From the NCBI GenBank assembly GCA_963777615.1, contig CAVZSD010000031.1, positions 7,181 through 71,180 of the forward strand: a DNA stretch of 64,000 nt, read 5' to 3'. The notes below the pieces were generated by a model. That model was not told where the DNA came from. It searched no databases and saw only the letters and a list, made by a program, of their open reading frames with translations. The position numbers and the translations under genes were made by a program. Positions 1 through 64,000 of the stretch are shown piece after piece. Numbering within the stretch: the stretch's first letter is position 1; every line of letters begins with the position of its first letter. This stretch comes from an uncultured Bacteroidota bacterium. Its GTDB lineage: Bacteria; Bacteroidota; Ignavibacteria; Ignavibacteriales; Ignavibacteriaceae.

Positions 1-648
1 CTTTATAGAGGCTGATACAGTGGCACATTGTGGAAGTTCCGTATCCGGGCAGTTTGCTTATACTTTGAATGTCGTTGATATTGCTACCGGATGGACAGAG
101 CAGAGAGCCATATGGGGCAAGGGTAAAGCCGGTGTCTTCGAAGCTATTAAGAGCATTAGAAAAGCACTCCCTTTTAAGATTCTAGGTTTTGACTGTGACA
201 ATGGCGGGGAGCTGCTTAATTACATGCTCTGGAATATTTTACAAACAAGAAAAGACCGGTTCAATATACACGTTCCAGAGAATATAAGAAAAATGATAAT
301 GCCCATATCGAGGAGAAGAACTGGACTCATGTTAAACAGTTTATTGGTTACCAGAGATTTGATAAGAGGCTAACTGTAGATATGCTTAATGATCTTTACC
401 AAAGTGAGTGGAGATTTTATTTGAACTTATTTATTCCTTCTTTTAAGCTAATTGAAAAGAATAGAGTAGGAGCTAAGATAATAAAAAAGTTTTCTTCTCC
501 CATGACCCCTTTTCACAGATTGATAGCTTCTGAGAGGGTCAGTACTTCAAAGAAAAAAGAACTTACTAAAATCTTCAACTCTCTTGACCCGTTTACCCTT
601 GAGAAGATAATGAAAAATAAAATTATAAATATTCTCAAACTCTATTAA
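1..648 (+). pseudogene. DDE (rve/integrase-core) transposase, 5' end cut by the window edge, one internal frameshift (ISNCY-like, tentative)
   Basis: ORFs 20..373 and 382..648 are two frames of one gene. Frame 2 gives ..ILGFDCDNGGE.. Frame 1 from ~271 reads RSREYKKNDNAHIEEKNWTHVKQFIGYQRFD (third catalytic residue motif) and continues into the 382..648 ORF. The shift lies at ~255-275. Confidence 0.7.
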
Positions 649-658
649 TACAATTTTT

Positions 659-707
659 CTTGAAGCTAAGCTGCGTTCGGCTACGCCTCACTCCGCTTAG
701 CTTCAAG
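659..707 (+). terminator. Strong hairpin just after the transposase stop (terminator or IS-end structure)
   Basis: Perfect 13-bp stem CTTGAAGCTAAGC / GCTTAGCTTCAAG with a 23-nt loop, followed by CTTTTCTTT. Confidence 0.4.
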
Positions 708-804
708 CTTTTCTTTAATCCTATCTTATTTTTTTCTATTCTTTCCTTGTTTAGTAATACTTTTTTTTATTATCCTTCGGTTACCTTTTATTATGACCCA
801 ACAC

Positions 805-886
805 GTTTCGGGAGGTAAATATAATTACCATTAATTATTAACATGGGAAAATCATTTCAGCAATAAAGTAATAGATTTCTCATTCA
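805..886 (-). repeat. Family-A modular intergenic repeat, partial copy
   Basis: Reverse complement reads GAGAAATCTATTACTTTATTGC..GTTAATAATTAATGGTAATTATATTTACCTCCCGAAAC, matching 16510-16585 and 17510-17570. Confidence 0.8.
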
Positions 887-962
887 AAGGCTGGTAATAA
901 ACACTTAAAAACCCCGGGGCATAAAATACTTTTGGCTTTAATTGCCTTTATATGATTTTCAA

Positions 963-1160
963 TTAACCGAATATTTCTTTAAACAATTTTTCTTTATCCA
1001 GCCTAGACTGCCATTGCCGATGACGTTTTACCGATTCCGTTCTTTTTTGGTTTAATTTAGAAAGGAACCTACTGGTTTCTAACGGGCCTAACTTTTCGGT
1101 TAACAATCTTATTGCTTTATTAAAAAGCTCTTCTTCACTTATATATTCATTTGTCCTCAT
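963..1160 (-). CDS. Small charged helical protein, possible TA partner of the upstream PIN remnant
   Basis: 65-aa ORF. Its ATG overlaps (ATGA) the stop of the PIN remnant. Sequence ..LTEKLGPLETSRFLSKL.. I cannot assign a family with certainty. Confidence 0.45.
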   Translation of the reverse strand: MRTNEYISEEELFNKAIRLLTEKLGPLETSRFLSKLNQKRTESVKRHRQWQSRLDKEKLFKEIFG

Positions 1161-1252
1161 TTTAATTCCTCCTTAATACAAAATTCTATTGGATTTAGCA
1201 CTTCTACTTTTGCTCTTTTACTCCGTTTTATAAACTTATCATCACAGGTAAT
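1157..1252 (-). pseudogene. C-terminal remnant of a PIN-domain toxin, truncated at a family-A repeat boundary
   Basis: Minus-strand reading ITCDDKFIKRSKRAKVEVLNPIEFCIKEELK* is a typical PIN C-terminus (..IT.D..F....V.VL.P.EF). The frame starts abruptly at ..ATACCGAT, which is the edge of the repeat at 1251-1360. Confidence 0.45.
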
Positions 1253-1360
1253 CGGTATGATTACGATTAATTATTAACGGGGGAAAATAATTTCAGCAAT
1301 TAAGTAATAGATTTCTCTTTCTAAGACTTGCCTTCTCAGGAAGACTCCTTCGAAATGACA
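1251..1360 (-). repeat. Family-A modular intergenic repeat
   Basis: Contains CGGTATGATTACGATTAATTATTAAC..AGTAATAGATTTCTC..TCGAAATGAC, the reverse complement of the 16478-16570 and 17484-17570 modules. Confidence 0.8.
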
Positions 1361-1399
1361 TATCCAAGGTTATGCAGCACTTTCGGGTTGAGGCACGAA

Positions 1400-2052
1400 T
1401 TAAGTGTTAATTGATTTTTTTATAACCAAATGCATTGCCTTTTCGATTGAAACATTTTTAATACATTTATAGCCCAGTGATTTGAGATCCAAATTCAAAA
1501 AAAGATTTTCACCGCTTCCTAAAATTACAGGTGATTGAACTAAATGTAATTCATCTATTAATTGAGCCTTAAGATATTGGCGAATTGTACTAACCACTCC
1601 GCCAAGCCTTACGTCTTTGCCGTTTGCAGAATCAAAAGCTTTTTCAAGAGCTGCGTTAATCCCATCCGTTACAAAGTGAAAAGTGGTGCCGCCTTCCATC
1701 TCAATTGATTCGTGCTTATGATGAGTTAAGATAAATACAGGCACATGATACGGCGGGTGTCTCCCCACCATCCTTTCCATTCAGCATTAGGTGCGCCGCG
1801 GTATGGACTAAACATATTGCGCCCTAAAATCCAGGCGCCTATATTTTTAAATCCGTTTTCGGCAAATTCATTATCAACTCCTGTTGTGCCGTCACTCTTT
1901 CCTAATACATTTTGCTGAAAAGTTTTTGTGGGATAAAACCATTGGTGAAGCTCCGGGCCCCCGACTCCCAAAGAATTTTCCAGGCTTTGATTTGGCCCTG
2001 CGCCAAATCCGTCCACTGAAATAGAAAAACTTTGAACACGTAATTTTTGCAT
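1400..2052 (-). pseudogene. Dihydrofolate reductase family protein (RibD C-terminal domain type), one frameshift
   Basis: ORFs 1726..2052 and 1400..1780 join as ..AEWKGWWGD/PPYHVPVFILTHH.. N-terminus MQKLRVQSFSISVDGFGAGP and ..LHLVQSPVILGSGENLF are typical of this family. Confidence 0.75.
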
Positions 2053-2230
2053 TAATAAATCCTTTCAAAAAATTTAGTAAATGCTTCTTGGCCTGGCGAA
2101 GTCATGACATTTGAAAACTGTCAGTCTAAAACAAGCACAAATGATGCTAGGAGTAAAATGTTCTATTACTTTCATCAGCCTTCTTTTGCCAAACCTGTGT
2201 TAGGCGTTTGTTGTTTTTCATCAGTTACTT

Positions 2231-2665
2231 TTACCCATTATATTTTGGGTCAAAATCCACTATCCATTCAATACCGTATTTGTCTCTAAACATTCCAAAA
2301 TATGTACCCCAAGGACTATCACCAATATCTCCTTCTATTTGTCCTCCTACAGAAAGCCCATTAAATAGTTTGTCTGCTTCTTCTTTACTTTCTGCACTAA
2401 TGAAAATTTTGCTTCTGTTTTCATTTTCATTTGTTCGTCCCATGCTTTCAGGAACATCATTTGCCATCAGCATATTATTTTTACCGATAGGCAAAGCAAT
2501 ATGCATGATTTTATTTTCTTCTTTTTTTTCTACAGGGAATTCGGGGCTTGCAATGTCTTTGAAACGAATAACTTTTGCAAACTCTCCGCCAAATACTGAT
2601 TTGTAAAAATTGAATGCTTCTTCGGCATTTCCATTAAAGTTAATGTGTGGATTAATAAATGCCAT
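2231..2665 (-). CDS. VOC family protein (PhnB / 3-demethylubiquinone methyltransferase-like fold)
   Basis: MAFINPHINFNGNAEEAFNFYKSVFGGEF..IMHIALPIG..LMANDVP..SKEEADKLFNGLSVGG..SPWGTYFGMFRDKYGIEWIV. The internal ATG at 2665 is the likely start. Confidence 0.75.
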   Translation of the reverse strand: MAFINPHINFNGNAEEAFNFYKSVFGGEFAKVIRFKDIASPEFPVEKKEENKIMHIALPIGKNNMLMANDVPESMGRTNENENRSKIFISAESKEEADKLFNGLSVGGQIEGDIGDSPWGTYFGMFRDKYGIEWIVDFDPKYNG

Positions 2666-2820
2666 AATTTTATTTAACCTCCTATAATAATTTATTATAA
2701 AATAACTATCACTGCTAACATGATCTTTCAATCAACCATTTATCCATTCAATCATTCTCCAATGGATTTAAATTTCACCTGAGCAGTAGTATACAAACTT
2801 CTAAAATATTTTTTGCTGAC

Positions 2821-3435
2821 TTAAGCTCCAACATTTCCTGTCTTAACTTTTCCAGCACGCTTGTAGCCGGCAACGATAACTCCGCTTGGTGTAGCAATAC
2901 TTTCTACTAATTTAAATGCTGCCGGAATTGCCCCATTGCTAAAAATCTTTTTTCCTTTACCAAGAGTTATCGGATGAATTTGAAGCCAGAGTTCGTCCAC
3001 TAAATCATTTGCGAGTAAAGTTTGTATGAGCTTTCCGCTACCCCAAACTTTAATATCAGAACCTTTTGAACCTCGCTTGCCTGCGGATTGATTTTTAAGC
3101 TTTTTGATATCTGCCACGCTTTTTAGGAAAACTGAGTTTTTCCAATCCGACTTTTTCATAGTTTTTGACACCACGTATTTTGTGACATCATTGATGCCCG
3201 GCCAAAAGTCTGAATGTTCAGGCCAGTACGAGGCAAAAATCTCAAATGTTTTTCTGCCTAAAAGAAGGTCTGCAGGTTTCATCTGTTTTTGCATAACCTT
3301 ACCAAGAATTTCGTCGCCATAAGGTGCAGTCCAGCCGCCATATTTGAATCCGCCTGATCTATCTTCCTTAGGCCCGCCAGGTGCTTGCATTACCCCATCC
3401 ATTGTAATCATTGATATGACAATTATTTTTCTCAT
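2821..3435 (-). CDS. Dihydrofolate reductase family protein (RibD C-terminal domain type)
   Basis: MRKIIVISMITMDGVMQAPGGPKEDRSGGFKYGGW..WLQIHPITLGKGKKIF. Paralogous in type to 1400..2052. Confidence 0.8.
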   Translation of the reverse strand: MRKIIVISMITMDGVMQAPGGPKEDRSGGFKYGGWTAPYGDEILGKVMQKQMKPADLLLGRKTFEIFASYWPEHSDFWPGINDVTKYVVSKTMKKSDWKNSVFLKSVADIKKLKNQSAGKRGSKGSDIKVWGSGKLIQTLLANDLVDELWLQIHPITLGKGKKIFSNGAIPAAFKLVESIATPSGVIVAGYKRAGKVKTGNVGA

Positions 3436-3550
3436 GTCCGGACTCCTTCATTTAAATTTATGTGACTAAGTTATTATTTATTAATAACTCGATTATTAAT
3501 ATTGAACAACTCTAATCTAAATGTATATAATAAGTAAGGAAAGGGATATA

Positions 3551-3755
3551 TGCGTCAATTTTAATGGCTGGTTGCGACATTTAAATAATTAAAACCGAAA
3601 AGAAAGTAAGAAAAAGATTTTTCACATTGTGATCTCACATTGTGATCGCTATGCGAGATTCCGATAAAAACCATCGGTATAAGTACGATTAATTATCAAC
3701 ACGCACAGAGGAAAATCATATTAGTAATAAAGTAATAGATTTCTCTCTCGAAGGC
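3551..3755 (-). repeat. Family-A modular intergenic repeat (both modules)
   Basis: Reverse complement matches 15063-15212 (..ATACCGATG.TTTTTATC.GAATCTCGCATAGCGATCACAATGTGAGATCAC..CTTTTCGGTTTTA..) plus the GAGAAATCTATTAC..TTGATAATTAATCGTACTTATACCGATG module. Confidence 0.85.
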
Positions 3756-3903
3756 CTAAATGTCGGTAGGCAGGCAAGAAACTAAACACAGCTTGCCCCG
3801 ACCTTTCGGTGGAACGACAAACATTAAAACCCCAAAAATACCAAGGGCGAAATCGCCGTAGCTTTAAGCCACTGGTTAGGTTTACTTCCCCTTTAAGTTT
3901 TTA

Positions 3904-4164
3904 CTAATTTATCCTATCCCAATTCGGAACTTCTCTTGATGGAACCTTTGCTATTATCTTTTTTACTTTCTTCTTTAAAGTGTTAACAGCCTTTTTTGAT
4001 AATCTTGATTCCAAAATAGAAACCGATTCTAATTGTGTTAACTGAGAATTTAATAAATAATTAGTTAATTGATTTATTGAAACCCCTTGATATTTGGCTT
4101 CTCTCTCAAGTCTTCTTTTTAAATCTTTTGGCAATCGTAATGTTACAACTTGTGTATCACTCAT
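3904..4164 (-). CDS. Ribbon-helix-helix (Arc/HicB-like) antitoxin
   Basis: MSDTQVVTLRLPKDLKRRLEREAKYQGVSINQLTNYLL has an RHH N-terminus. It overlaps the PIN gene stop by 4 nt. Confidence 0.7.
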   Translation of the reverse strand: MSDTQVVTLRLPKDLKRRLEREAKYQGVSINQLTNYLLNSQLTQLESVSILESRLSKKAVNTLKKKVKKIIAKVPSREVPNWDRIN

Positions 4165-4592
4165 TTTTTTACCTCTAACATTTTATATAATTCTTTCGGT
4201 GTTACTACTTTAAATCCAAAACCTTTTAATTCACCTTGCTTAAAATCTTTTATATTAGATGTAACTAAATAATCACTATTACTTGCAAATGCACATTCCA
4301 TAAAAATATTATCGTTTTCATCAGGAAGATTAGGACGTAATAAATAATATATAGAATATTTCTGAGCCAACAAGGCTAACAAATCCAGAAAATCTTCCAC
4401 TTCCTTCACGGAAAGATTTAACAGCTGAAGATTTTTTTCTCTCATCAATACATCATAATATTCAAAATATACTTGTGGAGAAACAGCTAATTTTATTTTC
4501 TCATCAATAATCATTTTAACAATTAAATGAGAAGCTCCTTTATTACTATAAAGCGCGGAGAAAATTACGTTTTTATCAACTGTTAAAATCAT
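4161..4592 (-). CDS. PIN-domain toxin
   Basis: MILTVDKNVIFSALYS..(D)..DENDNIFMECAFASNSDYLVTSNIKDF shows the PIN acidic residues. It is translationally coupled to the RHH gene. Confidence 0.75.
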   Translation of the reverse strand: MILTVDKNVIFSALYSNKGASHLIVKMIIDEKIKLAVSPQVYFEYYDVLMREKNLQLLNLSVKEVEDFLDLLALLAQKYSIYYLLRPNLPDENDNIFMECAFASNSDYLVTSNIKDFKQGELKGFGFKVVTPKELYKMLEVKK

Positions 4593-4669
4593 ATATTGTA
4601 ATGATAGCACATATACTTACAATTTTCAAGAGAGGAAATATCTAAGTGGTGATTGTAAACCTAATTAAT

Positions 4670-4948
4670 TCATAACCTGATTCTTAAATTCCTTTGGACT
4701 AACCCCCCACTTCTTTTTTGAACAAACCTAAAAAATAAGTCGTGTCTTTCGCATGGCGATTGCTTTGCGGCAAAACCAAACCGGTATGCAATTTCAGAAA
4801 TACTTTTTCCCCATTCAACCAACAAATTTTTTGCTTTGGAGATTACATAAAGATGGATCAGTTCCAGAGTAGTTTTACTAGTTTCATAAGTAAGAGTATG
4901 AAATTCAGGAAATCTCATTTTCCCATTGTATGAAATGAACTGGATCAT
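4670..4948 (-). pseudogene. 3' fragment of an AraC-family regulator gene (HTH region only, frame-disrupted)
   Basis: ..AKNLLVEWGKSISEIAYRFGF.. then the expected ..FKKEVG.SPKEFKNQVMN* appears in other frames. There is no N-terminal domain. Confidence 0.55.
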
Positions 4949-5036
4949 CTATTGAAAATTTTAGGCAGTTATTTTCTGTAATTACCACCTTCTCACTTGA
5001 TAAATGATTCAGGATAAAGGCTTGTATGGACCCAAT

Positions 5037-5360
5037 TCAGTTTAAAGGGATTTCCAAACCAGTTTTTATTACTTCATTAGCAATTAAATTATTTAGGTTA
5101 AAATCCTCCGGCCTGAAGGCTATAGGTTCTATACGCGTATCTATTTTCCAGGTAAGTTTGCCAAGATTTACATTATCAATAAATTTGTTTCCAGTAAATG
5201 AAGACGAAATAATAGCTAAATCTATGTCGCTCTCATTTGTAGCCTTTCCTGATGCGTAAGAACCAAATAAAAATACTTTTTCAACATTGTACTGTTTCTT
5301 TACGGCTTGCAAGTATTCTGTAATCGAGTCTGGTATTTCTAAATTTTTGCCTTCAACCAT
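5037..5360 (-). CDS. Minimal nucleotidyltransferase (MNT) antitoxin of a HEPN/MNT pair
   Basis: ..KVFLFGSYASGKATNESDIDLAII.. shows the GS-x10-DxD NTase motif. 107 aa. It overlaps the HEPN gene end. Confidence 0.8.
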   Translation of the reverse strand: MVEGKNLEIPDSITEYLQAVKKQYNVEKVFLFGSYASGKATNESDIDLAIISSSFTGNKFIDNVNLGKLTWKIDTRIEPIAFRPEDFNLNNLIANEVIKTGLEIPLN

Positions 5361-5725
5361 AATCTCAGTTTTTCTGTTGTATTAAATCTTTCTTCTGTGA
5401 ATTCTTTCGTTGCTAATTAGTACAAACTAAATTTTTCATCGGGATAACGTGTATCTAATTAAAACTGGTTTAGTTCCTCAAAAAATTGCAGATGATCTGG
5501 ATTAAGTTCTATTTTAGCAATTTCAGCCAATCTTAAAAGATTATGAGTTTTTAGAGGATGTTGATTTGTTTCTTTCACAACCAGCGCTTTAAGTAACTTT
5601 TCAATAACCAGATGACAAATAAATAAACAAAAATGAAAATTCTTATTTGATTCAAAAATGTCGGTTGCTGTTTCCCAATCCAAATCAGAAGTCAGCCAGT
5701 ATTTTATTTGTTTTTCCTTGTCCAA
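5339..5725 (-). pseudogene. HEPN-domain toxin gene with two in-frame TAA codons
   Basis: The ORF 5459..5725 ends ..FFEELNQF*. The same frame continues LDTRYPDEKFSLY*LATKEFTEERFNTTEKLRLWLKAKI*. The in-frame stops are at 5459-5461 and 5417-5419, with no frame change. Confidence 0.7.
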
Positions 5726-5860
5726 TAGAATCTATTGTTTTATTATGGTATAAATTAAATAATCTATAAAGTAGTATCAAGATAATATTGAAATGTAAAT
5801 AGGTGAATACAAAATCAATAATCGAAGTTAGCTTATAGAACAAATAAATGAATGAACTAA

Positions 5861-6062
5861 TTCATAACCCGGTTCTTAAATTCCTTTGGACTAACCCCCA
5901 CTTCTTTTTTGAACAAACTTAAAAAATAAGTCGTGTCTTTCGCATGGCGATCGTTTTGCAGAAAAACCAAGCCGGTATGCAATTTCAACAATAGTATTTG
6001 TGCCTTCAACAAGTATATTTTTATCTAACCTTGACAACGACTTTTCCTCATTCTCAACTTAC
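5861..6062 (-). pseudogene. Second AraC-family 3' gene fragment (paralogue of 4670-4948)
   Basis: 5861-5988 is about 90% identical in DNA to 4669-4797. Minus-strand reading ..RLDKNILVEGTNTIVEIAYRLGF.. Confidence 0.45.
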
Positions 6063-6138
6063 GTTACTACATTTATTGGCCTTGTAATGTGCTATGACTG
6101 CAATTGCAAATGCACGGCATTCTTCATCGGATTAATAA

Positions 6139-6897
6139 CTAGCAAATGCACTTTTTAGGATTCACCAAGCCGAATGCTAATTTAGGAAAAAGCCGGCTGA
6201 AAATGTAAATCACTTTTGTATCACCGACACGTATGGTAAGCTGATCCTTTTTAATTCCGACAATCAACGCTTTGACCAGTTTTTCTGGAGTTATCGTTTT
6301 TGTATTGAAACCGGCGGCCATATCTGTTGCAACAAGTGGGGGCAAAAGTTCGAAAACTTTAATGTGGCTGTTCAAAATCTGCAAGTGTCTCCTAAGTGAT
6401 TCGGTATAAAAGCGTAACGCCACTTTAGAAGCTGAATAGGTTGGTTCAAGCAGCGAGGGAACATAGCTCAGTATGGAAGTTGTATTGATAATTGCCGCAT
6501 CTTTTCTTGATTTTAACATATCTATAAAAAGATTGTTCAGACGAATTACCCCAAGGTAATTGATATTCATTTCATACTCTGCTTCCTCAAAATGTTTAGC
6601 ATTTGCAATTCCCAGATTAAGCGGCGTACCTAAAACACCCGCATTATTGTATAATATATCTATTCCCCCCAATTCTTTTATTTGGCTTAAAAGTAACTGC
6701 GCGTCATCAGCATTTGCCACGTCGCTATTGATAGTAGTTAAATCTGGATATATTTTTTTCGCTGCATCCAGTTTGGCCTGATTCCTACCTGTGATTATAA
6801 CTTTTGCGCCATTGGCAAAAAATTGCTTTGCTGCTTCCAACCCGATACCTGCGCTGAACCACCAGTGATTAGATACTGTTTTTCCTTTTAATTCCAT
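6139..6897 (-). CDS. SDR family oxidoreductase
   Basis: ..NNAGV..; ..YSASKVAL.. (YxxxK); 252 aa. The N-terminal glycine motif is locally scrambled (TVSNHWWFSAGIG); see findings. Confidence 0.85.
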   Translation of the reverse strand: MELKGKTVSNHWWFSAGIGLEAAKQFFANGAKVIITGRNQAKLDAAKKIYPDLTTINSDVANADDAQLLLSQIKELGGIDILYNNAGVLGTPLNLGIANAKHFEEAEYEMNINYLGVIRLNNLFIDMLKSRKDAAIINTTSILSYVPSLLEPTYSASKVALRFYTESLRRHLQILNSHIKVFELLPPLVATDMAAGFNTKTITPEKLVKALIVGIKKDQLTIRVGDTKVIYIFSRLFPKLAFGLVNPKKCIC

Positions 6898-6932
6898 GAT
6901 TTTGTTTCCTTTCTATTTATTTCTTATATTTG

Positions 6933-6981
6933 CTTGCAAATTGCAAGTGGAAATATAATAATTAACTTGCAATGTGCAAGT
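6933..6981. promoter_or_regulatory. Two perfect 6-3-6 palindromes (CTTGCA-N3-TGCAAG), probable HxlR-type operator in a divergent promoter region
   Basis: CTTGCAAATTGCAAG at 6933-6947 and CTTGCAATGTGCAAG at 6966-6980. Centres are 33 bp apart. The site lies between the SDR gene (minus) and the HxlR gene (plus). Confidence 0.5.
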
Positions 6982-7000
6982 GATTTAAAAATATATTTTT

Positions 7001-7417
7001 ATGATTATGAATAAAACCAAGAAAAGGTCAGATTGCCCGGTTAGCTGCTCCCTCGATATATGGGGAGATAAATGGTCGCTTTTGATTATTAGAGACCTAA
7101 TGTTAGACAAGAAGTGTACCTATGGTGACTTTTTAAAATCGCCGGAAGGAATAGCTACCAATATTTTAGGTTCAAGGCTTCAGGTGCTGGAAGAAAATAA
7201 GATTATTGAGAGATTAGAACATCCCGACAGTAAAGCAAAAGTGTTATATAAGTTAACTCAAAAAGGGATTGACCTTCTTCCCATTTTGATTGAAATAAAT
7301 TTATGGGCTGAAAAATATTTTTCTACTATACCGGAAGATAGAAAAGCAATGTTGAAAGAGGTGAAAAAAGATAAAGCCGGATTTATTAAAGCAATGAAGA
7401 AAGAATTGGCTGCTTGA
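7001..7417 (+). CDS. HxlR-family winged-helix transcriptional regulator
   Basis: ..CPVSCSLDIWGDKWSLLIIRDL..ILGSRLQVLEENKIIER.. It is divergent from an SDR gene, which is the usual arrangement. Confidence 0.85.
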   Translation: MIMNKTKKRSDCPVSCSLDIWGDKWSLLIIRDLMLDKKCTYGDFLKSPEGIATNILGSRLQVLEENKIIERLEHPDSKAKVLYKLTQKGIDLLPILIEINLWAEKYFSTIPEDRKAMLKEVKKDKAGFIKAMKKELAA

Positions 7418-7436
7418 ATTATAGATGTTCAATTTA

Positions 7437-7512
7437 ACTTAGAAGCTGGTTTTTAAATTCCTTTGGACTTATACCAACTACTTTTTTAACAGGCGGTGAA
7501 AAATAAGAAAGA
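7437..7512 (-). pseudogene. Third short AraC-family C-terminal remnant
   Basis: Minus-strand reading LSYFSPPVKKVVGISPKEFKNQLL matches the AraC C-terminal consensus F..FKK..G.SP.EF. Confidence 0.35.
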
Positions 7513-7654
7513 ATTATTTATACCTTTTTACGTTAACTGAAGTGATGATTATAAAGTTTCCGCAAATAATTCTCATTTTACCTTAAACGCTTTTTCCATC
7601 ATTAACTGTTCTGATTTTGAAATTGAATATTTCTCCGCCACAGCTTTCCAATCA

Positions 7655-8845
7655 CTAACCTTTACTCTTAATATCGTCAATAATTTTTTTTGCTTCATTT
7701 TTTTTTATTCTGAATTCTTCCGCAATTTCTATTGCCAGCTCAAAATTTAGGGAGTTATCGTTTTCTGAAATATTTAAACTTAATCCCGTACCCATTTCAT
7801 TTGGATTAACATCAAAAGCTGGAGAAAGTATCCAGCCTTTTTCTGTTAAGATAAAACCATGATTTCTTAAATGATCATCTGTATTCGAAACGGTAATGTT
7901 GAATACTATTCTTTTCCATAATTCTTTCAAATCTTCCTTAATCATTGCGCCATTTTTGCTTAAGAACTCTGCTAATTCAAGGTAGCTTGCGCCTGCATGC
8001 GAATCCCTGTTATCAGTATAACCAAGCATTGTCATTGCAGATGCAAAATGAATTCTCTTTGACTTTTCTCTATCAAATCTTTTTACAAGAAATGTATGGT
8101 ACTTATTTGCAAACCGTTCAACCCTAGCTTCTGCGAGGTTCAATCCACACCTTACAGCTAAAGTATGTACAACTATTTCCCAGCCTCCAACATCTTTGCT
8201 ATCACTAACACTGGGAAATTTTGCAATCCACAAATCACCGTTCTTATCTTTTATACTGGCTTTAGGACGAGCGCCTCCGAGCGAAGAACCTGGAGCTATG
8301 AGCATATTCATCCATTTTATATGCTCTTCATTAGTTATATCATCATCTTCTTCTAATCTTAAGCTTGCCGTTTGTAATTCACTTAATGATGTTATTGGTG
8401 GTACAGCAAGTGATCCGTCTTGATTTACGAATTCTCCATTCTCGGTTAATTTAAATCTTAATCCACCCATCCTGTTCTCATCATAAACCCCCAATAAATA
8501 GTCGGATTCCATTAGTGTTTTAGCTTGCCGCCTTTCATTTCTTGCAAGTATAGCTTCTCGCTTTTTCATTAAAACCCTTCCCCAGCGATCCGGTGATGAA
8601 TCAAGAAAAATTCCGAAGTTATTTTTGTTATTATCCAAATAGTGCGGCCCTGTGAAAAGTTGCAAGTCGGGATCAATAACTTGTGCGAATTTTGTTTTCA
8701 ACCATTCATCCGAATACTCAAAAGAAAATATTTCTTTACCCCTTACAATTTCGGAATGTAATATTCCGAGTAATGCCGGGGGATCTTTAATTCCTTTCCA
8801 ATCTGCATAAACAAATATATTTTTTCTAGTATCTGCCTTTGCCAT
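7655..8845 (-). CDS. hipA: HipA-family serine/threonine kinase toxin
   Basis: 396 aa. N-terminal coupling domain ..IFVYADWKG..LGILHSE..FSFEY.. Kinase core ..GSSLGGARPKA.., ..NTDDHLRNHGF.., ..LSPAFDVNP.. Confidence 0.85.
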   Translation of the reverse strand: MAKADTRKNIFVYADWKGIKDPPALLGILHSEIVRGKEIFSFEYSDEWLKTKFAQVIDPDLQLFTGPHYLDNNKNNFGIFLDSSPDRWGRVLMKKREAILARNERRQAKTLMESDYLLGVYDENRMGGLRFKLTENGEFVNQDGSLAVPPITSLSELQTASLRLEEDDDITNEEHIKWMNMLIAPGSSLGGARPKASIKDKNGDLWIAKFPSVSDSKDVGGWEIVVHTLAVRCGLNLAEARVERFANKYHTFLVKRFDREKSKRIHFASAMTMLGYTDNRDSHAGASYLELAEFLSKNGAMIKEDLKELWKRIVFNITVSNTDDHLRNHGFILTEKGWILSPAFDVNPNEMGTGLSLNISENDNSLNFELAIEIAEEFRIKKNEAKKIIDDIKSKG

Positions 8846-8848
8846 ATT

Positions 8849-9190
8849 TTAATCCTCTGATTTTCTTTTTGGTGCTCTGTGTTTTACAGCTAATTTTGCA
8901 TCTTGTAATTTTCTACCTAAGAGATCATCATTCGCAACATTTAACAAATCATCCGCCAAGCCCAGTACAGATAAAACCTGTGTAAAGTTTCCAAGGCTTA
9001 CACCGGGATTTCCTTTTTCAATTTCATACAAAGTTCTTCTGCCAATTCCTGCCCTTTCGGCAACTTGCTGAGTACTTAATTTTCTTCTCAAACGAGCAAG
9101 TCTGAGGTTCTCTCCAAGCACTCTTACAATATTAACGGTTTTATTTTGAAACATAGTTACAGTTCCTTCATAATGAGTTTTATACTGCAC
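8849..9190 (-). CDS. hipB: XRE-family HTH antitoxin (HipB-like)
   Basis: ..LRLARLRRKLSTQQVAERAGIGRRTLYEIEKGNPGVSL.. It lies 3 nt upstream of hipA. The start could instead be the internal ATG at 9154. Confidence 0.8.
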   Translation of the reverse strand: MQYKTHYEGTVTMFQNKTVNIVRVLGENLRLARLRRKLSTQQVAERAGIGRRTLYEIEKGNPGVSLGNFTQVLSVLGLADDLLNVANDDLLGRKLQDAKLAVKHRAPKRKSED

Positions 9191-9690
9191 AAATATAGTA
9201 AGTTTTGGGCAAAATACCGCACATTATCAAACAATAAATTGAGGTGGAACAATACATTATTTTGTGTTTCTAACGAAAGGAGTAAAATACATTCCACTTA
9301 AATGAACTAAAATAAAAACCCGTTCATATCAACAGTAAAACTTTTTCATCTAAAGTTATTCAATTCCTAAATGTTTTTTTATAATTCCAAATTTGATATT
9401 GTCCTAATTTCCATAATCATTAACGAATAATTCATCCATCGACTCCGCTCAGGATGACGATTTAATTACATTAGAAATGGTAACGGAGTTGAACCATGAC
9501 TCAGTTATGCAAATTAAAACACTGCTCCAAATTTGTCTCACTGAAATGCCGTCTCTTAGAAATATTTACATTGCTGGAATAAGGACGCACGTATGCAAAA
9601 AGGCGGTATTACTTATACATTTTTTCTTTTAACATTTTGGTGTTTCTTTTCTATTTGCAGAAAAGAAAAAGCTCACCCAAATAAAATTAA

Positions 9691-9775
9691 TCGAAATTAT
9701 ACAGATGTTTTTTAAAATACTTTTTACTACATTCTGCGCGTGTTAATTTAAATTGAAATCGCCAATCGCAATTAT
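9691..9775 (+). repeat. Degenerate family-A repeat (module Y), plus orientation
   Basis: ATTATACAGATGTTTTTTAAAATACTTTTTACTACATTCT..AAATTGAAATCGCCAATCGCAATTAT aligns with 17570-17650. Confidence 0.55.
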
Positions 9776-10097
9776 ATAATTAGGATATTTGAATAAAGTC
9801 GGCACTTACGAGAATGCCTAAATTATAAAACACATTGCATTATTTGGCTTGTTGGATAATAGATTAGCGATATCATATTTTATAACAGTATTATCTTATG
9901 AGATTTTGTAAAACCCGAAATATGGTTATGCCGCTGTGCCCATATCTATGCTCTTTAGATTAATTTCTTGTGAAGTATAATTACTAGTTATAAGCTTAGT
10001 ATCAGAGTAAGTATAATCAAAATACAATAGATCTATTAGCGGCTGTTCAGTGAAAAGTCAGATGTATTTATATTAAACATTAAAAAAGGAACATATT

Positions 10098-10967
10098 ATG
10101 GTTTCAAATATTCAAAAAGAAAAAGCCGAACTGTTCTTGAAATTTCATCATGACAAAGAAATTCTGGTTCTGTTAAACTCGTGGGACATCGGAAGCTCTA
10201 AATTAATAGAAGCAAGCGGCTATAAAGCAATCGCAACAACAAGTATGGGAATAGCTGCCTCTTTAGGGTATCCTGACTGCCAGGTAATACAATTGTCGGA
10301 AATGATTGAAGCTATTACGGGAATAGTAAACGCAGTAAAAGTTCCGGTATCGGTGGATATAGAAGCCGGGTATGGAAATAATTTAAATGAAATAATTGAT
10401 TCTGTTAAAAAGATAATTGCAACAGGAATTGTTGGAATTAACATTGAAGACAGCATTGATTTAAATCCAATATTAATTGACGAGATGGAATTTTGTGAAA
10501 GAATATCAGCCATTCGTGCATTATCAGATTCACTGGGCTTTCATTTAGTAATTAATGCAAGAACGGATTCATTTTATACTTCGTCAGGTTCGCCGCAAGA
10601 AAAATTATCCGAATCAATTAAGCGCGGCAATAAATACCGGGAAGCCGGTGCCGACTGCATATTCGTACAGCCTGTATGGGAAAAAGAAACGATTTCAACA
10701 TTGGTTAAGGAAATTAATGCTCCAATAAATATTCTTTCAAACCCTACAATTGGGGCAGGATTACCCCTATCCGTTAGTGAACTGCAGGATTTAGGTGTTG
10801 CCCGTTTAAGTCTTGGTTCAAGTTTAATGAAAGCTACTTTAGCTTTAATTAAAAAAGTTGCAGACGAACTCACTGAAAAAGGTACTTACAATATTTTATT
10901 AGATACCTTAACACCGTTTCCCGAAGCTGCAAAGGCATATAAAATGGCAATAGGTTTGAACAAATGA
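10098..10967 (+). CDS. Isocitrate lyase / PEP mutase superfamily protein
   Basis: ..LNSWDIGSSKLIEASGYKAIATTSMGIAASLGYPD..VSVDIEAGYG..GINIEDS.. It lacks the bona fide PEP-mutase EDK..NS motif. Confidence 0.8.
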   Translation: MVSNIQKEKAELFLKFHHDKEILVLLNSWDIGSSKLIEASGYKAIATTSMGIAASLGYPDCQVIQLSEMIEAITGIVNAVKVPVSVDIEAGYGNNLNEIIDSVKKIIATGIVGINIEDSIDLNPILIDEMEFCERISAIRALSDSLGFHLVINARTDSFYTSSGSPQEKLSESIKRGNKYREAGADCIFVQPVWEKETISTLVKEINAPINILSNPTIGAGLPLSVSELQDLGVARLSLGSSLMKATLALIKKVADELTEKGTYNILLDTLTPFPEAAKAYKMAIGLNK

Positions 10968-11326
10968 GTATAGCTGCTAACATTGACTATACGAAATCCA
11001 TGTTATTCATTACTCTGAAAATTCCGCAGAAATTTTCACGTTAGTGCTCTTTGTATAGTCACCCCAATAAATAGATGTGTTAACTTTTAGGGAAATTGTG
11101 ATTAAAGGATAACCTAGCAATTCATTGCTGTGAGATGAGAACAGATAGAAAACGCATTAACTGTTTTAACAGTTTAACATGACCGGTAAACCTTATTATT
11201 TTACAACGATATTTATAAAGGAACGACAATTGAATATGGGAAGGTAAACACTTCTTCTTTGCCGGTAAATGGGGTTACGAAAATAAAAAAGTAATTTATG
11301 TTATTGATATAATTGGAAATTTATAA

Positions 11327-12130
11327 ATGATTCTTAAACCAACTTTCCCAACAAAATTGCATCAAAAAACTGCTGAATTAGTTAGAGATTATTTTCTGAC
11401 AATACCAAATGTGGATACTATTTTGATTGTAAATTCTTGTGCCCGCGGCCAAGCAATTCCAGAAAGCGATCTTGACGTTGCTATTTTAGTTAAGTCAAGC
11501 ACTACTAAATTGGAAATAAAAGAAATTGAAATTAATTGGGAAAATTATTGTAGTAATCAACCAGAAATTTTAGAATATAAAAAATTAAATCGTTTTACTC
11601 ATTTACACTTAGATATCATTGATGGAATATATACGCCAACAATATTAGAAGTTGGAGCAGAATCAGACAATTTTGAAATTGAAATAGGAAATCAAATTTG
11701 TTACTCTGCGCCGATGAGTAATATCGGTTCGTATTTTGAAGAACTAAAAAATAAATGGCTGCCATATTATAATGAAGAATTAAGATTGGAAAGATTAGAT
11801 ATGATGCGAAGTGCTTGTGAATATGATTTAGAACATATTCCATATTTTATAAGAAGGGGTTTACATTTTCAAGCATTGGACATACTCTTTAAAGCTTTTC
11901 AAGAATATCTACAAGCACTTTTTATTGCTAATAGGATTTATCCAATTGCGTATAACAAATGGATAAAAGAACAAGTTATAAATTGGCTGAATAAACCAGA
12001 AGTGTATTCAAAATTTGCTTCTATTCTTTCAGTTAGTAATATTGAAAGTAATGAGATAAATGATAAAGCAAAAATGCTCTATGAGCTTTTAAATAATTTG
12101 TCAAATGAATATTTGACAAAAAACAACTAA
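11327..12130 (+). CDS. Nucleotidyltransferase-domain protein with helical C-terminal domain
   Basis: ..ILIVNSCARGQAIPESDLDVAILV.. (G-x-DxD NTase motif), then a helical tail ..WLPYYNEELRLERL.. Confidence 0.7.
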   Translation: MILKPTFPTKLHQKTAELVRDYFLTIPNVDTILIVNSCARGQAIPESDLDVAILVKSSTTKLEIKEIEINWENYCSNQPEILEYKKLNRFTHLHLDIIDGIYTPTILEVGAESDNFEIEIGNQICYSAPMSNIGSYFEELKNKWLPYYNEELRLERLDMMRSACEYDLEHIPYFIRRGLHFQALDILFKAFQEYLQALFIANRIYPIAYNKWIKEQVINWLNKPEVYSKFASILSVSNIESNEINDKAKMLYELLNNLSNEYLTKNN

Positions 12131-12339
12131 CAAGCATTCAGCCGAACATCTTTGTAATAGAACTGTGGCGAAGCTGTTTTCAAAGAGAAGTATGTGCTGT
12201 TCCTATGTAAAGTGTAATTAAAGGTTAACACTGTATTTCGTAAAATATTGAATAGAGATTTGCTGCTGCACGTATATTTATTTTCTTTCGGTTATTTTGT
12301 GTGAGTATAAGTATAAATTAAATAGATAAAAAAAATATT

Positions 12340-13125
12340 ATGGAAAAACATCATCAAGAACCTATAGATAAGTTTTTAAATATTTACAAAAAAGACCAAT
12401 CAATTTTGGCCGTGCTTTTAGCTGGTTCAATTGCTCATGGATTTTCAAAACCAGATTCTGACATAGACATTTGTTTGGTTGTAGATTCAGAGGAATTTAA
12501 TAGACGAAAAGCTGATAATAAATTAGCTTTTAGTTTGTGGGATTTTTGTGAGTATGAAGGTGGATATATTGATTGTAAAGTTGTGGACTTAAAATTTTTA
12601 GAAAAGATATCTGTACATGGGAGTGATCCGGCAAGATACGCTTTTATGGATAATAAAATTCTTTTTTCCAGAATAAACAATTTGAATGATGTATTAAAAA
12701 ATATTTCGAGATATCCGGTCAAGGAAATTGAAGAACGCAGGAGAAGATTTGCATCTCAATTACTTGCCTGGAAATGGTACTATAGTGAAGCTGTAAAAAA
12801 AGAGAATAAATATTTAATTTTTCTTTCATTACAGAAAATAGTTTTATTCTCTAGTAGAATAGTTCTTAATGAAAACAAATTATTTTTTCCGTATCACAAA
12901 TGGATGTTAAAAGTTGTTGAAAAAACAGATAACAAGCCTTCGGAATTGATTGCGAAAATAAATTCATTGTTTGAGGATCATAACCTTAAAAAAGTAAATG
13001 AATTTTGTGAAGTAATTTTGGAATTTATAAACTACAATGAGAAGAGTGTAGACTGGCCAAATTATTTCCTAAAAGATAGTGAACAAAATTGGGTTAACCA
13101 TGAACCGCCAATTGATGACATATAA
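12340..13125 (+). CDS. Nucleotidyltransferase-domain protein (KNTase/ANT-like architecture)
   Basis: ..LLAGSIAHGFSKPDSDIDICLVV.. plus a helical C-terminal domain. 261 aa. Confidence 0.7.
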   Translation: MEKHHQEPIDKFLNIYKKDQSILAVLLAGSIAHGFSKPDSDIDICLVVDSEEFNRRKADNKLAFSLWDFCEYEGGYIDCKVVDLKFLEKISVHGSDPARYAFMDNKILFSRINNLNDVLKNISRYPVKEIEERRRRFASQLLAWKWYYSEAVKKENKYLIFLSLQKIVLFSSRIVLNENKLFFPYHKWMLKVVEKTDNKPSELIAKINSLFEDHNLKKVNEFCEVILEFINYNEKSVDWPNYFLKDSEQNWVNHEPPIDDI

Positions 13126-13345
13126 ATATATGTATGTGGTATAACCCCTTTAATAAGTAAAAAGTCAATAGAAGCAGCAAAGTTAAAAAATTGCAATTCG
13201 ATTTAGTAATAAAAAGTTATTAGTAAACTTGCTCAAGGTGTTCGTGCTTAACATTCCGTCGTTGCAGATTTTAAATTATTAACGTTGCGGTTTTATCCAG
13301 CATAATTATTCAAATCTATTTGATATGTATTGAAAGGAAAATAAA

Positions 13346-13843
13346 ATGAAAAATGTTACCATAATAGCACTCTTATCATTACTAACATTAAGCTGCAGTA
13401 CGGGTGATAAAATTGACAATACTATTAACACAAATAAACAGAAAGGAATAATTATGAATGACACGATACCAAAAGTAACTGGAATTGGTGGAATTTTCTT
13501 TTATTCAGATAACCTGAAGGAAACCAAAGAATGGTATATCAAAAATTTAGGAATTGAATTCAATGATTGGGGTTCGTCAAGTTTTGAATCCAGGAACATT
13601 AACAATCCTGACGAGATAAACTCTCTTCAATGGAAACCTTTCAAAAAAGGAGATGAATATTTTTCCCCCTCCCAAAAAGATTTTATGATTAATTACACAG
13701 TTCAGAATATTGAAGGACTTGTAAACAAACTTAAAGAAAACGGAGTAACCATACTTGACAGCATTGCGGCTTATGACTTTGGAAAATTTGTTCATATTAT
13801 GGACGCAGAAGGAAACAAGATTGAACTATGGGAACCTAAATGA
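13346..13843 (+). CDS. VOC/glyoxalase-family lipoprotein
   Basis: Lipoprotein signal MKNVTIIALLSLLTLSC. ..GIGGIFFYSDN..TKEWY..LG..; ..GKFVHIMDAEGNKIELWEP has a typical VOC end. Confidence 0.7.
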   Translation: MKNVTIIALLSLLTLSCSTGDKIDNTINTNKQKGIIMNDTIPKVTGIGGIFFYSDNLKETKEWYIKNLGIEFNDWGSSSFESRNINNPDEINSLQWKPFKKGDEYFSPSQKDFMINYTVQNIEGLVNKLKENGVTILDSIAAYDFGKFVHIMDAEGNKIELWEPK

Positions 13844-14166
13844 TAGCTTTTATTAAAAGATAGGTGGATCAAAAACAAAATAATAATTATATGTATTTAA
13901 AGAATTAAAACTATTATATCTGAGTCGCACATGACTCGCAAATCAAACTGCTGCTGTTTTGGTTTACTTGTCAAAAATAATCGTTCTCATTAATAAACTT
14001 GTAAACAGTTCTTGCTATGAAATTAATCATTCGACAAGTGGGGACTAAAACTTCGGCAGATGTTTTTTAAGGGGTATTGTTAAGCGCCAATCAACAAGGG
14101 AATATTAATTTGATTTCGGAATTAAGTGAAATTTTTAGTAATGCTAAATTTCCATAGGAGAAGTTA

Positions 14167-14871
14167 ATGAAAGAAGAAATTCAGAAGCGATTTGAGGAAA
14201 TCGATCAGTACGATACAATGATGTCAAAGATATTCCCGGGATACGAACAATTTCCATTAGTCCTGCTATCACATCTGCGAACAATGGTTGGTTCCAAGGC
14301 AAGTGTCCTTGATGTTGGGTGCGGCTCAGGTACAAACCTGGTAACTTTTGCTGCCAACCAGCCGGAATGGTCTCTTATCGGTGTAGATCCAGCCGAACCA
14401 ATGTTGAAATATACCCTTAATAAATTCAAAGCCATAAATGCTGAAAAGCGTGTAAAATTAATTAATGGAACAGTTAATACACTGCCAAATGATTCAAAAT
14501 TTGACTTGGCTACATGCATTTTAGTTGAACATCTCTTACCAGACGATGGAAGGAAGTTAGAACTACTAAAAGGTATTTACAATAGAATTGTACCGGGGGG
14601 ATGGTTAATAATTGCCGGACTGAATGGAGACCTTAAAACTGCTGTGGCGAGAAACAAATTAAATGCGTGGCTGGAGTTCTTAGCTTTGCAAGGACTGCCA
14701 AAGGAAACTCAAAACAATGTTCTTCACCGGGCTACTGTTGAGGACTCCTTAGTGTCTGAAGAGCGTATTAGAGAACTGCTGTCACAAGCCGGATATATTA
14801 ACATCGAACGGATTTATCAGATTCAATTACTTGGAGCATGGTGCGCACAGAAAAGTTTAATTGTTAATTAA
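14167..14871 (+). CDS. Class I SAM-dependent methyltransferase
   Basis: Motif I ..VLDVGCGSGTN.., ..LIGVDPAEPML.. Confidence 0.8.
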   Translation: MKEEIQKRFEEIDQYDTMMSKIFPGYEQFPLVLLSHLRTMVGSKASVLDVGCGSGTNLVTFAANQPEWSLIGVDPAEPMLKYTLNKFKAINAEKRVKLINGTVNTLPNDSKFDLATCILVEHLLPDDGRKLELLKGIYNRIVPGGWLIIAGLNGDLKTAVARNKLNAWLEFLALQGLPKETQNNVLHRATVEDSLVSEERIRELLSQAGYINIERIYQIQLLGAWCAQKSLIVN

Positions 14872-15062
14872 AAGAATACAATATATTTTAAATCATATGT
14901 GAGGATAAGGGATGCCAACCCTTTGATAGCTGATAGCAAAAAGGTTAACTCCGGAATTTATCCCGGTGAGATAAAGTTAACTCCCAAATCATTAAGCTGT
15001 TTTAATTTATCTGCCGGGGGTAGACAGTTAACATCTCTTACAAAATAAAATTAATAGTAACT

Positions 15063-15212
15063 ATACCGATGTTTTTTATCAGAATCTCGCATAGCGATCA
15101 CAATGTGAGATCACTATGTCGAAAAACTTTTTCTTTTCTTCTTCTCGGTTTTATAAAATAGAAATCCGCAATCGCATTTACATGCGCAGATTAGATGAAA
15201 AGGGAAGCAAGC
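15063..15212 (+). repeat. Family-A modular intergenic repeat (module Y)
   Basis: ATACCGATGTTTTTTATCAGAATCTCGCATAGCGATCACAATGTGAGATCAC..CGGTTTTATAAAATAGAAATCCGCAATCGCATTTACATGCGCAG..GGGAAGCAAGC. Confidence 0.85.
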
Positions 15213-15362
15213 ATAAATGCAATATTAAAATGATTGATTACTTAATTGTTAAAACGAGAGAATATATTATGCAAAATGTGTATAATTAGATACTAATCAA
15301 TAATTATTTCTTGCAGCATGATTAGTAAATAGGTGTTTTAAAAAAACTTAGAGGGGTACGAG

Positions 15363-16408
15363 ATGAAAACAAAAGTATTTTTGGGATTTCTTTTTCTCTC
15401 ATCATTATTGATAGCTCAGCCAAACTTAACAATAGACTCAATTGTTGTTAAAACTTCACACGATACAATTTATGTTTGGGACTACAACGCCTGGGAACAA
15501 TGTGCATTTCAACTTGATTATGCAGTTGAAGTAAGTGATTCGGTTATTACAATCACCCAAATAGATACTGCTGAAGATGCTACAACTTGTTATGGTTTTC
15601 ATGATTTTGTTGTACCAGTAATAAATTTAAATGAAGGAATTATCGAATTGATATTTACAGAGATTGCCTCTATGAAGATGTTAAATTTATTAAATCATTT
15701 CGGTATGAATACCGTCGTCCCGGTTGGGAAGAGAATATTGTCTTATCTCCCGATAGTATTTTTTTATCCGGCAATTATTTACAAGACTCATGTAATATTA
15801 TTAATAATTCAGATCAGAGTGTTTATTTGGATTCGATTTATAATAAATCTCCCGCATCATTTTATTATAACATTAAAAGGGACAGCGAGTATATAATCTA
15901 TTATTTCAGAATATATCATTATGAACCAGGTGATTCAATCCACGTACTTCTAAATCCAAAAGATACTTTAACATTCTTTATAGCTGGTGTTGATGTATGC
16001 CCGGTTTGCAAAAAACAAACAGACGGATTTCTAAAGGATACACTCACCTTTGTATTTTCTAATGATTCAAACCAAACAACTAAAAAGCAGCTTTTATTAG
16101 ATAGTGACATTTCTTTAGGTATTGAAGATTATAAACCAAATGTAAGCTCATTTTACTTATCTCAGAATTATCCCAATCCGTTTAATCCAGGCACAACAAT
16201 AAAATATTCAATTCCAAAATCATGCTTTGTAACATTGAAAATTTATGATTTGCTTGGTAAAGAAATTATGACTTTAGTTAATGAAGAAAAAACAACTGGA
16301 AATTATGAGATAAATTTTGATGGTAAAAATCTTTCCAGCGGTGTTTATTTTTATAGAATACAAGCCGGGAGTTTTTCTGACGCAAAGAAATTTATTTTGC
16401 TAAGATAA
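15363..16408 (+). pseudogene. Secreted protein with T9SS C-terminal sorting domain, frameshifted
   Basis: Signal peptide MKTKVFLGFLFLSSLLIAQ. The C-terminus ..LSQNYPNPFNPGTTIKYSIP..YFYRIQAGSFSDAKKFILLR is in the second ORF (15827..16408). The frames switch at ~15640-15830. Confidence 0.65.
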
Positions 16409-16477
16409 GAAAAACACCAAACTCATTGCTCAAGACGACAGCTATTTCGCTTCGACAATTTTATGGTTTATTGGATT

Positions 16478-16709
16478 GTCATTTCGAACGAGTCATCGAG
16501 TGAGAAATCTATTAATTTCATCACGGAGAAGATTTTTCCGGTGTTAATAATTAATCGTACTTGTATTTACCTCCCGAAACTCATTTACTAAAAAAGTGCA
16601 GGGAGGCCGATGTTTTTTAAAAACATTTTATTACCTTCTTTGCGGTTTTATGAAATGGAAAACCGCAAATGTATACATGCACAGACATCTTGATAACGGG
16701 AAGCAAACG
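16478..16709 (+). repeat. Family-A modular intergenic repeat (modules X+Y)
   Basis: GTCATTTCGAACGAGTCATCGAGTGAGAAATCTATTA..TTCCGGTGTTAATAATTAATCGTACTTGTATTTACCTCCCGAAAC..CCGATGTTTTTTAAAA..GCGGTTTTATGAAATGGAAAACCGCAAATGTATACATGCACAG..GGGAAGCAAACG. Confidence 0.85.
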
Positions 16710-16829
16710 TTGATATGTAAGCAAGAAATTTATAATGCAGTATAAGTAATAGCTATGCCTCTAACAAATCATTGAATATTTTAAGAGCAAATTTTATATA
16801 TTAGTTAGCATTATTTAGAAAGGCAAAAG

Positions 16830-17009
16830 ATGACAACTAAAGAAAAAGTAAAAAAAGAAATTGATAAATTACCTGATGAGACAATAGAAAAGGTATATAA
16901 ATATATTGCTACTTTAAGAGCAAAGACTGTACAAAAAAAGAAGATTCATACATTTAATCTTAAAGGACAGCTCGATAATGTAAAGGTTCGAGAAAGAGCG
17001 TATGAATAA
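16830..17009 (+). CDS. Small antitoxin (VapB-like position)
   Basis: 59-aa ORF that is not in the supplied track: MTTKEKVKKEIDKLPDETIEKVYKYIATLRAK.. It overlaps the vapC ATG by 8 nt (ATGAATAA). Confidence 0.55.
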   Translation: MTTKEKVKKEIDKLPDETIEKVYKYIATLRAKTVQKKKIHTFNLKGQLDNVKVRERAYE

Positions 17010-17412
17010 ATTATTGATAGATACGAATATTCTAATTTATTCAATAGATGAAGACTCAAAATATTTTAATAAATCTCAAAACTTATTTTCAGAACATTTC
17101 GAATTATACACAACATCAAAAAACTTATCGGAATTTCTCTCTGTTGTAACAAGGCTTCCTAAAAATTCATTATCATTAGACGATGCCTTACTTGTAGTTG
17201 AAGATTTTATCAGTGTAATGACAATTCTATATCCGGATAAAGAATCTTTTTTGATATTTCAAAGTCTATTGCGAAAGTATAAACCAACCGGATTAAAAAT
17301 ACATGACTTTGAAATATTGAGTATAGGTTTGGCAAATAACATAAATACAGTGGCTACACTTAATGAAAAAGATTTTAAGGAAGTTAAGGAAATAAAATTA
17401 CAATATATTTAA
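17002..17412 (+). CDS. vapC: PIN-domain toxin VapC
   Basis: MNKLLIDTNILIYSIDEDS..LYTTSKNLSEFLSV..HDFEILSIGLANNINTVATLNEKDF shows the PIN D..E..D..D pattern. Confidence 0.8.
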   Translation: MNKLLIDTNILIYSIDEDSKYFNKSQNLFSEHFELYTTSKNLSEFLSVVTRLPKNSLSLDDALLVVEDFISVMTILYPDKESFLIFQSLLRKYKPTGLKIHDFEILSIGLANNINTVATLNEKDFKEVKEIKLQYI

Positions 17413-17483
17413 ACAGCAAGGCATAACCCGTGGCTTAAGGCGACAGCTATTACGCACTCGACAGTTTTATCGTTTATTGTATT

Positions 17484-17673
17484 GTCATTTCGAACGAGTC
17501 ATCGAGTGAGAAATCTATTACTTTATCACGGAAAGAGGTTTTTCCGGCGTTAATAATTAATCGTACTTATACCGATGTTTTTTAAAATGCTTTTTATTAC
17601 ATTCTTTTCGGTTTTATTAAATAGAAATCCGCAATCGCATTTACATGCGCAGACTATATAATAAGGGAAGAGG
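17484..17673 (+). repeat. Family-A modular intergenic repeat (modules X+Y)
   Basis: GTCATTTCGAACGAGTCATCGAGTGAGAAATCTATTAC..TTCCGGCGTTAATAATTAATCGTACTTATACCGATGTTTTTTAAAA..CGGTTTTATTAAATAGAAATCCGCAATCGCATTTACATGCGCAG..GGGAAGAGG. Confidence 0.85.
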
Positions 17674-17721
17674 CCGGCGATATAAAATAGATAATAGATA
17701 CACTTTAAAAGGAACTAAATT

Positions 17722-17961
17722 ATGAGTTCAAAAAGCTTATTATCTAATGAACAACAATTAATATTTTATAATGAATATCACAAATTTCTATCAAATGTTA
17801 GATATAGTAGTGAAAAGAATCATCTACACGATTTTTTTAAAAAATTAAGAAGAGAAAACAAAGATTTCAAAAAATACACTGATAAAGAACTATCGAATAA
17901 AATAATAGCTTCAAGGAGACTTGAAGGTCTAAAAAGAATGGCCAAACTTAAGCAAAGTTAA
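17722..17961 (+). CDS. Hypothetical basic 79-aa protein, possibly the N-terminal part or leader of the next gene
   Basis: ORF only. Its last codons (ATG 17938, MAKLKQS*) are one frameshift away from ..VKNYISPYNLDFINKAHQSALLAVEIYNKP of the downstream gene. Confidence 0.3.
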   Translation: MSSKSLLSNEQQLIFYNEYHKFLSNVRYSSEKNHLHDFFKKLRRENKDFKKYTDKELSNKIIASRRLEGLKRMAKLKQS

Positions 17962-18016
17962 AAATTATATATCACCCTATAATCTTGATTTTATAAATAA
18001 AGCCCACCAATCAGCG

Positions 18017-18984
18017 TTGTTGGCTGTTGAAATTTATAATAAACCTCTCGCTAACTACAGATCAGAGGGATTTATTGTTATGATGATGATCGCATGGAAC
18101 GCAATTTTTCATGCAGTTTTACTAAAAAACGGATTTAAAATAAAATATAAAGAGAAAGGAAAAGACAATTATTTAGACCTAAGAAAATGCATCAATAAAT
18201 ATACAGGTAAGCTGAAAAAGGAAATTAAGGCTAATTTGGAGTTATTAATTGAAATAAGAGATCAAATAGTTCATAGAGAAAATCCGATAATAGATGATAG
18301 GCTCTTTGGTTATTGCCAATCGTGTCTATTAAATTTTGAAAATGTCCTGTGGAAAACTTTGGCGAAAACTATCAATTGCCTAATACACTTGCGTATTCAC
18401 TTCAATTCTCCCAAAAACATAATGAAAATCAAATAGAATCAATAAAAAAATATAGAAATAGATATAGTTACAAAATCTTAGATTTTATACAAGATTATGA
18501 AAACAAACTTTACAATATTGATCCCGAAGTTTATAAAAGTCAAAGTTACTGTTTTAGAATTTATTTGATTCCTAAAATTGTAAAGGAAAACAAAGCTGAG
18601 GCGGCAGTAGAATATATAAAGTACGATGTATATGACTCTAATGTTGCTGCCGAAATAGATAAGGCCATTTTGGTAATTAAAGAAAACAGAGTTTCCGGGG
18701 ATTATTACAAGGCTGGTGATGTTTGTAAAATAGTTATGGAACGATTAAAAATTATTAAAGGACCAAATTGGAAATTTACCGCGAGTTCACATCACGCAAG
18801 ATCTGCAAAGTATTTTAAAATACGTGAAGGATATAAGACGAACAACCCAGAAAAAACTAAAAAAGAATATTGTTTTTATGATCCAACTTTCAAACAATAT
18901 ATTTATACAAAACAATGGATAGATTTTTTATCAAATCAACTAAAAGATTATAAAACATATAAAGCTATATTAAAAACGAAATAA
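18017..18984 (+). pseudogene. Helical protein with Rx4H (HEPN-type) motif, DUF3644-like; frameshifted at ~18345 and probably at the 5' end
   Basis: ..ALLAVEIYNKPLANYRSEGFIVMMMIAWNAIFHAVLL.. and EIRDQIVHRE (R at 18257-18259, H at 18272-18274). ORFs 18017..18436 and 18349..18984 join at ..LLNFENVL/ENFGENYQLP.. The DUF3644 assignment is from memory. Confidence 0.5.
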
Positions 18985-19184
18985 CCTGTTAGACCATAAT
19001 TCCGAGCAGATTACTTTTACGTGTTCGATGTTTTTTAAGTATTTATATTTGTCATTCCGTATTTAGCTTTTTGTTAAAAGTTGTAATACCATGAAAGATT
19101 TTTTAATTATAGAAATTATTATTACTAAATTCTGCTTTATATTTATAAGCTTTGGCAAAAACCGTTTTATAGAAATCATTAATC

Positions 19185-20671
19185 ATGGACATATATAAGA
19201 TTCTCAAATTTGGATATTTTCCAAAGGAATTACCACCGGCATTCAATACAAAAAGTTTTGCTGATAAATTTTATAATATTGACGAAGAATGGTGTTCCAT
19301 TGGAAAATCGAGAATAAATTATATAGAGAAAGCAATTTTTGTCGCTTTAACATTCCAAAAGTAGGATTTTTGCGACGTTTATTGGGAATACCAAATCCTA
19401 TGCATTATGGGGAAATAGTGAAAATAATAAGTGATTATTGGCCAGAACTAAAAACGCATTTTACAAAATCAAATTTGTCCTTCTCAAAACCAATTGATGA
19501 TGTTCAAAATAACGATCCTTAACAAACGAACATACTTTTTTAAGTTTTAAATATTCGTGTATTGAACAATCTTTTGCTATGCTTTATGAATTAAAAACCG
19601 ATATTTCTACGGAAGAACCCCTCAATATATACTCATATTATTCCATGGGCATTACATTCAAAAGAAATTTCAAAAAGCCATAGAAATGATAGCACCTTTC
19701 TAGGGAATAAAATTGATAAAACAGTCAGAAAAGCTCAATCAGGTCAAACGATTGGTATCCCAATTGGTCCCGATGCATCTCTTGTGATATCAGAAGTAAT
19801 AGGATGTTATTTTGATTATATGCTTGCTAATAAATTTTCAGATTTAAAAGGTGGTCGATTTTATGATGATTACTATCTCTATTTTAGTAGTTATTCAGAA
19901 GCAGAAGAAGTATTGAAATATTTACAATCTATTTTTGGCGAGCATTTAGTAGAAATAAATGAAGAAAAAACAGTGATAAAACAGTTCCCATTTGAATTTG
20001 AAAAAGAATGGGCAAGTCTTGTTCCAACGTTTAAAATTAGAACAACTGTAAAAGGGGCAGTTAACCGATATTAAGAATTATGTTAGTCTTTGTTTTCAAT
20101 TTGCAAAAACATATTTACGGGATTCTGTTATTAAATATGGAATTAAAAAATTTGAATCCATAAAAATTCAAAAAGATAATTGGAATATAATTGAATCACT
20201 GTTATTAAAAATGCTGATTTGTGAACCATCTATATTCCCAGAAATATTAAAAATATTTTTGTCTTATAAAGAACTTATTGACAAATCAAAATTAAAATCT
20301 TCTTTAAGCAGAGAATATTAATTCATTGTAATAAGTCACATCATTTTGAGGTTCTCTGGGCCTTATGGTTAGCAAAAAGTTTTTCCATAATATTGAACGA
20401 TAATATTATTTCTTTGGTGTTAAATTCATCTAATTATTTATCAAAAATCATATTAGCAGATTTATATTTATCTGGTTTGACAGCAAGAAGAATTTTCGTG
20501 CTGGACAGATTAAAAAGTGAACTAACCAATGAATCATTAATGGATGAACGATGGTTATTTGCATACGAAATTATAAAGAAAAATTGGGTAACTCCTCAAG
20601 ACGATGATTTTATTACTTCGAATGAATATTTTAATTTATTGCTCAAAAATGACGTTGAATTTTATAACTGA
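19185..20671 (+). pseudogene. Reverse transcriptase of the Abi/UG (defence-associated) type, five frame changes
   Basis: MDIYKILKFGYFPKELPPAFNTKSF; FNIPKVGFLRRLLGIPNPMHY; ..LKTDIS / PSIYTHIIPWALHSK; GQTIGIPIGPDASLVISEV; GRFYDDYYLYFSS (YxDD box); helical tail ..HFEVLWALWLAKSF..ERWLFAYEIIKKNW.. Shifts are near 19300, 19515, 19605, 20060 and 20315. Confidence 0.75.
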
Positions 20672-21139
20672 ATAAATCAGATAAATGCTGTAACCTTTGA
20701 AGGATCTAACGCTTATAAAATACTCCCTCATTCCAGTGAAACTATTGTAGGAATGGAATTATATTAACCTACTTAATCTGTCAGTAAAAACAGGATATTT
20801 AAGTAAACGCCAATAGAAGTAAAGAATAATATTTGCTATGCAATTAATTTTCAATTGGTCAAACGCAACTAAAAAGCAAATCTCATCCATTCCCTGATAC
20901 CCAAATAAAAATCCATGTTTTATTTTTGTGCCCAAGTTTTAAAAGCTTGGCATTACACATAAATTATTATAGCTGCTAAGCTGTAAACGAAAGGGAAGAA
21001 AAGATAAAATAAGGGAATCAATCATTAAATAACCCGGCAGTAAAAATAAAGCATTGTACCGTGACAATCTCAAAAGCCTAAATGTGGATTGAATGAATGG
21101 CTGAATGAGCAAATACATGGAAGCAATCATATTTCATCC

Positions 21140-21353
21140 GGAAGGAATGACAAAGTGAGTGGAAGGAATCACTGAGCGACTGGAAGGAATGATAAAGTAA
21201 CTGGTAGGAATCACTGAGCGACTGGAAGGAATGACAAAGTGAGTGGGAGGAATCATTGAGTGACTGGAAGGAATGACAAAGTGATAGGAGGACAGCAATG
21301 ATAAAGTGACCGGGAGGAACCATTAAGTGATAGGGAGGAAGCATAGGGAAGGG
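21140..21353. repeat. Tandem array of ten ~21-bp direct repeats (iteron-like), alternating A/B subtypes (42-bp super-period)
   Basis: GGAAGGAATGACAAAGTGAGT / GGAAGGAATCACTGAGCGACT / GGAAGGAATGATAAAGTAACT / GGTAGGAATCACTGAGCGACT / .. The units are contiguous with no spacers. Confidence 0.9.
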
Positions 21354-21455
21354 TTTTTTATTAAGAAAACGGGAGAAATTGTTGAATTTTTAAGCTTTCA
21401 CTAACTATAGTTAGTGTCATGTCAATCATAAAATATTTGGGTAAAGTTTGCTAAT

Positions 21456-21484
21456 AAACCCAATTTCTCTGAGAAATTGGGTTT
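21456..21484. other. Near-perfect palindrome / hairpin
   Basis: AAACCCAATTTCTC-T-GAGAAATTGGGTTT. There is no clear T-tract on either side. Confidence 0.4.
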
Positions 21485-21567
21485 ATAACGCGTCATTACA
21501 CATCTGACATGAAACCAGGCTTAAAATTTAATCGTCAATAACATCAATAAATATAAAGGAGAGAAAA

Positions 21568-22291
21568 ATGGCACAAAAATCAAAAAACTCCATTTCGGAA
21601 CAGCTTAACTGCTGCACAGGTAGCTGTAACAAACACACTTGCCGATGCGGAAATTCAAGGGCTTGTTACGCAATATGGCTACACACCCGAAAAATTGAAC
21701 GAAGGAAAAGCTTTGTATGATGCTGCATTAAGTGCGGTAAATGCACAGATAGCGGCTGCGGGTTCGCAGTTTCAGGCAACCAGTAATTTAAAAACAGCGG
21801 AAACAGCAGCACTTGATGCATACCAGGCGTTGGCAAAAGTTGCACGTGCAGTTTTTATAAACGATTCTGCAAGACTGGCGCAGTTTGGGCTTTCAGGGTA
21901 CAATGCCCCGATCCACTGCCGGCTTTATTAGCTGCTGCTTATGCTATTTTTGATAACGCAGTTAATGTACCGGAAATAAAATCTGCGTTGGAATCATTCG
22001 GTTACACTGAAGAAAAGCTTGCATCCGAAAGGCAGAAGATAACTGCTTATGATTCGGCAAACCAAACAGCAGGAATCATTAAAAGGTGCGGCACAGCAGG
22101 CAACCCGCGACCAGGACACTGCAATAAAAGCAATGAATGCCTGGCTGGCACAATATATTAAAATTGCCAAGGTAGCTTTGCGTGATAAAAAACAGCTTCT
22201 TGAAAAAATAGGAGTAACAGCACGCACCACAAAAACAGCAGCACAAAGAAACGCATCAAAGAAAACAGCTCCTGCAGCACCTGCAAATTAA
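21568..22291 (+). pseudogene. Hypothetical Ala/Gln-rich protein with internal GYT.EKL repeats, three frame changes; visibly higher GC than its neighbours
   Basis: Strong AAGGAGAG RBS before the ATG at 21568. MAQKSKNSISEQ / LTAAQVAVTNTLADAEIQGLVTQYGYTPEKLNEGKALYDAA.. / ..AYAIFDNAVNVPEIKSALESFGYTEEKLASERQKITAYDSA / ..QQESLKGAAQQATRDQDTAIKAMNAWLAQYIKIAKVAL.. Confidence 0.55.
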
Positions 22292-22758
22292 AGCGCATAG
22301 ATTAAGGATACTTGTTCAGCCATAACAACTCCTAGCGGTTATTCGCCCCGATTAAATCGGGGCGTTAACCTTTATCACCAAAGAGCTAACATCAAAATTT
22401 ATTGCTGAGCTATAACCACAAAATAAATTAAATCAATCTTCATAATTAACTAGCATGATTATTTTTATTTTAAGTAACGGCAAATATTGTCGACGTAAAA
22501 GCTAAGTTGACATTTTGATTTTTTTTCTACAACTTTAATAAAAATATTAGTGTTTGCATAAATTGAGACTACCTGTAAGGTTGATAATCTGTTGTACTAT
22601 TTACTTTAAAATGATTCAGAAGTATAAAAAAGCACATAAAGCTAAATTTCACTTGCATTATATATATTGGTATATAATTGAGTGTTTTTGCAAAGTTTGC
22701 TAGTACATCCAAATTTTAATCAATCATTGTTTGCCAATTAACAATAAGGAGGTCTTAG

Positions 22759-24438
22759 ATGAAAAAAATCTTACTTAGTATTGTTGGTATATTCGCTATA
22801 ATCTTTCTATTCACAAGCGAAGGTTTTAGTGATAACATTTCAAACATTCAATTCTCCCCACCTTCACCATCATCTTTGACCTTTAACCAGAATGTTGAAA
22901 TTACATTTGATTATGCTGCGGATGTAGCCGGCGGAGTAAGAATCTTTGCGCGTCCTTTTACCAGCGGATCACTGACACCAAACTATTCCGCTTCGGGTTC
23001 GCCAATTTACCCTGCCGGAAGTGGAAGCGGCAGCGGTAGTTTTACTATTACTTTAGGAGAAGTAGTTGTTGATGAGATAAGATTCCAGATGTGGGATGCA
23101 AATCAAACAACACTATTATTGGAATTTTTCCTTCCTGTTAAATATTTATATTCTGTTCACTCTATATCTAATATAAGTATAGCACCATTATCGCCGTCAT
23201 CATTAGTTTTTAATCAAGATGTAAATATCACTTTTGACTATACAACCAGCGAAGCCGGGGGAGTGAGAATCTTTGCCCGTCCGGTTACCAACAATTCACT
23301 GACACCAAACTATTCCGCTTCAGGTTCGCCGATTTACCCTGTCGGCAGTGGAAACGGCAGCGGTAATTTTTCTATAACTTCAGGTGATGTGATAGTTGAT
23401 GAGATAAGATTCCAGATGTGGGATGCAAATCAGACAACACTTTTGCTGGAATTTTTCATGCCTGTTGAATATCATTTTGCTTCTCTTTCGATATCTAACA
23501 TTCAATTATCTCCTTCTTCGCCAGCTTCACTGGCTTTTAATGCGAATGTCAACGTAACATTTGATTATGCAACAGAGGAGGCCGGCGGAGTAAGAATTTT
23601 CGCTCGTCCTATTACCAACGGATCACTGACACTGAACTATTCCGCTTCGGGTTCGCCAATTTACCCTGCCGGAAGTGGAAGCGGCAGCGGCAATTTTAAT
23701 ATTACTTCAGGAGAAGTAGTTGTTGATGAGATAAGATTCCAGATGTGGGATGCAAATCAAACAACACTTTTACTGGAATTTTTTGTACCTGTTGACTATC
23801 ATTTCTCAACTCATTCGATATCGAATATAACTCTTTTACCTCCCAGTCCGGCTTTTTTCACTTTTAATCAGAATGTTAATTTAACATTTGATTATACAAC
23901 CGATGAGTCAGCAGGAGTAAGAATCTTTGCACGTCCCATTACCGGCGGATCGCTGACACCAAGCTATTCCGCTTCAGGCTCACCGATTTACCCTGTTGGC
24001 AGTGGAAACGGCAGCGGTAATTTCACTATAACTTCAGGTGATGTGATAGTTGATGAAATAAGATTCCAGATGTGGGATGCAAATCAAACAACACTCTTGC
24101 TGGAATTTTTCATCCCTGTTGAATATCATTTTGGATTGGTAACTGATATAATCTCATCGGAGTCTCAGAATCCTAATAATTACTCACTTAGTCAAAACTA
24201 CCCGAACCCGTTTAATCCAACTACAACTATTAATTATTCACTTTCTACTAGAAATTTTGTTACTTTGAAAGTATACGATATACTTGGAAATGAACTATCA
24301 ACTTTAATTAATGAAGAAAAACCGGCAGGAAATTATGAGGTTATTTTTAAAGCTTCACTATTACCATCAGGAGTATATTTTTACAAACTGCAGGCAGGTT
24401 CTTTTATTGAAACGAGGAAGATGATATTGATTAAATAA
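22759..24438 (+). CDS. Secreted protein with four tandem 109-aa repeats and a T9SS C-terminal sorting domain
   Basis: Signal peptide. Repeats start at ISNIQFSPPSP (22837), ISNISIAPLSP (23164), ISNIQLSPSSP and ISNITLLPPSP. C-terminus ..LSQNYPNPFNPTTTINYSL..YFYKLQAGSFIETRKMILIK. Confidence 0.85.
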   Translation: MKKILLSIVGIFAIIFLFTSEGFSDNISNIQFSPPSPSSLTFNQNVEITFDYAADVAGGVRIFARPFTSGSLTPNYSASGSPIYPAGSGSGSGSFTITLGEVVVDEIRFQMWDANQTTLLLEFFLPVKYLYSVHSISNISIAPLSPSSLVFNQDVNITFDYTTSEAGGVRIFARPVTNNSLTPNYSASGSPIYPVGSGNGSGNFSITSGDVIVDEIRFQMWDANQTTLLLEFFMPVEYHFASLSISNIQLSPSSPASLAFNANVNVTFDYATEEAGGVRIFARPITNGSLTLNYSASGSPIYPAGSGSGSGNFNITSGEVVVDEIRFQMWDANQTTLLLEFFVPVDYHFSTHSISNITLLPPSPAFFTFNQNVNLTFDYTTDESAGVRIFARPITGGSLTPSYSASGSPIYPVGSGNGSGNFTITSGDVIVDEIRFQMWDANQTTLLLEFFIPVEYHFGLVTDIISSESQNPNNYSLSQNYPNPFNPTTTINYSLSTRNFVTLKVYDILGNELSTLINEEKPAGNYEVIFKASLLPSGVYFYKLQAGSFIETRKMILIK

Positions 24439-24687
24439 ATTCTTTTAATATCTGAAAGCAAAAGATAAATCCGTAATTAATTATCATGATACGAAAACAA
24501 GCTGAACTGCCTTTAATTGTTTCAACAATTTATCTTTTTTATTTTTTCACACGGTTGTAGGTGTTGGTGCTCTCTGTACAATCACCCCGATGAATCGCAT
24601 AGGCGTCAACTTAATTTTATTAGACATGACCTTATTCTGAAATAAAATTATAGTCTTGTTCAATAATCTCAATTTATTAATCAATAT

Positions 24688-24840
24688 TTCATCCCTAAAG
24701 GGATTCTGAATTTCTTTGGTTTAATAAATTTTCTATAAATATCTAATCCCTAAAGGGGTTTAGGTTCATCATCCCGGAAGGATGGAATATTTATAGAAAA
24801 ATGAAACAAAAAATAAACCAAATCCCTTTAGGGATGACAT
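24688..24840. repeat. Family-C hairpin-cluster element
   Basis: TCATCCCTAAAGGGAT .. AATCCCTAAAGGGGTT .. CATCCCGGAAGGATGG .. AATCCCTTTAGGGATGA. The terminal hairpins are inverted copies of each other. Confidence 0.75.
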
Positions 24841-25271
24841 ATAAATAGATTATATTAATCTGAAATCGAAATAATTATTTTTATTTATGTCGAATTTTTT
24901 TTTGCTAAGTTAACACCTATGCGATAAATCAGGGCATCAACCTTTGGTGATCGAAAGTTTGGAAAAATATATTCAATCATCATAAAATATTAGTTCATTG
25001 TGCCATTTAAAAATAGTCCTTTTGGACGATTGACTATACATTTTTCTTTAGCTATTATTTATCACTCATCTTTCTTAAAAGATATTTATCCCAATCCTTA
25101 TAGGATAGCCCGCATCTTATAAATTAGTTGAGCGAGTGATTTCTAATTCATTTAATTCTTTCCTTTTATTAATTCAGAAGAACTTTAAGCAGGAGAAAGC
25201 ACAAGAATAATTCGGTGAACCATCCAAGGTTTATTGATATTCTTGTATTTATGAAACCAATAGAGGCAGCT

Positions 25272-25547
25272 ATGAAAATAACAGCGTTCATATTTTTGTT
25301 ATCATTTCTTGTAAACAACATATATGGCCAGACAGATACACAGAAAGTTTCTATTGAGCAAGAGATTAGGCAACTTGAACAAGGGCAAGTTGATGCGCTT
25401 TTGCGAAATGACGTTGATGAAATGCAGACTCATTGGGCAAAAGATTATACTGTTAACAATCCGCGCAACACAGTTGGAAAAGCAAGTGAAGGCCCTATTA
25501 GAGCCGGGACACGCACCTACCCTTCATTTATACGAAATATGGAATAA
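25272..25547 (+). CDS. SnoaL/NTF2-like (DUF4440-type) secreted protein, apparently C-terminally truncated
   Basis: MKITAFIFLLSFLVNNIYGQ signal, then ..IRQLEQGQVDALLRNDVDEMQTHWAKDYTVNNP.. It ends about 40 aa short of the usual domain length, just before the next gene. Confidence 0.45.
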   Translation: MKITAFIFLLSFLVNNIYGQTDTQKVSIEQEIRQLEQGQVDALLRNDVDEMQTHWAKDYTVNNPRNTVGKASEGPIRAGTRTYPSFIRNME

Positions 25548-25574
25548 ATAACTAAAAATCATATAGGAAATAAA

Positions 25575-26918
25575 ATGAAAAAACTAATTATATCTTTTGT
25601 TGTTTGTGTTTGTTCAGTCGCCGCGTTTTCACAAAACATAACAAACACACTTGGTACCGGCGGGCAGTTCACAATTAATAATGGTGGATATACTTTTTTT
25701 ATGATCGACCAATCAACTGGCTATCTAACATTAAATAGTGGTGTAATATTGAAGGGTGAATATAGCTTTTTACATGACTATCAAGCGCCGGGAACGGTGG
25801 GTAATAACACCTTTTTAGGAATAAACGCCGGTAATTTTTCGATGAATGGAAGTTTTGGAGAATCAAGTTATAACACAGGCGTAGGATTTAGTTCTTTATC
25901 TTCATTGACGACAGGATATTGGAATTCAGCTTTTGGTGATTATTCGCTTAGCTCAAACACTACGGGTAGTGGTAATTCAGCAATCGGAGAGGGATCACTT
26001 TATAATAACACCACAGGCAGTCACAATACTGCAGTTGGTAATATTTCACTCAACTCGAATACGGAAGGCATCAATAATTCAGCATTCGGAAGCGAGTCTC
26101 TAATTTCAAACACCACTGGAAATGATAACACGGGGGTTGGATATCAATCGCTTTTTGCCAACACCACAGGCATAAAAAACACTGCTATTGGGAATGGTTC
26201 TTTATCACTAAATGCTGATGGTTTTTATAACACAGCTGCAGGATATCAGTCTTTAAAAAACAACACCTCGGGCGCTGGGAACACTGTTTTAGGGTATTCG
26301 GCTGGTTCCATTATTATCACCGGTACTAACCTAACGTGTTTAGGTTATAATTCACAACCTACCTCATCTAGTTCTAACAACCAAATAACTTTAGGAAACA
26401 ATGATGTCACTTCTCTTCGATGCAATGCTGCAACTATTACCAGTTTATCAGACGCAAGAGATAAGAAAAATATTAAGTATTTGGATTTAGGAATTGACTT
26501 TTTGATGAAATTAAAACCCCGACTTTACAACTGGGATAAAAGAGAATGGTATACTAATAATATATCTGACGGAAGTAAAATGAAGGAAACGCCTACAGCA
26601 GGCTTTATAGCACAGGAACTTGATTCCGTACAAACAATAGAAAAAGCAGAATGGTTAAACCTTGTTTTAAAAGATAATCCGGAAAAATGGGAAGCCACAC
26701 CGGGAAATCTTCTGCCGATTATAGTTAAAGCAATTCAGGATTTGAATCTGAAATGTGAATATTTAAAAACTGAAAACGCTATGCTAAAAAATGAAAACGA
26801 AAACCTATCTAGCGAAGTAGAATCTTTAAAATCAATTGGTGAAAAACTGGTAAAATTGGAACTTGAGATAAATGAGTTGAAGGATGCTAAATACACATCG
26901 CTTAACGAAACAAAGTAG
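25575..26918 (+). CDS. Tail-fibre-domain protein: signal peptide, NTA.G..SL..NTTG head repeats, S74-type intramolecular chaperone domain, C-terminal coiled coil
   Basis: MKKLIISFVVCVCSVAAFSQ. About 12 repeats such as NTAVGNISLNSNTEG. ..SLSDARDKKNIKYLDLGIDFLMKLKPRLYNW..TAGFIAQELDSV..LLPIIVKAIQDL (Ser at 26448-26450), then heptad-rich ..LKTENAMLKNENENL.. Confidence 0.8.
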   Translation: MKKLIISFVVCVCSVAAFSQNITNTLGTGGQFTINNGGYTFFMIDQSTGYLTLNSGVILKGEYSFLHDYQAPGTVGNNTFLGINAGNFSMNGSFGESSYNTGVGFSSLSSLTTGYWNSAFGDYSLSSNTTGSGNSAIGEGSLYNNTTGSHNTAVGNISLNSNTEGINNSAFGSESLISNTTGNDNTGVGYQSLFANTTGIKNTAIGNGSLSLNADGFYNTAAGYQSLKNNTSGAGNTVLGYSAGSIIITGTNLTCLGYNSQPTSSSSNNQITLGNNDVTSLRCNAATITSLSDARDKKNIKYLDLGIDFLMKLKPRLYNWDKREWYTNNISDGSKMKETPTAGFIAQELDSVQTIEKAEWLNLVLKDNPEKWEATPGNLLPIIVKAIQDLNLKCEYLKTENAMLKNENENLSSEVESLKSIGEKLVKLELEINELKDAKYTSLNETK

Positions 26919-26950
26919 CTGATAAAATAAATATTAAAGGAAAAATTAAA

Positions 26951-28246
26951 ATGAATAAATTGTTTTTGTATTTTGTTCTATGTCTTTACTCAGCAACTTT
27001 GTTGGGACAAAACATAACTAATACGCTTGGTACGAGTGGTTCGTTTATAATTAAAGATGGTTCTAGTACTTTTCTTACTCTTGATCAGGCAACCGGACGT
27101 GTGGATATACTTAGAAATTTGAGACTTGAAAATACAACCACTCCAGACTTAGGTGTTATATTTAAAGGCTCTCAAAGATTTATCCACACCTTCGGAGCAA
27201 ATAATACTTTCATAGGAATTAACTCCGGCAATTTTACTACGACAGGCACATATAACACTGCTATGGGGGACCAGTCCTTATTCTCCAACACTACCGGTGA
27301 GAGAAACACTGCATTAGGAATCGGTTCATTGTATGCCAACACGTCAGGTAATTATAACACAGCTATTGGCAATGGTTCTTTATCTTCTAACACTGTTGGT
27401 GCACAGAATACAGCTTTGGGAAATCAATCATTGAGCTCTAATACCGAAGGTGTCAATAACCTTGCATTAGGGTACCAAGCCTTATCTAATAATACTACAG
27501 GAGATAATAATGTTTCGACAGGTGCATATTCATTAAATTCTAACTCTACTGGAGGAGCAAATACTGCGGTAGGAGAATATTCATTGTTATATAATAACGG
27601 AGATATAAACACAGCTATTGGAAATTATAGTGGATCTACCATTACAGTAGGTGGAAATTTAACATGCATTGGTTATAATGCTCAGCCAACATCAGGCGAC
27701 GTACACAATCAAATTACGCTTGGTAATGGAGACATAACTTCGCTCCGCTGTAATGTTCAATCCATTACTTCTCTTTCCGATGCAAGAGATAAAAAAAATA
27801 TTAAGGATTTGGATTTAGGAATTGACTTTTTAATGAAAATAAAACCCCGACTTTACAACTGGGATAAAAGAGAATGGTATGCTAATAATAAATCTGACGG
27901 AAGTAAAATGAAGGAAACGCCTACAGCAGGGTTTATAGCGCAGGAACTTGATTCCGTACAAACAATAGAAAATGCAGAATGGTTAAACCTTGTTTTAAAA
28001 GATAATCCGGAGAAATGGGAAGCTACAATAGGAAACCTTCTGCCAATAATAGTTAAAGCAATCCAGGATTTGAAGAAAGAAAATAATGAGTTACAAGTTG
28101 TTAATAACAAATTAAAAGCATCCAATACTGAGTTAACAGGTAGATTAAATAAATTTGAGGAAATGCAAAATATTTTAGCAGCAGAAATTGAAAAGATTAA
28201 AACTACCAATAATGAATCTACAAAAGTAAGCTTAGGTGAGAAATGA
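26951..28246 (+). CDS. Tail-fibre-domain protein, paralogue of 25575..26918
   Basis: Same architecture. ..SLSDARDKKNIKDLDLGIDFLMKIKPRLYNW.. (Ser at 27776-27778). The DNA of 27776-28074 is about 94% identical to 26448-26746. Confidence 0.8.
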   Translation: MNKLFLYFVLCLYSATLLGQNITNTLGTSGSFIIKDGSSTFLTLDQATGRVDILRNLRLENTTTPDLGVIFKGSQRFIHTFGANNTFIGINSGNFTTTGTYNTAMGDQSLFSNTTGERNTALGIGSLYANTSGNYNTAIGNGSLSSNTVGAQNTALGNQSLSSNTEGVNNLALGYQALSNNTTGDNNVSTGAYSLNSNSTGGANTAVGEYSLLYNNGDINTAIGNYSGSTITVGGNLTCIGYNAQPTSGDVHNQITLGNGDITSLRCNVQSITSLSDARDKKNIKDLDLGIDFLMKIKPRLYNWDKREWYANNKSDGSKMKETPTAGFIAQELDSVQTIENAEWLNLVLKDNPEKWEATIGNLLPIIVKAIQDLKKENNELQVVNNKLKASNTELTGRLNKFEEMQNILAAEIEKIKTTNNESTKVSLGEK

Positions 28247-28719
28247 AAAAATTAAATATTTATTTATTACTCATATTAATCTCATCATCAGTTTACAGCC
28301 AAAGCAAAATTGTGTATGATGCAGGTACATCCATTGATATTAGTGATAGTGCGGAAGTATGCGCTGACACGATTGCAGTTAATGGAACTTTTAGCGGAAG
28401 CGGAACTTTTTGTAATTCTACTGTAGGAGTTAAATTAGATTCCCATCTTATTCCCGGACAATTCGCATTACATCAGAATTACCCAAATCCTTTTAATCCA
28501 AGCACTAAAATAGAATATGATTTGCCGAATTCCGGGAATGTAAAGCTGGAAGTTTATAATTCAATAGGACAAATAATATCGACATTAGTAAACGGATTTA
28601 AAGAAGCAGGATATCAGGTAACGGAGTTCAATGGAATTAATTTATCGAGCGGCATTTATTTCTATAAAATTCAAGTCGGTTCTTTCGTTGAAACGAGGAA
28701 GATGATATTGGTTAAATAA
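28243..28719 (+). CDS. Small secreted protein with T9SS C-terminal sorting domain
   Basis: Signal MKKLNIYLLLILISSSVYSQ. ..LHQNYPNPFNPSTKIEYDL..YFYKIQVGSFVETRKMILVK. The start overlaps the preceding stop (ATGA). Confidence 0.75.
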   Translation: MKKLNIYLLLILISSSVYSQSKIVYDAGTSIDISDSAEVCADTIAVNGTFSGSGTFCNSTVGVKLDSHLIPGQFALHQNYPNPFNPSTKIEYDLPNSGNVKLEVYNSIGQIISTLVNGFKEAGYQVTEFNGINLSSGIYFYKIQVGSFVETRKMILVK

Positions 28720-28958
28720 ATTCAAATTATAATTACAAAACGCAAATCAAAGGTTATTTTATGAAAATATTTTATTTATCAATCTTGATGGTATCAACAT
28801 GCGTTTCTTCTACTGAATAAAGAGACTTGAAATTATTTTCCAATTGCTATGGAAAAGTTTATAAAAGTTTATATGATGAATTATTAAGGTTTTACATTGT
28901 CTGGAATCTTATACTAAAAGCATAATTGGTTAACTAATTAAAATTCAAAAATATATTT

Positions 28959-29531
28959 ATGAAAACTCGACGAAAATTTTTACAAATAGGGGCTACGGGA
29001 GTTGCTGCTTCAATTTTTGGAAGCTTCCCAATAATCAATTTTGCTCAAACAACTTCAAAAAATAATAATGGAGTTGTGGTTTACGAAAATGAAGGTATTC
29101 ATATTCTGACCAGGCGTAAAGTTCCGATAACCGTCAAAATTTCAAAAGCAAAGGATGGAATAGATAATATTTCATTTTGCATTGAAGATATGACTCCAGG
29201 CAGAAAGATGCGTGTTCATAAGCATCTCAATAATGATGAACTTATTTTTATTCATAAAGGAGAAGGTACACTTACTTTAGATGAACAATCTATTAAAGTA
29301 AAAACCGGGGCTGTCGCATTTGTCCCTAGGGGAGTATGGCATGGATTAGATAATACCGGCAATGAAAATCTGCTAATGGTTTTTCAGTATTCACCAGCAG
29401 GTTTCGAAGAATATTTTATAGAAAATGGTACTCCGGTTGGGATGACGGCCAAGGTAAGAACTGAAGAAGAATATGCACAAACAGAGAAAAAGTATGGAAT
29501 GGTTTATAGAGACAAAAGAGTCGTTAAATAA
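28959..29531 (+). CDS. Cupin-domain protein with twin-arginine (Tat) signal
   Basis: MKTRRKFLQIGATGVAASIF.. ..HKHLNNDELIFIHKGEGTLTLD..VAFVPRGVWHGLDNTG.. Confidence 0.75.
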   Translation: MKTRRKFLQIGATGVAASIFGSFPIINFAQTTSKNNNGVVVYENEGIHILTRRKVPITVKISKAKDGIDNISFCIEDMTPGRKMRVHKHLNNDELIFIHKGEGTLTLDEQSIKVKTGAVAFVPRGVWHGLDNTGNENLLMVFQYSPAGFEEYFIENGTPVGMTAKVRTEEEYAQTEKKYGMVYRDKRVVK

Positions 29532-29935
29532 AATGATTAGTATTTGGATGGCAATCAAAAAATAATTAATAGAAAGTCTTTTTATCAGTTAGAGAAGAGT
29601 TGGAAGGAACTATTTTCCTTTGAACTTTTCTAATCTCGCCCTTGCGAAAGGAGAGACTTATTAACAATTAAAAAACTTAGCATTTTTAATTCTGACTTTA
29701 CAAACTTTCTTTTTATTCTGACTAAATTTATAATATTTTATTTTCTTAATGATATTTTTTCCTTTGCCTTAAGTTTACACGAATGCCATAAATCAGGGTA
29801 TTAGCTTTCAGAGATCGGATGTAAAGTTTAACTCCGGGATTTAGAGGCTGTGTGAAAATCAGATTTTGTTTTATAAATATTTACAAAATTGAATATGGTA
29901 ATTTTTATTTAATGAGCAATTAATATTGAACTCCT

Positions 29936-30106
29936 ACGGAGTTCGGGGTTGTTTTTGTATTTCTTTTTCTATAAATATATCGCTCCAACGGAGCGAAAAC
30001 AGATCGTGAATTAACTCCATAGGAGTTTCACAAAGTGATGGTTTTGCCAAAATATTTGTAGGACAAATATTACCCGAAAATACTCCAACTCCATAGGGGT
30101 TCAATA
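29936..30106. repeat. Family-C hairpin-cluster element
   Basis: GAACTCCTACGGAGTTC .. CGCTCCAACGGAGCG .. AACTCCATAGGAGTT .. AACTCCATAGGGGTT. Confidence 0.7.
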
Positions 30107-30139
30107 AATATTTGAATATTTATTTATTGGTTTTTAATT

Positions 30140-30276
30140 TTCACACAGCCTCTAAAGGGCTTGGCAATATAGCCCCGACCTTTGGCATAGCCATCGCTAT
30201 GCGACAGGTCGGGGAGGAGAAAAACCCTAAAAACACCACGGGCTTTAGCCATTTCAAAGAGGCGGTCAACTTGGGA
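30140..30276 (-). repeat. Family-B MITE-like element (copy with internal insertion)
   Basis: Reverse complement ..AAGTTGACCGCCTCTTTGAAATGGCTAAAGCCC..CTCCCCGACCT..AGGTCGGGGCTATATTGCC.. aligns with 56036-56140. The track ORFs 30112..30369 are artefacts of this repeat. Confidence 0.75.
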
Positions 30277-30499
30277 CATGTTATAAAATACGATATGGTT
30301 TTTGTTCCCATTCCAATTTGGGCTATTGTACATTGGCTGTTTGTATAAATAATCAATTAAGATGTCCAATTTCTAAAACCTCGTTTGTTGTATATGTGTA
30401 ATTAATATATTCACTTAATATATTGAGGAGTAAACTTTCTAAATATATTTAATCAATTATTAACTAAATACACCAACTCCATGGAGGTAATATAAAAAC

Positions 30500-31074
30500 A
30501 TGAGCAAGATTAAGAGCACCAAAAATGAATTATCGCCAGAACAATGTGAAGAACTGCTAAGAACATTAAAGGCCCGTTTTGAGAAAAACATGAGTCGGCA
30601 TAAAGATATTGAATGGGCTAAAGTACAAGCAAAGCTGGAAGCAAATAATGAAAAGCTGTGGTCACTCAATGAAATGGAAACAACCGGCGGTGAACCGGAT
30701 GTTGTTGGCCATGATAAAAAAACGGGCGAATACATTTTTTATGATTGTTCAGCCGAAAGTCCTAAAGGCCGCAGAAGTTTTTGTTATGACCGTGAAGCGC
30801 TGGAATCAAGGAAAGAAAACAAACCCCAAAACAGTGCTATTGATATGGCGGATCCATTGGCATTGAGATTTTAACGGAAGAGCAATACCGGGAGCTGCAG
30901 AAACTTGGCAGTTTCGATTTGAAAACTTCCAGCTGGATATATACACCTTCTGAGATCAGAAAACTTGGTGGCGCCATCTTTTGCGATCGCCGTTATGACA
31001 CTGTTTTTGTATATCATAACGGAGCAGATTCTTACTATGCTGCCAGAGGATTCCGCGGTTTACTAAAAGTTTGA
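30500..31074 (+). pseudogene. DUF4256-like protein, one frameshift (~30860)
   Basis: ..LWSLNEMETTGGEPDVVGHDKKTGEYIFYDCSAESPKGRRS.. continues in another frame as ..GIEILTEEQYRELQKLGSFDLKTSSWIYTPSEIRKLGGAIFCDRRYDTVFVYHNGADSYYAARGFRGLLKV*. The family name is from memory. Confidence 0.65.
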
Positions 31075-31782
31075 ATTCTCCCTACTGGAGGTAGGTCGGC
31101 TGTTTCTATTGATTCCTCTAAACGCACAGAATGAAAGAGAGATCATTACGTAATATTGGCCAAAATAATTTACACAACCTGATATTGTGTCTGCGCTTAA
31201 AAAGAAATGAATTTAAGTGATTCTACACATTTGCTTTTGTCTTAATTTAATGTACGTTTACCCCAGATTTAATCACATATTTGGCAAAGATCACTCTCTT
31301 TCAGAATCCTTCACTTTCTCCAACAAATAGCGTGGCTAAGTGCTGAACAGTGCTTGGTGTTATTTGTTCGGAAAATCTTATCGTAATTGCTCTGCTGTAA
31401 TTTTCTTAAATGACAATTAGTTATTTAAATAATCTGAGTAAAAACAGCAGCATGTTATTACGGGTTCGATACTTTATTCTACTTAAAAATTAATATAAAA
31501 AGAATATAAAATTCTGACCGATTTCATTATTGAACAGAAATGTAATAGATAAAATCGTGTTAGGGGTAATATTCATTCCAACGCATTAGTCGATTTTTAA
31601 TTCTTTGGGATTATTGAATTCATCCTTATTCCCGTTGATTATTAAAAGTCTTAAAGTGAAAAATGAGTTTTTGTTTTAAGTCTATATCCTAAAAAAATAT
31701 TCTTAGAAAACCGCCGAATCGAAAACTGATATTTAGGCATTTGTAATAGTTAAATCACTGAAAAAACCAAAAAGGAGTCTTT

Positions 31783-32496
31783 GTGAAATCATTATATTAT
31801 TCCGATTATCGAAGAGCAAGAAATTCAATAGGAGTTTACTCAATTACTTTTTTTATTTTAAGTTTAATTATGGTTGGATGTTCATCAGGCCCCACGTTTA
31901 TTAAAGCAGATTATGATCAAAAACAGATCAAAACAATTGCGATAATGCCGGTGATTGATAAAAGAAATATAGTTGAAGATACAGTTCAATCTCAGGAAAG
32001 CTTATTGAATATTGAAGAATTATTATCAAAAAAAATTATTGATAAAAGCTATGATGTTTTATCGCCGGGATCAGTGAAGAAGATCATAAAGGAAAAAGCA
32101 GTTGAAAATATGTCTCCTGAAAACTTGTGTTCAATACTAAAGGTTGACGGGATTCTATTCAGTGAACTATTTGATTATGCCAATGTATTTTTTATAAATC
32201 ATTCAATAAAAATGGAATTTAAACTTTTTGATGCAAAAGGTGACAGTCTCTGGATAAATAACATGGATGATATCGACAGGCCTTTTCTATCCGCATTTGG
32301 TGCTTCATTAGGTTGGGCAGTTGGTGTAGCTGTTGACAAAAAAATATCTTCCAAAAATAAATTACCTACAATCCTTGCCGGTGTTGCCGCGGCCGAAGTA
32401 GTATATGTTATTGTTGATGGAGTTAGTAATGAAACATCTCAGAGTATTGATAAAGTATTTAATTCTTTGCCCGAAGCAAAAGGGACTATTAAATGA
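31783..32496 (+). CDS. Hypothetical lipoprotein (GNA1162/DUF799-like?) with glycine-zipper C-terminus
   Basis: Lipobox ..LIMVGCSSG. ..IKTIAIMPVIDKRN.. C-terminal ..GASLGWAVGVAV..ILAGVAAAEVV.. GTG start. Confidence 0.45.
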   Translation: MKSLYYSDYRRARNSIGVYSITFFILSLIMVGCSSGPTFIKADYDQKQIKTIAIMPVIDKRNIVEDTVQSQESLLNIEELLSKKIIDKSYDVLSPGSVKKIIKEKAVENMSPENLCSILKVDGILFSELFDYANVFFINHSIKMEFKLFDAKGDSLWINNMDDIDRPFLSAFGASLGWAVGVAVDKKISSKNKLPTILAGVAAAEVVYVIVDGVSNETSQSIDKVFNSLPEAKGTIK

Positions 32497-32618
32497 GATA
32501 AATATTTATTGACGAAAACAAAAAATATTATTTGCTTAAACGAAGTATCCGAAAAAAAATGAAATCAAAAAATGATTGTTTAAGAAATATATATCACCGC
32601 CAACTAAAAAAATGACGT

Positions 32619-33107
32619 ATGAATAATCTGCGGCTATTCTTAATTAGCGCAATCATTATGGGACTTGGTGCAACGCTAACTTTTGATCTTTGGGCTCTGT
32701 TTCTCAAACTTGCCTTTAAGATTACTCCATCCAACATCTGTTTGGTGGGGCGTTGGCTTCTATATATGCCGGAAGGAATCTTTAAGCATTCAAATATTAT
32801 GTCATCTACACCTAAGAGCGCAGAATGTACAGTAGGATGGCTTGCCCACTATATATTTGGCATTACGTTCGCCATTATTTTCATTGTATTAGTGGGCAGT
32901 AACTGGCTTCAGCATCCAACATTGATTCCGGCAATCGTCTATGGAATTACTACTGTCCTGGCCCCATTTTTCATTATGCAGCCTGCATTTGGATTCGGAT
33001 TTGCAGCATCAAAGACGCCAAATCCTACACAGGCAAGAATTCGTAGTTTGATGAATCATACTGCATTTGGCGTCGGTCTTTACCTGTTTGCATTATTGGT
33101 AAACTAA
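32619..33107 (+). CDS. Integral membrane protein (DUF2938-like)
   Basis: Four predicted TM segments. ..GLGATLTFDLWALFLK..LVGRWLLYMPEG..GWLAHYIFGITFA.. Confidence 0.55.
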   Translation: MNNLRLFLISAIIMGLGATLTFDLWALFLKLAFKITPSNICLVGRWLLYMPEGIFKHSNIMSSTPKSAECTVGWLAHYIFGITFAIIFIVLVGSNWLQHPTLIPAIVYGITTVLAPFFIMQPAFGFGFAASKTPNPTQARIRSLMNHTAFGVGLYLFALLVN

Positions 33108-33131
33108 AGAAAGGGGCGGGGCTTTCTTTTA
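33106..33131 (+). terminator. Putative rho-independent terminator
   Basis: AAAGAAAG-GGGCGGGG-CTTTCTTT immediately after the stop at 33107. Confidence 0.45.
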
Positions 33132-33214
33132 CTCGATAACAAAATTAAATAAATAGTTCTTGGGTAAATCGAATTATCGTTCCTATAGGCTGAAATAAAA
33201 AAGGAGAAAACACA

Positions 33215-33896
33215 ATGACTACTAATGAACGAATTGCAACTTCACCAAGAAAAATTGCAATGGCGGCGGGAGTGCTATACCTGCTCACCTTTGTCTCAAT
33301 CCCGACCCTCGCTCTATACAGTTCGATACACGATCCTAACTACATTGTCGGCTCTGGGCCGGATACTTCAGTAATTATCGGCGGTATCCTGGAGATTATC
33401 GTGGCTCTCGCCGGCATCGGCACCGCTGTCGTGCTCTTCCCGGTACTCAAGAAGCAAAACGAAAGTTTCGCTTTAGGCCTCGTCGCCGCCCGAATTCTGG
33501 AATCCAGCACCATCTTTGTCGGCGTGGCGTTCATTTTATCTATAGTAACTTTGCGGCAGGCCGGAGCTGGAGCGGATGCTTTAATCACCAGCCATGCGCT
33601 TGCCGCTCTTGTATGACCGCATCTTCCTTCTCGGGCAAAGTTTTATGCCGGCAGTATGCGATCTGCTGCTGGGATTACTGCTGTACAAGTCGCGCCTGGT
33701 GCCCCGAGCCCTTGCTTTGATCGGAATTATCGGATCGCCTATACTCGTTATTGGTTACATTGCCTTGCTGTTCGGTCTTATTGGACGGATTTCCCCCTTG
33801 GCTGCTCTGTCTGCAATTCCGGTTGCGTTATTTGAGTTTTCGCTGGGTGTTTGGTTAATTGTTAAAGGATTCAATCCTTCTGCAATTAAATCATAA
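33215..33896 (+). pseudogene. Membrane protein (DUF4386-like), one frameshift (~33600); about 50% GC
   Basis: ORFs 33215..33616 and 33594..33896 join at ..ITSHALAAL/YDRIFLLGQSF.. Multiple TM helices. A sampled 60-nt stretch (33361-33420) is 53% GC, versus about 25-30% in the neighbours. Confidence 0.6.
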
Positions 33897-34369
33897 AGAT
33901 TTAATTAAATCTTAAATTCACAAAACACAACTTTAATAGTTGCGAAAAAGAAAGTAAAATAATGTCATTCGATTCTGCACTGGTAGTTCGTTTACATTTA
34001 CCGCGATTTAAAATAAATCAGCGACAATTAATTCCTGGCTGTGAGTTTTGCCTGCCCGCATCGAGCGAACCAAAACAATATTCAGAAGATCAAACCTCAC
34101 TTCCTTCGTAGGCGATTTTTATTGACTCCCAGATTTTACCATTTGAGTAAACATGTCCACCTTTGGATGATTACTCATCGCTTCATTTAATCTTGCGATA
34201 ATTTATCGGTTAACATTTTTGTATTCGTTCCGCTTTTACGATTATAATTTTTATTTTTGCCTGTTAATGCTTCACTTTATTTTATAATTTTCCTTTCGCT
34301 ATCACTCCATTATATCCTGCTTACTAGCAGGCAGGCGGAAGGTAGGTTTATATAAACAACTTTTGATAA

Positions 34370-34975
34370 ATGAATGATATGAATCCTAAGGTTGATTTCT
34401 TTTTTAGTAAAGCAAAGAAGTGGAAAAAAGAATTTGAGAAATTGAGAATGATCATTCTTGACTGCGGACTGACCGAAGAATTGAAGTGGGGTTGTCCCTG
34501 TTACACATTTCCCGCCACAGCGGGCAGGCAGAAAAGCAACATAGTTTTAATACATGGATTTAAAGAATACTGTGCGCTTTTGTTTTTCAAAGGTGCTTTA
34601 TTAAGTGATGCACCGGGTATTCTAATTCAGCAAACAAAGAATGTGCAGGCGGCACGCCAGATTCGATTTACCAACGTTAAAGAAATAGTTAATATAGAAT
34701 CCAATTTGAAAGCTTATATATATGAAGCCATTGAAGTGGAAAAAGCCGGATTAAAAGTTAATCTCAAAAAGACTTCAGAATTCAAAATTCCTAAAGAATT
34801 CCAAAATAAATTAGATGATTTCCCTGACTTAAAAACTGCATTTAAAACATTAACCCCGGGAAGGCAAAGAGCATACATTCTTTATTTTTCTCAACCCAAA
34901 CAATCTAAAACCCGGGACGCTAGAATTGAAAAATATATGCCGCAAATTCTAAGCGGAAAAGGATTAAATGATTAG
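34370..34975 (+). CDS. YdeI/OmpD-associated (DUF1801-containing) family protein
   Basis: ..KWKKEFEKLRMIILDCGLTEELKWGCPCYTF..NIVLIHGFKEYCALLFFKGALL..LTPGRQRAYILYFSQPKQSKTR.. Confidence 0.7.
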   Translation: MNDMNPKVDFFFSKAKKWKKEFEKLRMIILDCGLTEELKWGCPCYTFPATAGRQKSNIVLIHGFKEYCALLFFKGALLSDAPGILIQQTKNVQAARQIRFTNVKEIVNIESNLKAYIYEAIEVEKAGLKVNLKKTSEFKIPKEFQNKLDDFPDLKTAFKTLTPGRQRAYILYFSQPKQSKTRDARIEKYMPQILSGKGLND

Positions 34976-35028
34976 TTTATTTGAAGAGAAGATAAGGTTT
35001 AATTGACAAAATAATTTTAGGGAAAAAT

Positions 35029-36045
35029 ATGTCAGACAATGATGTAAAAATAATGGCTGCTTTAATAGCGGCATTAACTTCACTTCTTGTTGCAATATTG
35101 GGTTATTTTTTTTCAAGAAGGAATCAGAGAGAGCTTGAAAAGTTAAAAGCAGAATATGCTGAAAGTAAATCTGAAAAAGATGCTTTAAGGGATTATGAAT
35201 ATGAAGCTAAAAAAAGATTATACCATGAATGCGGGCCATTACTTTTCTTATTACTGGAGAGTTCTGAAAGAGCTTTAAAAAGAATAACAAATTTGGCTAG
35301 GGCTGCAAGTGAAGGAAATTTATCAGGGCAGGATACATGGTTATCTAAAAAATATTATAAGCTATCAACCTGGTATACATTGCTTCAGCCGTTGGCAATT
35401 GTTAATCTCATTCAGAAACGCTTAACCTTACTTGATTTATCTTTGGATCATCTTATACATATACAATATTCAATTGCCAAAATTATTTATCAATTGTTTG
35501 CACATGATTTTAAATTAGCAAAATTAAGTCAGCCTACGCTTGAGTATGATCCTCATTCTCCGGATGCGGAAGAAAAAAGAGCATCAAATCCAGAAAAATA
35601 TTACCAGCAGGGAATACCAATTGGCATTCTAGATAATGCAATTGATTCAATGATTATGAAAGAGTCAAAAGAAACCTGGCGGTTAATGTCATTTGCTGAA
35701 TTTGAAAGAGAATATTTAAATGAGAATTCGACTTTACATGCTGCATTTAAAAGAATAGAATATTTACTATTTCAATTTCATCCGAAAACACGGCCGGTTC
35801 TTTGGAGAATTTTAGTTGCCCAGGCAAATCTTTATTCAATTCTTTTGCAAACCCGATCAATGAGTAGTCGAACCGTAAATATTAATGCAATTGTAAAAAA
35901 CAATATTCAAGATCGAACACAATTTGATTGGCGGGATGAAAAAGAAAAAATTAATTCAGATATTAATGTTGATAAACCATTTGAAGTTTACAAAATATAT
36001 TTTGATAATAATGTTTTGCCTGTAATAAATAATATCTGCAAATAA
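35029..36045 (+). CDS. Hypothetical protein: N-terminal TM helix + coiled coil + unknown ~250-aa domain
   Basis: IMAALIAALTSLLVAILGYFF then RRNQRELEKLKAEYAESKSEKDALRDYEYEAKK.. I recognise no family. Confidence 0.5.
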   Translation: MSDNDVKIMAALIAALTSLLVAILGYFFSRRNQRELEKLKAEYAESKSEKDALRDYEYEAKKRLYHECGPLLFLLLESSERALKRITNLARAASEGNLSGQDTWLSKKYYKLSTWYTLLQPLAIVNLIQKRLTLLDLSLDHLIHIQYSIAKIIYQLFAHDFKLAKLSQPTLEYDPHSPDAEEKRASNPEKYYQQGIPIGILDNAIDSMIMKESKETWRLMSFAEFEREYLNENSTLHAAFKRIEYLLFQFHPKTRPVLWRILVAQANLYSILLQTRSMSSRTVNINAIVKNNIQDRTQFDWRDEKEKINSDINVDKPFEVYKIYFDNNVLPVINNICK

Positions 36046-36121
36046 AGTTAAAAATTATTTTTATTTTTGTATGATAGCAGTTCAACCGGATTCCATTTTC
36101 ATATTTGTTATTATTAAATAA

Positions 36122-36286
36122 CTCAAGTTGACCGCTTAGTGTTGTAAACCGTTAAAACGGTTAATATTCTATATTTTTTTCTTATTAACCCACGGATTAA
36201 TCCGTGGGTTAATGAAACAAAAAGCAATTTTTGTAACCGTTTCAACGGTTTTTGTTACAAACAAATTTTTAGGCGGTCAACTTGAG
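36122..36286. mobile_element. Family-B MITE-like element with perfect 14-bp terminal inverted repeats
   Basis: CTCAAGTTGACCGC (36122-36135) and GCGGTCAACTTGAG (36273-36286). Internal hairpins AACCGTTAAAACGGTT, CCCACGGATTAATCCGTGGG and AACCGTTTCAACGGTT. Confidence 0.75.
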
Positions 36287-36392
36287 TAAAAAAAATAACT
36301 TTCTTGTTTTAAGCGGACAAGTTAAATATAAACCGGTTAGTCATCTGTAATTAATTTTATAACTTTCAATTTAATTCATAAGGACCAATAAA

Positions 36393-36836
36393 ATGGACAA
36401 TCTGGAAAAGGAGATACAAGGAACATGGTGGTTATTATCAAGAGAAGATTATACTAATGACGGACAAAAGAGAATTGATCCTGTTTTAGGTTCTGATCCC
36501 GTTGCCATACTTGTATATGCCAATAATCATTTTGCTGCCCAGTTCATGAAGAGAGATCGAAACAATATAGATTCAATTACACAAGCCACCGCTGCAGGGC
36601 AAAATAATACCGGTGCCATAGGCGGTTACGATGCATATTTTGGTAAGTATCAGATACAAGACGGTACAAATCAAGTTGCACATACTCTTGTTGGTTCTAT
36701 CAATCCGGCAAACATTGGATTAACAGTAAACCGGAGCTTAAATGTAGAAGGGGATAAAATGACTATTAAGCTGGATACAACCACCCCAGAGGGGGAGCCC
36801 ATAATCAGGACATTAACCTGGGAAAGAATTAAATAA
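36393..36836 (+). CDS. Lipocalin-like domain protein
   Basis: ..IQGTWWLLSREDYTNDGQKRIDPVLGSDPVAILVYANNHF..YFGKYQI.. is the typical lipocalin-like (YceI-unrelated) family pattern. Confidence 0.6.
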   Translation: MDNLEKEIQGTWWLLSREDYTNDGQKRIDPVLGSDPVAILVYANNHFAAQFMKRDRNNIDSITQATAAGQNNTGAIGGYDAYFGKYQIQDGTNQVAHTLVGSINPANIGLTVNRSLNVEGDKMTIKLDTTTPEGEPIIRTLTWERIK

Positions 36837-36883
36837 AAAGTTATGGAAAGGAACATTGCTTGGCCCATAAATCAAAAACATCT

Positions 36884-37285
36884 ATGAAAAATATTGTTAA
36901 GCAAAAATTTAATTCATATCCACAACACATCAAGCCTAAGATGGAGAACCTTCGAAATTTGATTTACGAAACTGCAAAAACAACTGATGGAGTTGGCGAG
37001 CTTGAAGAAACATTAAAATGGGGTGAGCCGGCTTATCTGCCATCAAAATCCAAAAGCGGAACAACTATTAGAATTGACTGGAAACCAAAAAGCCCTGAGC
37101 AGATTGGTTTGTACGTAAGCTGCAGTACAACTTTAATTAGTACTTTCAGAATGCTTTTTGCAGATGACTTAAAATTCGAAGGTAACAGGGCAATAGTTCT
37201 TCCGGTTGAAAAACCAATACCCAAAAAGCAATTGATGCTTTGCATAAAAATGGCGCTTCGTTATCACCTTGATAAAGGCAGATAA
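36884..37285 (+). CDS. DUF1801 domain protein
   Basis: ..LRNLIYETAKTTDGVGELEETLKWGEPAY.. The ATG at 36884 is preferred over the TTG at 36860. Confidence 0.6.
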   Translation: MKNIVKQKFNSYPQHIKPKMENLRNLIYETAKTTDGVGELEETLKWGEPAYLPSKSKSGTTIRIDWKPKSPEQIGLYVSCSTTLISTFRMLFADDLKFEGNRAIVLPVEKPIPKKQLMLCIKMALRYHLDKGR

Positions 37286-37426
37286 GCAGCAAATCACCGG
37301 AAGCGCATATTTGTTACTAAAGTTTTTCAATTGATAAGGTTTTATATTTTCACACAATCTCTAACGGGGTAAACTAAAGTTAGGCGTAAGGCCTATAGCC
37401 ACAGTAAAAATATATCGGGCATCAAC

Positions 37427-37996
37427 ATGAATCCCAAAATAATTGTTATAATTACTATTGCATACCTGTATGGATTTTTTGAATATTATTTAAGTTTTCG
37501 GCAAAGACAAAAAACTAAAATTGTTCGCAAAGGTGATAAAGGAAGTTTGCGGGTGCTTTTTATCTCTATAACAATTGGTTATTTGTTTTCTTTTTCTATT
37601 GCTGCCACGAAAATTGGCCGGATTTATAATTGGGATATTATGTTTGCATTTGGGATCTTAATAATAATCGTTGGGTTGATTATTAGGATTATCTCTATTA
37701 GAACACTTAAACAATACTTCACGTATTCTGTTGCCAAAGCTGAAAACCACGAACTAATTGAAAAAAGGTTTTATAAATTCATTAGGCATCCTGGTTATTT
37801 AGGCCAATTAATAATTTTCACCGGCATTTCTATTTCATTATCAAATTGGCTTTCCGTAATTCTCATGCTTCTATCGATTCTTGTTGGATATTTGAATCGC
37901 ATTACAGTTGAAGAAAATTTTATGGTTGAGCAAATGGGCGTTAGATATTCCGACTATCAGAAGAGGACAAAAAAGCTAATACCAAAAATTTATTAA
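37427..37996 (+). CDS. Isoprenylcysteine carboxyl methyltransferase (ICMT) family membrane protein
   Basis: Multiple TM segments. ..LIEKRFYKFIRHPGYLGQLIIFTGISI..ITVEENFMVEQMG.. Confidence 0.75.
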   Translation: MNPKIIVIITIAYLYGFFEYYLSFRQRQKTKIVRKGDKGSLRVLFISITIGYLFSFSIAATKIGRIYNWDIMFAFGILIIIVGLIIRIISIRTLKQYFTYSVAKAENHELIEKRFYKFIRHPGYLGQLIIFTGISISLSNWLSVILMLLSILVGYLNRITVEENFMVEQMGVRYSDYQKRTKKLIPKIY

Positions 37997-38149
37997 GTTA
38001 GCAGTGGCTATCAAGTTGCTCAGGACGGCAGCGAGTTCGCTTTCAATATTTGTATAAGTTAATAGTAGTGCTTTAGCAACCACGCCGCTAGGCGTTTCAC
38101 CTGGAAAGAGAGAAAATATAAAGAATATGCTTTAGAAGGAGGCATAGTT

Positions 38150-39013
38150 ATGAATCAACAGTTGAAAGGGAACTTCGGGAGTGAATTTGAGAGGTATGCA
38201 GTTTGTTTTTTATCTTTTGTTTGTGGTTTGATACTTATTTATTTAGCGATTGAGGGGCCATTGCTATTGAATCAAATTCACTACAAAACATCACCTTCAG
38301 GTATATTCCAGATTAAAGGACAAGACTTAATAAATTTGTTCGTGTTAAGTCCCATTTTAATTTATAGTTCTATTGCATTGTCTTTAAGGAAATTGCATTC
38401 AAAGTATCTAATAATAATTACACCATTATATTTAATTTACTTTGTGTTAAGCTATACGATAGGCTTAGAGTGGGGTTCTTTAATTTATACCGGTAATAGT
38501 GAAAAGTACGCTTTCTATTTTTTGTTTGTTATGGTCTCCTCGTTATTCACACTATTTTATGCTCTTAGTATTTTTCCTAAAAAAGTTGAAAATAGTTTCA
38601 GTAAAAAATTTCTTGTTCCATATTCAATTATTTTTGTGCTTTTTATTTTGATTTTTTCTTCAATGTGGATTAATGAGATAATCAGTGTTATACAAACGGG
38701 GACTGCCCCCGGCTATGTTGAAACACCAACAATGTTTTGGACGATACGATTTTTTGATTTAGGCTTTACAATACCTATTGGATTATTAAGCGTCTATTTA
38801 CTTTGGACAAAACCCAACGCAACTTACTCTATTCAATTCATGTTTTACGGATTTTTTATTACAATGATATTAGCAGTAAATGCTATGGGAATTATGATGT
38901 ATATAAATAATGACCCCAATTTTTCAGTAGGAAGCGAGATTGTTTTTGTAGCTTTGGCTTTAATTGTAATAGCTGGTTTTGTCTTTTTGATTAGGAAATT
39001 TAAGGTACAATAA
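38150..39013 (+). CDS. Polytopic membrane protein, unknown family
   Basis: 287 aa with about 8 hydrophobic segments. No motif recognised. Confidence 0.5.
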   Translation: MNQQLKGNFGSEFERYAVCFLSFVCGLILIYLAIEGPLLLNQIHYKTSPSGIFQIKGQDLINLFVLSPILIYSSIALSLRKLHSKYLIIITPLYLIYFVLSYTIGLEWGSLIYTGNSEKYAFYFLFVMVSSLFTLFYALSIFPKKVENSFSKKFLVPYSIIFVLFILIFSSMWINEIISVIQTGTAPGYVETPTMFWTIRFFDLGFTIPIGLLSVYLLWTKPNATYSIQFMFYGFFITMILAVNAMGIMMYINNDPNFSVGSEIVFVALALIVIAGFVFLIRKFKVQ

Positions 39014-39207
39014 TTTAATATTATTTAGATTGGTTTACAAAATAAAGTTGCTTTTTAAAGTAGGTGGTTTTAATAAATATTTTTAAAAAATAAAAAGTAA
39101 TTGCAATTGATTGGCATTCTCGTTTTGGCATTGCCGCTATGTGAGCCTCTCCGCAAACAGCGTAAACTCAAGTAAGTTACAACGCAGTTATTCAAAAGGA
39201 TAAAAAT

Positions 39208-39811
39208 ATGAGTAAAGATTATTTTGAAAATAAATCAAAGGATTATGAGAAAGATAAAAACAGAGTTAATAATGTAAAAAATATAGCCGAAGCTGTTAAG
39301 CAGAATATATCGTTTGATAAATCTATGCAGATAATGGATTTTGGATCCGGAACCGGATTGCTGTTGGAAGAAATAGCTCCTCTTGTAAACAAAATTACTG
39401 CTGTAGATATTTCAAAATCCATGAACAATGAATTAGATGCTAAAAGAGAAAACTTAGGTTGTGAGATTGAAATAATTGAAATGGATTTAACCAAAACCAA
39501 ATTAGATAAAAAGTTTGATGGAATTATATCATCAATGACTATTGCACCATGTTAAAAACATACAGGCCTTGTTTATTGATTTCTATTCGATGTTAAATGA
39601 AAATGGGTTTATTGCTATTGCCGACTTAGATTTGGAAGATGGCAGTTTTCATACCGAAGATACAGGAGTATTTCATTTGGGGTTTGATAGGACAGAAGTT
39701 TTAAATTATGCAAAAGAAGCTGGCTTTAAAAATCTTAAAATTATGCCTGCAAGTATTGATTACAAACCTCAAGGGGAATATCCAATATTTTTGTTGGTTG
39801 GGAACAAATAG
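39208..39811 (+). pseudogene. Class I SAM-dependent methyltransferase, one frameshift (~39545)
   Basis: ..IMDFGSGTGLL..VDISKSM..GIISSMT/LHHVKNIQALFIDFYSMLNENGFIAIADL.. Confidence 0.7.
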
Positions 39812-39923
39812 GAATAATTTATTTTTGAAACTTATTTGTAACACAGTTAACAGTAGCATGTAAATTAAAAAAGGCAGCCTGTTTCCAAACCGCCTTTTAA
39901 CCCAAATCGATAGAACATATTAT

Positions 39924-39962
39924 AAACCCAATCCGGCAACTGCCGGATTGGGTTTATTTTCA
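39924..39962 (+). terminator. Rho-independent terminator
   Basis: AAACCCAATCCGGCA-AC-TGCCGGATTGGGTTT followed by ATTTT. Confidence 0.7.
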
Positions 39963-40143
39963 AACAACATTTTCTGTAAAGAAACTGAAACTAAGCCAAA
40001 TCAAACCTTTCAAGATTCATCACTTTGTTATAGGCTGCACTTTCCAGGCTTATGCATTTCCATTGTTTTCCTTTTCATCTTTATTTCATGTTTAAAAATT
40101 ATTTTGTCACTAATAATTATTTAAATTAAAAAAGGAGCTAATC

Positions 40144-40638
40144 ATGAATTCAAAAAAGACTCTCGCAATTATGTTTAGTATTGCTATTATTTTTACATTT
40201 GCATTTTCTTCCTTCGCGCAAGAGAAAAAAGTAGACAAGAAAGATCTCCCTAAAGCTGTAGTTGAATCATTTCATAAAAGTTATCCGAAAGCAGAGATTA
40301 AAAATGCATCAAAAGAAACGGAGCATGGAAAAACTTACTATGAAATTGAAAGTGTGGATGGTTCGGTAAATAGGGACGTAAAATATGCGGAAAACGGAGA
40401 ACTGGCTGAATTAGAAACCACAATTTCATTTGATGAAGTTCCCAATACAGTAAAAAAATCATTTAAGAAAAATTATCCGAAAGCTGAAGTATTAAAATCC
40501 GAAAAGGTTGTTGAGGGAAAGAAGACTAATTACGAATTTTTAATTGAAGAAAATGAAAGCAAATCTGAAATCGTTTTCAATTCAAATGGCAAAGTTGTAA
40601 AAGTTGAAAAGAAAAACGCAGAAGAGGATACGGATTAA
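40144..40638 (+). CDS. PepSY-like (putative beta-lactamase-inhibitor-like) periplasmic protein
   Basis: Signal peptide. Duplicated ..LPKAVVESFHKSYPKAEIK..YYEIE.. and ..VPNTVKKSFKKNYPKAEVL..YEFLIE.. Confidence 0.7.
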   Translation: MNSKKTLAIMFSIAIIFTFAFSSFAQEKKVDKKDLPKAVVESFHKSYPKAEIKNASKETEHGKTYYEIESVDGSVNRDVKYAENGELAELETTISFDEVPNTVKKSFKKNYPKAEVLKSEKVVEGKKTNYEFLIEENESKSEIVFNSNGKVVKVEKKNAEEDTD

Positions 40639-40770
40639 GTCTGGTCGATTTGAAATCAGTTAAATAGTAACAAACTTTTTACCCATTATTATTTTAAAAA
40701 GAATTGCTTCTGAACTATATTTAAAAAGCTACATTCAAAATAACTTCTGTGATAATAAAATTATTTAATA

Positions 40771-42036
40771 ATGTACAAATACTTATTCTTAATACTGTTT
40801 TGCCCCCAACTGATTTTTAGTCAATATAACCTGGATCATTTCATAAATGAAGCATTAAATAATTCTCCGCAAATTAAAAATTACAGCAGCTTATTTTTAA
40901 TAAACGATCTTCAAAAAAAGCTGGATGAAGCACAGAACTCAGCTTTCCAGGTTTATTTAACCGGCGATTATCTATTCTCTCCGTATTTCAACAATAACGG
41001 AAAATTAATTTCAACTAATCCTGATCCTAAAGCCATTGGTTACGACGTTGGAATTACTAACGGCGGAGAATATTCTGCGTTAATAAATGTTGATAAAAAT
41101 ATTTTTAACGGGCCTTTGCTCGATGCGCTGCAGGAACAAAGAAATATTCAGGGCAAAGGTTTCGAAAATAAATTGGAAGAAGAAAAACATAACTTAAAAA
41201 AGCAGGTAACCGACCAATACTTAGCTGCACTTCAAAATCTTGAGCTTTATAATCTTGAAAAAGAAATTCAAGACAACCTTGAAAACCAGCTTAAAATTAC
41301 TGGCGATTTAGTCCAGCAGGGAAATGCAAAAGTTCAGGATTATTTGCTGTTAAAAGTTGAAACGAAATCACAGCAAATAAATCTTAATCAAACCTGGCAG
41401 AATTATAAAAACGGACTTTTCCAGTTGATATTCCATTTGCGGCAATACAGACACACAAGTTGTAACTCTTGATTCAGTTAATTTGAAGTTTAACAAACAC
41501 TTCCCAGACAATCAAAATTTTTAACTCAATTTTATCTTGACAGTTTAGTACGGCGGCAGAGCAAAATGTTTTTGAATCAAAATATTCTCCGCAGATAAAA
41601 TTATTTTTTAATACAGGCTTAAATGCAGTTGAGATAGATAATATACAAAGAAGATTCGGGTTAAGTGCGGGAATAAATTTTTCTATTGCCGATTCTTGAT
41701 GGAGGGCAAAAAGATATAACCAGGCAGCAAAGTATGCTGGCTGAAAAGATCACAGGGGATTTTAAAAATTATGCAGCAAAAAATATATTTACACAAAGAA
41801 GAGATGCTGAAAATAAAATTAATTCTTTAAGAAAAAATATTGAGGATTATAAAAGCCAAATTGAGGATTATAAAAAATTATTGAGCATCTCCCTAGATCA
41901 ATTACAAAAAGGCAATTTATCTATGGTTGAATATTTAACGGAATTAAGAAATTATATTGATCTTCAAAAAAATTATATCTCAACGGAAATAAATTATCAG
42001 CTTGAAATTAGCAATTACAATTACTGGAATTGGTAA
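40771..42036 (+). pseudogene. TolC-family outer membrane efflux protein, several frame changes at 41430-41700
   Basis: ORFs 40771..41472 and 41686..42036 plus the intervening frames: ..LCGNTDTQVVTLDSVNLKF.., ..AEQNVFESKYSPQIKLFFNTGLNAV..GLSAGINFSIPILDGGQK.. Confidence 0.7.
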
Positions 42037-43086
42037 ATGAAAATAATAATTAAATTACTAATATGTCATTTCGACCGGAGGGAGAAATCTTCATCACCAA
42101 TAAGATTTCTCATTCGCAGACTCATTCGAAATGACAATCATATCCAAGCATCACAATTCAACAGACAATTGATAAAATCAATAATATTGATTTGCAATAT
42201 TTTTTTCTCTTTTAATTTATTCTTGCGGAAATGAAAGTGATAATTCAGCTGAAGCGAGTTACAACCGGTACGCCAGTCACTATTACTCATCCGGTTAAAA
42301 CCAGCATAAGCGATTACATTGAATTAAACGGCAGCACAGTTTTCTTAACAAAAGAAATTGCAAGAGCCACATTTGAAGGATATATAAAGAAAGTTTATAA
42401 AAATATTGGTGATTCAGTAAAAGCAGGAGAAGATTTATTCCAAATAAAAACAAAGGAATCTGCCGCTGCAGACAGTTTAAATATTTCTTTCGGAAATAAG
42501 CAGTTTAACGGAAGTGTAAATTTGAAAGCCCAATCCAACGGCGTGCTTACAGAATTAAATTATCATCAAGGTGATTTTATTTCTAACGGCGAACAATTAG
42601 CAGTGATTTCAAATCCATCTTCAATTAGGATTGATGTAGATGTTCCTTTTGAAGATGTTTCAAAAATCAAAATCGGAAACGAATGTAAAATTCAGCTTCC
42701 AGGTAATGAAATTATAAACGGAATAATTGATAGGAATATTCCAAGCGTTGATTCTACGACTCAAACTCAAACTTACTATATAAAATTAGTTAAATATAAT
42801 CCACTTCCCGAAAATTTAAATGTTACCGTCAGAATTTCTTTTAACAAATCAAATGATGCTATTGGTTCTGCCTAAATCTTCTCTTGTTACAAATGTAACA
42901 CAGGATTCATTTTGGGTAATGAAATTAATTAATGATACAACCGCTGTTAAAATCAACGTTACAAGGGGAATTGAAAACGACAGCGTAGTTCAAATCTTAA
43001 ATTCTAATTTAAAGCCTGATGATAAAATTATTTTAAGCGGAGCTTACGGATTGCCTGATACTGCAAAAGTAGAGATTGTAAAATGA
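42037..43086 (+). pseudogene. Efflux RND periplasmic adaptor (MFP) lipoprotein; palindromic element in the signal-peptide region plus frameshifts
   Basis: The ATG abuts the TolC stop. The lipobox ..IFFSLLIYSCGNESDN.. is visible after a 1-nt correction in the T7 run at 42200-42206. ..YIKKVYKNIGDSVKAGEDLFQI.. is the barrel-sandwich hybrid. 42820..43086 is the C-terminal part. Confidence 0.65.
42064..42136. repeat. Complete palindromic form of the family-A module X hairpin, inside the MFP gene
   Basis: TGTCATTTCGA-CCGGAGG-GAGAAATCTT-CATCACCAAT-AAGATTTCTC-ATTCGCAGACTCAT-TCGAAATGACA. Confidence 0.85.
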
Positions 43087-46000
43087 AGAACTTCTATGTT
43101 ACTTATAAAGGCCCCATTGCAGTAATCTTAATAATAATTTTATTAGGCGGACTATATTCACTGTTAAATATTCAGTCCGGCTTATTCCCCGATATAACTT
43201 TTCCCAAAATTAAAATAATTGCAGACAATGGCGAACAGCCGGTTGACAAAATGATGGTGACTGTTACCGTTCCATTGGAAAATGCAATTAAGCGAGTACA
43301 GGATTTAAATCTTGTTAGAAGCGCAACCAGCAGAGGAAGCTGTGAAATTTCAGCATTCTTCAATTGGAATTCAGATATTGATCTTGACCAGCAGAGAATT
43401 GAATCTAGGATAAATGAGATAAGACAAGATCTTCCCGCAGGTATAAATATTTCAGTTGAGAAAATGAATCCTTCCATTTTCCCAATAATGGGTTTTTCTT
43501 TAGAGGGCAAAGGCTACAGCCAAATTGAATTAAGAAACATAGCTGAATATACTATCAAACCTTATTTATCAAGAATTGATGGAATTTCAGAAATAGCAGT
43601 TGCGGGCGGAGAGGTTGAAGAATATCATATAATCCTTGATCCGGCAAAATTAAGCAACTTAAAAATTTCTCCTCAGGCAGTCGCAAATAAAATCTCCGAA
43701 TCAAATTTTATTTCTTCAACCGGATATTTAAACAGCTACAACAGACTTTATTTAACTTTAACAGAAGCAACACAAAAAAATAAAAGTGATCTTGAAAATT
43801 TGATTATCACAAATAATCAAAAAAGAGTTATAAGGTTAAAAGATATATCGAAAATTGAAATAGGTTCTGAAAGGCAATACGTTAAAATAAAAGCTAATGG
43901 AAAAGTTGTTCCGCTGATTAATATTTTAAAACAGCCTAATGCAAATCTTATTGATGTTGAAAATTCAATTAAACAAGAATTGCCCGCTTTGCAGCGGATT
44001 TTACCTAAAGGAATTATTCTTCGGCCATTTTATGACCAGGCAAATTTTGTTTCGGATGCAATCGGCAGTATAAAAGATGTAGTATGGATTGGCCTATTGT
44101 TAGCGATTTTTGTCACCATACTTTTTCTAAAATCGTTTAAAGCAAGTTCTGTTATTTTAGTAACTATCCCCTTAACACTTGGACTCACCTTTATTGTTTT
44201 GTACGCAATTGGATATACAATTAATATAATGACAATCGGAGCGATTGCCGCTTCAATTGGATTAATTATCGACGATGCAATAGTTGTGGTTGAACAAATT
44301 CACCGCACCCATGAAGAAAACCCTGAGGAAACCAGCAATACTTTGGTAATAAAAGCAATTAAATATTTAATCCCGGCAATGATTGGTTCTTCTCTAAGCA
44401 CTATAGTAATTTTCTTCCCTTTCTTTTTAATGAGCGGAGTAGCAGGAGCTTACTTCAAAGTGTTAACTAATACCATGATAATTACTTTGGTTTGTTCTTT
44501 CTTTGTTACCTGGATTGTATTGCCTGTAATTTATCTTCTCTTTTCGAAAAAAGAATCTGCTTTAAATGAACATAAAGAATTAAAGAAAAGAAGCTGGGTT
44601 TACTTTTTTATTTATAAACCTGCCATATCAATTGCGTTTGTAATTTTATTAATTGCTGCTTCATGGTTTATAGTTCCTTCTTTGCCTTCGGGATTTTTAC
44701 CTGATATGGATGAGGGCTCACTTATTCTGGACTTTGTAAGCCCGTCAGGAACTTCTCTTGAAGGTACCGACCAAATGCTCAATGTTGTTGACGATATTTT
44801 AAAACAAACTCCTGAAGTTGAAAGCTTTTCGCGTCAGATTGGAACGCAGAACGGCTTCTTTATTACTGAACCCAATACCGGTGATTATACAATCCAGTTG
44901 AAGAAAAAAGAGATCTTACTACAGAAGAAGTTGCCGATGAAATTCGGAAAAAAATTGAAGCGAAGCTGCCTGCACTTCAAGTAGACTTCGGTCAAATTAT
45001 TGAAGATATGATTGGAGATTTGATAAGCGGCAAACAGCCAATTGAAATAAAAATTTTTGGTGATGATCAGAGCACTCTTGAAAATATTGCCAACCAGATT
45101 GCAGATATTGTTGATAAAACTGAGGGCACTGCCGACTCATTTAATGGAATTACTGTCGCAGGACCAAGCATTGTTTTTAATCCAAGAAATGATGCGCTTG
45201 CTCGTTATGGTTTAACACCAAGTGATTTACAGTTTCAAATGAATACAAAAATTAAAGGTGAAGTTGTCGGAGATATTTTGGGGCAAAACCAGCTTTTCAA
45301 TATTAGAATGTTTGATGGAAAGCTTTATAATACCATGAACGATTTAAATCATGGCTTCATTTTTCTAAATGACGGCAATATTAAACCGGTTAGTGAGTTT
45401 GAAAATATTAAAATTCAAAAAGGTGTTGCCGAGATTGACAGAGAAAACTTGAAGCAGATGTTTGATGTATCAGCACGATTAAATAATAGAGATTTAGGAA
45501 GTACACTAAAGGACATTCAGGCCAGAATTAAAAAAGAAATTAAGCTGCCGGCCGGTTATGAAATTGTTTATGCCGGCTCTTACGCTGAACAGCAAAAAGC
45601 TTTTAGCGAATTAATGACAATACTAATTCTTGCAATACTTTTAGTGTTTACAGTAATTTTGTTTTTGTTTAGAAATGTTAAAGTATCACTAGCCATAATC
45701 TTTATAGCAATACTTGGAATTTCAGGAAGCTTGATTGCTTTATTCATAACCGGTACGCCCTTAAATGTGGGCAGCTATACAGGGATCATCATGATAGTAG
45801 GAATTATTGGAGAAAATTCCATCTTCACTTATTTGCAGTATCATGAATTTAAAATACAAAACCGCAGTAAAGAAGATGCAATTGTTTATTCAATTTCAAC
45901 CAGGCTGCGTCCCAAGCTAATGACAGCATTTGGTGCAATCATTGCGTTGCTGCCGCTTGCATTCGGAATTGGAACAGGCGCACAGATGCATCAGCCATTG

Positions 46001-46087
46001 GCAATTGCGATTATTGGTGGTTTTATTATTGCTTTACCGCTGTTGTTAATTGTGCTTCCTTCTATGCTTAGGTTAATTGAAAAGTGA
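43083..46087 (+). pseudogene. Efflux RND transporter permease subunit (AcrB/CzcA superfamily), one frameshift in an A6 run
   Basis: ORFs 43083..44984 and 45008..46087. The correct reading is ..QLKKK/RDLTTEEVADEIRKKIEAKLPALQVDFGQIIEDMIGDL.. The shift is at the A-run 44904-44909. Confidence 0.85.
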
Positions 46088-46113
46088 AATAAGATTTGAA
46101 AAGGGAACAAATA

Positions 46114-46320
46114 TTATAGTTTTTTAAATTCTTCATAACTGATATTTGCTTGTTTCAAAATCTTTCGAAATGTTCCTTCAGGTATATCTTTGGTATGCAT
46201 CGCGACATAAGTTTGTCTTCCATCAGGATGCCTTAATATCTTGTGTGAACCTGATTGTCTTTTCTCTATGAATCCCGCCTTTAAAAGTTTGGCTAAAACC
46301 TCTTTAGCTGAATAAGGCAT
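46114..46320 (-). CDS. hicA: HicA-family mRNA interferase toxin
   Basis: ..[50 protein letters not shown].. Confidence 0.85.
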
Positions 46321-46546
46321 CTTTAATTTCTATTTTAGAATAGAAACATTCTTCCTCCACCGGAATATTTTCCCCATTTGCTTTTTTTTCTTCTATCCAA
46401 ATTTTAAGTAATTCTTCCGCAGCTTTTTTGGCTCCTTCAATTCCTAATCCATGTGTAGTTAAATCAAAAGCCGGTATATGAGCATAAAAGTATCCGGCGG
46501 GAAAAGAAGCATCGTTTACTTTTTCATAAATAATTGTATATGTCAT
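46304..46546 (-). CDS. hicB: HicB-family antitoxin (N-terminal domain type)
   Basis: 80 aa. [47 protein letters not shown].. It overlaps hicA by 17 nt. Confidence 0.75.
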
Positions 46547-46695
46547 AACTATCTCAAATTATTTTTTATAATATAATCCATAATCAATCATTTTACAATT
46601 CTTGATTTTGGGAGCAAAATATTTCATAGTATTTTTCATATCTGTCCAAAATAAATAATAGTTGGTTAATGTAAATATACTTTTAATCATATTTT

Positions 46696-46850
46696 AATGT
46701 CATCCCTTCGGGATTTTTGATCTGTTCTTCTATTCTTTTTATAATAATTTCACACCTTCGGTGTTCCCTGTAAAGCCAGAAGGGCTGATATTATTATAAT
46801 TAAATTGTAAGCCGGTATAGCTTTTAATCCCGAAGGGATGATATTATACT
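46696..46850. repeat. Family-C hairpin-cluster element with inverted terminal hairpins
   Basis: TCATCCCTTCGGGAT .. CACACCTTCGGTGT .. AGCCAGAAGGGCT .. ATCCCGAAGGGATGA. Confidence 0.75.
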
Positions 46851-47094
46851 TATGTAGATTTACTTTGTTTTCTAATTATTTACAAAACAATTTTCTCAAA
46901 GTTTATTTATTTTGGACAGTACTGGTATTTTTTAAATATTTATAATATCTTACTTTTAAATTTTTATCACCCCTCTAAATTTTTATGAAGATATAATTCT
47001 ACTTTTTTCTATCCATAGTTTTAACGATTTAATTTTTGCTTAAATCTTTTAAAGCAAAAAAACGAGATTATTTTTTCATTATTGGAGGGCGTAG

Positions 47095-48026
47095 ATGAAA
47101 ATTAATAATGCATTCTTGTCTTCGTTCATATTTTTAAGCATAATAAAAATATCAGGGCAGACTAAGCATATCAGCTCAAAAAGTTTAAGCGATTCTTTAC
47201 GAATGTCGCTGCATACCTTCTCTTTTAAGAATTTTAATTCAGAAAAAATCTTACCTGGTATCAAATGTTTACTAATGTTCCTAATGATATAGGCAGCTTT
47301 CCTTCTCAAGCATTTAATAAGAAAAACATTCCGCTCATTGCATCACTGGCTGTGGGAACCGGTACGTTAATGCTAATAGATAACAAAGGCTGGAATTTTA
47401 ATTCGCGTTTATTTAATCAATCAAAAACTTTTCACAAGCTTAGCGACATTGGGGTTTCATTCGGTGAATCAAAATATCATTTGATAATGGCGGGACTTTT
47501 TTCCGCAATCGGTATTACATTCAATGACCACCGCTCATTAAAGACAGCAAGCAATCTTGTTGAAGTAATGTTAGCAAGCGGAATAAGTGCACAAATATTG
47601 AAAAGAGTTTTTGGCCGCGAGAGTCCCGCTGCCGCTTCCGAAAACACAGGCGAATGGACATTCTTTCCGGGGGATGATCAATATCAAGACTCTCAGCCTA
47701 AATATTATTCTTATCCTTCGGGGCATATAACTACCCTTACAGCTTCAATCACTGTAATTACAAATAATTTTTCGGAACAAAAATGGATTAGGACTGTTGG
47801 CTATTCTTTAATAGCATTATGCAGTGTCGGCTTAGTCAGCAGAGGAATGCATTGGTACAGCGATCTTCCCGCCGGATTTTTTCTTGGATATACTTTTGGA
47901 AATATTATTGCTCCGGGAGTTAATTCAAATTCATTCCAGCACGAAGAAGAAACAAAAAACAAATTAAGCTTACTGCCTTTAATTGATTTAAATGATGTAG
48001 GGTTTAGTTTGTCTTATAATTTTTAG
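47095..48026 (+). pseudogene. PAP2-family phosphatase, one frameshift (~47270)
   Basis: Signal-like N-terminus in ORF 47095..47292. ..KRVFGRESP.., ..YPSGHITT.., ..SRGMHWYSDLPAG.. are PAP2 motifs 1-3. Confidence 0.65.
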
Positions 48027-48111
48027 AGATTACAGATTGTATATGCTTATTTAACTTTTCTAGATAAAAATATTTAATTAGCACTTCATTTTAGAATGTA
48101 ATTAAAAATGT

Positions 48112-49032
48112 CTAATTAAACGACCGCCTGAATTCCAACGGTGAAAAATTGGTTTTGCTTTTAAATAGCTTGCTGAAAGACTGTGAATGTTCAAAGCCTA
48201 ATTCAAAAGCGATTTCACTTACCGATAAATCCGTAGTTGATAATTTTTCTTTTGCTTTTTCAATCAGCTTGTTGTGAATATGCTGCTGTGTGCTTTGTCC
48301 CGTTAATACTTTTAGCAAACTGCTTAAATAATTAGGTGATACATTAAGCTCTTCTGCAATGAATTTAACTGTAGGCAATCCTTTTTCTATTATTGAATCA
48401 TTATTGAAATATTTTGTGAGAATGTCTTCTAAACGGTTAAGTATTTTATCGTTTGTAATTTTCCTGGTTATAAATTGACGATGATAAAATCTCTCTGAAT
48501 AATTAAGCAGCACTTCTATCTGAGAAATGATAATATCCTGACTGAAATTATCTATGTTTGAATGATACTCATTCTGAATATTACGCATTATACCGATGAT
48601 TGTATTTTCTTCTTTCTCCGAAAGGAATAATGCTTCGTTTACGGAATAATCAAAGTATTCATATTTTTTTATTTTTTTCGCCAGAGGAGTATTCCATAAA
48701 AAATCCGGATGAATAAGCAGTATCCAGCCAGACTTTTTAGAATCTTTATCATTATCGGATTCTATCCCGAATACCTGGTTGGGAGCGATGAAGAACATTG
48801 TGCCTTCGTCAAAATCATATCTCTGCTGTCCGTATTTAAATTTAGCGCTCAAACATCTTTTCAGGGAAATTGAATAAAAATCCAAAATCCAAGTTCTTGT
48901 TTCATTGATAAGAGAAGGATCTATTTGGTCAAGATTTATCACACTCACAAGAGGATGTTCCGGTTTGGGCAATCCTCTAGCCTGATGGAACTCGCTGATA
49001 GTTTTAATTCTATATGGTTGTTTGTTATTCAT
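48112..49032 (-). CDS. AraC-family transcriptional regulator (full length)
   Basis: 306 aa. C-terminal ..VKFIAEELNVSPNYLSSLLKVLTGQSTQQHIHNKLIEKAKEKL..LSVSEIAFELGFEHSQSFSKLFKSKTNFSPLEFR. Confidence 0.85.
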   Translation of the reverse strand: MNNKQPYRIKTISEFHQARGLPKPEHPLVSVINLDQIDPSLINETRTWILDFYSISLKRCLSAKFKYGQQRYDFDEGTMFFIAPNQVFGIESDNDKDSKKSGWILLIHPDFLWNTPLAKKIKKYEYFDYSVNEALFLSEKEENTIIGIMRNIQNEYHSNIDNFSQDIIISQIEVLLNYSERFYHRQFITRKITNDKILNRLEDILTKYFNNDSIIEKGLPTVKFIAEELNVSPNYLSSLLKVLTGQSTQQHIHNKLIEKAKEKLSTTDLSVSEIAFELGFEHSQSFSKLFKSKTNFSPLEFRRSFN

Positions 49033-49107
49033 TTTCTGACTCTTATATTATTATTTGTTTCTATTAATTTAAAACAAAATAAATATTATGTCATTTTTAT
49101 TTTGTGA

Positions 49108-49829
49108 TTACCAGGGTATTTCACCTTTTTCTTGATAAAAAAACTTTCCAGTTGGTCCGCCGCCTTCTAAAGTTGCATATTGCACAATTGTTTTTGCTGC
49201 CAACTCTACTGTTTGAGTTCCCTTAAAATGGTTTAAGTCGGTTGCGGTATAGCCCGGTGAAACACTATTTATCTTAAAGTTTGAGTCTTTAAGTTCATTT
49301 GCCAACGTTACTGTGAAGGCATTTAAAGCTGTTTTTGAACAGCTATAGACATTATAAATCTTATAATTAGGATTTTGAGTACTGTTTTGAATTGTTAATG
49401 AACCCAGACCGCTTGAAACATTCACAATAACCGGGACATTTGATTTTTTTAATAGATCAATAAATTGCTGCGTTGTTTGCACTGCGCCAAAAAAGTTAGT
49501 TTCAAATACTTTTCGCAATGTTGCAATATCAACTTTAGAAATGTTTTGCGGCATACCTCCACCAATACCTGCGTTATTAATTAAAACATCCAGGGCTTCA
49601 ATTTTGTTTTCAAATTCCTGCCTTGCTCTTTTTATAGAATCGATATTAGTAACATCTATTTCAATCATCTCAACATTTGAGATGCCATCATCTTTAAGCT
49701 TCTTTACGGCATTCAGACCTCTGTCTTATCCCTGCTTCCAAGATAAACAAAATAACCCAACTGAGCCATCTGCCTTACGATTTCAAAACCGATACCTTTA
49801 TTAGCGCCTGTTATTAATACTGTTTTCAT
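49108..49829 (-). pseudogene. SDR family oxidoreductase, one frameshift (~49725)
   Basis: MKTVLITGANKGIGFEIVRQMAQLGYFVYLGSRDK / RGLNAVKKLKDDGISNVEMIEIDVT..INNAGI..YSCSKTAL.. Confidence 0.8.
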
Positions 49830-49893
49830 AATTCTGCTTTTTTTATTTCAAATTTTGTGTTTTAAATTACTTGGCAACAAAGAATCGTCTTCA

Positions 49894-50817
49894 TCAATTG
49901 GTTCTTTCCGCCAGCCTATTTAAGATATCCATAGAATCCTTATCGAGATTTAGATCCGCCACAGCGACGTTTTCAGCCAGGTGTTCAAGGCTCGAAGTAC
50001 CGGGGATCAGTAGAATATTGGGAGAGTGAGCAAGCAGCCATGCCAATCCCACTTGAGCCGGTGTCGCCCCCAATTTCGAAGCTATCTTAATTACTTCCGA
50101 AGCTTCGGTTACCTTTGGTATGCCAGGGAAAGCCGAGCCGAGCGGAAAAAATGGTACCCATGAAATATCATTATCTATACATAGATTAAGAAGCAGTTCG
50201 GCGGAGCGGCCAAGAATACTATAAGCATTCTGCACACACACAATGCCGGCCGGCAAGGCTTCGCGAAGCTGCTCAAGCGAAACGTTGCTAAGCCCAATAC
50301 CGCCGATCTTGCCTTCGTCACGAAGCCTAACCATTTCCGCTAATTGGTCGTCCAGGCTTGCTAGAAGTTCAGCTGGAACAGGTGTACCGTTGTTAAATTT
50401 ATCCATTACGCGGAGATTGACCACATCGATCTGTTCAACAGCAAGGCTGTGAAGATTGGCTTCAACACCTGAACGAAGCTGTTCGGGACGTTGAGCGGGA
50501 ATCCAGCCGCCGTGTTCATCTCGAGCACCACCAACCTTACTTACAATTACCAGATCTTTTGGATAAGGATATAAAGCGGCGTGAATCAATTCGTTTGAAA
50601 CACCATCTCCATAGAATTGAGCCGTATCAATATGATTTATACCCAATTCTATAGCACAACGCAACACGCTTAGTGCTGTATTTCTATCTCGTGGAGGCCC
50701 CCAAACACCCGGTCCGGGAAGTTGCATAGCGCCATATCCGATGCGGGCTACCTTATTTCCGGCCAATACTGCCATGCCGCCGGGTTTATTGTGTTTTGTA
50801 TTTAATTTGTTATTCAT
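49894..50817 (-). CDS. Aldo/keto reductase; GC-rich relative to its surroundings
   Basis: ..IGYGAMQL..GINHIDTAQFYG..GLSNVSLEQL..VQNAYS.. A sampled 60-nt stretch (50221-50280) is 57% GC. Confidence 0.85.
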   Translation of the reverse strand: MNNKLNTKHNKPGGMAVLAGNKVARIGYGAMQLPGPGVWGPPRDRNTALSVLRCAIELGINHIDTAQFYGDGVSNELIHAALYPYPKDLVIVSKVGGARDEHGGWIPAQRPEQLRSGVEANLHSLAVEQIDVVNLRVMDKFNNGTPVPAELLASLDDQLAEMVRLRDEGKIGGIGLSNVSLEQLREALPAGIVCVQNAYSILGRSAELLLNLCIDNDISWVPFFPLGSAFPGIPKVTEASEVIKIASKLGATPAQVGLAWLLAHSPNILLIPGTSSLEHLAENVAVADLNLDKDSMDILNRLAERTN

Positions 50818-50852
50818 CTCTTTAACCTCTTTCTAAATTCTATATTAAGTTT

Positions 50853-51221
50853 TTAATTACTTTGATAAACGCGAGCAAATTCCTTTGCAAAATCCTTCAT
50901 CTTTACTTTACCCAAAGTTGGTTTATTACGGTAATAATTGTTTGCTGTATTTTGAGTGAATGCCATAATATCAAAATTAGGATTAAAAAAAAGTCCGCCC
51001 GGAGGAATCATGCAATAAGCTGCATCTGCGCCGGTAAAAGTTGTAGTAAGAAAATTAACATCTACAATTGTGCCGATGGCTGCGCCAGCATCTAGTGCTT
51101 CGATTTCTTTTTGTCGTTCAGCATTACTGCTTATAACCGTAACTGAATATCCTTTTTGCACCAACTCTTCAGTTAAGGGTTTACTGATATGCCCTGACGA
51201 ACCTGTTACTACAATTTTCAT
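50853..51221 (-). CDS. NAD(P)H-binding (NmrA-like) protein, abnormally short (probable internal deletion)
   Basis: MKIVVTGSSGHISKPLTEELVQKGYSVTVISSN.. Only about 122 aa, versus the usual 210-290. Confidence 0.55.
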   Translation of the reverse strand: MKIVVTGSSGHISKPLTEELVQKGYSVTVISSNAERQKEIEALDAGAAIGTIVDVNFLTTTFTGADAAYCMIPPGGLFFNPNFDIMAFTQNTANNYYRNKPTLGKVKMKDFAKEFARVYQSN

Positions 51222-51386
51222 AAGTATCTCCTTTTTCTTTACTGTTTTCAAATCTTACAGCACAAAGGTATAACCTCCATGATTTGATTTCGTAGCCTAA
51301 TCTATGATTGTTGTAGTCATTTCTTAGTTAATGAATGGGGAGTATAAGTTGAAAGGATTATTGAATTAATAATTGGAAAAACTCTT

Positions 51387-51953
51387 TTATTTATTTGCCA
51401 ATATTCCATAATGATATGGCGGCAGGTTCACATTATATTTAATTATTGAGAAGTCACTTTTAAGCAGCAGATTTTTTAAATCTCCAGGCTTTGGCCTTAT
51501 TGACATGCTTGGGCCCCTCGGTGTACTTGAGTCATAGTTCCAATGAATAACGCCAACTTTACCTCCCTTTTTTAATATTCTAAAAGTTTCATTTAAAATA
51601 TCGGAAGACTCTTCTGCATGCAGAATATTAAAAAGCATTACATAATCAACTTCATTATTTTGCAGCCCGCTTCCTTCAGCAATAAAATCTTTATTGCTTA
51701 TAAATATATTATTGATATTATTTATTTTTAATTTGGATTCAAGTTCTTTGGCTAACTTATCTTCAATATCAAACGCATATATCCGTCCCTTTATTTTTCT
51801 GCTTGCCGGAATTGTGAAAGTGCCATACCCAAAACCAAAATCTACAAGTTTTTCAATTTCTTTATTTACTTCTAATTCATCAAATATTTTTTCAACATCA
51901 AAAAACTGTTCCCACATTTTTTCATCTGGCATTCCGCTTTCTCTAGCTTTCAT
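51387..51953 (-). CDS. Class I SAM-dependent methyltransferase
   Basis: ..LVDFGFGYGTFTI..IYAFDIEDKL..FRILKKGGKVGVIHW.. Confidence 0.75.
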   Translation of the reverse strand: MKARESGMPDEKMWEQFFDVEKIFDELEVNKEIEKLVDFGFGYGTFTIPASRKIKGRIYAFDIEDKLAKELESKLKINNINNIFISNKDFIAEGSGLQNNEVDYVMLFNILHAEESSDILNETFRILKKGGKVGVIHWNYDSSTPRGPSMSIRPKPGDLKNLLLKSDFSIIKYNVNLPPYHYGILANK

Positions 51954-52053
51954 TTATTCATACACCTTTAAGAGTTAGCAAAGAGTATATACATATTAAA
52001 GTTAGTTCTCCAAATGTAAAAAAAACAATTTGAATTATGGATGAAGTGTTTAA

Positions 52054-52085
52054 TAAAAACCCCACCTAGACCAAAGTGGGGTTTA
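52054..52085 (-). terminator. Rho-independent terminator downstream of the RRM gene
   Basis: AAAAACCCCAC-CTAGACCAAA-GTGGGGTTT. On the minus strand the stem is followed by TTTTTATT. Confidence 0.6.
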
Positions 52086-52224
52086 TTGTTAGGAGAATTT
52101 ATGAGAGAGAGGGATCAATATAATTTTTATATTTTGAAATTAGCAATAACTACAAGGTTAATTTTAAGTTAAGTTTATTAAAGGATAATAAATTTTCGAA
52201 ATTTGTTTATTCGTTAATCAACAA

Positions 52225-52479
52225 TTAATTTTCATCAGCCAAAAAAGGAGCTGCAATTATTCGTCTTCCTGTTATGCTATAACCGTTTAATTCCATAATG
52301 GCATCATTCGCATCCAGTTCGGAATTCATCACTATATAGCTATATCTACCATTCCACTCGGGGCCGGGATGATTAAATACTTTTATAGAAATAATTTTAT
52401 CACGGTTCCTAAATAAAAATCTCAGTTTATTTGCTTCAATGCCTGAAGGCAAATTGCCTACAAAAATTATGTTATTCAT
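52225..52479 (-). CDS. RNA-binding protein with a single RRM domain
   Basis: RNP2-like IIFVGNL, RNP1-like GRYSYIVM. 84 aa. Confidence 0.7.
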   Translation of the reverse strand: MNNIIFVGNLPSGIEANKLRFLFRNRDKIISIKVFNHPGPEWNGRYSYIVMNSELDANDAIMELNGYSITGRRIIAAPFLADEN

Positions 52480-53853
52480 GTTAATCTTATTTTAATTTGT
52501 TAGTCTGAAGCGAAATTTATATCAACAGTGTTAATACATGATTAAATAAAAGTTAAATATTTGTTAAGAATTGAAATTATTTTATCAAAATATGGAAGGG
52601 CTTGTAGGAGTTTGATTATTAGATTATTTACGGTGGATACACAAAAAGGATTTAAAAAGATAACATCTTTTTAATCTTAAAAATGACATCTCCCGAATTG
52701 CGTAATTTCAGTTGATAATAATTTCATAACTTAAATTTAACTTGCAATTCGTTGCTTAAAATATTTTTTACGATTAAGTTTCGATACAATTTCATTAGCA
52801 CTTCCACAGAGTTCCTAATTAAAATTATTATTAAATGAGCCAGTTCTTCATCTTAAGTATGAGACTACCTTTGAAATAAATGTAGTTATGAACTGGCTCG
52901 CCGATTTATTATAAATTATAAAATTTGTTCATTAATTTCCTTTAGATTTCAATACCATTATATCTACTCCAAATATATTTAATCAAATCAACGGAATTAA
53001 TATTTCTGTTTTTTAGTTAAAATGATTGAAAATAAAATTGTATTTACTAATGCTGATTATGGCGAGGTGTTGTTCATCATTTTGTAATCAAAAATGTAAA
53101 AAATTTTCAAAATTAACATTTATGATAAAAAAATTAATTTGATTCATATTAACAATGATTGTAATTTATGTTTTGATTTTAGAAGGTAAAACCAAAATAT
53201 GAATTCGATTAAACCTTTAATTAAAAGAACTTTAAAAAATAATCGTATAAGAATTTCAGATAACGATGTAGATAATAAAACATTACAGAATTTTAGAGAA
53301 AATGAAAAAATATTCTTTTCTGTCAAACCTAAAAACAGAATTGAATGTATAGAAGAACGATTAAAATATCTTGATAATCTTTATAATCAAAAATCTCTCA
53401 TAATTAAAAAGTTATTTGAGTAAACCAAAACTTGCCTACTGTAATTATACTTTTCAATATTAGAAATCTGCTTAAGAAAACTTATCTCATCTTATTATTT
53501 AACTATTAAAAAAGAATTTAGACTGCATAAAACACTATTTTTTTTAAGTTAGAAATATTTATTTGTACTCTGTCCAACATCCATTTAACAATATTTTCAT
53601 ATTGTCTTAACATTCACTTAACATTTAACTTCTATTTTCGTGAAGAGAATTTTAATTTTTTTCCATGAGGGGATTGGGTAAAAAGTCATTTTGTCTTCAA
53701 TTCAATTTATTCCGTCGGTAATTATCAGAGGGTAAATGTGTCTTAACGGAAAATATTTTTGGAATAAGCGGTCTCCTATTAAATAGGGTTAAATGATAGA
53801 TATAAATTTTCATTTTCTCTCCATCTAATATCATTAAGCTGATAGGAATAATT

Positions 53854-54531
53854 ATGAGAATGTTAATAATCGAAGACGATACAAAAATTTCTGAAGGTAT
53901 TAAAAATGAATTAGTATCTGAAGGTTATGCTGTTGATTTAGCCGAAGATGGACTTCAAGGGGAAAAACTTGCTATAATTAATGATTACGATGTAATAATT
54001 CTTGATATATTATTGCCAAAACAAGATGGCTGGGAAACCTGCTCAAATTTAAGAAAAGAAAAAATTCTTACTCCAATTTTGATGTTAACAGCTCTTGATG
54101 ATGTCTCTGATAAAGTAAAAGGTTTAGATACCGGTGCTGATGATTACTTAGCAAAACCATTCTATTTCAAGGAGCTGCTTGCAAGAATCCGGGCGTTAAT
54201 TAGAAGACGAAGTGAAACTCGTACCACGATGATAGAAATGTTCGATGTTAAATTAAATCTCAATACTCATCTTGCTTTTAGGGAAGGGAAAGAGATTAAA
54301 CTTTCTTCTAAAGAATTCGGATTGCTTGAACTATTTATGATGAATCCCGATATAATATTATCGAGAGAAAAAATATCCGAGCATTTATGGGATATGCATT
54401 TTGATCCTAAAAGTAATGTAATAGAATCATTTGTAAGATTTTTACGACGTAAAATAGATAAAGATTTCAATAGACCGCTTATTCATACTGTTCGCGGTGT
54501 CGGCTATATTTTTTCAAAACGGGAATATTAA
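53854..54531 (+). CDS. OmpR-family response regulator
   Basis: MRMLIIEDD..DVIILDILLPKQDG..MLTAL..GADDYLAKPF..; winged-helix ..IHTVRGVGYIF. Confidence 0.9.
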   Translation: MRMLIIEDDTKISEGIKNELVSEGYAVDLAEDGLQGEKLAIINDYDVIILDILLPKQDGWETCSNLRKEKILTPILMLTALDDVSDKVKGLDTGADDYLAKPFYFKELLARIRALIRRRSETRTTMIEMFDVKLNLNTHLAFREGKEIKLSSKEFGLLELFMMNPDIILSREKISEHLWDMHFDPKSNVIESFVRFLRRKIDKDFNRPLIHTVRGVGYIFSKREY

Positions 54532-55917
54532 TGTTTTCTATAAAAACAAAAATAATATTTGCCTATACGTTGATTTTCAGTGCACTGCTTACATCTTTCG
54601 CTTTAATAATTTACCATAGCTCAAAAGAAGCTATTTTCAATAAGCTTGATGCTAATTTGAAGAGTTACTCTGTTTCTCTACAAACCGAAATTGTAGAGGA
54701 ACTAGGTGAAAATAATAAATTTGATATGAAGGAAATGGCATCAATTCATCCGCAAAACTTATCCGGGGCAAAATATCAGCTGCTTGATTCCAAAGGCAAT
54801 TCACTTCTTTTCGATTCTCTAATCTCACAAAGTTTTAAATTTAGCTCTACAGATTTATCCAATGATACTTCATTCTATATAAACGTAAGTATTAGATTCT
54901 TACCCATATAGAATTTTAATTTCTTCGTTTGAAACAATGGATGATTCACTTTATATATTGGAGACTGCCGCTTCAATACATGAAGCCTATGAGGATTTAA
55001 ACAGATTATTTTATCTATTTGTTCTCCTAATTCCAACGGGATTAATAATAACAGGATTAGCAGCGTATCTAATTTCCAAAGCTGCATTTAAACCTCTAAC
55101 AAGAATAGTAAATTTAGCAGAGCATATTTCAGCTAAAAACCTTGATATGCGGATTGAGCTGCCAAAAACAAAAGACGAGGTTAGAAAATTAGCAGAAACC
55201 TTAAATGAAATGATTGAAAGGCTCGACAATTCTTTTAAAAGCCAAAGGATTTTTATTACTAATGCTTCACATGAAATTAAAACGCCTCTTACAGTTATAC
55301 AAATGAAATTAGAAACCCTAAAAAAAGATTTAAGTAAACCTAATAACATGGAAACTGCGGAAGAAGCAATATACGAGATAGAAAAACTAACTAAACTTAC
55401 AAATTCATTGCTTATCCTTGAAAAATTGGATTCCTCCCAATACAAATTAAATTTAGAGATAGTTAGGTTAGATGAGCTTCTTGCTGAATGTATACAAACA
55501 ATTAACAAATATGCTCAAATAAAAAATCTGAAAATAAATCTATCAATATTTGACTCAATTGAAATAAACGCTGACAATGGAAAAGTTGAGAAGTGTATTT
55601 CTTAATTTCATAGATAATTCAATCAAATATTCTTTCTCAGGTTTGAAATTAATTTTATGCTGCTTGAACCTATCGAAAATAAAGCAAGAGTAATAATAGA
55701 AAATTGCGGGCCCTGGTATTGAAAAAAAGAGATTGAACATGTTTTTAAAAGGTTTTATCGCTCAAATAAAACAAGAGCTAAAATTGGTGGGAATGGCCTT
55801 GGGTTAGCAATTGCAAAAGAAATAGTTGAATTGCATAGAGGGGAAATTAAAGTTGAAAGTGAACCTGGTGAAAAAACCATTTTTAGTGTTTTTCTTCCAA
55901 TCAGTAATTGTAAATAA
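54531..55917 (+). pseudogene. Sensor histidine kinase, at least three frame changes
   Basis: TM + HAMP ..KAAFKPLTRIVNLAEHI.., H-box ..FITNASHEIKTPLT.., then in other frames ..LRSVFLNFIDNSIKYS.., ..IENCGPGIEKKEIEHVFKRFYRS.., ..GGNGLGLAIAKEIVELHRGEIKVES.. Confidence 0.8.
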
Positions 55918-56035
55918 AAAATTCATTATTACAGGTTTCCCACATAGAGCCGCAGAATGGTGACTATGTCAGTAGCAATGCCGCAACAATCCAATATTTA
56001 TAAAAACTATTCCTCATTACTTCAATAAATAACAT

Positions 56036-56205
56036 AAGTTGACCGCCTCTTTGGAATGGGCTAAAGCCCTTAGTGTTTTGGGAGTTTTTCTCTTCCCCGA
56101 CCTAAAGGTCGGGGCTAAATTGCCACGCCTTTTAAGGCGTGGATAAAGAAATAATCTAATATTTAAGGGGATTTTAACCCCATTATCATTAAGCCGGTCA
56201 ATTTT
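56036..56205 (+). repeat. Family-B MITE-like element
   Basis: AAGTTGACCGCC..GGGCTAAAGCCC..CCCCGACCTAAAGGTCGGGG..CCACGCCTTTTAAGGCGTGG..GGGGATTTTAACCCC..GCCGGTCAATTTT. The track ORF 56017..56256 is an artefact of this repeat. Confidence 0.8.
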
Positions 56206-56415
56206 AGTAAATAACATAAAAGATATTTGCGCCTGATATACAGGTTTATTCAACATGAAAATCTTTTCATCTTAAAATAACATATCTCTAATGTTGAGAT
56301 AATAATATGATAACATTGTTTGATTAGTATTGCCATTCAAAATGCTATGCGTATGAACATCATTTATCGTTATTTTTTTTAATTAATCAACGATTATAAT
56401 AACTTCAACTTTATT

Positions 56416-59212
56416 GTGCGGGGAAACATCGTGTCATCATTTAAAATTATTTTTATAGGGCTGATATTTTCATTAAGCTGTTTTATAAGTGCAGGAACAA
56501 TTTCGGGCCATATAACGAACAAAAAAGATAATTCGCCCATACCCGGGGCCGATGTCATTCTGCTTGGAACTTACTTAGGAGCCAGCGCAGACTCACTCGG
56601 ATTCTACATAATTAACAATGTTCCTGGGGGAGATTATAAAATAAAAGCGGCCGCAATTGGATATAAGAATGAAGTTGAAAATGTTACGATTAAAAATTCA
56701 AACAGCAAAATTGAAATGGATTTTTTATTACATGAAGAAGCCGTCACTTTATCTGAAATTGTAATTAAAGCACGCGCCAACCGTGAGCTTGAAACAGCAG
56801 CCAGGGAAACTGAAAGAAATGCAGGGAATGTTGTAAATGTAATTTCAGCTCAAACAATTCAACAATCTACTGACCGTACCGCTGCCGACGCACTTCAAAG
56901 AGTTTCAGGAATGTCTCTTATTAGAGATAACAGTGGAGAAGGGCGTTATGTCGTTATGCGCGGGCTATCGCAGCAATATAACAATACTCTTGTTGACGGA
57001 ATTAAAATTCCCAGCCCGGAGTCAAAAGACCGTTTTGTTCCCATGGATATTTTCCCTTCCGGACTGTTTGGACGAATTGAAGTTGTAAAATCATTAACCC
57101 CTGATATAGCCGGCGATGCAATCGGAGGTTCAACAGACTTAATGCTTAGAGAAGCTCCCGATAAGTTTACTTTTACTTTTAGTGCTGCAACCGGGGTTAG
57201 TTCAGCGCTCTTAAATAACTCTTTTAACTCTTTTGATAAAAGCACTGTTAATCAACTTGACCCGGAGCGCCTACATGGAACAGTAAGTGATTCAGACCCG
57301 ACTACTCAAATTAAAACAAGATACAATCCTTCTCCCTCAGATTTTGCTGTTAACAATTTGAAATTCAATGACAAGGCTGTGCGGCCTGAAGGGCTTTTTT
57401 CGGGACTTGTCGGTGACCGTTTCTTTGATGGAAAAATAGGTTTAATGGCGGCAGGCAGCTACCAAAATACATACAACAGGGTTGAAAGCGATATTTATTC
57501 TGTTGGCTCTAACATTAATAAACTAGATGATGAAGGCCATCTTGTTCCGTATGCATCAACCTTTAATAACCAGATATATAATATAAATAAAATTCGCAGT
57601 GGTACTGTTTTAAAAGCGGATTTCATCGGCAGCCAGGAACATGAATTAACCGCCATGTATATGTATGTTCACCAGGAGGAAGATCAAACCCGCCATGCCC
57701 TTCAAATTAATATTAGCGGTTCACGCGGGTCAAATGATTTAACATATACACACAGATCGGCACTTCGAACTCAGAATATTTCAAGTGTTTCATTAAGCGG
57801 AAATAATTTTAATACTTCGCCTTTTAAATTGCGTTGGACCTTAAATTATACGGATGCTGTACAGGATCGCCCGGATGAAGCGGAATACTCTTTATTACAG
57901 AACTATGATGTAAACGGCAATCTCCAAAATTTTCAGGGATTAGGAAGCATCAATCATTCATGGAGAAAAAATGATGACAACCAATATCTTGGTAAATTAG
58001 ATGCTGTTTTTCATATAACCTCGGATGGGACAAATACTATCCAGGCCAGGTATAGTTGCTCAGAAGCTTAAACGAGCAAATTTTCAGGACGATTATAAAT
58101 TAAACCCTGCAATTGTAAACGGGCGCACGGAGCCTTTTACATCGCTTGATAGTGCACATCTAACAGTATTTGGATACGGCACTACTTCCGGCTCATCTGT
58201 TTACGGATATCAAAACTATAAAGCAAGTGAATTTTTGATTTCATCTTATATTCAATACACTTCGATTATTGGCCAGCTTCAAATACTTGGCGGATTAAGA
58301 TGGGAACAGGCAGAAGATAAATATAATACGATGGCAGCAATATCCGATGCATACCGAGAATCAACTGTTAAAATGGTAAATTTTCTTCCTGGTATTCATT
58401 TTAGATATGAAATTACACCCGAACATATAGCGCGTCTTTCGCTAACTGAAAGCATGAGCAGGCCAAGCTATTTTGATCTTGTTCCGGCAGTTGACCGTTC
58501 AGACGCAAGTCAATCAAAGGGAAATCCAAATCTAAGGCCGGCTACATCAACCAATATTGATTTGAGGTACGAGTTTTATCCCAACCCTGAAGATGTTTTC
58601 TCTATTGGTGTTTATTATAAGAAAATTTTGAATCCTATTGAAAACCAATTTCAATCTGTAGGTATTGTATTATCTACAGCAAAAGGTAATGGTGACCCGT
58701 CAATTGTTGAAGGATTTGAAGCTGTTCTTTCAAAGCGTTTTGGGCATTTGGGAATAACTGCAAATTACAGTTATGTATATTCAAAAGTTATAAGCATAAA
58801 GCAGGTAACAACTGTTGATGCTTTCAGCGGAGATTTAACTCAAACATTTTACCAGCAAACTCACCCGCTTGCATCTCAATCACCGAATATTGCAAATCTT
58901 AAGGTTTGGTATGAAAATAAAGATTGGGGAACAAACGCCAGCTTATCTTATAACTTTACCGGGAAAAGATTAGTCGCAGTCTCCCGTATAGACGGATATG
59001 ATACTTATGAAAGCGGTAAACATGAAGTGGATTTTTCAGCCGATCAGAAATTGATATATAATTTTATCCTAAATATAAGGTTAATTAATTTGTTTAATTC
59101 CCCTATTGAAACTACGGTTGTTTCAGGAGAATTTGTTAAACATGACCCGATTGTCATTTTAAGGGACATTAATAAAATAAGGGGATCAATTGGTGTCAGC
59201 TATAAATTCTAA
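56416..59212 (+). pseudogene. TonB-dependent receptor with N-terminal carboxypeptidase-regulatory-like domain, one frameshift (~58040)
   Basis: ..GTISGHITNKKDNSPIPGADVIL..YKIKAAAIGY.., plug ..VVNVISAQTIQQSTDRTAADALQRVSGM.., C-terminal barrel ending ..GSIGVSYKF. Confidence 0.85.
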
Positions 59213-59402
59213 TTGTCTGCTCTTTGAGTTTGTTGTATAACAAGCATAAATGTTATCTAGGCCTCCCGGCCTTGTAAGCTGGAGTGAGAAAACTTTTATA
59301 TCATCATCAAAAGATTTCTTAACTAGAAATGACAACTTGTAGTTGTACAATGCTCTTTTTAAGCAGGATTATTAAATCTTCAAATCAAATTAAGGAGTCG
59401 CT

Positions 59403-60899
59403 ATGACAAAGTTCTTAACTGTTCTGCTCACATTACTTTTGGCAGGAGCAGGTGTTTCTTATGCTCAACTGCCTGATATACTTTCCGGACCAATAAAAGG
59501 GATAACTTTACCTAATCATACTTACACTGTTCAGGATAGCTTAGTTATAAATGCCGGAGACACTCTTCGGATTAGTGAAGGTGATATACTCTTAATGAAG
59601 AATGATGTTAATACAGGTGCTGCTTGCTGGATTCATATATTAGGTACTTTTATCTGCGAAGGCACATCTACAAATCATATTAAAATAACTTCTGCGGATC
59701 CTAACATGAAAAGCCCTGGTTCATGGGGTGGTATTGTTGGTGACTCTTGTAAATATGTAAGTGTTAAATTTTCCGAAATTACCTGGGCCGGCGGCAATGA
59801 TGCCGGTGGGCATTCTTACCGTACTTTTGATATCTACTCAGATTATGCTAATACTACTACAACTGTTTTTACAGACAACTTGGTTATAGGCGCTGTTGAT
59901 GATTGTATAGGCCTTCATGGTGGAAACGCTAGTGTTCTTCGTAATACTATTAAATGGTGTGGTGCACCGGATGGGGATAATATAAATGTAAAATCCGGAA
60001 CAATCGGAGAAATTGCTTACAATGATATTTGGGCTTCCGGTGGTAATGGGATTAAGGTTAATGCCAGCACTGACCTTCCCCGCATAACAAATATGTGCAT
60101 TCATAACAACACTATTGTTGCAGGTGGATGGCGCAGAGTTGAAGAGCTTGGTTACGGTATCTTGATAGATGCCAGTGGACGTGCAGAAGTTTACAATAAT
60201 ATTATTGGTGATATGTATTCTGAGTTAGAAATAACTATCGAAGCCGATACTTTGAGAACAGTATATGCAAACAATTTGTTTTTCTATTCTGCAGACAGCT
60301 TGATGGGAATGACTCGTTATTACCCTGGAGATGGAGTTGGCAGGCCTGCAGCCGGTGATATTTTTGATGTAAAGGCAAATGATCTGTTTGTAAAATATCA
60401 GCCTTTCTTTAATAATGATTGGACAGTGCTTGATCAAGATAATGATTATCATGTCCTTTCAACTTCTTCTGCAGTAGGTAATGGATTTACACCTCCTGCA
60501 CCAACAGCACAAAATCACTGGGGCAATCCATTTTTTGGCAACGGTTCTCAGACTCTGCCGGGCGATGCAAATATGGGCGCTGTAGCTGTTGAAGGTACAG
60601 ATGCTGTAAAAGACCAAAACTCTTTAGCCCCAAATAAATTTGATTAAGCCAGAATTATCCTAACCCATTTAATCCCACAACAAACATCACATACACTTTG
60701 AAGAAATCCGGCCAAACAAATATTGAAATATATAATATGATCGGGCAATTAGTGATGACTACTAGATGAGGGATTTAGGCAAGCAGGGCAAACATACAAT
60801 GTTAATTTGAATATGGATAAATTTGCCAGCGGTATTTATTTTTATGCTCTTCGTGAAGGCAATAATATCCAAACACGTAAAATGATTTTACTTAAATAA
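59403..60899 (+). pseudogene. Right-handed parallel beta-helix protein with T9SS C-terminal sorting domain; three frame changes in the last 260 nt
   Basis: Signal peptide, then beta-helix-like ..NTIKWCGAPDGDNINV..NDIWASGGNGIKVN..IHNNTIV.. The tail in other frames reads ..QNYPNPFNPTTNITYTLKKSGQTNIEIYNMIGQLVMT / LLDEGFRQAGQTYNVNLNMDKFASGIYFYALREGNNIQTRKMILLK*. Confidence 0.7.
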
Positions 60900-60924
60900 T
60901 TTTTTGTCTCATATATCTTCGCTA

Positions 60925-60962
60925 GATGCAAACTTGAAATGAGTTTGCATCGTAGGTTTTTT
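60925..60962 (+). terminator. Rho-independent terminator
   Basis: GATGCAAACT-TGAAATG-AGTTTGCATC then GTAGGTTTTTTC. Confidence 0.65.
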
Positions 60963-60975
60963 CTATAGAACTCTA

Positions 60976-61964
60976 ATGAAATCAAAACAAATATTATTTT
61001 CTTTTTTTGTTGTTTCTTTAATTATCCTGGTTGGAGCGTTTACGATAAATTCTCAATCAGAGAAAGACAAAACAAATCAACTTCTACCAAAAAATAATCC
61101 TCTCAATTTTCTTGTCATAAGCGATTGGGGCAGAGACGGAATTAATGACACGAATAAAAAGACGCCCGGCCAGCTGAAAGTTGCAAAGCAATTAGGAATT
61201 ACAGCAAAAGAAATTAATACCTCATTTGTTATTACCTGCGGCGATAACTTTCATGGCAAAGGTGTTTCAAATGTTACTGATCCTCTCTGGAAGGTAAATT
61301 TTGAAAATGTTTATACCGACAAAGCATTAATGATTCCATGGTATATTACTCTTGGAAATCATGACAATGAAGGGAATGTTGAGGCTGAGCTTGAGTATGC
61401 AAAAACGAGCATGAGATGGACTGAACCGGCAAGATATTATTCATTCACAAAAAAGCTTTCTGATTCAAGTACGGCTTTGTTTGTTGTATTAGATTCTTCG
61501 CCATTCATTCAAGAATACCAAAACCAAAAAAAAGACGGGCATCATGTTAAAGGCCAGGATACTGCTTTGCAGATTCATTGGTGTGACAGCGTCCTAAGCT
61601 CATCAAATGCGAAATGGAAATTTGTTTTCTTCCATCATCCAGCTTATTCCAGCTTCTTCAAAACATGGCAGCACAAAAGAAATTCAGGATAACTTTTGTT
61701 CCTCTATTTGAAAAATATCATGTAGCCGCTTGTTTCTCAGGTCATGATCATGACTTGCAGCATTCGCTTCCAGCGAATTCAACAGTCAATTATTTTGGGG
61801 TCGGCGGAGGTTCCGATACAAGAACTGCAGGGCATGCAGATTTTACAAAATACAGTGTCTCTTCGCTTGGATTTGGTGTTGTGTCTGTTGATGACAAAAC
61901 TATGAAATTTAATTTTGTAAATGACAAAGGTGAGCAGCTATATTCATACGAAATTCATAAATAA
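60976..61964 (+). pseudogene. Purple acid phosphatase (ACP5-like) metallophosphoesterase, two frame changes (~61650-61690)
   Basis: ..FLVISDWGRDG..ITCGDNFH..TLGNHD..FVFFHHPAYSS / ..FVPLFEKYHVAACFSGHDHDLQH.. Confidence 0.75.
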
Positions 61965-61982
61965 AAATCTTAAGGTAATTCA

Positions 61983-62894
61983 ATGAAATTAAAAACCAAA
62001 TTTATTTCGTTTCTAACGGCAATCTTTATAATATCTCTTTTCCCTCTGCGGCTTAATGCTCAAGAAAAAATTAAAATAGCTATGTGGGGAGATTCGCGTG
62101 AAAACCGCGACAATGCAACTACTGAAATTGCTCATACATTATTATATAATATCACCGACTGGGATTTCCAGGTTCATTCAGGTGATTTTACTCATGATGG
62201 GAAGGAAGAATCATGGCAAAGAACCTTAAGTTATCCTGGCATGGATAGCATTTTTGTTAAAGGAAAGTTTTATGTATGCACAAGCAATCACGATGCAAAA
62301 GATGCAGAGTCAAAAGAAAATTGGGATAAGCACACAGCAGGTATTTTGCCGTTTAACTCTGCCGACAGCACAACACATTTTTATGCTGTGCATAAAGGAA
62401 ATGTAGATATCATTTTTTGCGACGGCTATTTTACAGATGCGCCAGTAATGCAAAAATGGCTGGATGATTACTTATCAAAAGTAGACCCAAATGATTGGAT
62501 AGTTGCTGTATGGCATAATGTTTCCTATGGAGATTTAACTTACAAACCCAGTTATCTGGAAACATGCCAACCGTGGATAAACAGCCTATACAAGCATAGA
62601 AGTGAATTTATTTTTAACGGGCATGCTCATGTTTATGTTAGAACAAAACCACTTTCAACAGACGAATCAATTGATGATAAAAATGGAATTGTAACCATCA
62701 TTAATGGTACTGGCGGTGCAAGCTGGAAAGATCCGGTTGATGCGAATTCGCATATTGCTTATACACCTTCAGAAAAATCTTTCCCGACTATTACGTTTTT
62801 AACTTTCGAGGGAAACAAAGCGCATCTTGAAACGGTTGACTGCAGACCGGGTAAAAATTTAAAAGTAATTGACCAATGCGACTACACAAAATAA
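61983..62894 (+). CDS. Secreted metallophosphoesterase
   Basis: Signal peptide. ..IAMWGDSREN..SGDFTHDG..CTSNHD..VAVWHN..NGHAHVY.. Confidence 0.75.
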   Translation: MKLKTKFISFLTAIFIISLFPLRLNAQEKIKIAMWGDSRENRDNATTEIAHTLLYNITDWDFQVHSGDFTHDGKEESWQRTLSYPGMDSIFVKGKFYVCTSNHDAKDAESKENWDKHTAGILPFNSADSTTHFYAVHKGNVDIIFCDGYFTDAPVMQKWLDDYLSKVDPNDWIVAVWHNVSYGDLTYKPSYLETCQPWINSLYKHRSEFIFNGHAHVYVRTKPLSTDESIDDKNGIVTIINGTGGASWKDPVDANSHIAYTPSEKSFPTITFLTFEGNKAHLETVDCRPGKNLKVIDQCDYTK

Positions 62895-62917
62895 TATACA
62901 ATACTCCGGAGAAAAAA

Positions 62918-63916
62918 ATGAAGAGACATTTCTTTATTAGTAATCTTGTTTTTTTAGTTTTCTTTTTAATTCAACCTGCTTTTTTATTTTCACAAACATC
63001 AGGTTATAAAATAATTGACAGTGTAAAAATCGGAGGGCAAGGCGGATGGGATTATCTTTCCATACTACCATCCCAGCACAAACTTTTTGTTTCCCACGGA
63101 GCAGAAGTAGATGTAATTAATCTTGATGATAATTCTATTGCCGGAAAGATAACAGGGATGAAAGGCACTCACGGAATTGCTTTCGCGGAAGAATTCAATA
63201 AAGGATTTATTAGTGATGGCCATGATAATTCAATTGTAATTTTTGATTTGAAAAATCTTAATAAAATTGAAACTGTGCAATCCACTGGAGAAGATCCCGA
63301 CGCAATTGTTTACGACCCTTTTACTAAAAGAATATTTGCTTTTAACGGGCATGACGGAACTGCAACAGCAATAGATGCAAAGACAAATAAAGTTGTTGGT
63401 ACGATTCAATTAAGCGGTTCTCCGGAATTTTCAGTTTCAGACTTTAATGGTAAAATGTATGTGAACATTGAAAAGAAAAATGAAATTGATGTATTTAATC
63501 CCAGGACTTTAAAGGTTGAAAATACCTGGCTTATCCCGCCATGTGAAACTCTTTGTGCCATGGCTATTGATAGAAAAAACAATAGATTATTTATCGGCGC
63601 TAGGAATAAAACTCTTGGTGTGGTTGATGCATCTTCCGGAAAATTAATCGCACATTTTCCAATTGGTTCTGGAGTGGATGCCTGCCGATTTGATCCTCAA
63701 ACAGATTTGATTTTCTGTTCAAACAAAGACGGCACGATGAGTGTAATTAAGCAAGATTCACCAGATAAATATTCGTTTGTTGAAAACATAATTACACGCC
63801 CAAAAGCAAAAACTATGGAGATTGATGAAACAACTCACAAAATTTATACATCTACTATGTTAAATCTTCCAGGTGGTAAAAGTGAGTTTGGAGTTTTAGT
63901 ACTAGGAAGAAATTGA
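62918..63916 (+). CDS. YVTN/YncE-type beta-propeller protein
   Basis: Signal peptide MKRHFFISNLVFLVFFLIQPAFLFSQ. Repeated ..THGIAF.., ..DPDAIVYDP.., ..SGSPEFSV.., ..GVDACRFDP.. propeller blades. Confidence 0.75.
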   Translation: MKRHFFISNLVFLVFFLIQPAFLFSQTSGYKIIDSVKIGGQGGWDYLSILPSQHKLFVSHGAEVDVINLDDNSIAGKITGMKGTHGIAFAEEFNKGFISDGHDNSIVIFDLKNLNKIETVQSTGEDPDAIVYDPFTKRIFAFNGHDGTATAIDAKTNKVVGTIQLSGSPEFSVSDFNGKMYVNIEKKNEIDVFNPRTLKVENTWLIPPCETLCAMAIDRKNNRLFIGARNKTLGVVDASSGKLIAHFPIGSGVDACRFDPQTDLIFCSNKDGTMSVIKQDSPDKYSFVENIITRPKAKTMEIDETTHKIYTSTMLNLPGGKSEFGVLVLGRN

Positions 63917-64000
63917 ATCCCTAAAAAATTCAATAAACATTTAGTTGTTGGAGATTAAAGACACAACGGCTATTATTATCAAAAAGGTGTACCAAATCAA

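Follow-up and report, generated by a model that had tools for sequence, protein, structure and literature searches.

A hypervariable accessory region with scattered attC remnants, probably in part an eroded field of integron cassettes, in an uncultured member of Ignavibacteriales

In integrons of the Treponema denticola type, the integrase gene (intI) is oriented as its cassettes. Sedentary chromosomal integrons, such as the Vibrio cholerae superintegron with its VCR repeats and the integrons of Xanthomonas, combine an integrase of the IntI family with lineage-specific, highly conserved attC sites and with small co-oriented cassettes, many of which carry toxin-antitoxin pairs or genes of unknown function. 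The integrons of Xanthomonas have been described as subject to genetic erosion, and the size range quoted for attC is 57-141 bp (PMC5371416). Clusters of attC sites lacking an integron integrase (CALIN) have been proposed to be degraded integrons, and integrons of Ignavibacteriae and Chlorobi, with a classical IntI, have already been published from IntegronFinder surveys (PMC9024848). The window described here is the whole 64,000-nucleotide stretch that was analysed, on contig C31 of a fragmented metagenome-assembled genome (70 contigs, 71% complete). With a probability of about 0.6, it is a hypervariable accessory region in which part of the gene load arrived as integron cassettes that have since eroded; it would be a CALIN-like cassette graveyard and not an intact cassette array.

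The first-pass annotation reported no integrase, which is correct for contig C31 (zero matches to TIGR02249 and PF00589, and no recombinase of any kind found) but missed a classical IntI elsewhere in the genome, on the separate contig C24, which scores 291 bits against the TIGR02249 cut-off of 265. A search of the whole genome for serine recombinases found none. The C24 gene has two 1-nt insertions relative to its orthologues, which are intact in three related genomes (G004, G006 and G008; 317-324 aa). On C24, intI is followed by a conserved 127-aa ORF and then by attC-bounded cassettes on the same strand, and in relatives same-strand arrays of the same attC repeat come after intI. The placement of intI on the cassette strand with the array downstream (C24, L021, L022, G008) is shared with the Treponema denticola type and differs from sedentary chromosomal integrons, with which the lineage otherwise shares the integrase family, the conserved lineage-specific attC and the cassette content. 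The published integrons of Ignavibacteriae and Chlorobi belong to the same phylum-level group and also have a classical IntI, but the survey gives no detail on attC length or scattered remnants (PMC9024848).

Full attC sites of this lineage (on C15, C24 and in relatives) are about 190 nt long (range about 185-250 nt), above the quoted 57-141 bp (PMC5371416), with a very long loop, R boxes of AAC/GTT and two conserved extrahelical bases. In the 16-bp L stem 90.9% of cells are paired, compared to 29-42% in slid controls, and 81 cells are doubly changed; shuffles give 32.5, and none of the 500 attains 81. A first structure for the 77-nt repeat, limited to local pairings, had 70% paired cells and weak covariation and was superseded by the long-range R/L structure. 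The cassette-opening R' pairs over 10-11 bp with the R'' of its own attC in four cassettes on C15 and one on C24, which is the cassette-end complementarity of sedentary integrons. As seen on other contigs and in relatives, a classical IntI in this lineage recombines folded attC sites of about 190 nt, and the arrays adjacent to intI keep intact sites. The complete genome G008 holds a small integron, remote clusters of two or three attC and single sites, and scattered attC sites are thus normal in this family. Since the real integron of the genome lies on other contigs, the window is a decayed example of a known system and not a new one.

An element of 1874 bp with an IS110-family DEDD transposase (PF01548 and PF02371) lies exactly between ...GCC and GTT of attC in three copies in this genome (on C15, C54 and C61, outside the window) and three in G004, with the GCC|GTT insertion point in all copies. 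The transposase family and the fixed position in attC are those of the IS1111-attC group (Tetu and Holmes 2008; Post and Hall 2009, as these are cited in PMC11187229), from which, going by that citation, it differs in its host, a member of Ignavibacteriales and not of Proteobacteria.

Within the window, attC sequence was detected with models built for this lineage, of which R1 is useful as a left-half detector only and R2 is a "mini-attC" with the loop removed, giving 12-26 bits on true sites and informative for the site at 38008 only. R2 cannot bridge a loop of ~125 nt and scores low on true sites, so divergent long sites could escape it. A generic scan based on folding energy and its thresholds were dropped because in AT-rich DNA the consensus site folds barely better than shuffles (only 1.1 sd). 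The attC-derived sites are as follows.

3775-3883, minus strand: attC remnant that retains the R'' box, the left (L'') arm and the beginning of the loop, 21 nt past the stop of a HicB-like gene (3904-4164).
16414-16489, plus strand: attC left half, 6 nt past the stop of a T9SS-tail gene (15363-16408).
17419-17495, plus strand: attC left half, 7 nt past the stop of a PIN toxin gene (17002-17412).
18974-19135, plus strand: attC remnant with a weak left arm and conserved loop sequence, overlapping the stop of a PDC-S19/DUF3644 gene.
38008-38091, plus strand: degenerate attC of compact form that keeps both arms around a short loop, 12 nt past the stop of an ICMT-like gene (37427-37996).

The remnant at 3775-3883 scores 72.8 bits with R1 (E 4e-15) and aligns only with positions 2-87 of the 192 in the full-length attC profile; its right arm and R' box are absent, and no partner arm was found within 600 nt. 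The partner arm is also absent from the left halves at 16414-16489 (R1 62.5 bits, profile positions 6-74), which continues into the left arm of a dispersed palindromic repeat, and at 17419-17495 (R1 62 bits, positions 2-74). The remnant at 18974-19135 scores 22.2 bits with R1 (E 0.006), and its match to the profile (E 5e-8) spans positions 30-147. Downstream of the remnant are pieces of a Drt4/Drt6-type reverse transcriptase (19289-20671, PADLOC). The site at 38008-38091 has the triplets ATC/GCT in place of the cleavage triplets AAC/GTT and scores 16.7 bits with R2 (E 0.011 over the window) and 15.6 bits with R1 at 38004-38079. Two further matches, to R1 at 62897-62971 and to R2 at 48140-48221, overlap coding sequence, lack AAC/GTT and were rejected. 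A duplex search for lost right arms downstream of the half-sites gave best energies equal to background, with consensus controls (n=2) at -20.9 kcal/mol and two divergent controls indistinguishable from background.

All five sites lie within about 21 nt of the stop of a co-oriented gene, and one overlaps the stop by 10 nt. No complete attC was found in the window with the lineage-specific models, which divergent sites might escape. Three marks of a complete integron (IntI in the element, attC with R and L boxes, and complementary cassette ends) are absent: cassette-end complementarity in the window is at background, with 13 pairs compared to 11.9 expected per 64-kb strand, and none of the pairs falls at an attC remnant. 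Unlike those of sedentary integrons, the window sites are halves or carry a mutated cleavage triplet, and their density is about one per 10 kb, compared to about one per kb in true arrays; the decay resembles that described for Xanthomonas. Three half-sites within 2.7 kb (16414, 17419 and 18974) on a contig that lacks an integrase resemble a CALIN, the definition of which, however, needs at least two complete attC by the IntegronFinder covariance model, and here the right arms are missing. Remnants are found at only four or five of ~45 gene borders, so that most genes are without direct evidence of a cassette origin. The proposal that the region is an integron-like array gains from the intI on C24, from attC remnants after five stops and from the shuffling of units described below, but there is no intact array here.

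Gene-sized units differ in order, neighbours and presence between related genomes, as the first-pass annotation had anticipated for cassettes. Of the observations that it had named as speaking against them, an unchanged gene order was not seen and repeats spread over the whole genome were seen only in part. Four units adjoin attC sites in congeners.

10035-10967, plus strand: PEP-mutase gene unit; in congeners it behaves as a discrete cassette.
15330-16434, plus strand: T9SS-tail protein unit, a split ORF here but 348 aa and a discrete cassette in congeners.
1400-2731, minus strand: VOC and RibD_C pair, recurring at five congener loci.
20877-22292, plus strand: unit with a 21-nt tandem repeat and two small ORFs, recurring in congeners.

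Copies of the PEP-mutase gene, with 88-92% identity, have different neighbours in G002, G004, G006 and G012; attC precedes the gene in G004:C42, and in G002:C7 it stands at the end of a five-attC array. The T9SS-tail gene in G004:C10 directly follows the GCCG|TTAG end of a full attC (L018 2380-2599). The VOC and RibD_C pair in G002:C8 has attC pieces on both sides in matching orientation (in L019, attC at 11607-11757 and 13477-13546 around a match at 11911-13212), and the unit at 20877-22292 adjoins attC (44063-44139) in G004:C9 (43636-44040). Between genomes, homology often breaks off at the stop codon or within repeat modules and not at the G|TT point. Reshuffling among congeners today would most likely proceed by repeat-mediated homologous recombination and IS/MITE activity and not by IntI.

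The strand layout that first drew attention to the region is real. All real-looking ORFs of at least 80 aa from 10098 to 46087 are on the plus strand, and from 963 to 9190 all are on the minus strand with the sole exception of an HxlR gene (7001-7417). The gene content was also as listed earlier (VOC, RibD_C, nucleotidyltransferases, methyltransferases, DUF1801/YdeI, lipocalin-like), with toxin-antitoxin pairs (HicB/PIN, MNT/HEPN, HipBA, PIN), and outliers of GC content are present (0.446 at 33-34 kb and 0.40-0.41 at 21-24 kb; genome 0.324). What does not hold is that the run of 33 genes is exceptional, as it is the sixth longest in the genome (ORFs of at least 100 aa) after runs of 52, 42, 40, 39 and 37, or that it consists of 33 unrelated small genes: the content is mixed, but at least eight of the window "genes" are each half of an ORF that is split here and whole in congeners, and others belong to an operon or to a paralogous cluster.

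40771-46087, plus strand: frameshifted RND efflux operon (OEP, HlyD and AcrB by Pfam) rather than a series of cassettes; G002:C8 and G004:C10 are colinear with it.
25575-28719: paralogous cluster of T9SS-type proteins.
9191-10097, no strand: 907-bp spacer at the strand switch, where the minus block gives way to the plus block; it contains a partial copy of the repeat module X described below.

The strand-switch region is hypervariable among congeners. A replication origin as the cause of the switch at 9.2-10.1 kb was considered and is unsupported; a simple pattern scan of 9191-10097 gave zero DnaA boxes, and the GC skew reverses at each local change of gene strand. The minus block may be an inverted segment of the same type of region, and co-orientation may reflect the polarity of cassette insertion together with the general plus-strand bias of contig C31, where GC skew tracks gene strand; the strand bias of the genome accounts for co-orientation equally well. 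These observations also fit an ordinary leading-strand plasticity zone, filled by generic horizontal transfer and homologous recombination, in which the attC fragments would be incidental debris of cassettes that landed or recombined there and the integron would have little part in the architecture. The genome commonly has long co-oriented runs, there are operons inside the run, attC remnants are sparse, cassette-end pairs are at background, and in the complete genome G008 homologues of the window genes are scattered around the chromosome at a distance from attC. Such a zone is nevertheless a somewhat unlikely explanation, because every attC-derived site closely follows the stop of a co-oriented gene, four separate window units adjoin attC in congeners, and toxin-antitoxin, VOC, nucleotidyltransferase and defence genes and short ORFs are typical of chromosomal-integron cassettes. 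It differs from partial cassette origin followed by erosion mainly in the number of genes that came as cassettes.

The spacers had been described as filled with reusable repeats taken to be cassette-border repeats. The modules are real and follow the gene strand, but they occupy only some spacers (27 of 49 match only themselves genome-wide), and most are not attC but other types of repeat: a palindromic repeat found throughout the genome, a composite module specific to the region, a MITE and pieces of IS.

17498-17670, plus strand: composite intergenic module X of about 170 nt, consisting of the tail of repeat A and modules B and C.
805-895 (minus), 1251-1328 (minus), 3586-3756 (minus), 9678-9776 (plus), 15041-15222 (plus) and 16496-16708 (plus): further whole or partial copies of module X.
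42099-42139, minus strand: copy of palindromic repeat A, the full hairpin of which is about 85 nt.
29843-30153, no strand: MITE of 311 bp with 17-bp terminal inverted repeats (AGAGGCTGTGTGAAAAT).
13909-14065, no strand: 157-bp insertion, absent in G001:C31, where 13908 joins 14066 directly in an otherwise colinear junction.
20-648, plus strand: transposase-like ORF fragments that separate the C part of an inverted X module from its B/A part.

Repeat A has 26 copies over 17 contigs, and the left arm of this repeat also comes after the attC halves, at 16474 and 17481. The MITE has copies on C12, C16 and C32, and in G004 is inserted within the attC of the T9SS cassette. The orientation of module X is always that of the gene downstream. 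Because the ORFs at 20-648, which have zero Pfam matches, split the C part from the B/A part of X, the module appears to have received an IS insertion (C31:6464-6594 and window 805-895).

Nothing was found in favour of the earlier suggestion of a different gene-capture mechanism in general. A specific form of it, in which module X is the site of a second, undescribed mechanism of shuffling or capture independent of IntI and attC, could appeal to the concentration of modules B and C on C31 (7 of 10 and 6 of 10 genome copies, respectively) and a few contigs bearing attC, to the occurrence of X in the variable regions of congeners, where it adjoins shuffled units, and to the unit at 824-1252, which ends within B modules with short inverted termini (ATTACC/GGTAAT). 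It is very improbable, given that the contig is without a recombinase, that X resembles a mosaic of a decayed palindromic repeat and other pieces with IS and mini-IS insertions, that its breakpoints are ambiguous because the flanks share repeats, and that in G004 the unit 824-1252 lacks X on its upstream side. Rfam gave zero matches over the whole window at the gathering threshold and over 14872-17730 at E ≤1, and scans for sigma-70 promoters and terminators were not above background. It is likewise improbable that X is a functional mobile leader or an IntI-independent site that moves or re-joins single genes, or, relatedly, that the long conserved attC loop is functional, for example as a cassette promoter.

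The cassettes of the window would be immobile because their attC kept only the R''/L'' half, or kept both arms with a mutated cleavage triplet, damage that is seen directly at the sites. The loop and right arm appear to have been overwritten by the palindromic repeat, the composite module, the MITE and IS fragments; the mosaics are observed, and the order of events is the conjectural part. Errors of assembly, and not decay, may account for the split genes and for the two 1-nt insertions in intI. That assembly or binning artefacts (chimeric joins at repeats, indel errors) distort the architecture as a whole is barely credible. In favour of such artefacts are a completeness of only 71% in a genome of full size, many ORFs that are split here and whole in congeners, zero ORFs of at least 1500 aa in the genome, and repeats at contig ends. 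Against them, rpoB is intact (1252 aa), the same modules and junction types occur in five independently assembled congeners, and relatives show colinearity with several stretches of multiple genes.

Taken by itself, the window is an ordinary representative, in a decayed state, of a system already known. Possibly more useful than the window are a covariation-supported attC of about 190 nt, beyond the range usually quoted, and an IS110-family element aimed exactly at the attC crossover point. As an eroded cassette field in a little-studied phylum, the region is an example of how half-sites stay behind genes while small mobile repeats fill the spacers. Standard attC finders are likely to report little or nothing here, and thus the cassette gene pools of Bacteroidota/Ignavibacteriota may be undercounted.

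The genome under study (4.33 Mb in 70 contigs, 32% GC, estimated completeness 71%) contains a true integron. A TIGR02249 search of the whole genome found, on contig C24 (C24:3417-4354), an integron integrase whose score exceeds the curated cut-off. The first-pass annotation had seen no integrase, which holds for the contig of the window (C31, of which the window is positions 7181-71180), where a search for tyrosine and serine recombinases found neither, but not for the genome. Repeats follow the C24 integrase gene (intI) on its 3' side, on the same strand and at a spacing of approximately 850 bp, and intI with same-strand downstream repeats is likewise found at intact orthologues of 280-324 amino acids in two related MAGs and in the complete genome G008. 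Relatives of the integrase carry the labels Ignavibacteriales or "Bacteroidetes" MAGs, and integrons have previously been recorded in Ignavibacteriae (PMC9024848).

The initial model of these repeats comprised only a 77-nt core; alignment with longer flanks then gave a unit of approximately 190 nt that starts with xxTAAC and finishes with GCAAAGCC directly followed by GTTAxx. On C15 and C24, the R' sequence that opens each cassette pairs with the R'' of its own site by 10-11 bp of complementarity, the hallmark of integron cassettes able to circularise. An alignment of 65 full sites shows strong covariation in a 16-bp stem (GCGGCT[C]AAGGCG[A]CAGC with GCTGCGCCTTAGCCGC), in which two bases stay unpaired; in the trimmed alignment, 90.9% of stem cells are paired compared to 29-42% in slid controls, and 81 cells have changed on both sides compared to 32.5 in shuffles, none of 500 shuffles reaching 81. 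Because stem pairing, covariation and unpaired bases all hold, these repeats are attC sites of the canonical type, and their loop is very long and conserved. Their length of approximately 185-250 nt (C15:2653-2846, C24:466-2341; loci L021, L022 and L060-L066 of relatives) exceeds the usually quoted range of 57-141 bp (PMC5371416). Between species that share only 83-85% identity in IntI, the loop of approximately 125 nt is conserved at 95-100%.

With attC models specific to the lineage, half-sites and one compact site were found behind genes of the window:

3811-3883, minus strand: strong match to the left-half model
16414-16489: strong match to the left-half model
17419-17495: strong match to the left-half model
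18974-19062: further significant match to the left-half model
38004-38079: weak match to the left-half model
38008-38091, plus strand (same site as the weak match): compact attC-derived site with both arms and a short loop, in which ATC/GCT replaces AAC/GTT

For each of the five attC-derived sites, a co-oriented gene has its stop codon no more than approximately 21 nt away; one site overlaps the stop codon by 10 nt. The full-length profile of 192 positions covers only the left part of each of the first four sites (positions 2-87, 6-74, 2-74 and 30-147, respectively). No right arm complementary to the window half-sites was found within 600 nt, duplex energies being those of the background in a search in which consensus control sites give -20.9 kcal/mol. 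A scan for cassette-end complementarity also left the window at background, though the same scan recovers the cassettes of C15 and C24.

The layout that had suggested a cassette array, a plus-strand run at 10098-46087 and a minus-strand block at 963-9190, was confirmed by an ORF check, and the mixture of unrelated functions is borne out by Pfam: RibD_C, VOC, HicB/PIN, MNT/HEPN, SDR, HxlR, HipA/HipB, PEP mutase, nucleotidyltransferases, methyltransferases, DUF1801/YdeI, a lipocalin-like gene, cupin, DUF4256, DUF2938, DUF4386 and ICMT. The run of 33 co-oriented genes is present but not exceptional, ranking sixth by length in the genome (ORFs of at least 100 aa); C31 is biased to the plus strand overall, and GC skew tracks the local gene strand. 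Nor are the genes of the run all independent small units, since part of it consists of operons:

25575-28719, plus strand: cluster of paralogous surface proteins
40771-46087, plus strand: operon of an RND efflux system

T9SS sorting tails are found in proteins of the genome, and the protein with such a tail at 22759-24438 has four tandem repeats of 327 nt (109 aa) that are 78-86% identical. Two copies of an AraC-type 3' gene remnant (4663-4831 and 5855-6022) are 86% identical. Just beyond the end of the plus run, a small minus-strand gene pair (46114-46546) looks like HicA/HicB.

Comparison with related genomes, which the first-pass annotation had proposed as a check for unit-wise variation, found it: gene-sized pieces of the window are common to six genomes of the same genus at 72-95% identity, with different order and neighbours, and no colinear block longer than approximately 12 kb is shared between the window and these six. 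Four units of the window are cassettes in congeners, attC sites adjoining the PEP mutase, the T9SS gene, the VOC and RibD_C pair and the unit at 20877-22292 in at least one of them. A tandem array of 21-nt GAATGACAAAGTGAGTGGAAG-like units (21103-21312) belongs to a unit found again in congeners. The attC matches number 8-22 per congener, in a main array beside intI and at scattered sites within regions like the window. The pattern is similar in G008, of another genus in the same family: a small integron (intact intI at 3.15 Mb of its contig C1, three same-strand attC sites downstream), far-off small clusters (three sites at 1.967 Mb, two at 0.135 Mb) and two single sites. Thus, scattered attC sites are normal in the family.

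Several "genes" of the window are halves of ORFs that are unbroken in congeners. ORFs split at 1400-2052, 15363-16408, 33215-33896, 39208-39811 and 40771-46087 are intact there (215, 348, 211 and 200 aa). A candidate defence gene, PDC-S19 (DUF3644, 18017-18984), is split into two overlapping ORFs, and a Drt4/Drt6-type defence reverse transcriptase gene that sits after an attC remnant (19289-20671) is broken, three ORF fragments covering positions 39-113, 205-292 and 411-501. Such frameshifts, including two 1-nt insertions in the C24 intI, may be assembly errors as an alternative to real decay; the assembly is fragmented, and none of its ORFs reaches 1500 aa, but rpoB is intact.

Other repeats have invaded the spacers. 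One of them, module A, represents the left arm of a palindromic repeat of approximately 85 nt (26 copies on 17 contigs) and meets the attC halves at a TTGTC motif common to both. The tail of A with modules B and C forms a composite of approximately 170 nt, mostly on C31, that always has the orientation of the gene downstream and also recurs in variable regions of congeners; a 46-nt mini-element splits one copy, and transposase-like fragments at 20-648 split another. Further insertions are:

13909-14065: insertion missing from the related genome G001
29843-30153: MITE of 311 bp with 17-bp terminal inverted repeats AGAGGCTGTGTGAAAAT; copies on C12, C16 and C32

In the relative G004, a copy of this MITE is located within an attC. 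Two palindromic intergenic repeat families of the window, at 36146-36251 and 39917-39957, have other copies on C7, C10, C16 and C61 and on C21, C38, C52, C54 and C64, respectively. Outside the window, an IS110-family element of 1874 bp (DEDD_Tnp_IS110 and Transposase_20) interrupts attC precisely at the junction of GCC and GTT:

C15:3674-5547: copy in the genome under study
C54:173501-175559: copy in the genome under study
C61:66617 to contig end: copy in the genome under study
G004:C20: three copies in this relative

Its attC-targeted insertion is similar to that of the IS1111-attC group, the host here belonging to Ignavibacteriales.

The best reading of the window is that of a plastic region containing an eroded field of former integron cassettes, which resembles a CALIN yet falls below the CALIN standard. 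Most of its remaining genes would also have arrived as cassettes, and loss of the right arms would have frozen them in place. The minus-strand block may be an inversion, and present shuffling would proceed through homologous recombination together with IS and MITE activity.

Follow-up and report, generated by a model that had tools for sequence, protein, structure and literature searches.

DRT6 and DRT4 are single-gene reverse transcriptase (RT) systems (PMC9226505, PMC12783706, PMC13213688). DRT4 is the best-studied proxy: it forms a hexamer, carries out Tyr-primed untemplated synthesis of ssDNA and has T5 ORF55 as its trigger (PMC12783706). The protein-primed untemplated ssDNA mechanism, together with anti-phage activity, was reported for both DRT4 of E. 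coli and DRT6 of Sphingopyxis (PMC12783706). A cryo-EM hexamer of DRT6 obtained from MBP-tagged protein is cited in 10.64898/2026.04.29.721553. DUF3644, in turn, has been classified as a HEPN domain (PMC3710099). HEC-08, a DUF3644 protein, depends on its HEPN histidine for defence, which the H128 mutant loses (10.1101/2024.01.29.577857), while the Ishtar proteins (DUF3644/DUF4145) expel plasmid RP4 (10.64898/2026.07.06.735840). The C-terminal domain was described as zinc-ribbon-like in HEC-08 (10.1101/2024.01.29.577857) and as a beta-sheet plus a three-helix part in Ishtar (10.64898/2026.07.06.735840).

Relatives of both kinds were found side by side in the window (the whole stretch of 64,000 nucleotides that was analysed), on the + strand, and are referred to below as gene A (DUF3644) and gene B (RT). 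Both genes are new, decayed members of already described families. We consider it probable that genes A and B are independent of each other, each being a single-gene defence gene of a known kind, that they adjoin in a low-GC, TA-rich variable stretch of a genome that is probably of the FCB group (Ignavibacteria-like), and that neither of them is functional as encoded.

Gene A (17722–18984, + strand) encodes a DUF3644-family HEPN protein of 420 aa after the repair of two 1-nt indels; as encoded, it is divided into three ORFs (17722–17961, 18017–18436 and 18349–18984). The resemblance to DUF3644 that had been noted from the sequence was borne out by the Pfam family PF12358 (DUF3644; E = 1.3e-47, 162 bits vs. 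a gathering cut-off of 27.6), the match spanning model positions 2–182 of 183, and by the PADLOC model PDC-S19 (E = 9e-88, 293 bits, model positions 11–343 of 353). The product at 18017–18984 had been taken for one ORF of ~320 aa; translating it in full requires a change of frame at 18348, which was missed in that reading. The repaired protein is covered over 100% of its length by homologues of 417–431 aa, the 420-aa ones showing 74% identity. An N-terminal helical extension of ~80 aa (17722–17931, + strand) is specific to the 420-aa subfamily. It matches residues 1–76 of the homologues P0001/P0002, is confined to P0001–P0038 among the homologues and is helical in structure prediction with a pLDDT of ~90. 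The 79-aa ORF at this end is indeed one frameshift away from gene A and represents its genuine N-terminus; the junction is an insertion at about position 17931 and is not located at the stop codon of the ORF.

The DUF3644/HEPN domain of gene A occupies positions 17990–18507 (+ strand; repaired residues 90–262, Pfam match), and its four-helix HEPN core lies within 17933–18349. Modeling of the 17933–18349 product using AlphaFold gave a pLDDT of 87 and a pTM of 0.81. A check of the upstream product for a HEPN fold had been proposed, and the 16 best PDB structural matches to the domain model were all HEPN toxins (HepT, SO_3166, 8xdj/8xeh/8yuf); their Foldseek TM values were mostly 0.50–0.56 (lowest 0.42) at a probability of 0.66–0.96, with E-values of 0.28–1.3, which are not significant alone. 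The coherent HEPN answer came from the domain-only model alone: a full-length DUF3644 model gave no significant match against the PDB, and the DUF3644 profile found nothing among PDB sequences even at E ≤ 10. The HEPN catalytic signature R-x4-H (18233–18274, + strand) comprises N171 (18233–18235), R179 (18257–18259, AGA) and H184 (18272–18274, CAT). The exact motif had been recognized in EIRDQIVHRE (18251–18280), and all three residues are invariant in two sets of homologues (37 and 44 sequences). The segment ALLAVEIYNKPLANYRSEGF is located upstream at 18014–18073. In the model of P0001, the C-terminal 150 residues contain both helices and short strands, and confidence is low for residues 290–325.

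Gene B (19185–20767, + strand; 526 codons) encodes a class 1 UG/Abi RT of the UG12/DRT6 type, with RT fingers/palm and a C-terminal alpha-repeat domain. The sequence-only reading had assigned the RT to the defence-associated Abi/UG type, which agrees with the PADLOC Drt4/Drt6 models and with PDB entry 9wy8. The highest PADLOC scores were obtained for the Drt4 model PDLC02177 (557 bits, E = 1e-167) and the Drt6 model PDLC03748 (521 bits, E = 7e-157), compared with 258 bits for UG30, 240 bits for the UG15-derived Drt4 model, 173 bits for UG14 and 168 bits for AbiK. Among the Mestre-derived PADLOC models Drt6 scores best, with a match along its full length. Since the Drt4-labelled PDLC02177 outscores Drt6, the PADLOC label of gene B is ambiguous. 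Against PDB sequences, 9wy8 scored 250 bits over residues 4–497 vs. 91 bits for the UG15/DRT4 chains. This entry, an MBP-fused RT with 6 chains, is the best solved structure for gene B by sequence, and we infer that it is DRT6, as its numbering fits the published DRT6 residues D223/D224. On the basis of the best profile and PDB-sequence scores, gene B is assigned to the UG12/DRT6 type. Full-length alignment to the PADLOC models (positions 4–478 of 511), and alignment to 9wy8 as far as residue 497, point to an alpha-repeat C-terminal domain. The homologues of gene B are 510–570 aa long, and the best identity to intact database relatives is ~45%.

The RT motifs quoted in the sequence-only reading were each located at their place: MDIYKILKFGYFPKELPPAFNTKSF (19185–19259), FNIPKVGFLRRLLGIPNPMHY (19346–19408), LKTDIS (19591–19608), PSIYTHIIPWALHSK (19619–19663), GIPIGPDASLVISEV (19754–19798) and GRFYDDYY (19853–19876). 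The catalytic YDD of RT motif C (19862–19870, + strand; FYDD at 19859–19870) is retained, D228/D229 being invariant in the alignment, and the motif A Asp (D139, 19600–19602, in TDIS) is also kept and invariant in the alignments. The end of the RT had been placed at 20671, where the TGA (20669–20671) is a premature in-frame stop; 31 more codons lead to the TAA at 20765–20767. The C-terminal tail remnant (20672–20767, + strand) ends in ...GMELY, followed by this TAA, and its final Y corresponds to the Tyr that is conserved at the C-terminus in the family.

A separate observation concerns the tyrosines of the DRT6-like family. A C-terminal Tyr is the last residue in 75 of the 118 homologues and stands within the last four residues in 108 of them; this near-universal Tyr sits behind a variable tail. 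The priming Tyr125 of DRT4 aligns, in a weak alignment, to a non-Tyr position in the family of gene B.

The two genes are separated by a spacer of 200 nt (18985–19184, + strand), so that the reported gap is real. The spacer showed no stable fold indicating a structured RNA (RNA fold z-score −0.26). A search of the whole window revealed no Rfam families, and scanning for tRNAs likewise gave nothing. The scan for sigma-70 promoters and terminators performed no better than on shuffles in this AT-rich DNA, and the location of genes A and B on one strand, 200 nt apart, is such that they could be co-transcribed. Upstream, an intact VapBC-like pair (16830–17412, + strand) was found as context, in which a 59-aa ORF overlaps a 136-aa PIN-domain toxin (PF01850, E = 2.9e-12). 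The surroundings had been described as a classic defence island. TA modules do flank the locus; PADLOC analysis of ten neighbouring proteins gave weak or generic matches only, and therefore "TA-rich variable region" is the better description.

Gene A carries two lesions. The first is a 1-nt insertion in an A run (ctAAAAAgaatgg, 17927–17933, + strand), recovered as a +1 frameshift with four references; the extra base is absent from three intact orthologues in the nucleotide alignment (L001, L003 and L004). The second is a 1-nt deletion (cct-gtgg, 18347–18350, + strand), revealed by nucleotide alignment and recovered as a −1 frameshift with four references. Among 81 conserved columns, gene A otherwise shows a single deviation, which would fit either very recent inactivation or error, and at homologous loci the DUF3644 genes are single intact ORFs in 84 of 87 cases. 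Because other genes of the window are also frame-split, gene A appears to be either recently inactivated or mis-assembled.

The five frame changes noticed in the RT were all recovered by frameshift-aware alignment to six intact homologues. In order along the + strand, these are a 1-nt deletion at approximately 19308–19314 (−1 frameshift with 4/5 covering references, the fifth placing it at 19281); a 1-nt deletion at approximately 19502–19514 (−1, five references); a 1-nt insertion at ~19609–19610 within RT motif A (19600–19624; +1 at 19610, five references); a 1-nt insertion in the aaaagggg run at 20050–20058 (+1 at 20052 with 5/6 references, the sixth at 20067); and a 1-nt deletion at approximately 20298–20316 (−1, six references). 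The sixth lesion is the in-frame TGA at 20669–20671, beyond which the homologues run 40–60 residues further. The aromatic pair that follows the motif A Asp (columns 143/144) is Y or F in 118/118 homologues; gene B has K-N here in one frame and E-E in the other. At columns conserved in ≥95% of sequences, gene B deviates at 6 of 68, vs. a median of 0 and a maximum of 5 among the 118 homologues. The RT genes at homologous loci are single intact ORFs in 77 of 80 cases. Gene B is thus not an uninterrupted ORF with the family-invariant residues: five frameshifts and the TGA interrupt it, and the aromatic pair is lost. If the sequence is correct, gene B is a relic of the UG12/DRT6 family and not a working member. 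Because six disabling lesions are combined with substitutions at invariant sites, it is probably a real pseudogene.

Alternatively, both genes could be intact and functional in the organism, the frame changes being indels wrongly introduced by the assembly, such as errors of a long-read consensus where the DNA is AT-rich and strain-variable; genes A and B would then still be two independent single-gene systems. This explanation is unlikely, yet it has several points in its favour. Other genes of the window, at least two and perhaps five, are split likewise: a DUF4386 gene (33215–33896) and a TonB-dependent receptor gene (56416–59212), both with complementary Pfam model coverage, and further candidates at 1400–2052 and 15363–16408. 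Therefore, either the assembly is appreciably prone to indel errors or the genome is rich in pseudogenes. Short homopolymers are present at several lesions (A5 at 17929–33, G4 at 20054–57 and C4 near 19617), and gene A is near-perfectly conserved apart from its indels. However, long homopolymers are absent from most lesion sites, and homopolymer density at the two genes is just 1.4-fold above that of the rest of the window. The lesion density at genes A and B, in contrast, is ~2.3 per kb vs. at most ~0.08 per kb in the remainder of the window, and 7 indels were observed in 3.05 kb where 0.25 would be expected at the window background rate. In addition, the TGA and the loss of two universal aromatics in gene B require base substitutions, not indels, and its deviations at conserved columns exceed those of all 118 homologues.

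The sequence-only reading had proposed that the locus is an AbiA-like system split into two genes. The RT would then work with a separate HEPN RNase, which RT-made DNA might activate, for example. The two genes do adjoin on the same strand with the 200-nt gap, and both are disrupted jointly, as might be the case for one functional unit. Moreover, RT–HEPN pairings have originated repeatedly, as in AbiA-large, UG22 with its HEPN-like neighbour, UG19 and type IX retrons (PMC9226505). Co-occurrence of the two families in other genomes, on which the proposal had itself been staked, was nevertheless absent at the loci searched. No DRT4/6-like RT was found by tblastn and HMM search within ~10 kb of DUF3644 genes at any of 87 loci (1.29 Mb), and no DUF3644 gene was found by the same searches near homologous RTs at any of 80 loci (0.63 Mb). 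The HMM search was performed on six-frame ORFs, and its positive controls were recovered in 87/87 and 80/80 cases. Among intact DUF3644 proteins, the closest relatives (74% and 55% identity) likewise have unrelated neighbours and no RT nearby. The identity of the proteins also argues against such a system. The RT is UG12/DRT6-like rather than AbiA-like, and DRT6 alone defends in E. coli (PMC9226505, PMC12783706); DUF3644 proteins are likewise single-gene defence candidates or systems. Gene A falls outside the HEPN family found at the C-terminus of AbiA, PF12358 being its only match at E ≤ 1. With zero co-occurrence across 167 homologous loci, from both sides, the two-gene proposal appears largely refuted, and we regard it as very improbable.

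It is likewise very improbable that in this lineage a functional pair recently arose by the joining of a DRT6-type RT with a DUF3644 HEPN RNase and that the lesions are assembly errors. In such a pair, accumulated RT-made ssDNA would license the RNase, for example, and the pair, if true, would be a new RT–HEPN architecture independently echoing AbiA. Finally, phase variation of defence genes is known from other bacteria and an A5 run hosts the first lesion of gene A, but regulatory toggling of these genes by homopolymer phase variation or programmed frameshifting can practically be dismissed, because the lesions are too many and too scattered: there are seven indels at different sites, most of which lie outside long repeats, as well as a nonsense codon, and single-tract slippage cannot reverse them.

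For the two independent single-gene systems, the function of intact copies can be proposed by analogy with homologues at 23–45% identity. An intact copy of gene B would form a hexamer and continuously synthesize untemplated ssDNA primed from one of its own tyrosines, as may be assumed from DRT4 and DRT6. A host 3'-5' exonuclease would degrade this ssDNA until a phage DNA-binding protein shields the 3' end; the ssDNA would then build up and lead to the death of the infected cell (abortive infection). Gene A, once repaired, consists of the N-terminal helical extension, a four-helix HEPN domain (N...R-x4-H) and a C-terminal domain of ~200 aa. It may work as a stand-alone metal-independent RNase effector that is restrained until invasion, with gating probably provided by the C-terminal domain.

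The locus carries little mechanistic weight, because the single-gene defence roles of both families were already described. It serves rather as a worked example: as co-occurrence is zero from both sides, adjacency in a defence/TA-rich island is not evidence of partnership. The decayed DRT6-type RT recorded here would also fit a rapid turnover of costly abortive-infection genes. The observation on the C-terminal Tyr of the DRT6-like family may outweigh the locus itself in usefulness.

A comparison with the known systems indicated that gene B is closest to DRT6 (UG12), with which it shares the RT plus alpha-repeat architecture, the YDD and the stand-alone gene; it differs in its five frameshifts and nonsense codon and in the absence of the aromatic pair after motif A. 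DRT4 (UG15) of E. coli is also of this class and shares the domain plan, and the Drt4-labelled PADLOC models give the top score (557 bits). However, gene B reaches just 91 bits against the solved UG15 chains and 240 bits against the UG15-derived PADLOC model. In AbiA, too, an RT of class 1 UG/Abi is associated with a HEPN RNase domain, here a C-terminal one fused to the RT. AbiA was not among the best 25 of 37 PADLOC families for gene B (lowest listed 26 bits), and the HEPN protein here is of another family (DUF3644), is encoded by a separate gene and does not co-occur with such an RT at the other loci searched. UG22 with its HEPN-like neighbour, UG19-small and type IX retrons resemble the locus in having an RT gene and a separately encoded HEPN-like partner (PMC9226505), but they involve other RT groups and HEPN clusters, and recurrent co-location, the basis on which those pairings were defined, is absent here. 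The DUF3644 HEPN proteins PDC-S19, HEC-08 and Ishtar correspond to the EC042_2821 family of Anantharaman et al. 2013. Gene A shares with them the DUF3644 domain, the invariant R-x4-H and the position of a single gene near defence or TA genes, and its HEPN fold matches SO_3166, as was reported for HEC-08 (10.1101/2024.01.29.577857). It differs from them in its two frameshifts and in its subfamily, whose 420-aa members have an N-terminal extension of 80 aa of their own.

Three-frame translation and ORF listing showed that the region 17722-20767 (plus strand) contains RT-like and DUF3644-like coding sequence interrupted across frames. The lesions of gene B, the reverse transcriptase (RT) gene (19185-20767), were mapped by a purpose-written frameshift-aware protein-to-DNA alignment against six intact RT homologues. 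The five frame changes proposed by the sequence-only reading were recovered on the plus strand, namely -1 changes near 19311 and near 19511, +1 changes at 19610 and ~20052, and a -1 change at 20298-20316. The RT end placed there at 20671 was not: the TGA at 20669-20671 interrupts the frame prematurely, translation in frame runs on to a TAA at 20765-20767, and its end, ...GMELY, matches the C-terminus of the family. All motifs quoted in that reading were located in the DNA at the positions it gave, including the EIRDQIVHRE codons in the upstream gene (Arg AGA 18257-18259, His CAT 18272-18274).

Gene A, the DUF3644 gene (17722-18984), carries exactly two 1-nt indels on the plus strand, as seen both with four references and when its DNA is aligned to that of three intact orthologues: an insertion at ~17931 (extra A in ctAAAAAgaatgg) and a deletion at 18348. 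The repaired protein has 420 aa and is 100% covered by homologues of 417-431 aa, with an identity of up to 74%. A 79-aa ORF described as preceding this gene is its true N-terminus and not a separate ORF, as the full coverage by homologues indicates. Note that the repaired query for Pfam, PADLOC, homologue searches and alignment was joined at the stop codon instead of 17931, which affects ~8 residues outside the domain. With this query, Pfam DUF3644 matched at E = 1.3e-47 over model positions 2-182 of 183, and the PADLOC single-gene candidate PDC-S19 at E = 9e-88. N171, R179 and H184 were invariant in alignments of 37 and of 44 homologues with identity down to ~30%. Modeling of the window's own segment 17933-18349 using AlphaFold (pLDDT 87, pTM 0.81) gave a structure whose best 16 PDB matches were all HEPN toxins, including HepT/MntA-HepT, SO_3166 and 8xdj/8xeh/8yuf (TM mostly 0.50-0.56, lowest 0.42; probability 0.66-0.96; E-values 0.28-1.3, alone not significant). 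PDB comparison with a full-length model (homologue P0001, 74% identical) and with a sequence profile gave no informative match. The invariant residues, the DUF3644 match and the model matches together show that the upstream protein had been correctly read as HEPN. The HEPN nature of DUF3644 is already known: Anantharaman et al. placed it in the HEPN superfamily as the EC042_2821 family (PMC3710099). The DUF3644 protein HEC-08 is anti-phage and loses defence on mutation of the HEPN histidine (10.1101/2024.01.29.577857). Plasmid RP4 is expelled by the Ishtar proteins, whose N-terminal HEPN domain is DUF4145 or DUF3644 (10.64898/2026.07.06.735840).

The repaired RT query, which carried 'TFYP' at motif A that is not encoded by the DNA (the 250-557-bit matches are independent of these three residues), matched PADLOC Drt4 PDLC02177 (557 bits) and Drt6 PDLC03748 (521 bits), both full-length, followed by UG30, UG15-derived Drt4 (240 bits), UG14, AbiK and AbiP2; AbiA was absent among the best 25 families. 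Among PDB sequences, 9wy8 scored 250 bits and the E. coli UG15/DRT4 chains 91 bits. The 9wy8 entry, an RT fused to MBP in six chains, is presumably a DRT6 construct, which fits the MBP tag and catalytic D223/D224 of the published DRT6 protein (PMC12783706) and the DRT6 cryo-EM hexamer cited in 10.64898/2026.04.29.721553. The Drt6/Drt4 and 9wy8 matches assign gene B to the UG12/DRT6-type class 1 UG/Abi RTs, with the C-terminal alpha-repeat domain usual in this class (PMC9226505). Published work on DRT4, with a shorter account of DRT6, describes a hexamer making untemplated ssDNA covalently primed on the protein; host ExoI/SbcB degrades this ssDNA, phage T5 ORF55 shields its 3' end, and its build-up leads to cell death (PMC12783706). 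In the DRT6/UG12-like family (P0122-P0240), a variable low-complexity tail precedes a C-terminal Tyr: Tyr is the final residue in 75/118 proteins and lies within the final four in 108/118. The window retains ...GMELY (20750-20767). In a weak alignment, the DRT4 priming Tyr125 falls on a residue other than Tyr in this family; the C-terminal Tyr is a candidate for priming.

The lesions of gene B probably reflect real decay. The TGA at 20669-20671 counts for this, being a substitution and not an indel. In 118/118 RT homologues, TDIS[RKW] is followed by two residues that are each Y or F; the window has K-N or E-E there, and none of its frames gives an aromatic residue. Gene B is off consensus at 6 of 68 columns conserved at >=95%, exceeding every one of the 118 homologues (median 0, maximum 5). 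Elsewhere, a single ORF encodes the homologous RT in 77 of 80 cases and DUF3644 in 84 of 87, and no exception has more than one in-frame stop. One such stop or a truncation occurs in RT loci L156, L162 and L163 and in DUF3644 loci L030 (an Ignavibacteria MAG, from a long-read project judging by its name) and L046. In favour of an assembly artefact, complementary Pfam coverage revealed other frame-split genes on the plus strand of the window: DUF4386 (33215-33896; model positions 2-118 and 127-210 in separate parts) and a TonB-dependent receptor (56416-59212; Plug part and barrel part, 151-436). RibD_C (1400-2052, minus strand), T9SS-tail protein (15363-16408, plus) and metallophosphoesterase (60976-61964, plus) genes are likely split candidates. 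Such genes imply either an indel-prone assembly or a pseudogene-rich genome. However, the locus has seven indels in 3.05 kb against at most ~5 in the remaining 61 kb (expectation ~0.25), and its 4-6-nt homopolymers are merely 1.3-1.4 times denser. Real decay remains the favoured reading for gene B. Of 81 conserved columns, gene A is off consensus at just one, so its two indels are either very recent or errors.

Both genes lie in a low-GC stretch (0.28-0.30; ~11 to 21 kb) that, with its surroundings, contains PIN, NTase, HipA/HTH and VapBC genes. The toxin-antitoxin-like genes include a PIN_3 protein (4161-4610, minus strand), a minimal 107-aa MntA-like nucleotidyltransferase (5037-5360, minus), HipA with its HTH partner (7655-9190, minus) and two 260-aa nucleotidyltransferases (11327-13125, plus; weak PADLOC PDC-S09 similarity). 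The array described as iteron-like, at 21140-21344, is made of tandemly repeated 21-nt (42-nt) units (6.9 copies at 21140-21284, 2 copies at 21304-21344), spanned by a minus-strand ORF without a Pfam match. Short overlapping ORFs in three frames at 21568-22291 (GC 0.40, above the flanks) encode alanine/glutamine-rich, helical-looking products with no Pfam match and may be another frame-shifted gene. T9SS sorting domains are encoded in the window. In a 559-aa T9SS-sorted protein (22759-24438), a 327-nt (109-aa) unit is repeated 3.7 times. Peptidase_S74 (endosialidase chaperone) domains, of the phage-tail-fibre kind, are present in both of two adjacent proteins of 447 and 431 aa (25575-28246), after which comes a small T9SS-tail protein.

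The pairing of genes A and B was evaluated in 80 DUF3644 loci taken from genomes of different species (up to 10 kb per side), 7 more from metagenomes that hold the closest relatives, and 80 metagenome loci of the RT family. The best genome matches were in Ignavibacteria, Melioribacteraceae and Leptolinea MAGs, which, together with the T9SS sorting domains, suggests an FCB-group organism. No RT/DUF3644 cross-match was found in the 87 DUF3644 and 80 RT loci, either by tblastn with 7 RT and 10 DUF3644 queries or, at E <= 0.01, by family HMMs against all six-frame ORFs; as positive controls, the HMMs recovered 80/80 RT and 87/87 DUF3644 loci. The sequence-only reading had named missing co-occurrence as refuting its split AbiA-like two-gene system, and these zero cross-matches, with AbiA missing from the best PADLOC families, speak against that system. 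The closest intact DUF3644 genes, of 74% identity, adjoin a BNR-repeat protein or ABC transporter gene, and one of 55% identity (P0011) adjoins unannotated genes of 345 and 239 aa. On the P0011 contigs (L004-L007), DUF3644 is followed after 63 nt on the same strand (e.g. L004 9329-10366) by genes encoding 345 and 239-242 aa, neither with a Pfam match; these genes are absent beside the 74%-identical relatives. No RNA structure is predicted for the spacer between genes A and B (z = -0.26), and the window contains no Rfam family. The adjacency of the two genes looks coincidental. A lineage-specific functional RT-HEPN coupling, in which all lesions would be errors, is the sole reading that would be novel and is highly improbable. 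Each gene is a newly recorded, decayed example of a known single-gene kind. Known RT-HEPN associations are AbiA-large, UG22 with a HEPN-like neighbour, UG19 and type IX retrons (PMC9226505); unlike these, the gene B RT falls outside those groups and the gene A HEPN belongs to another family.
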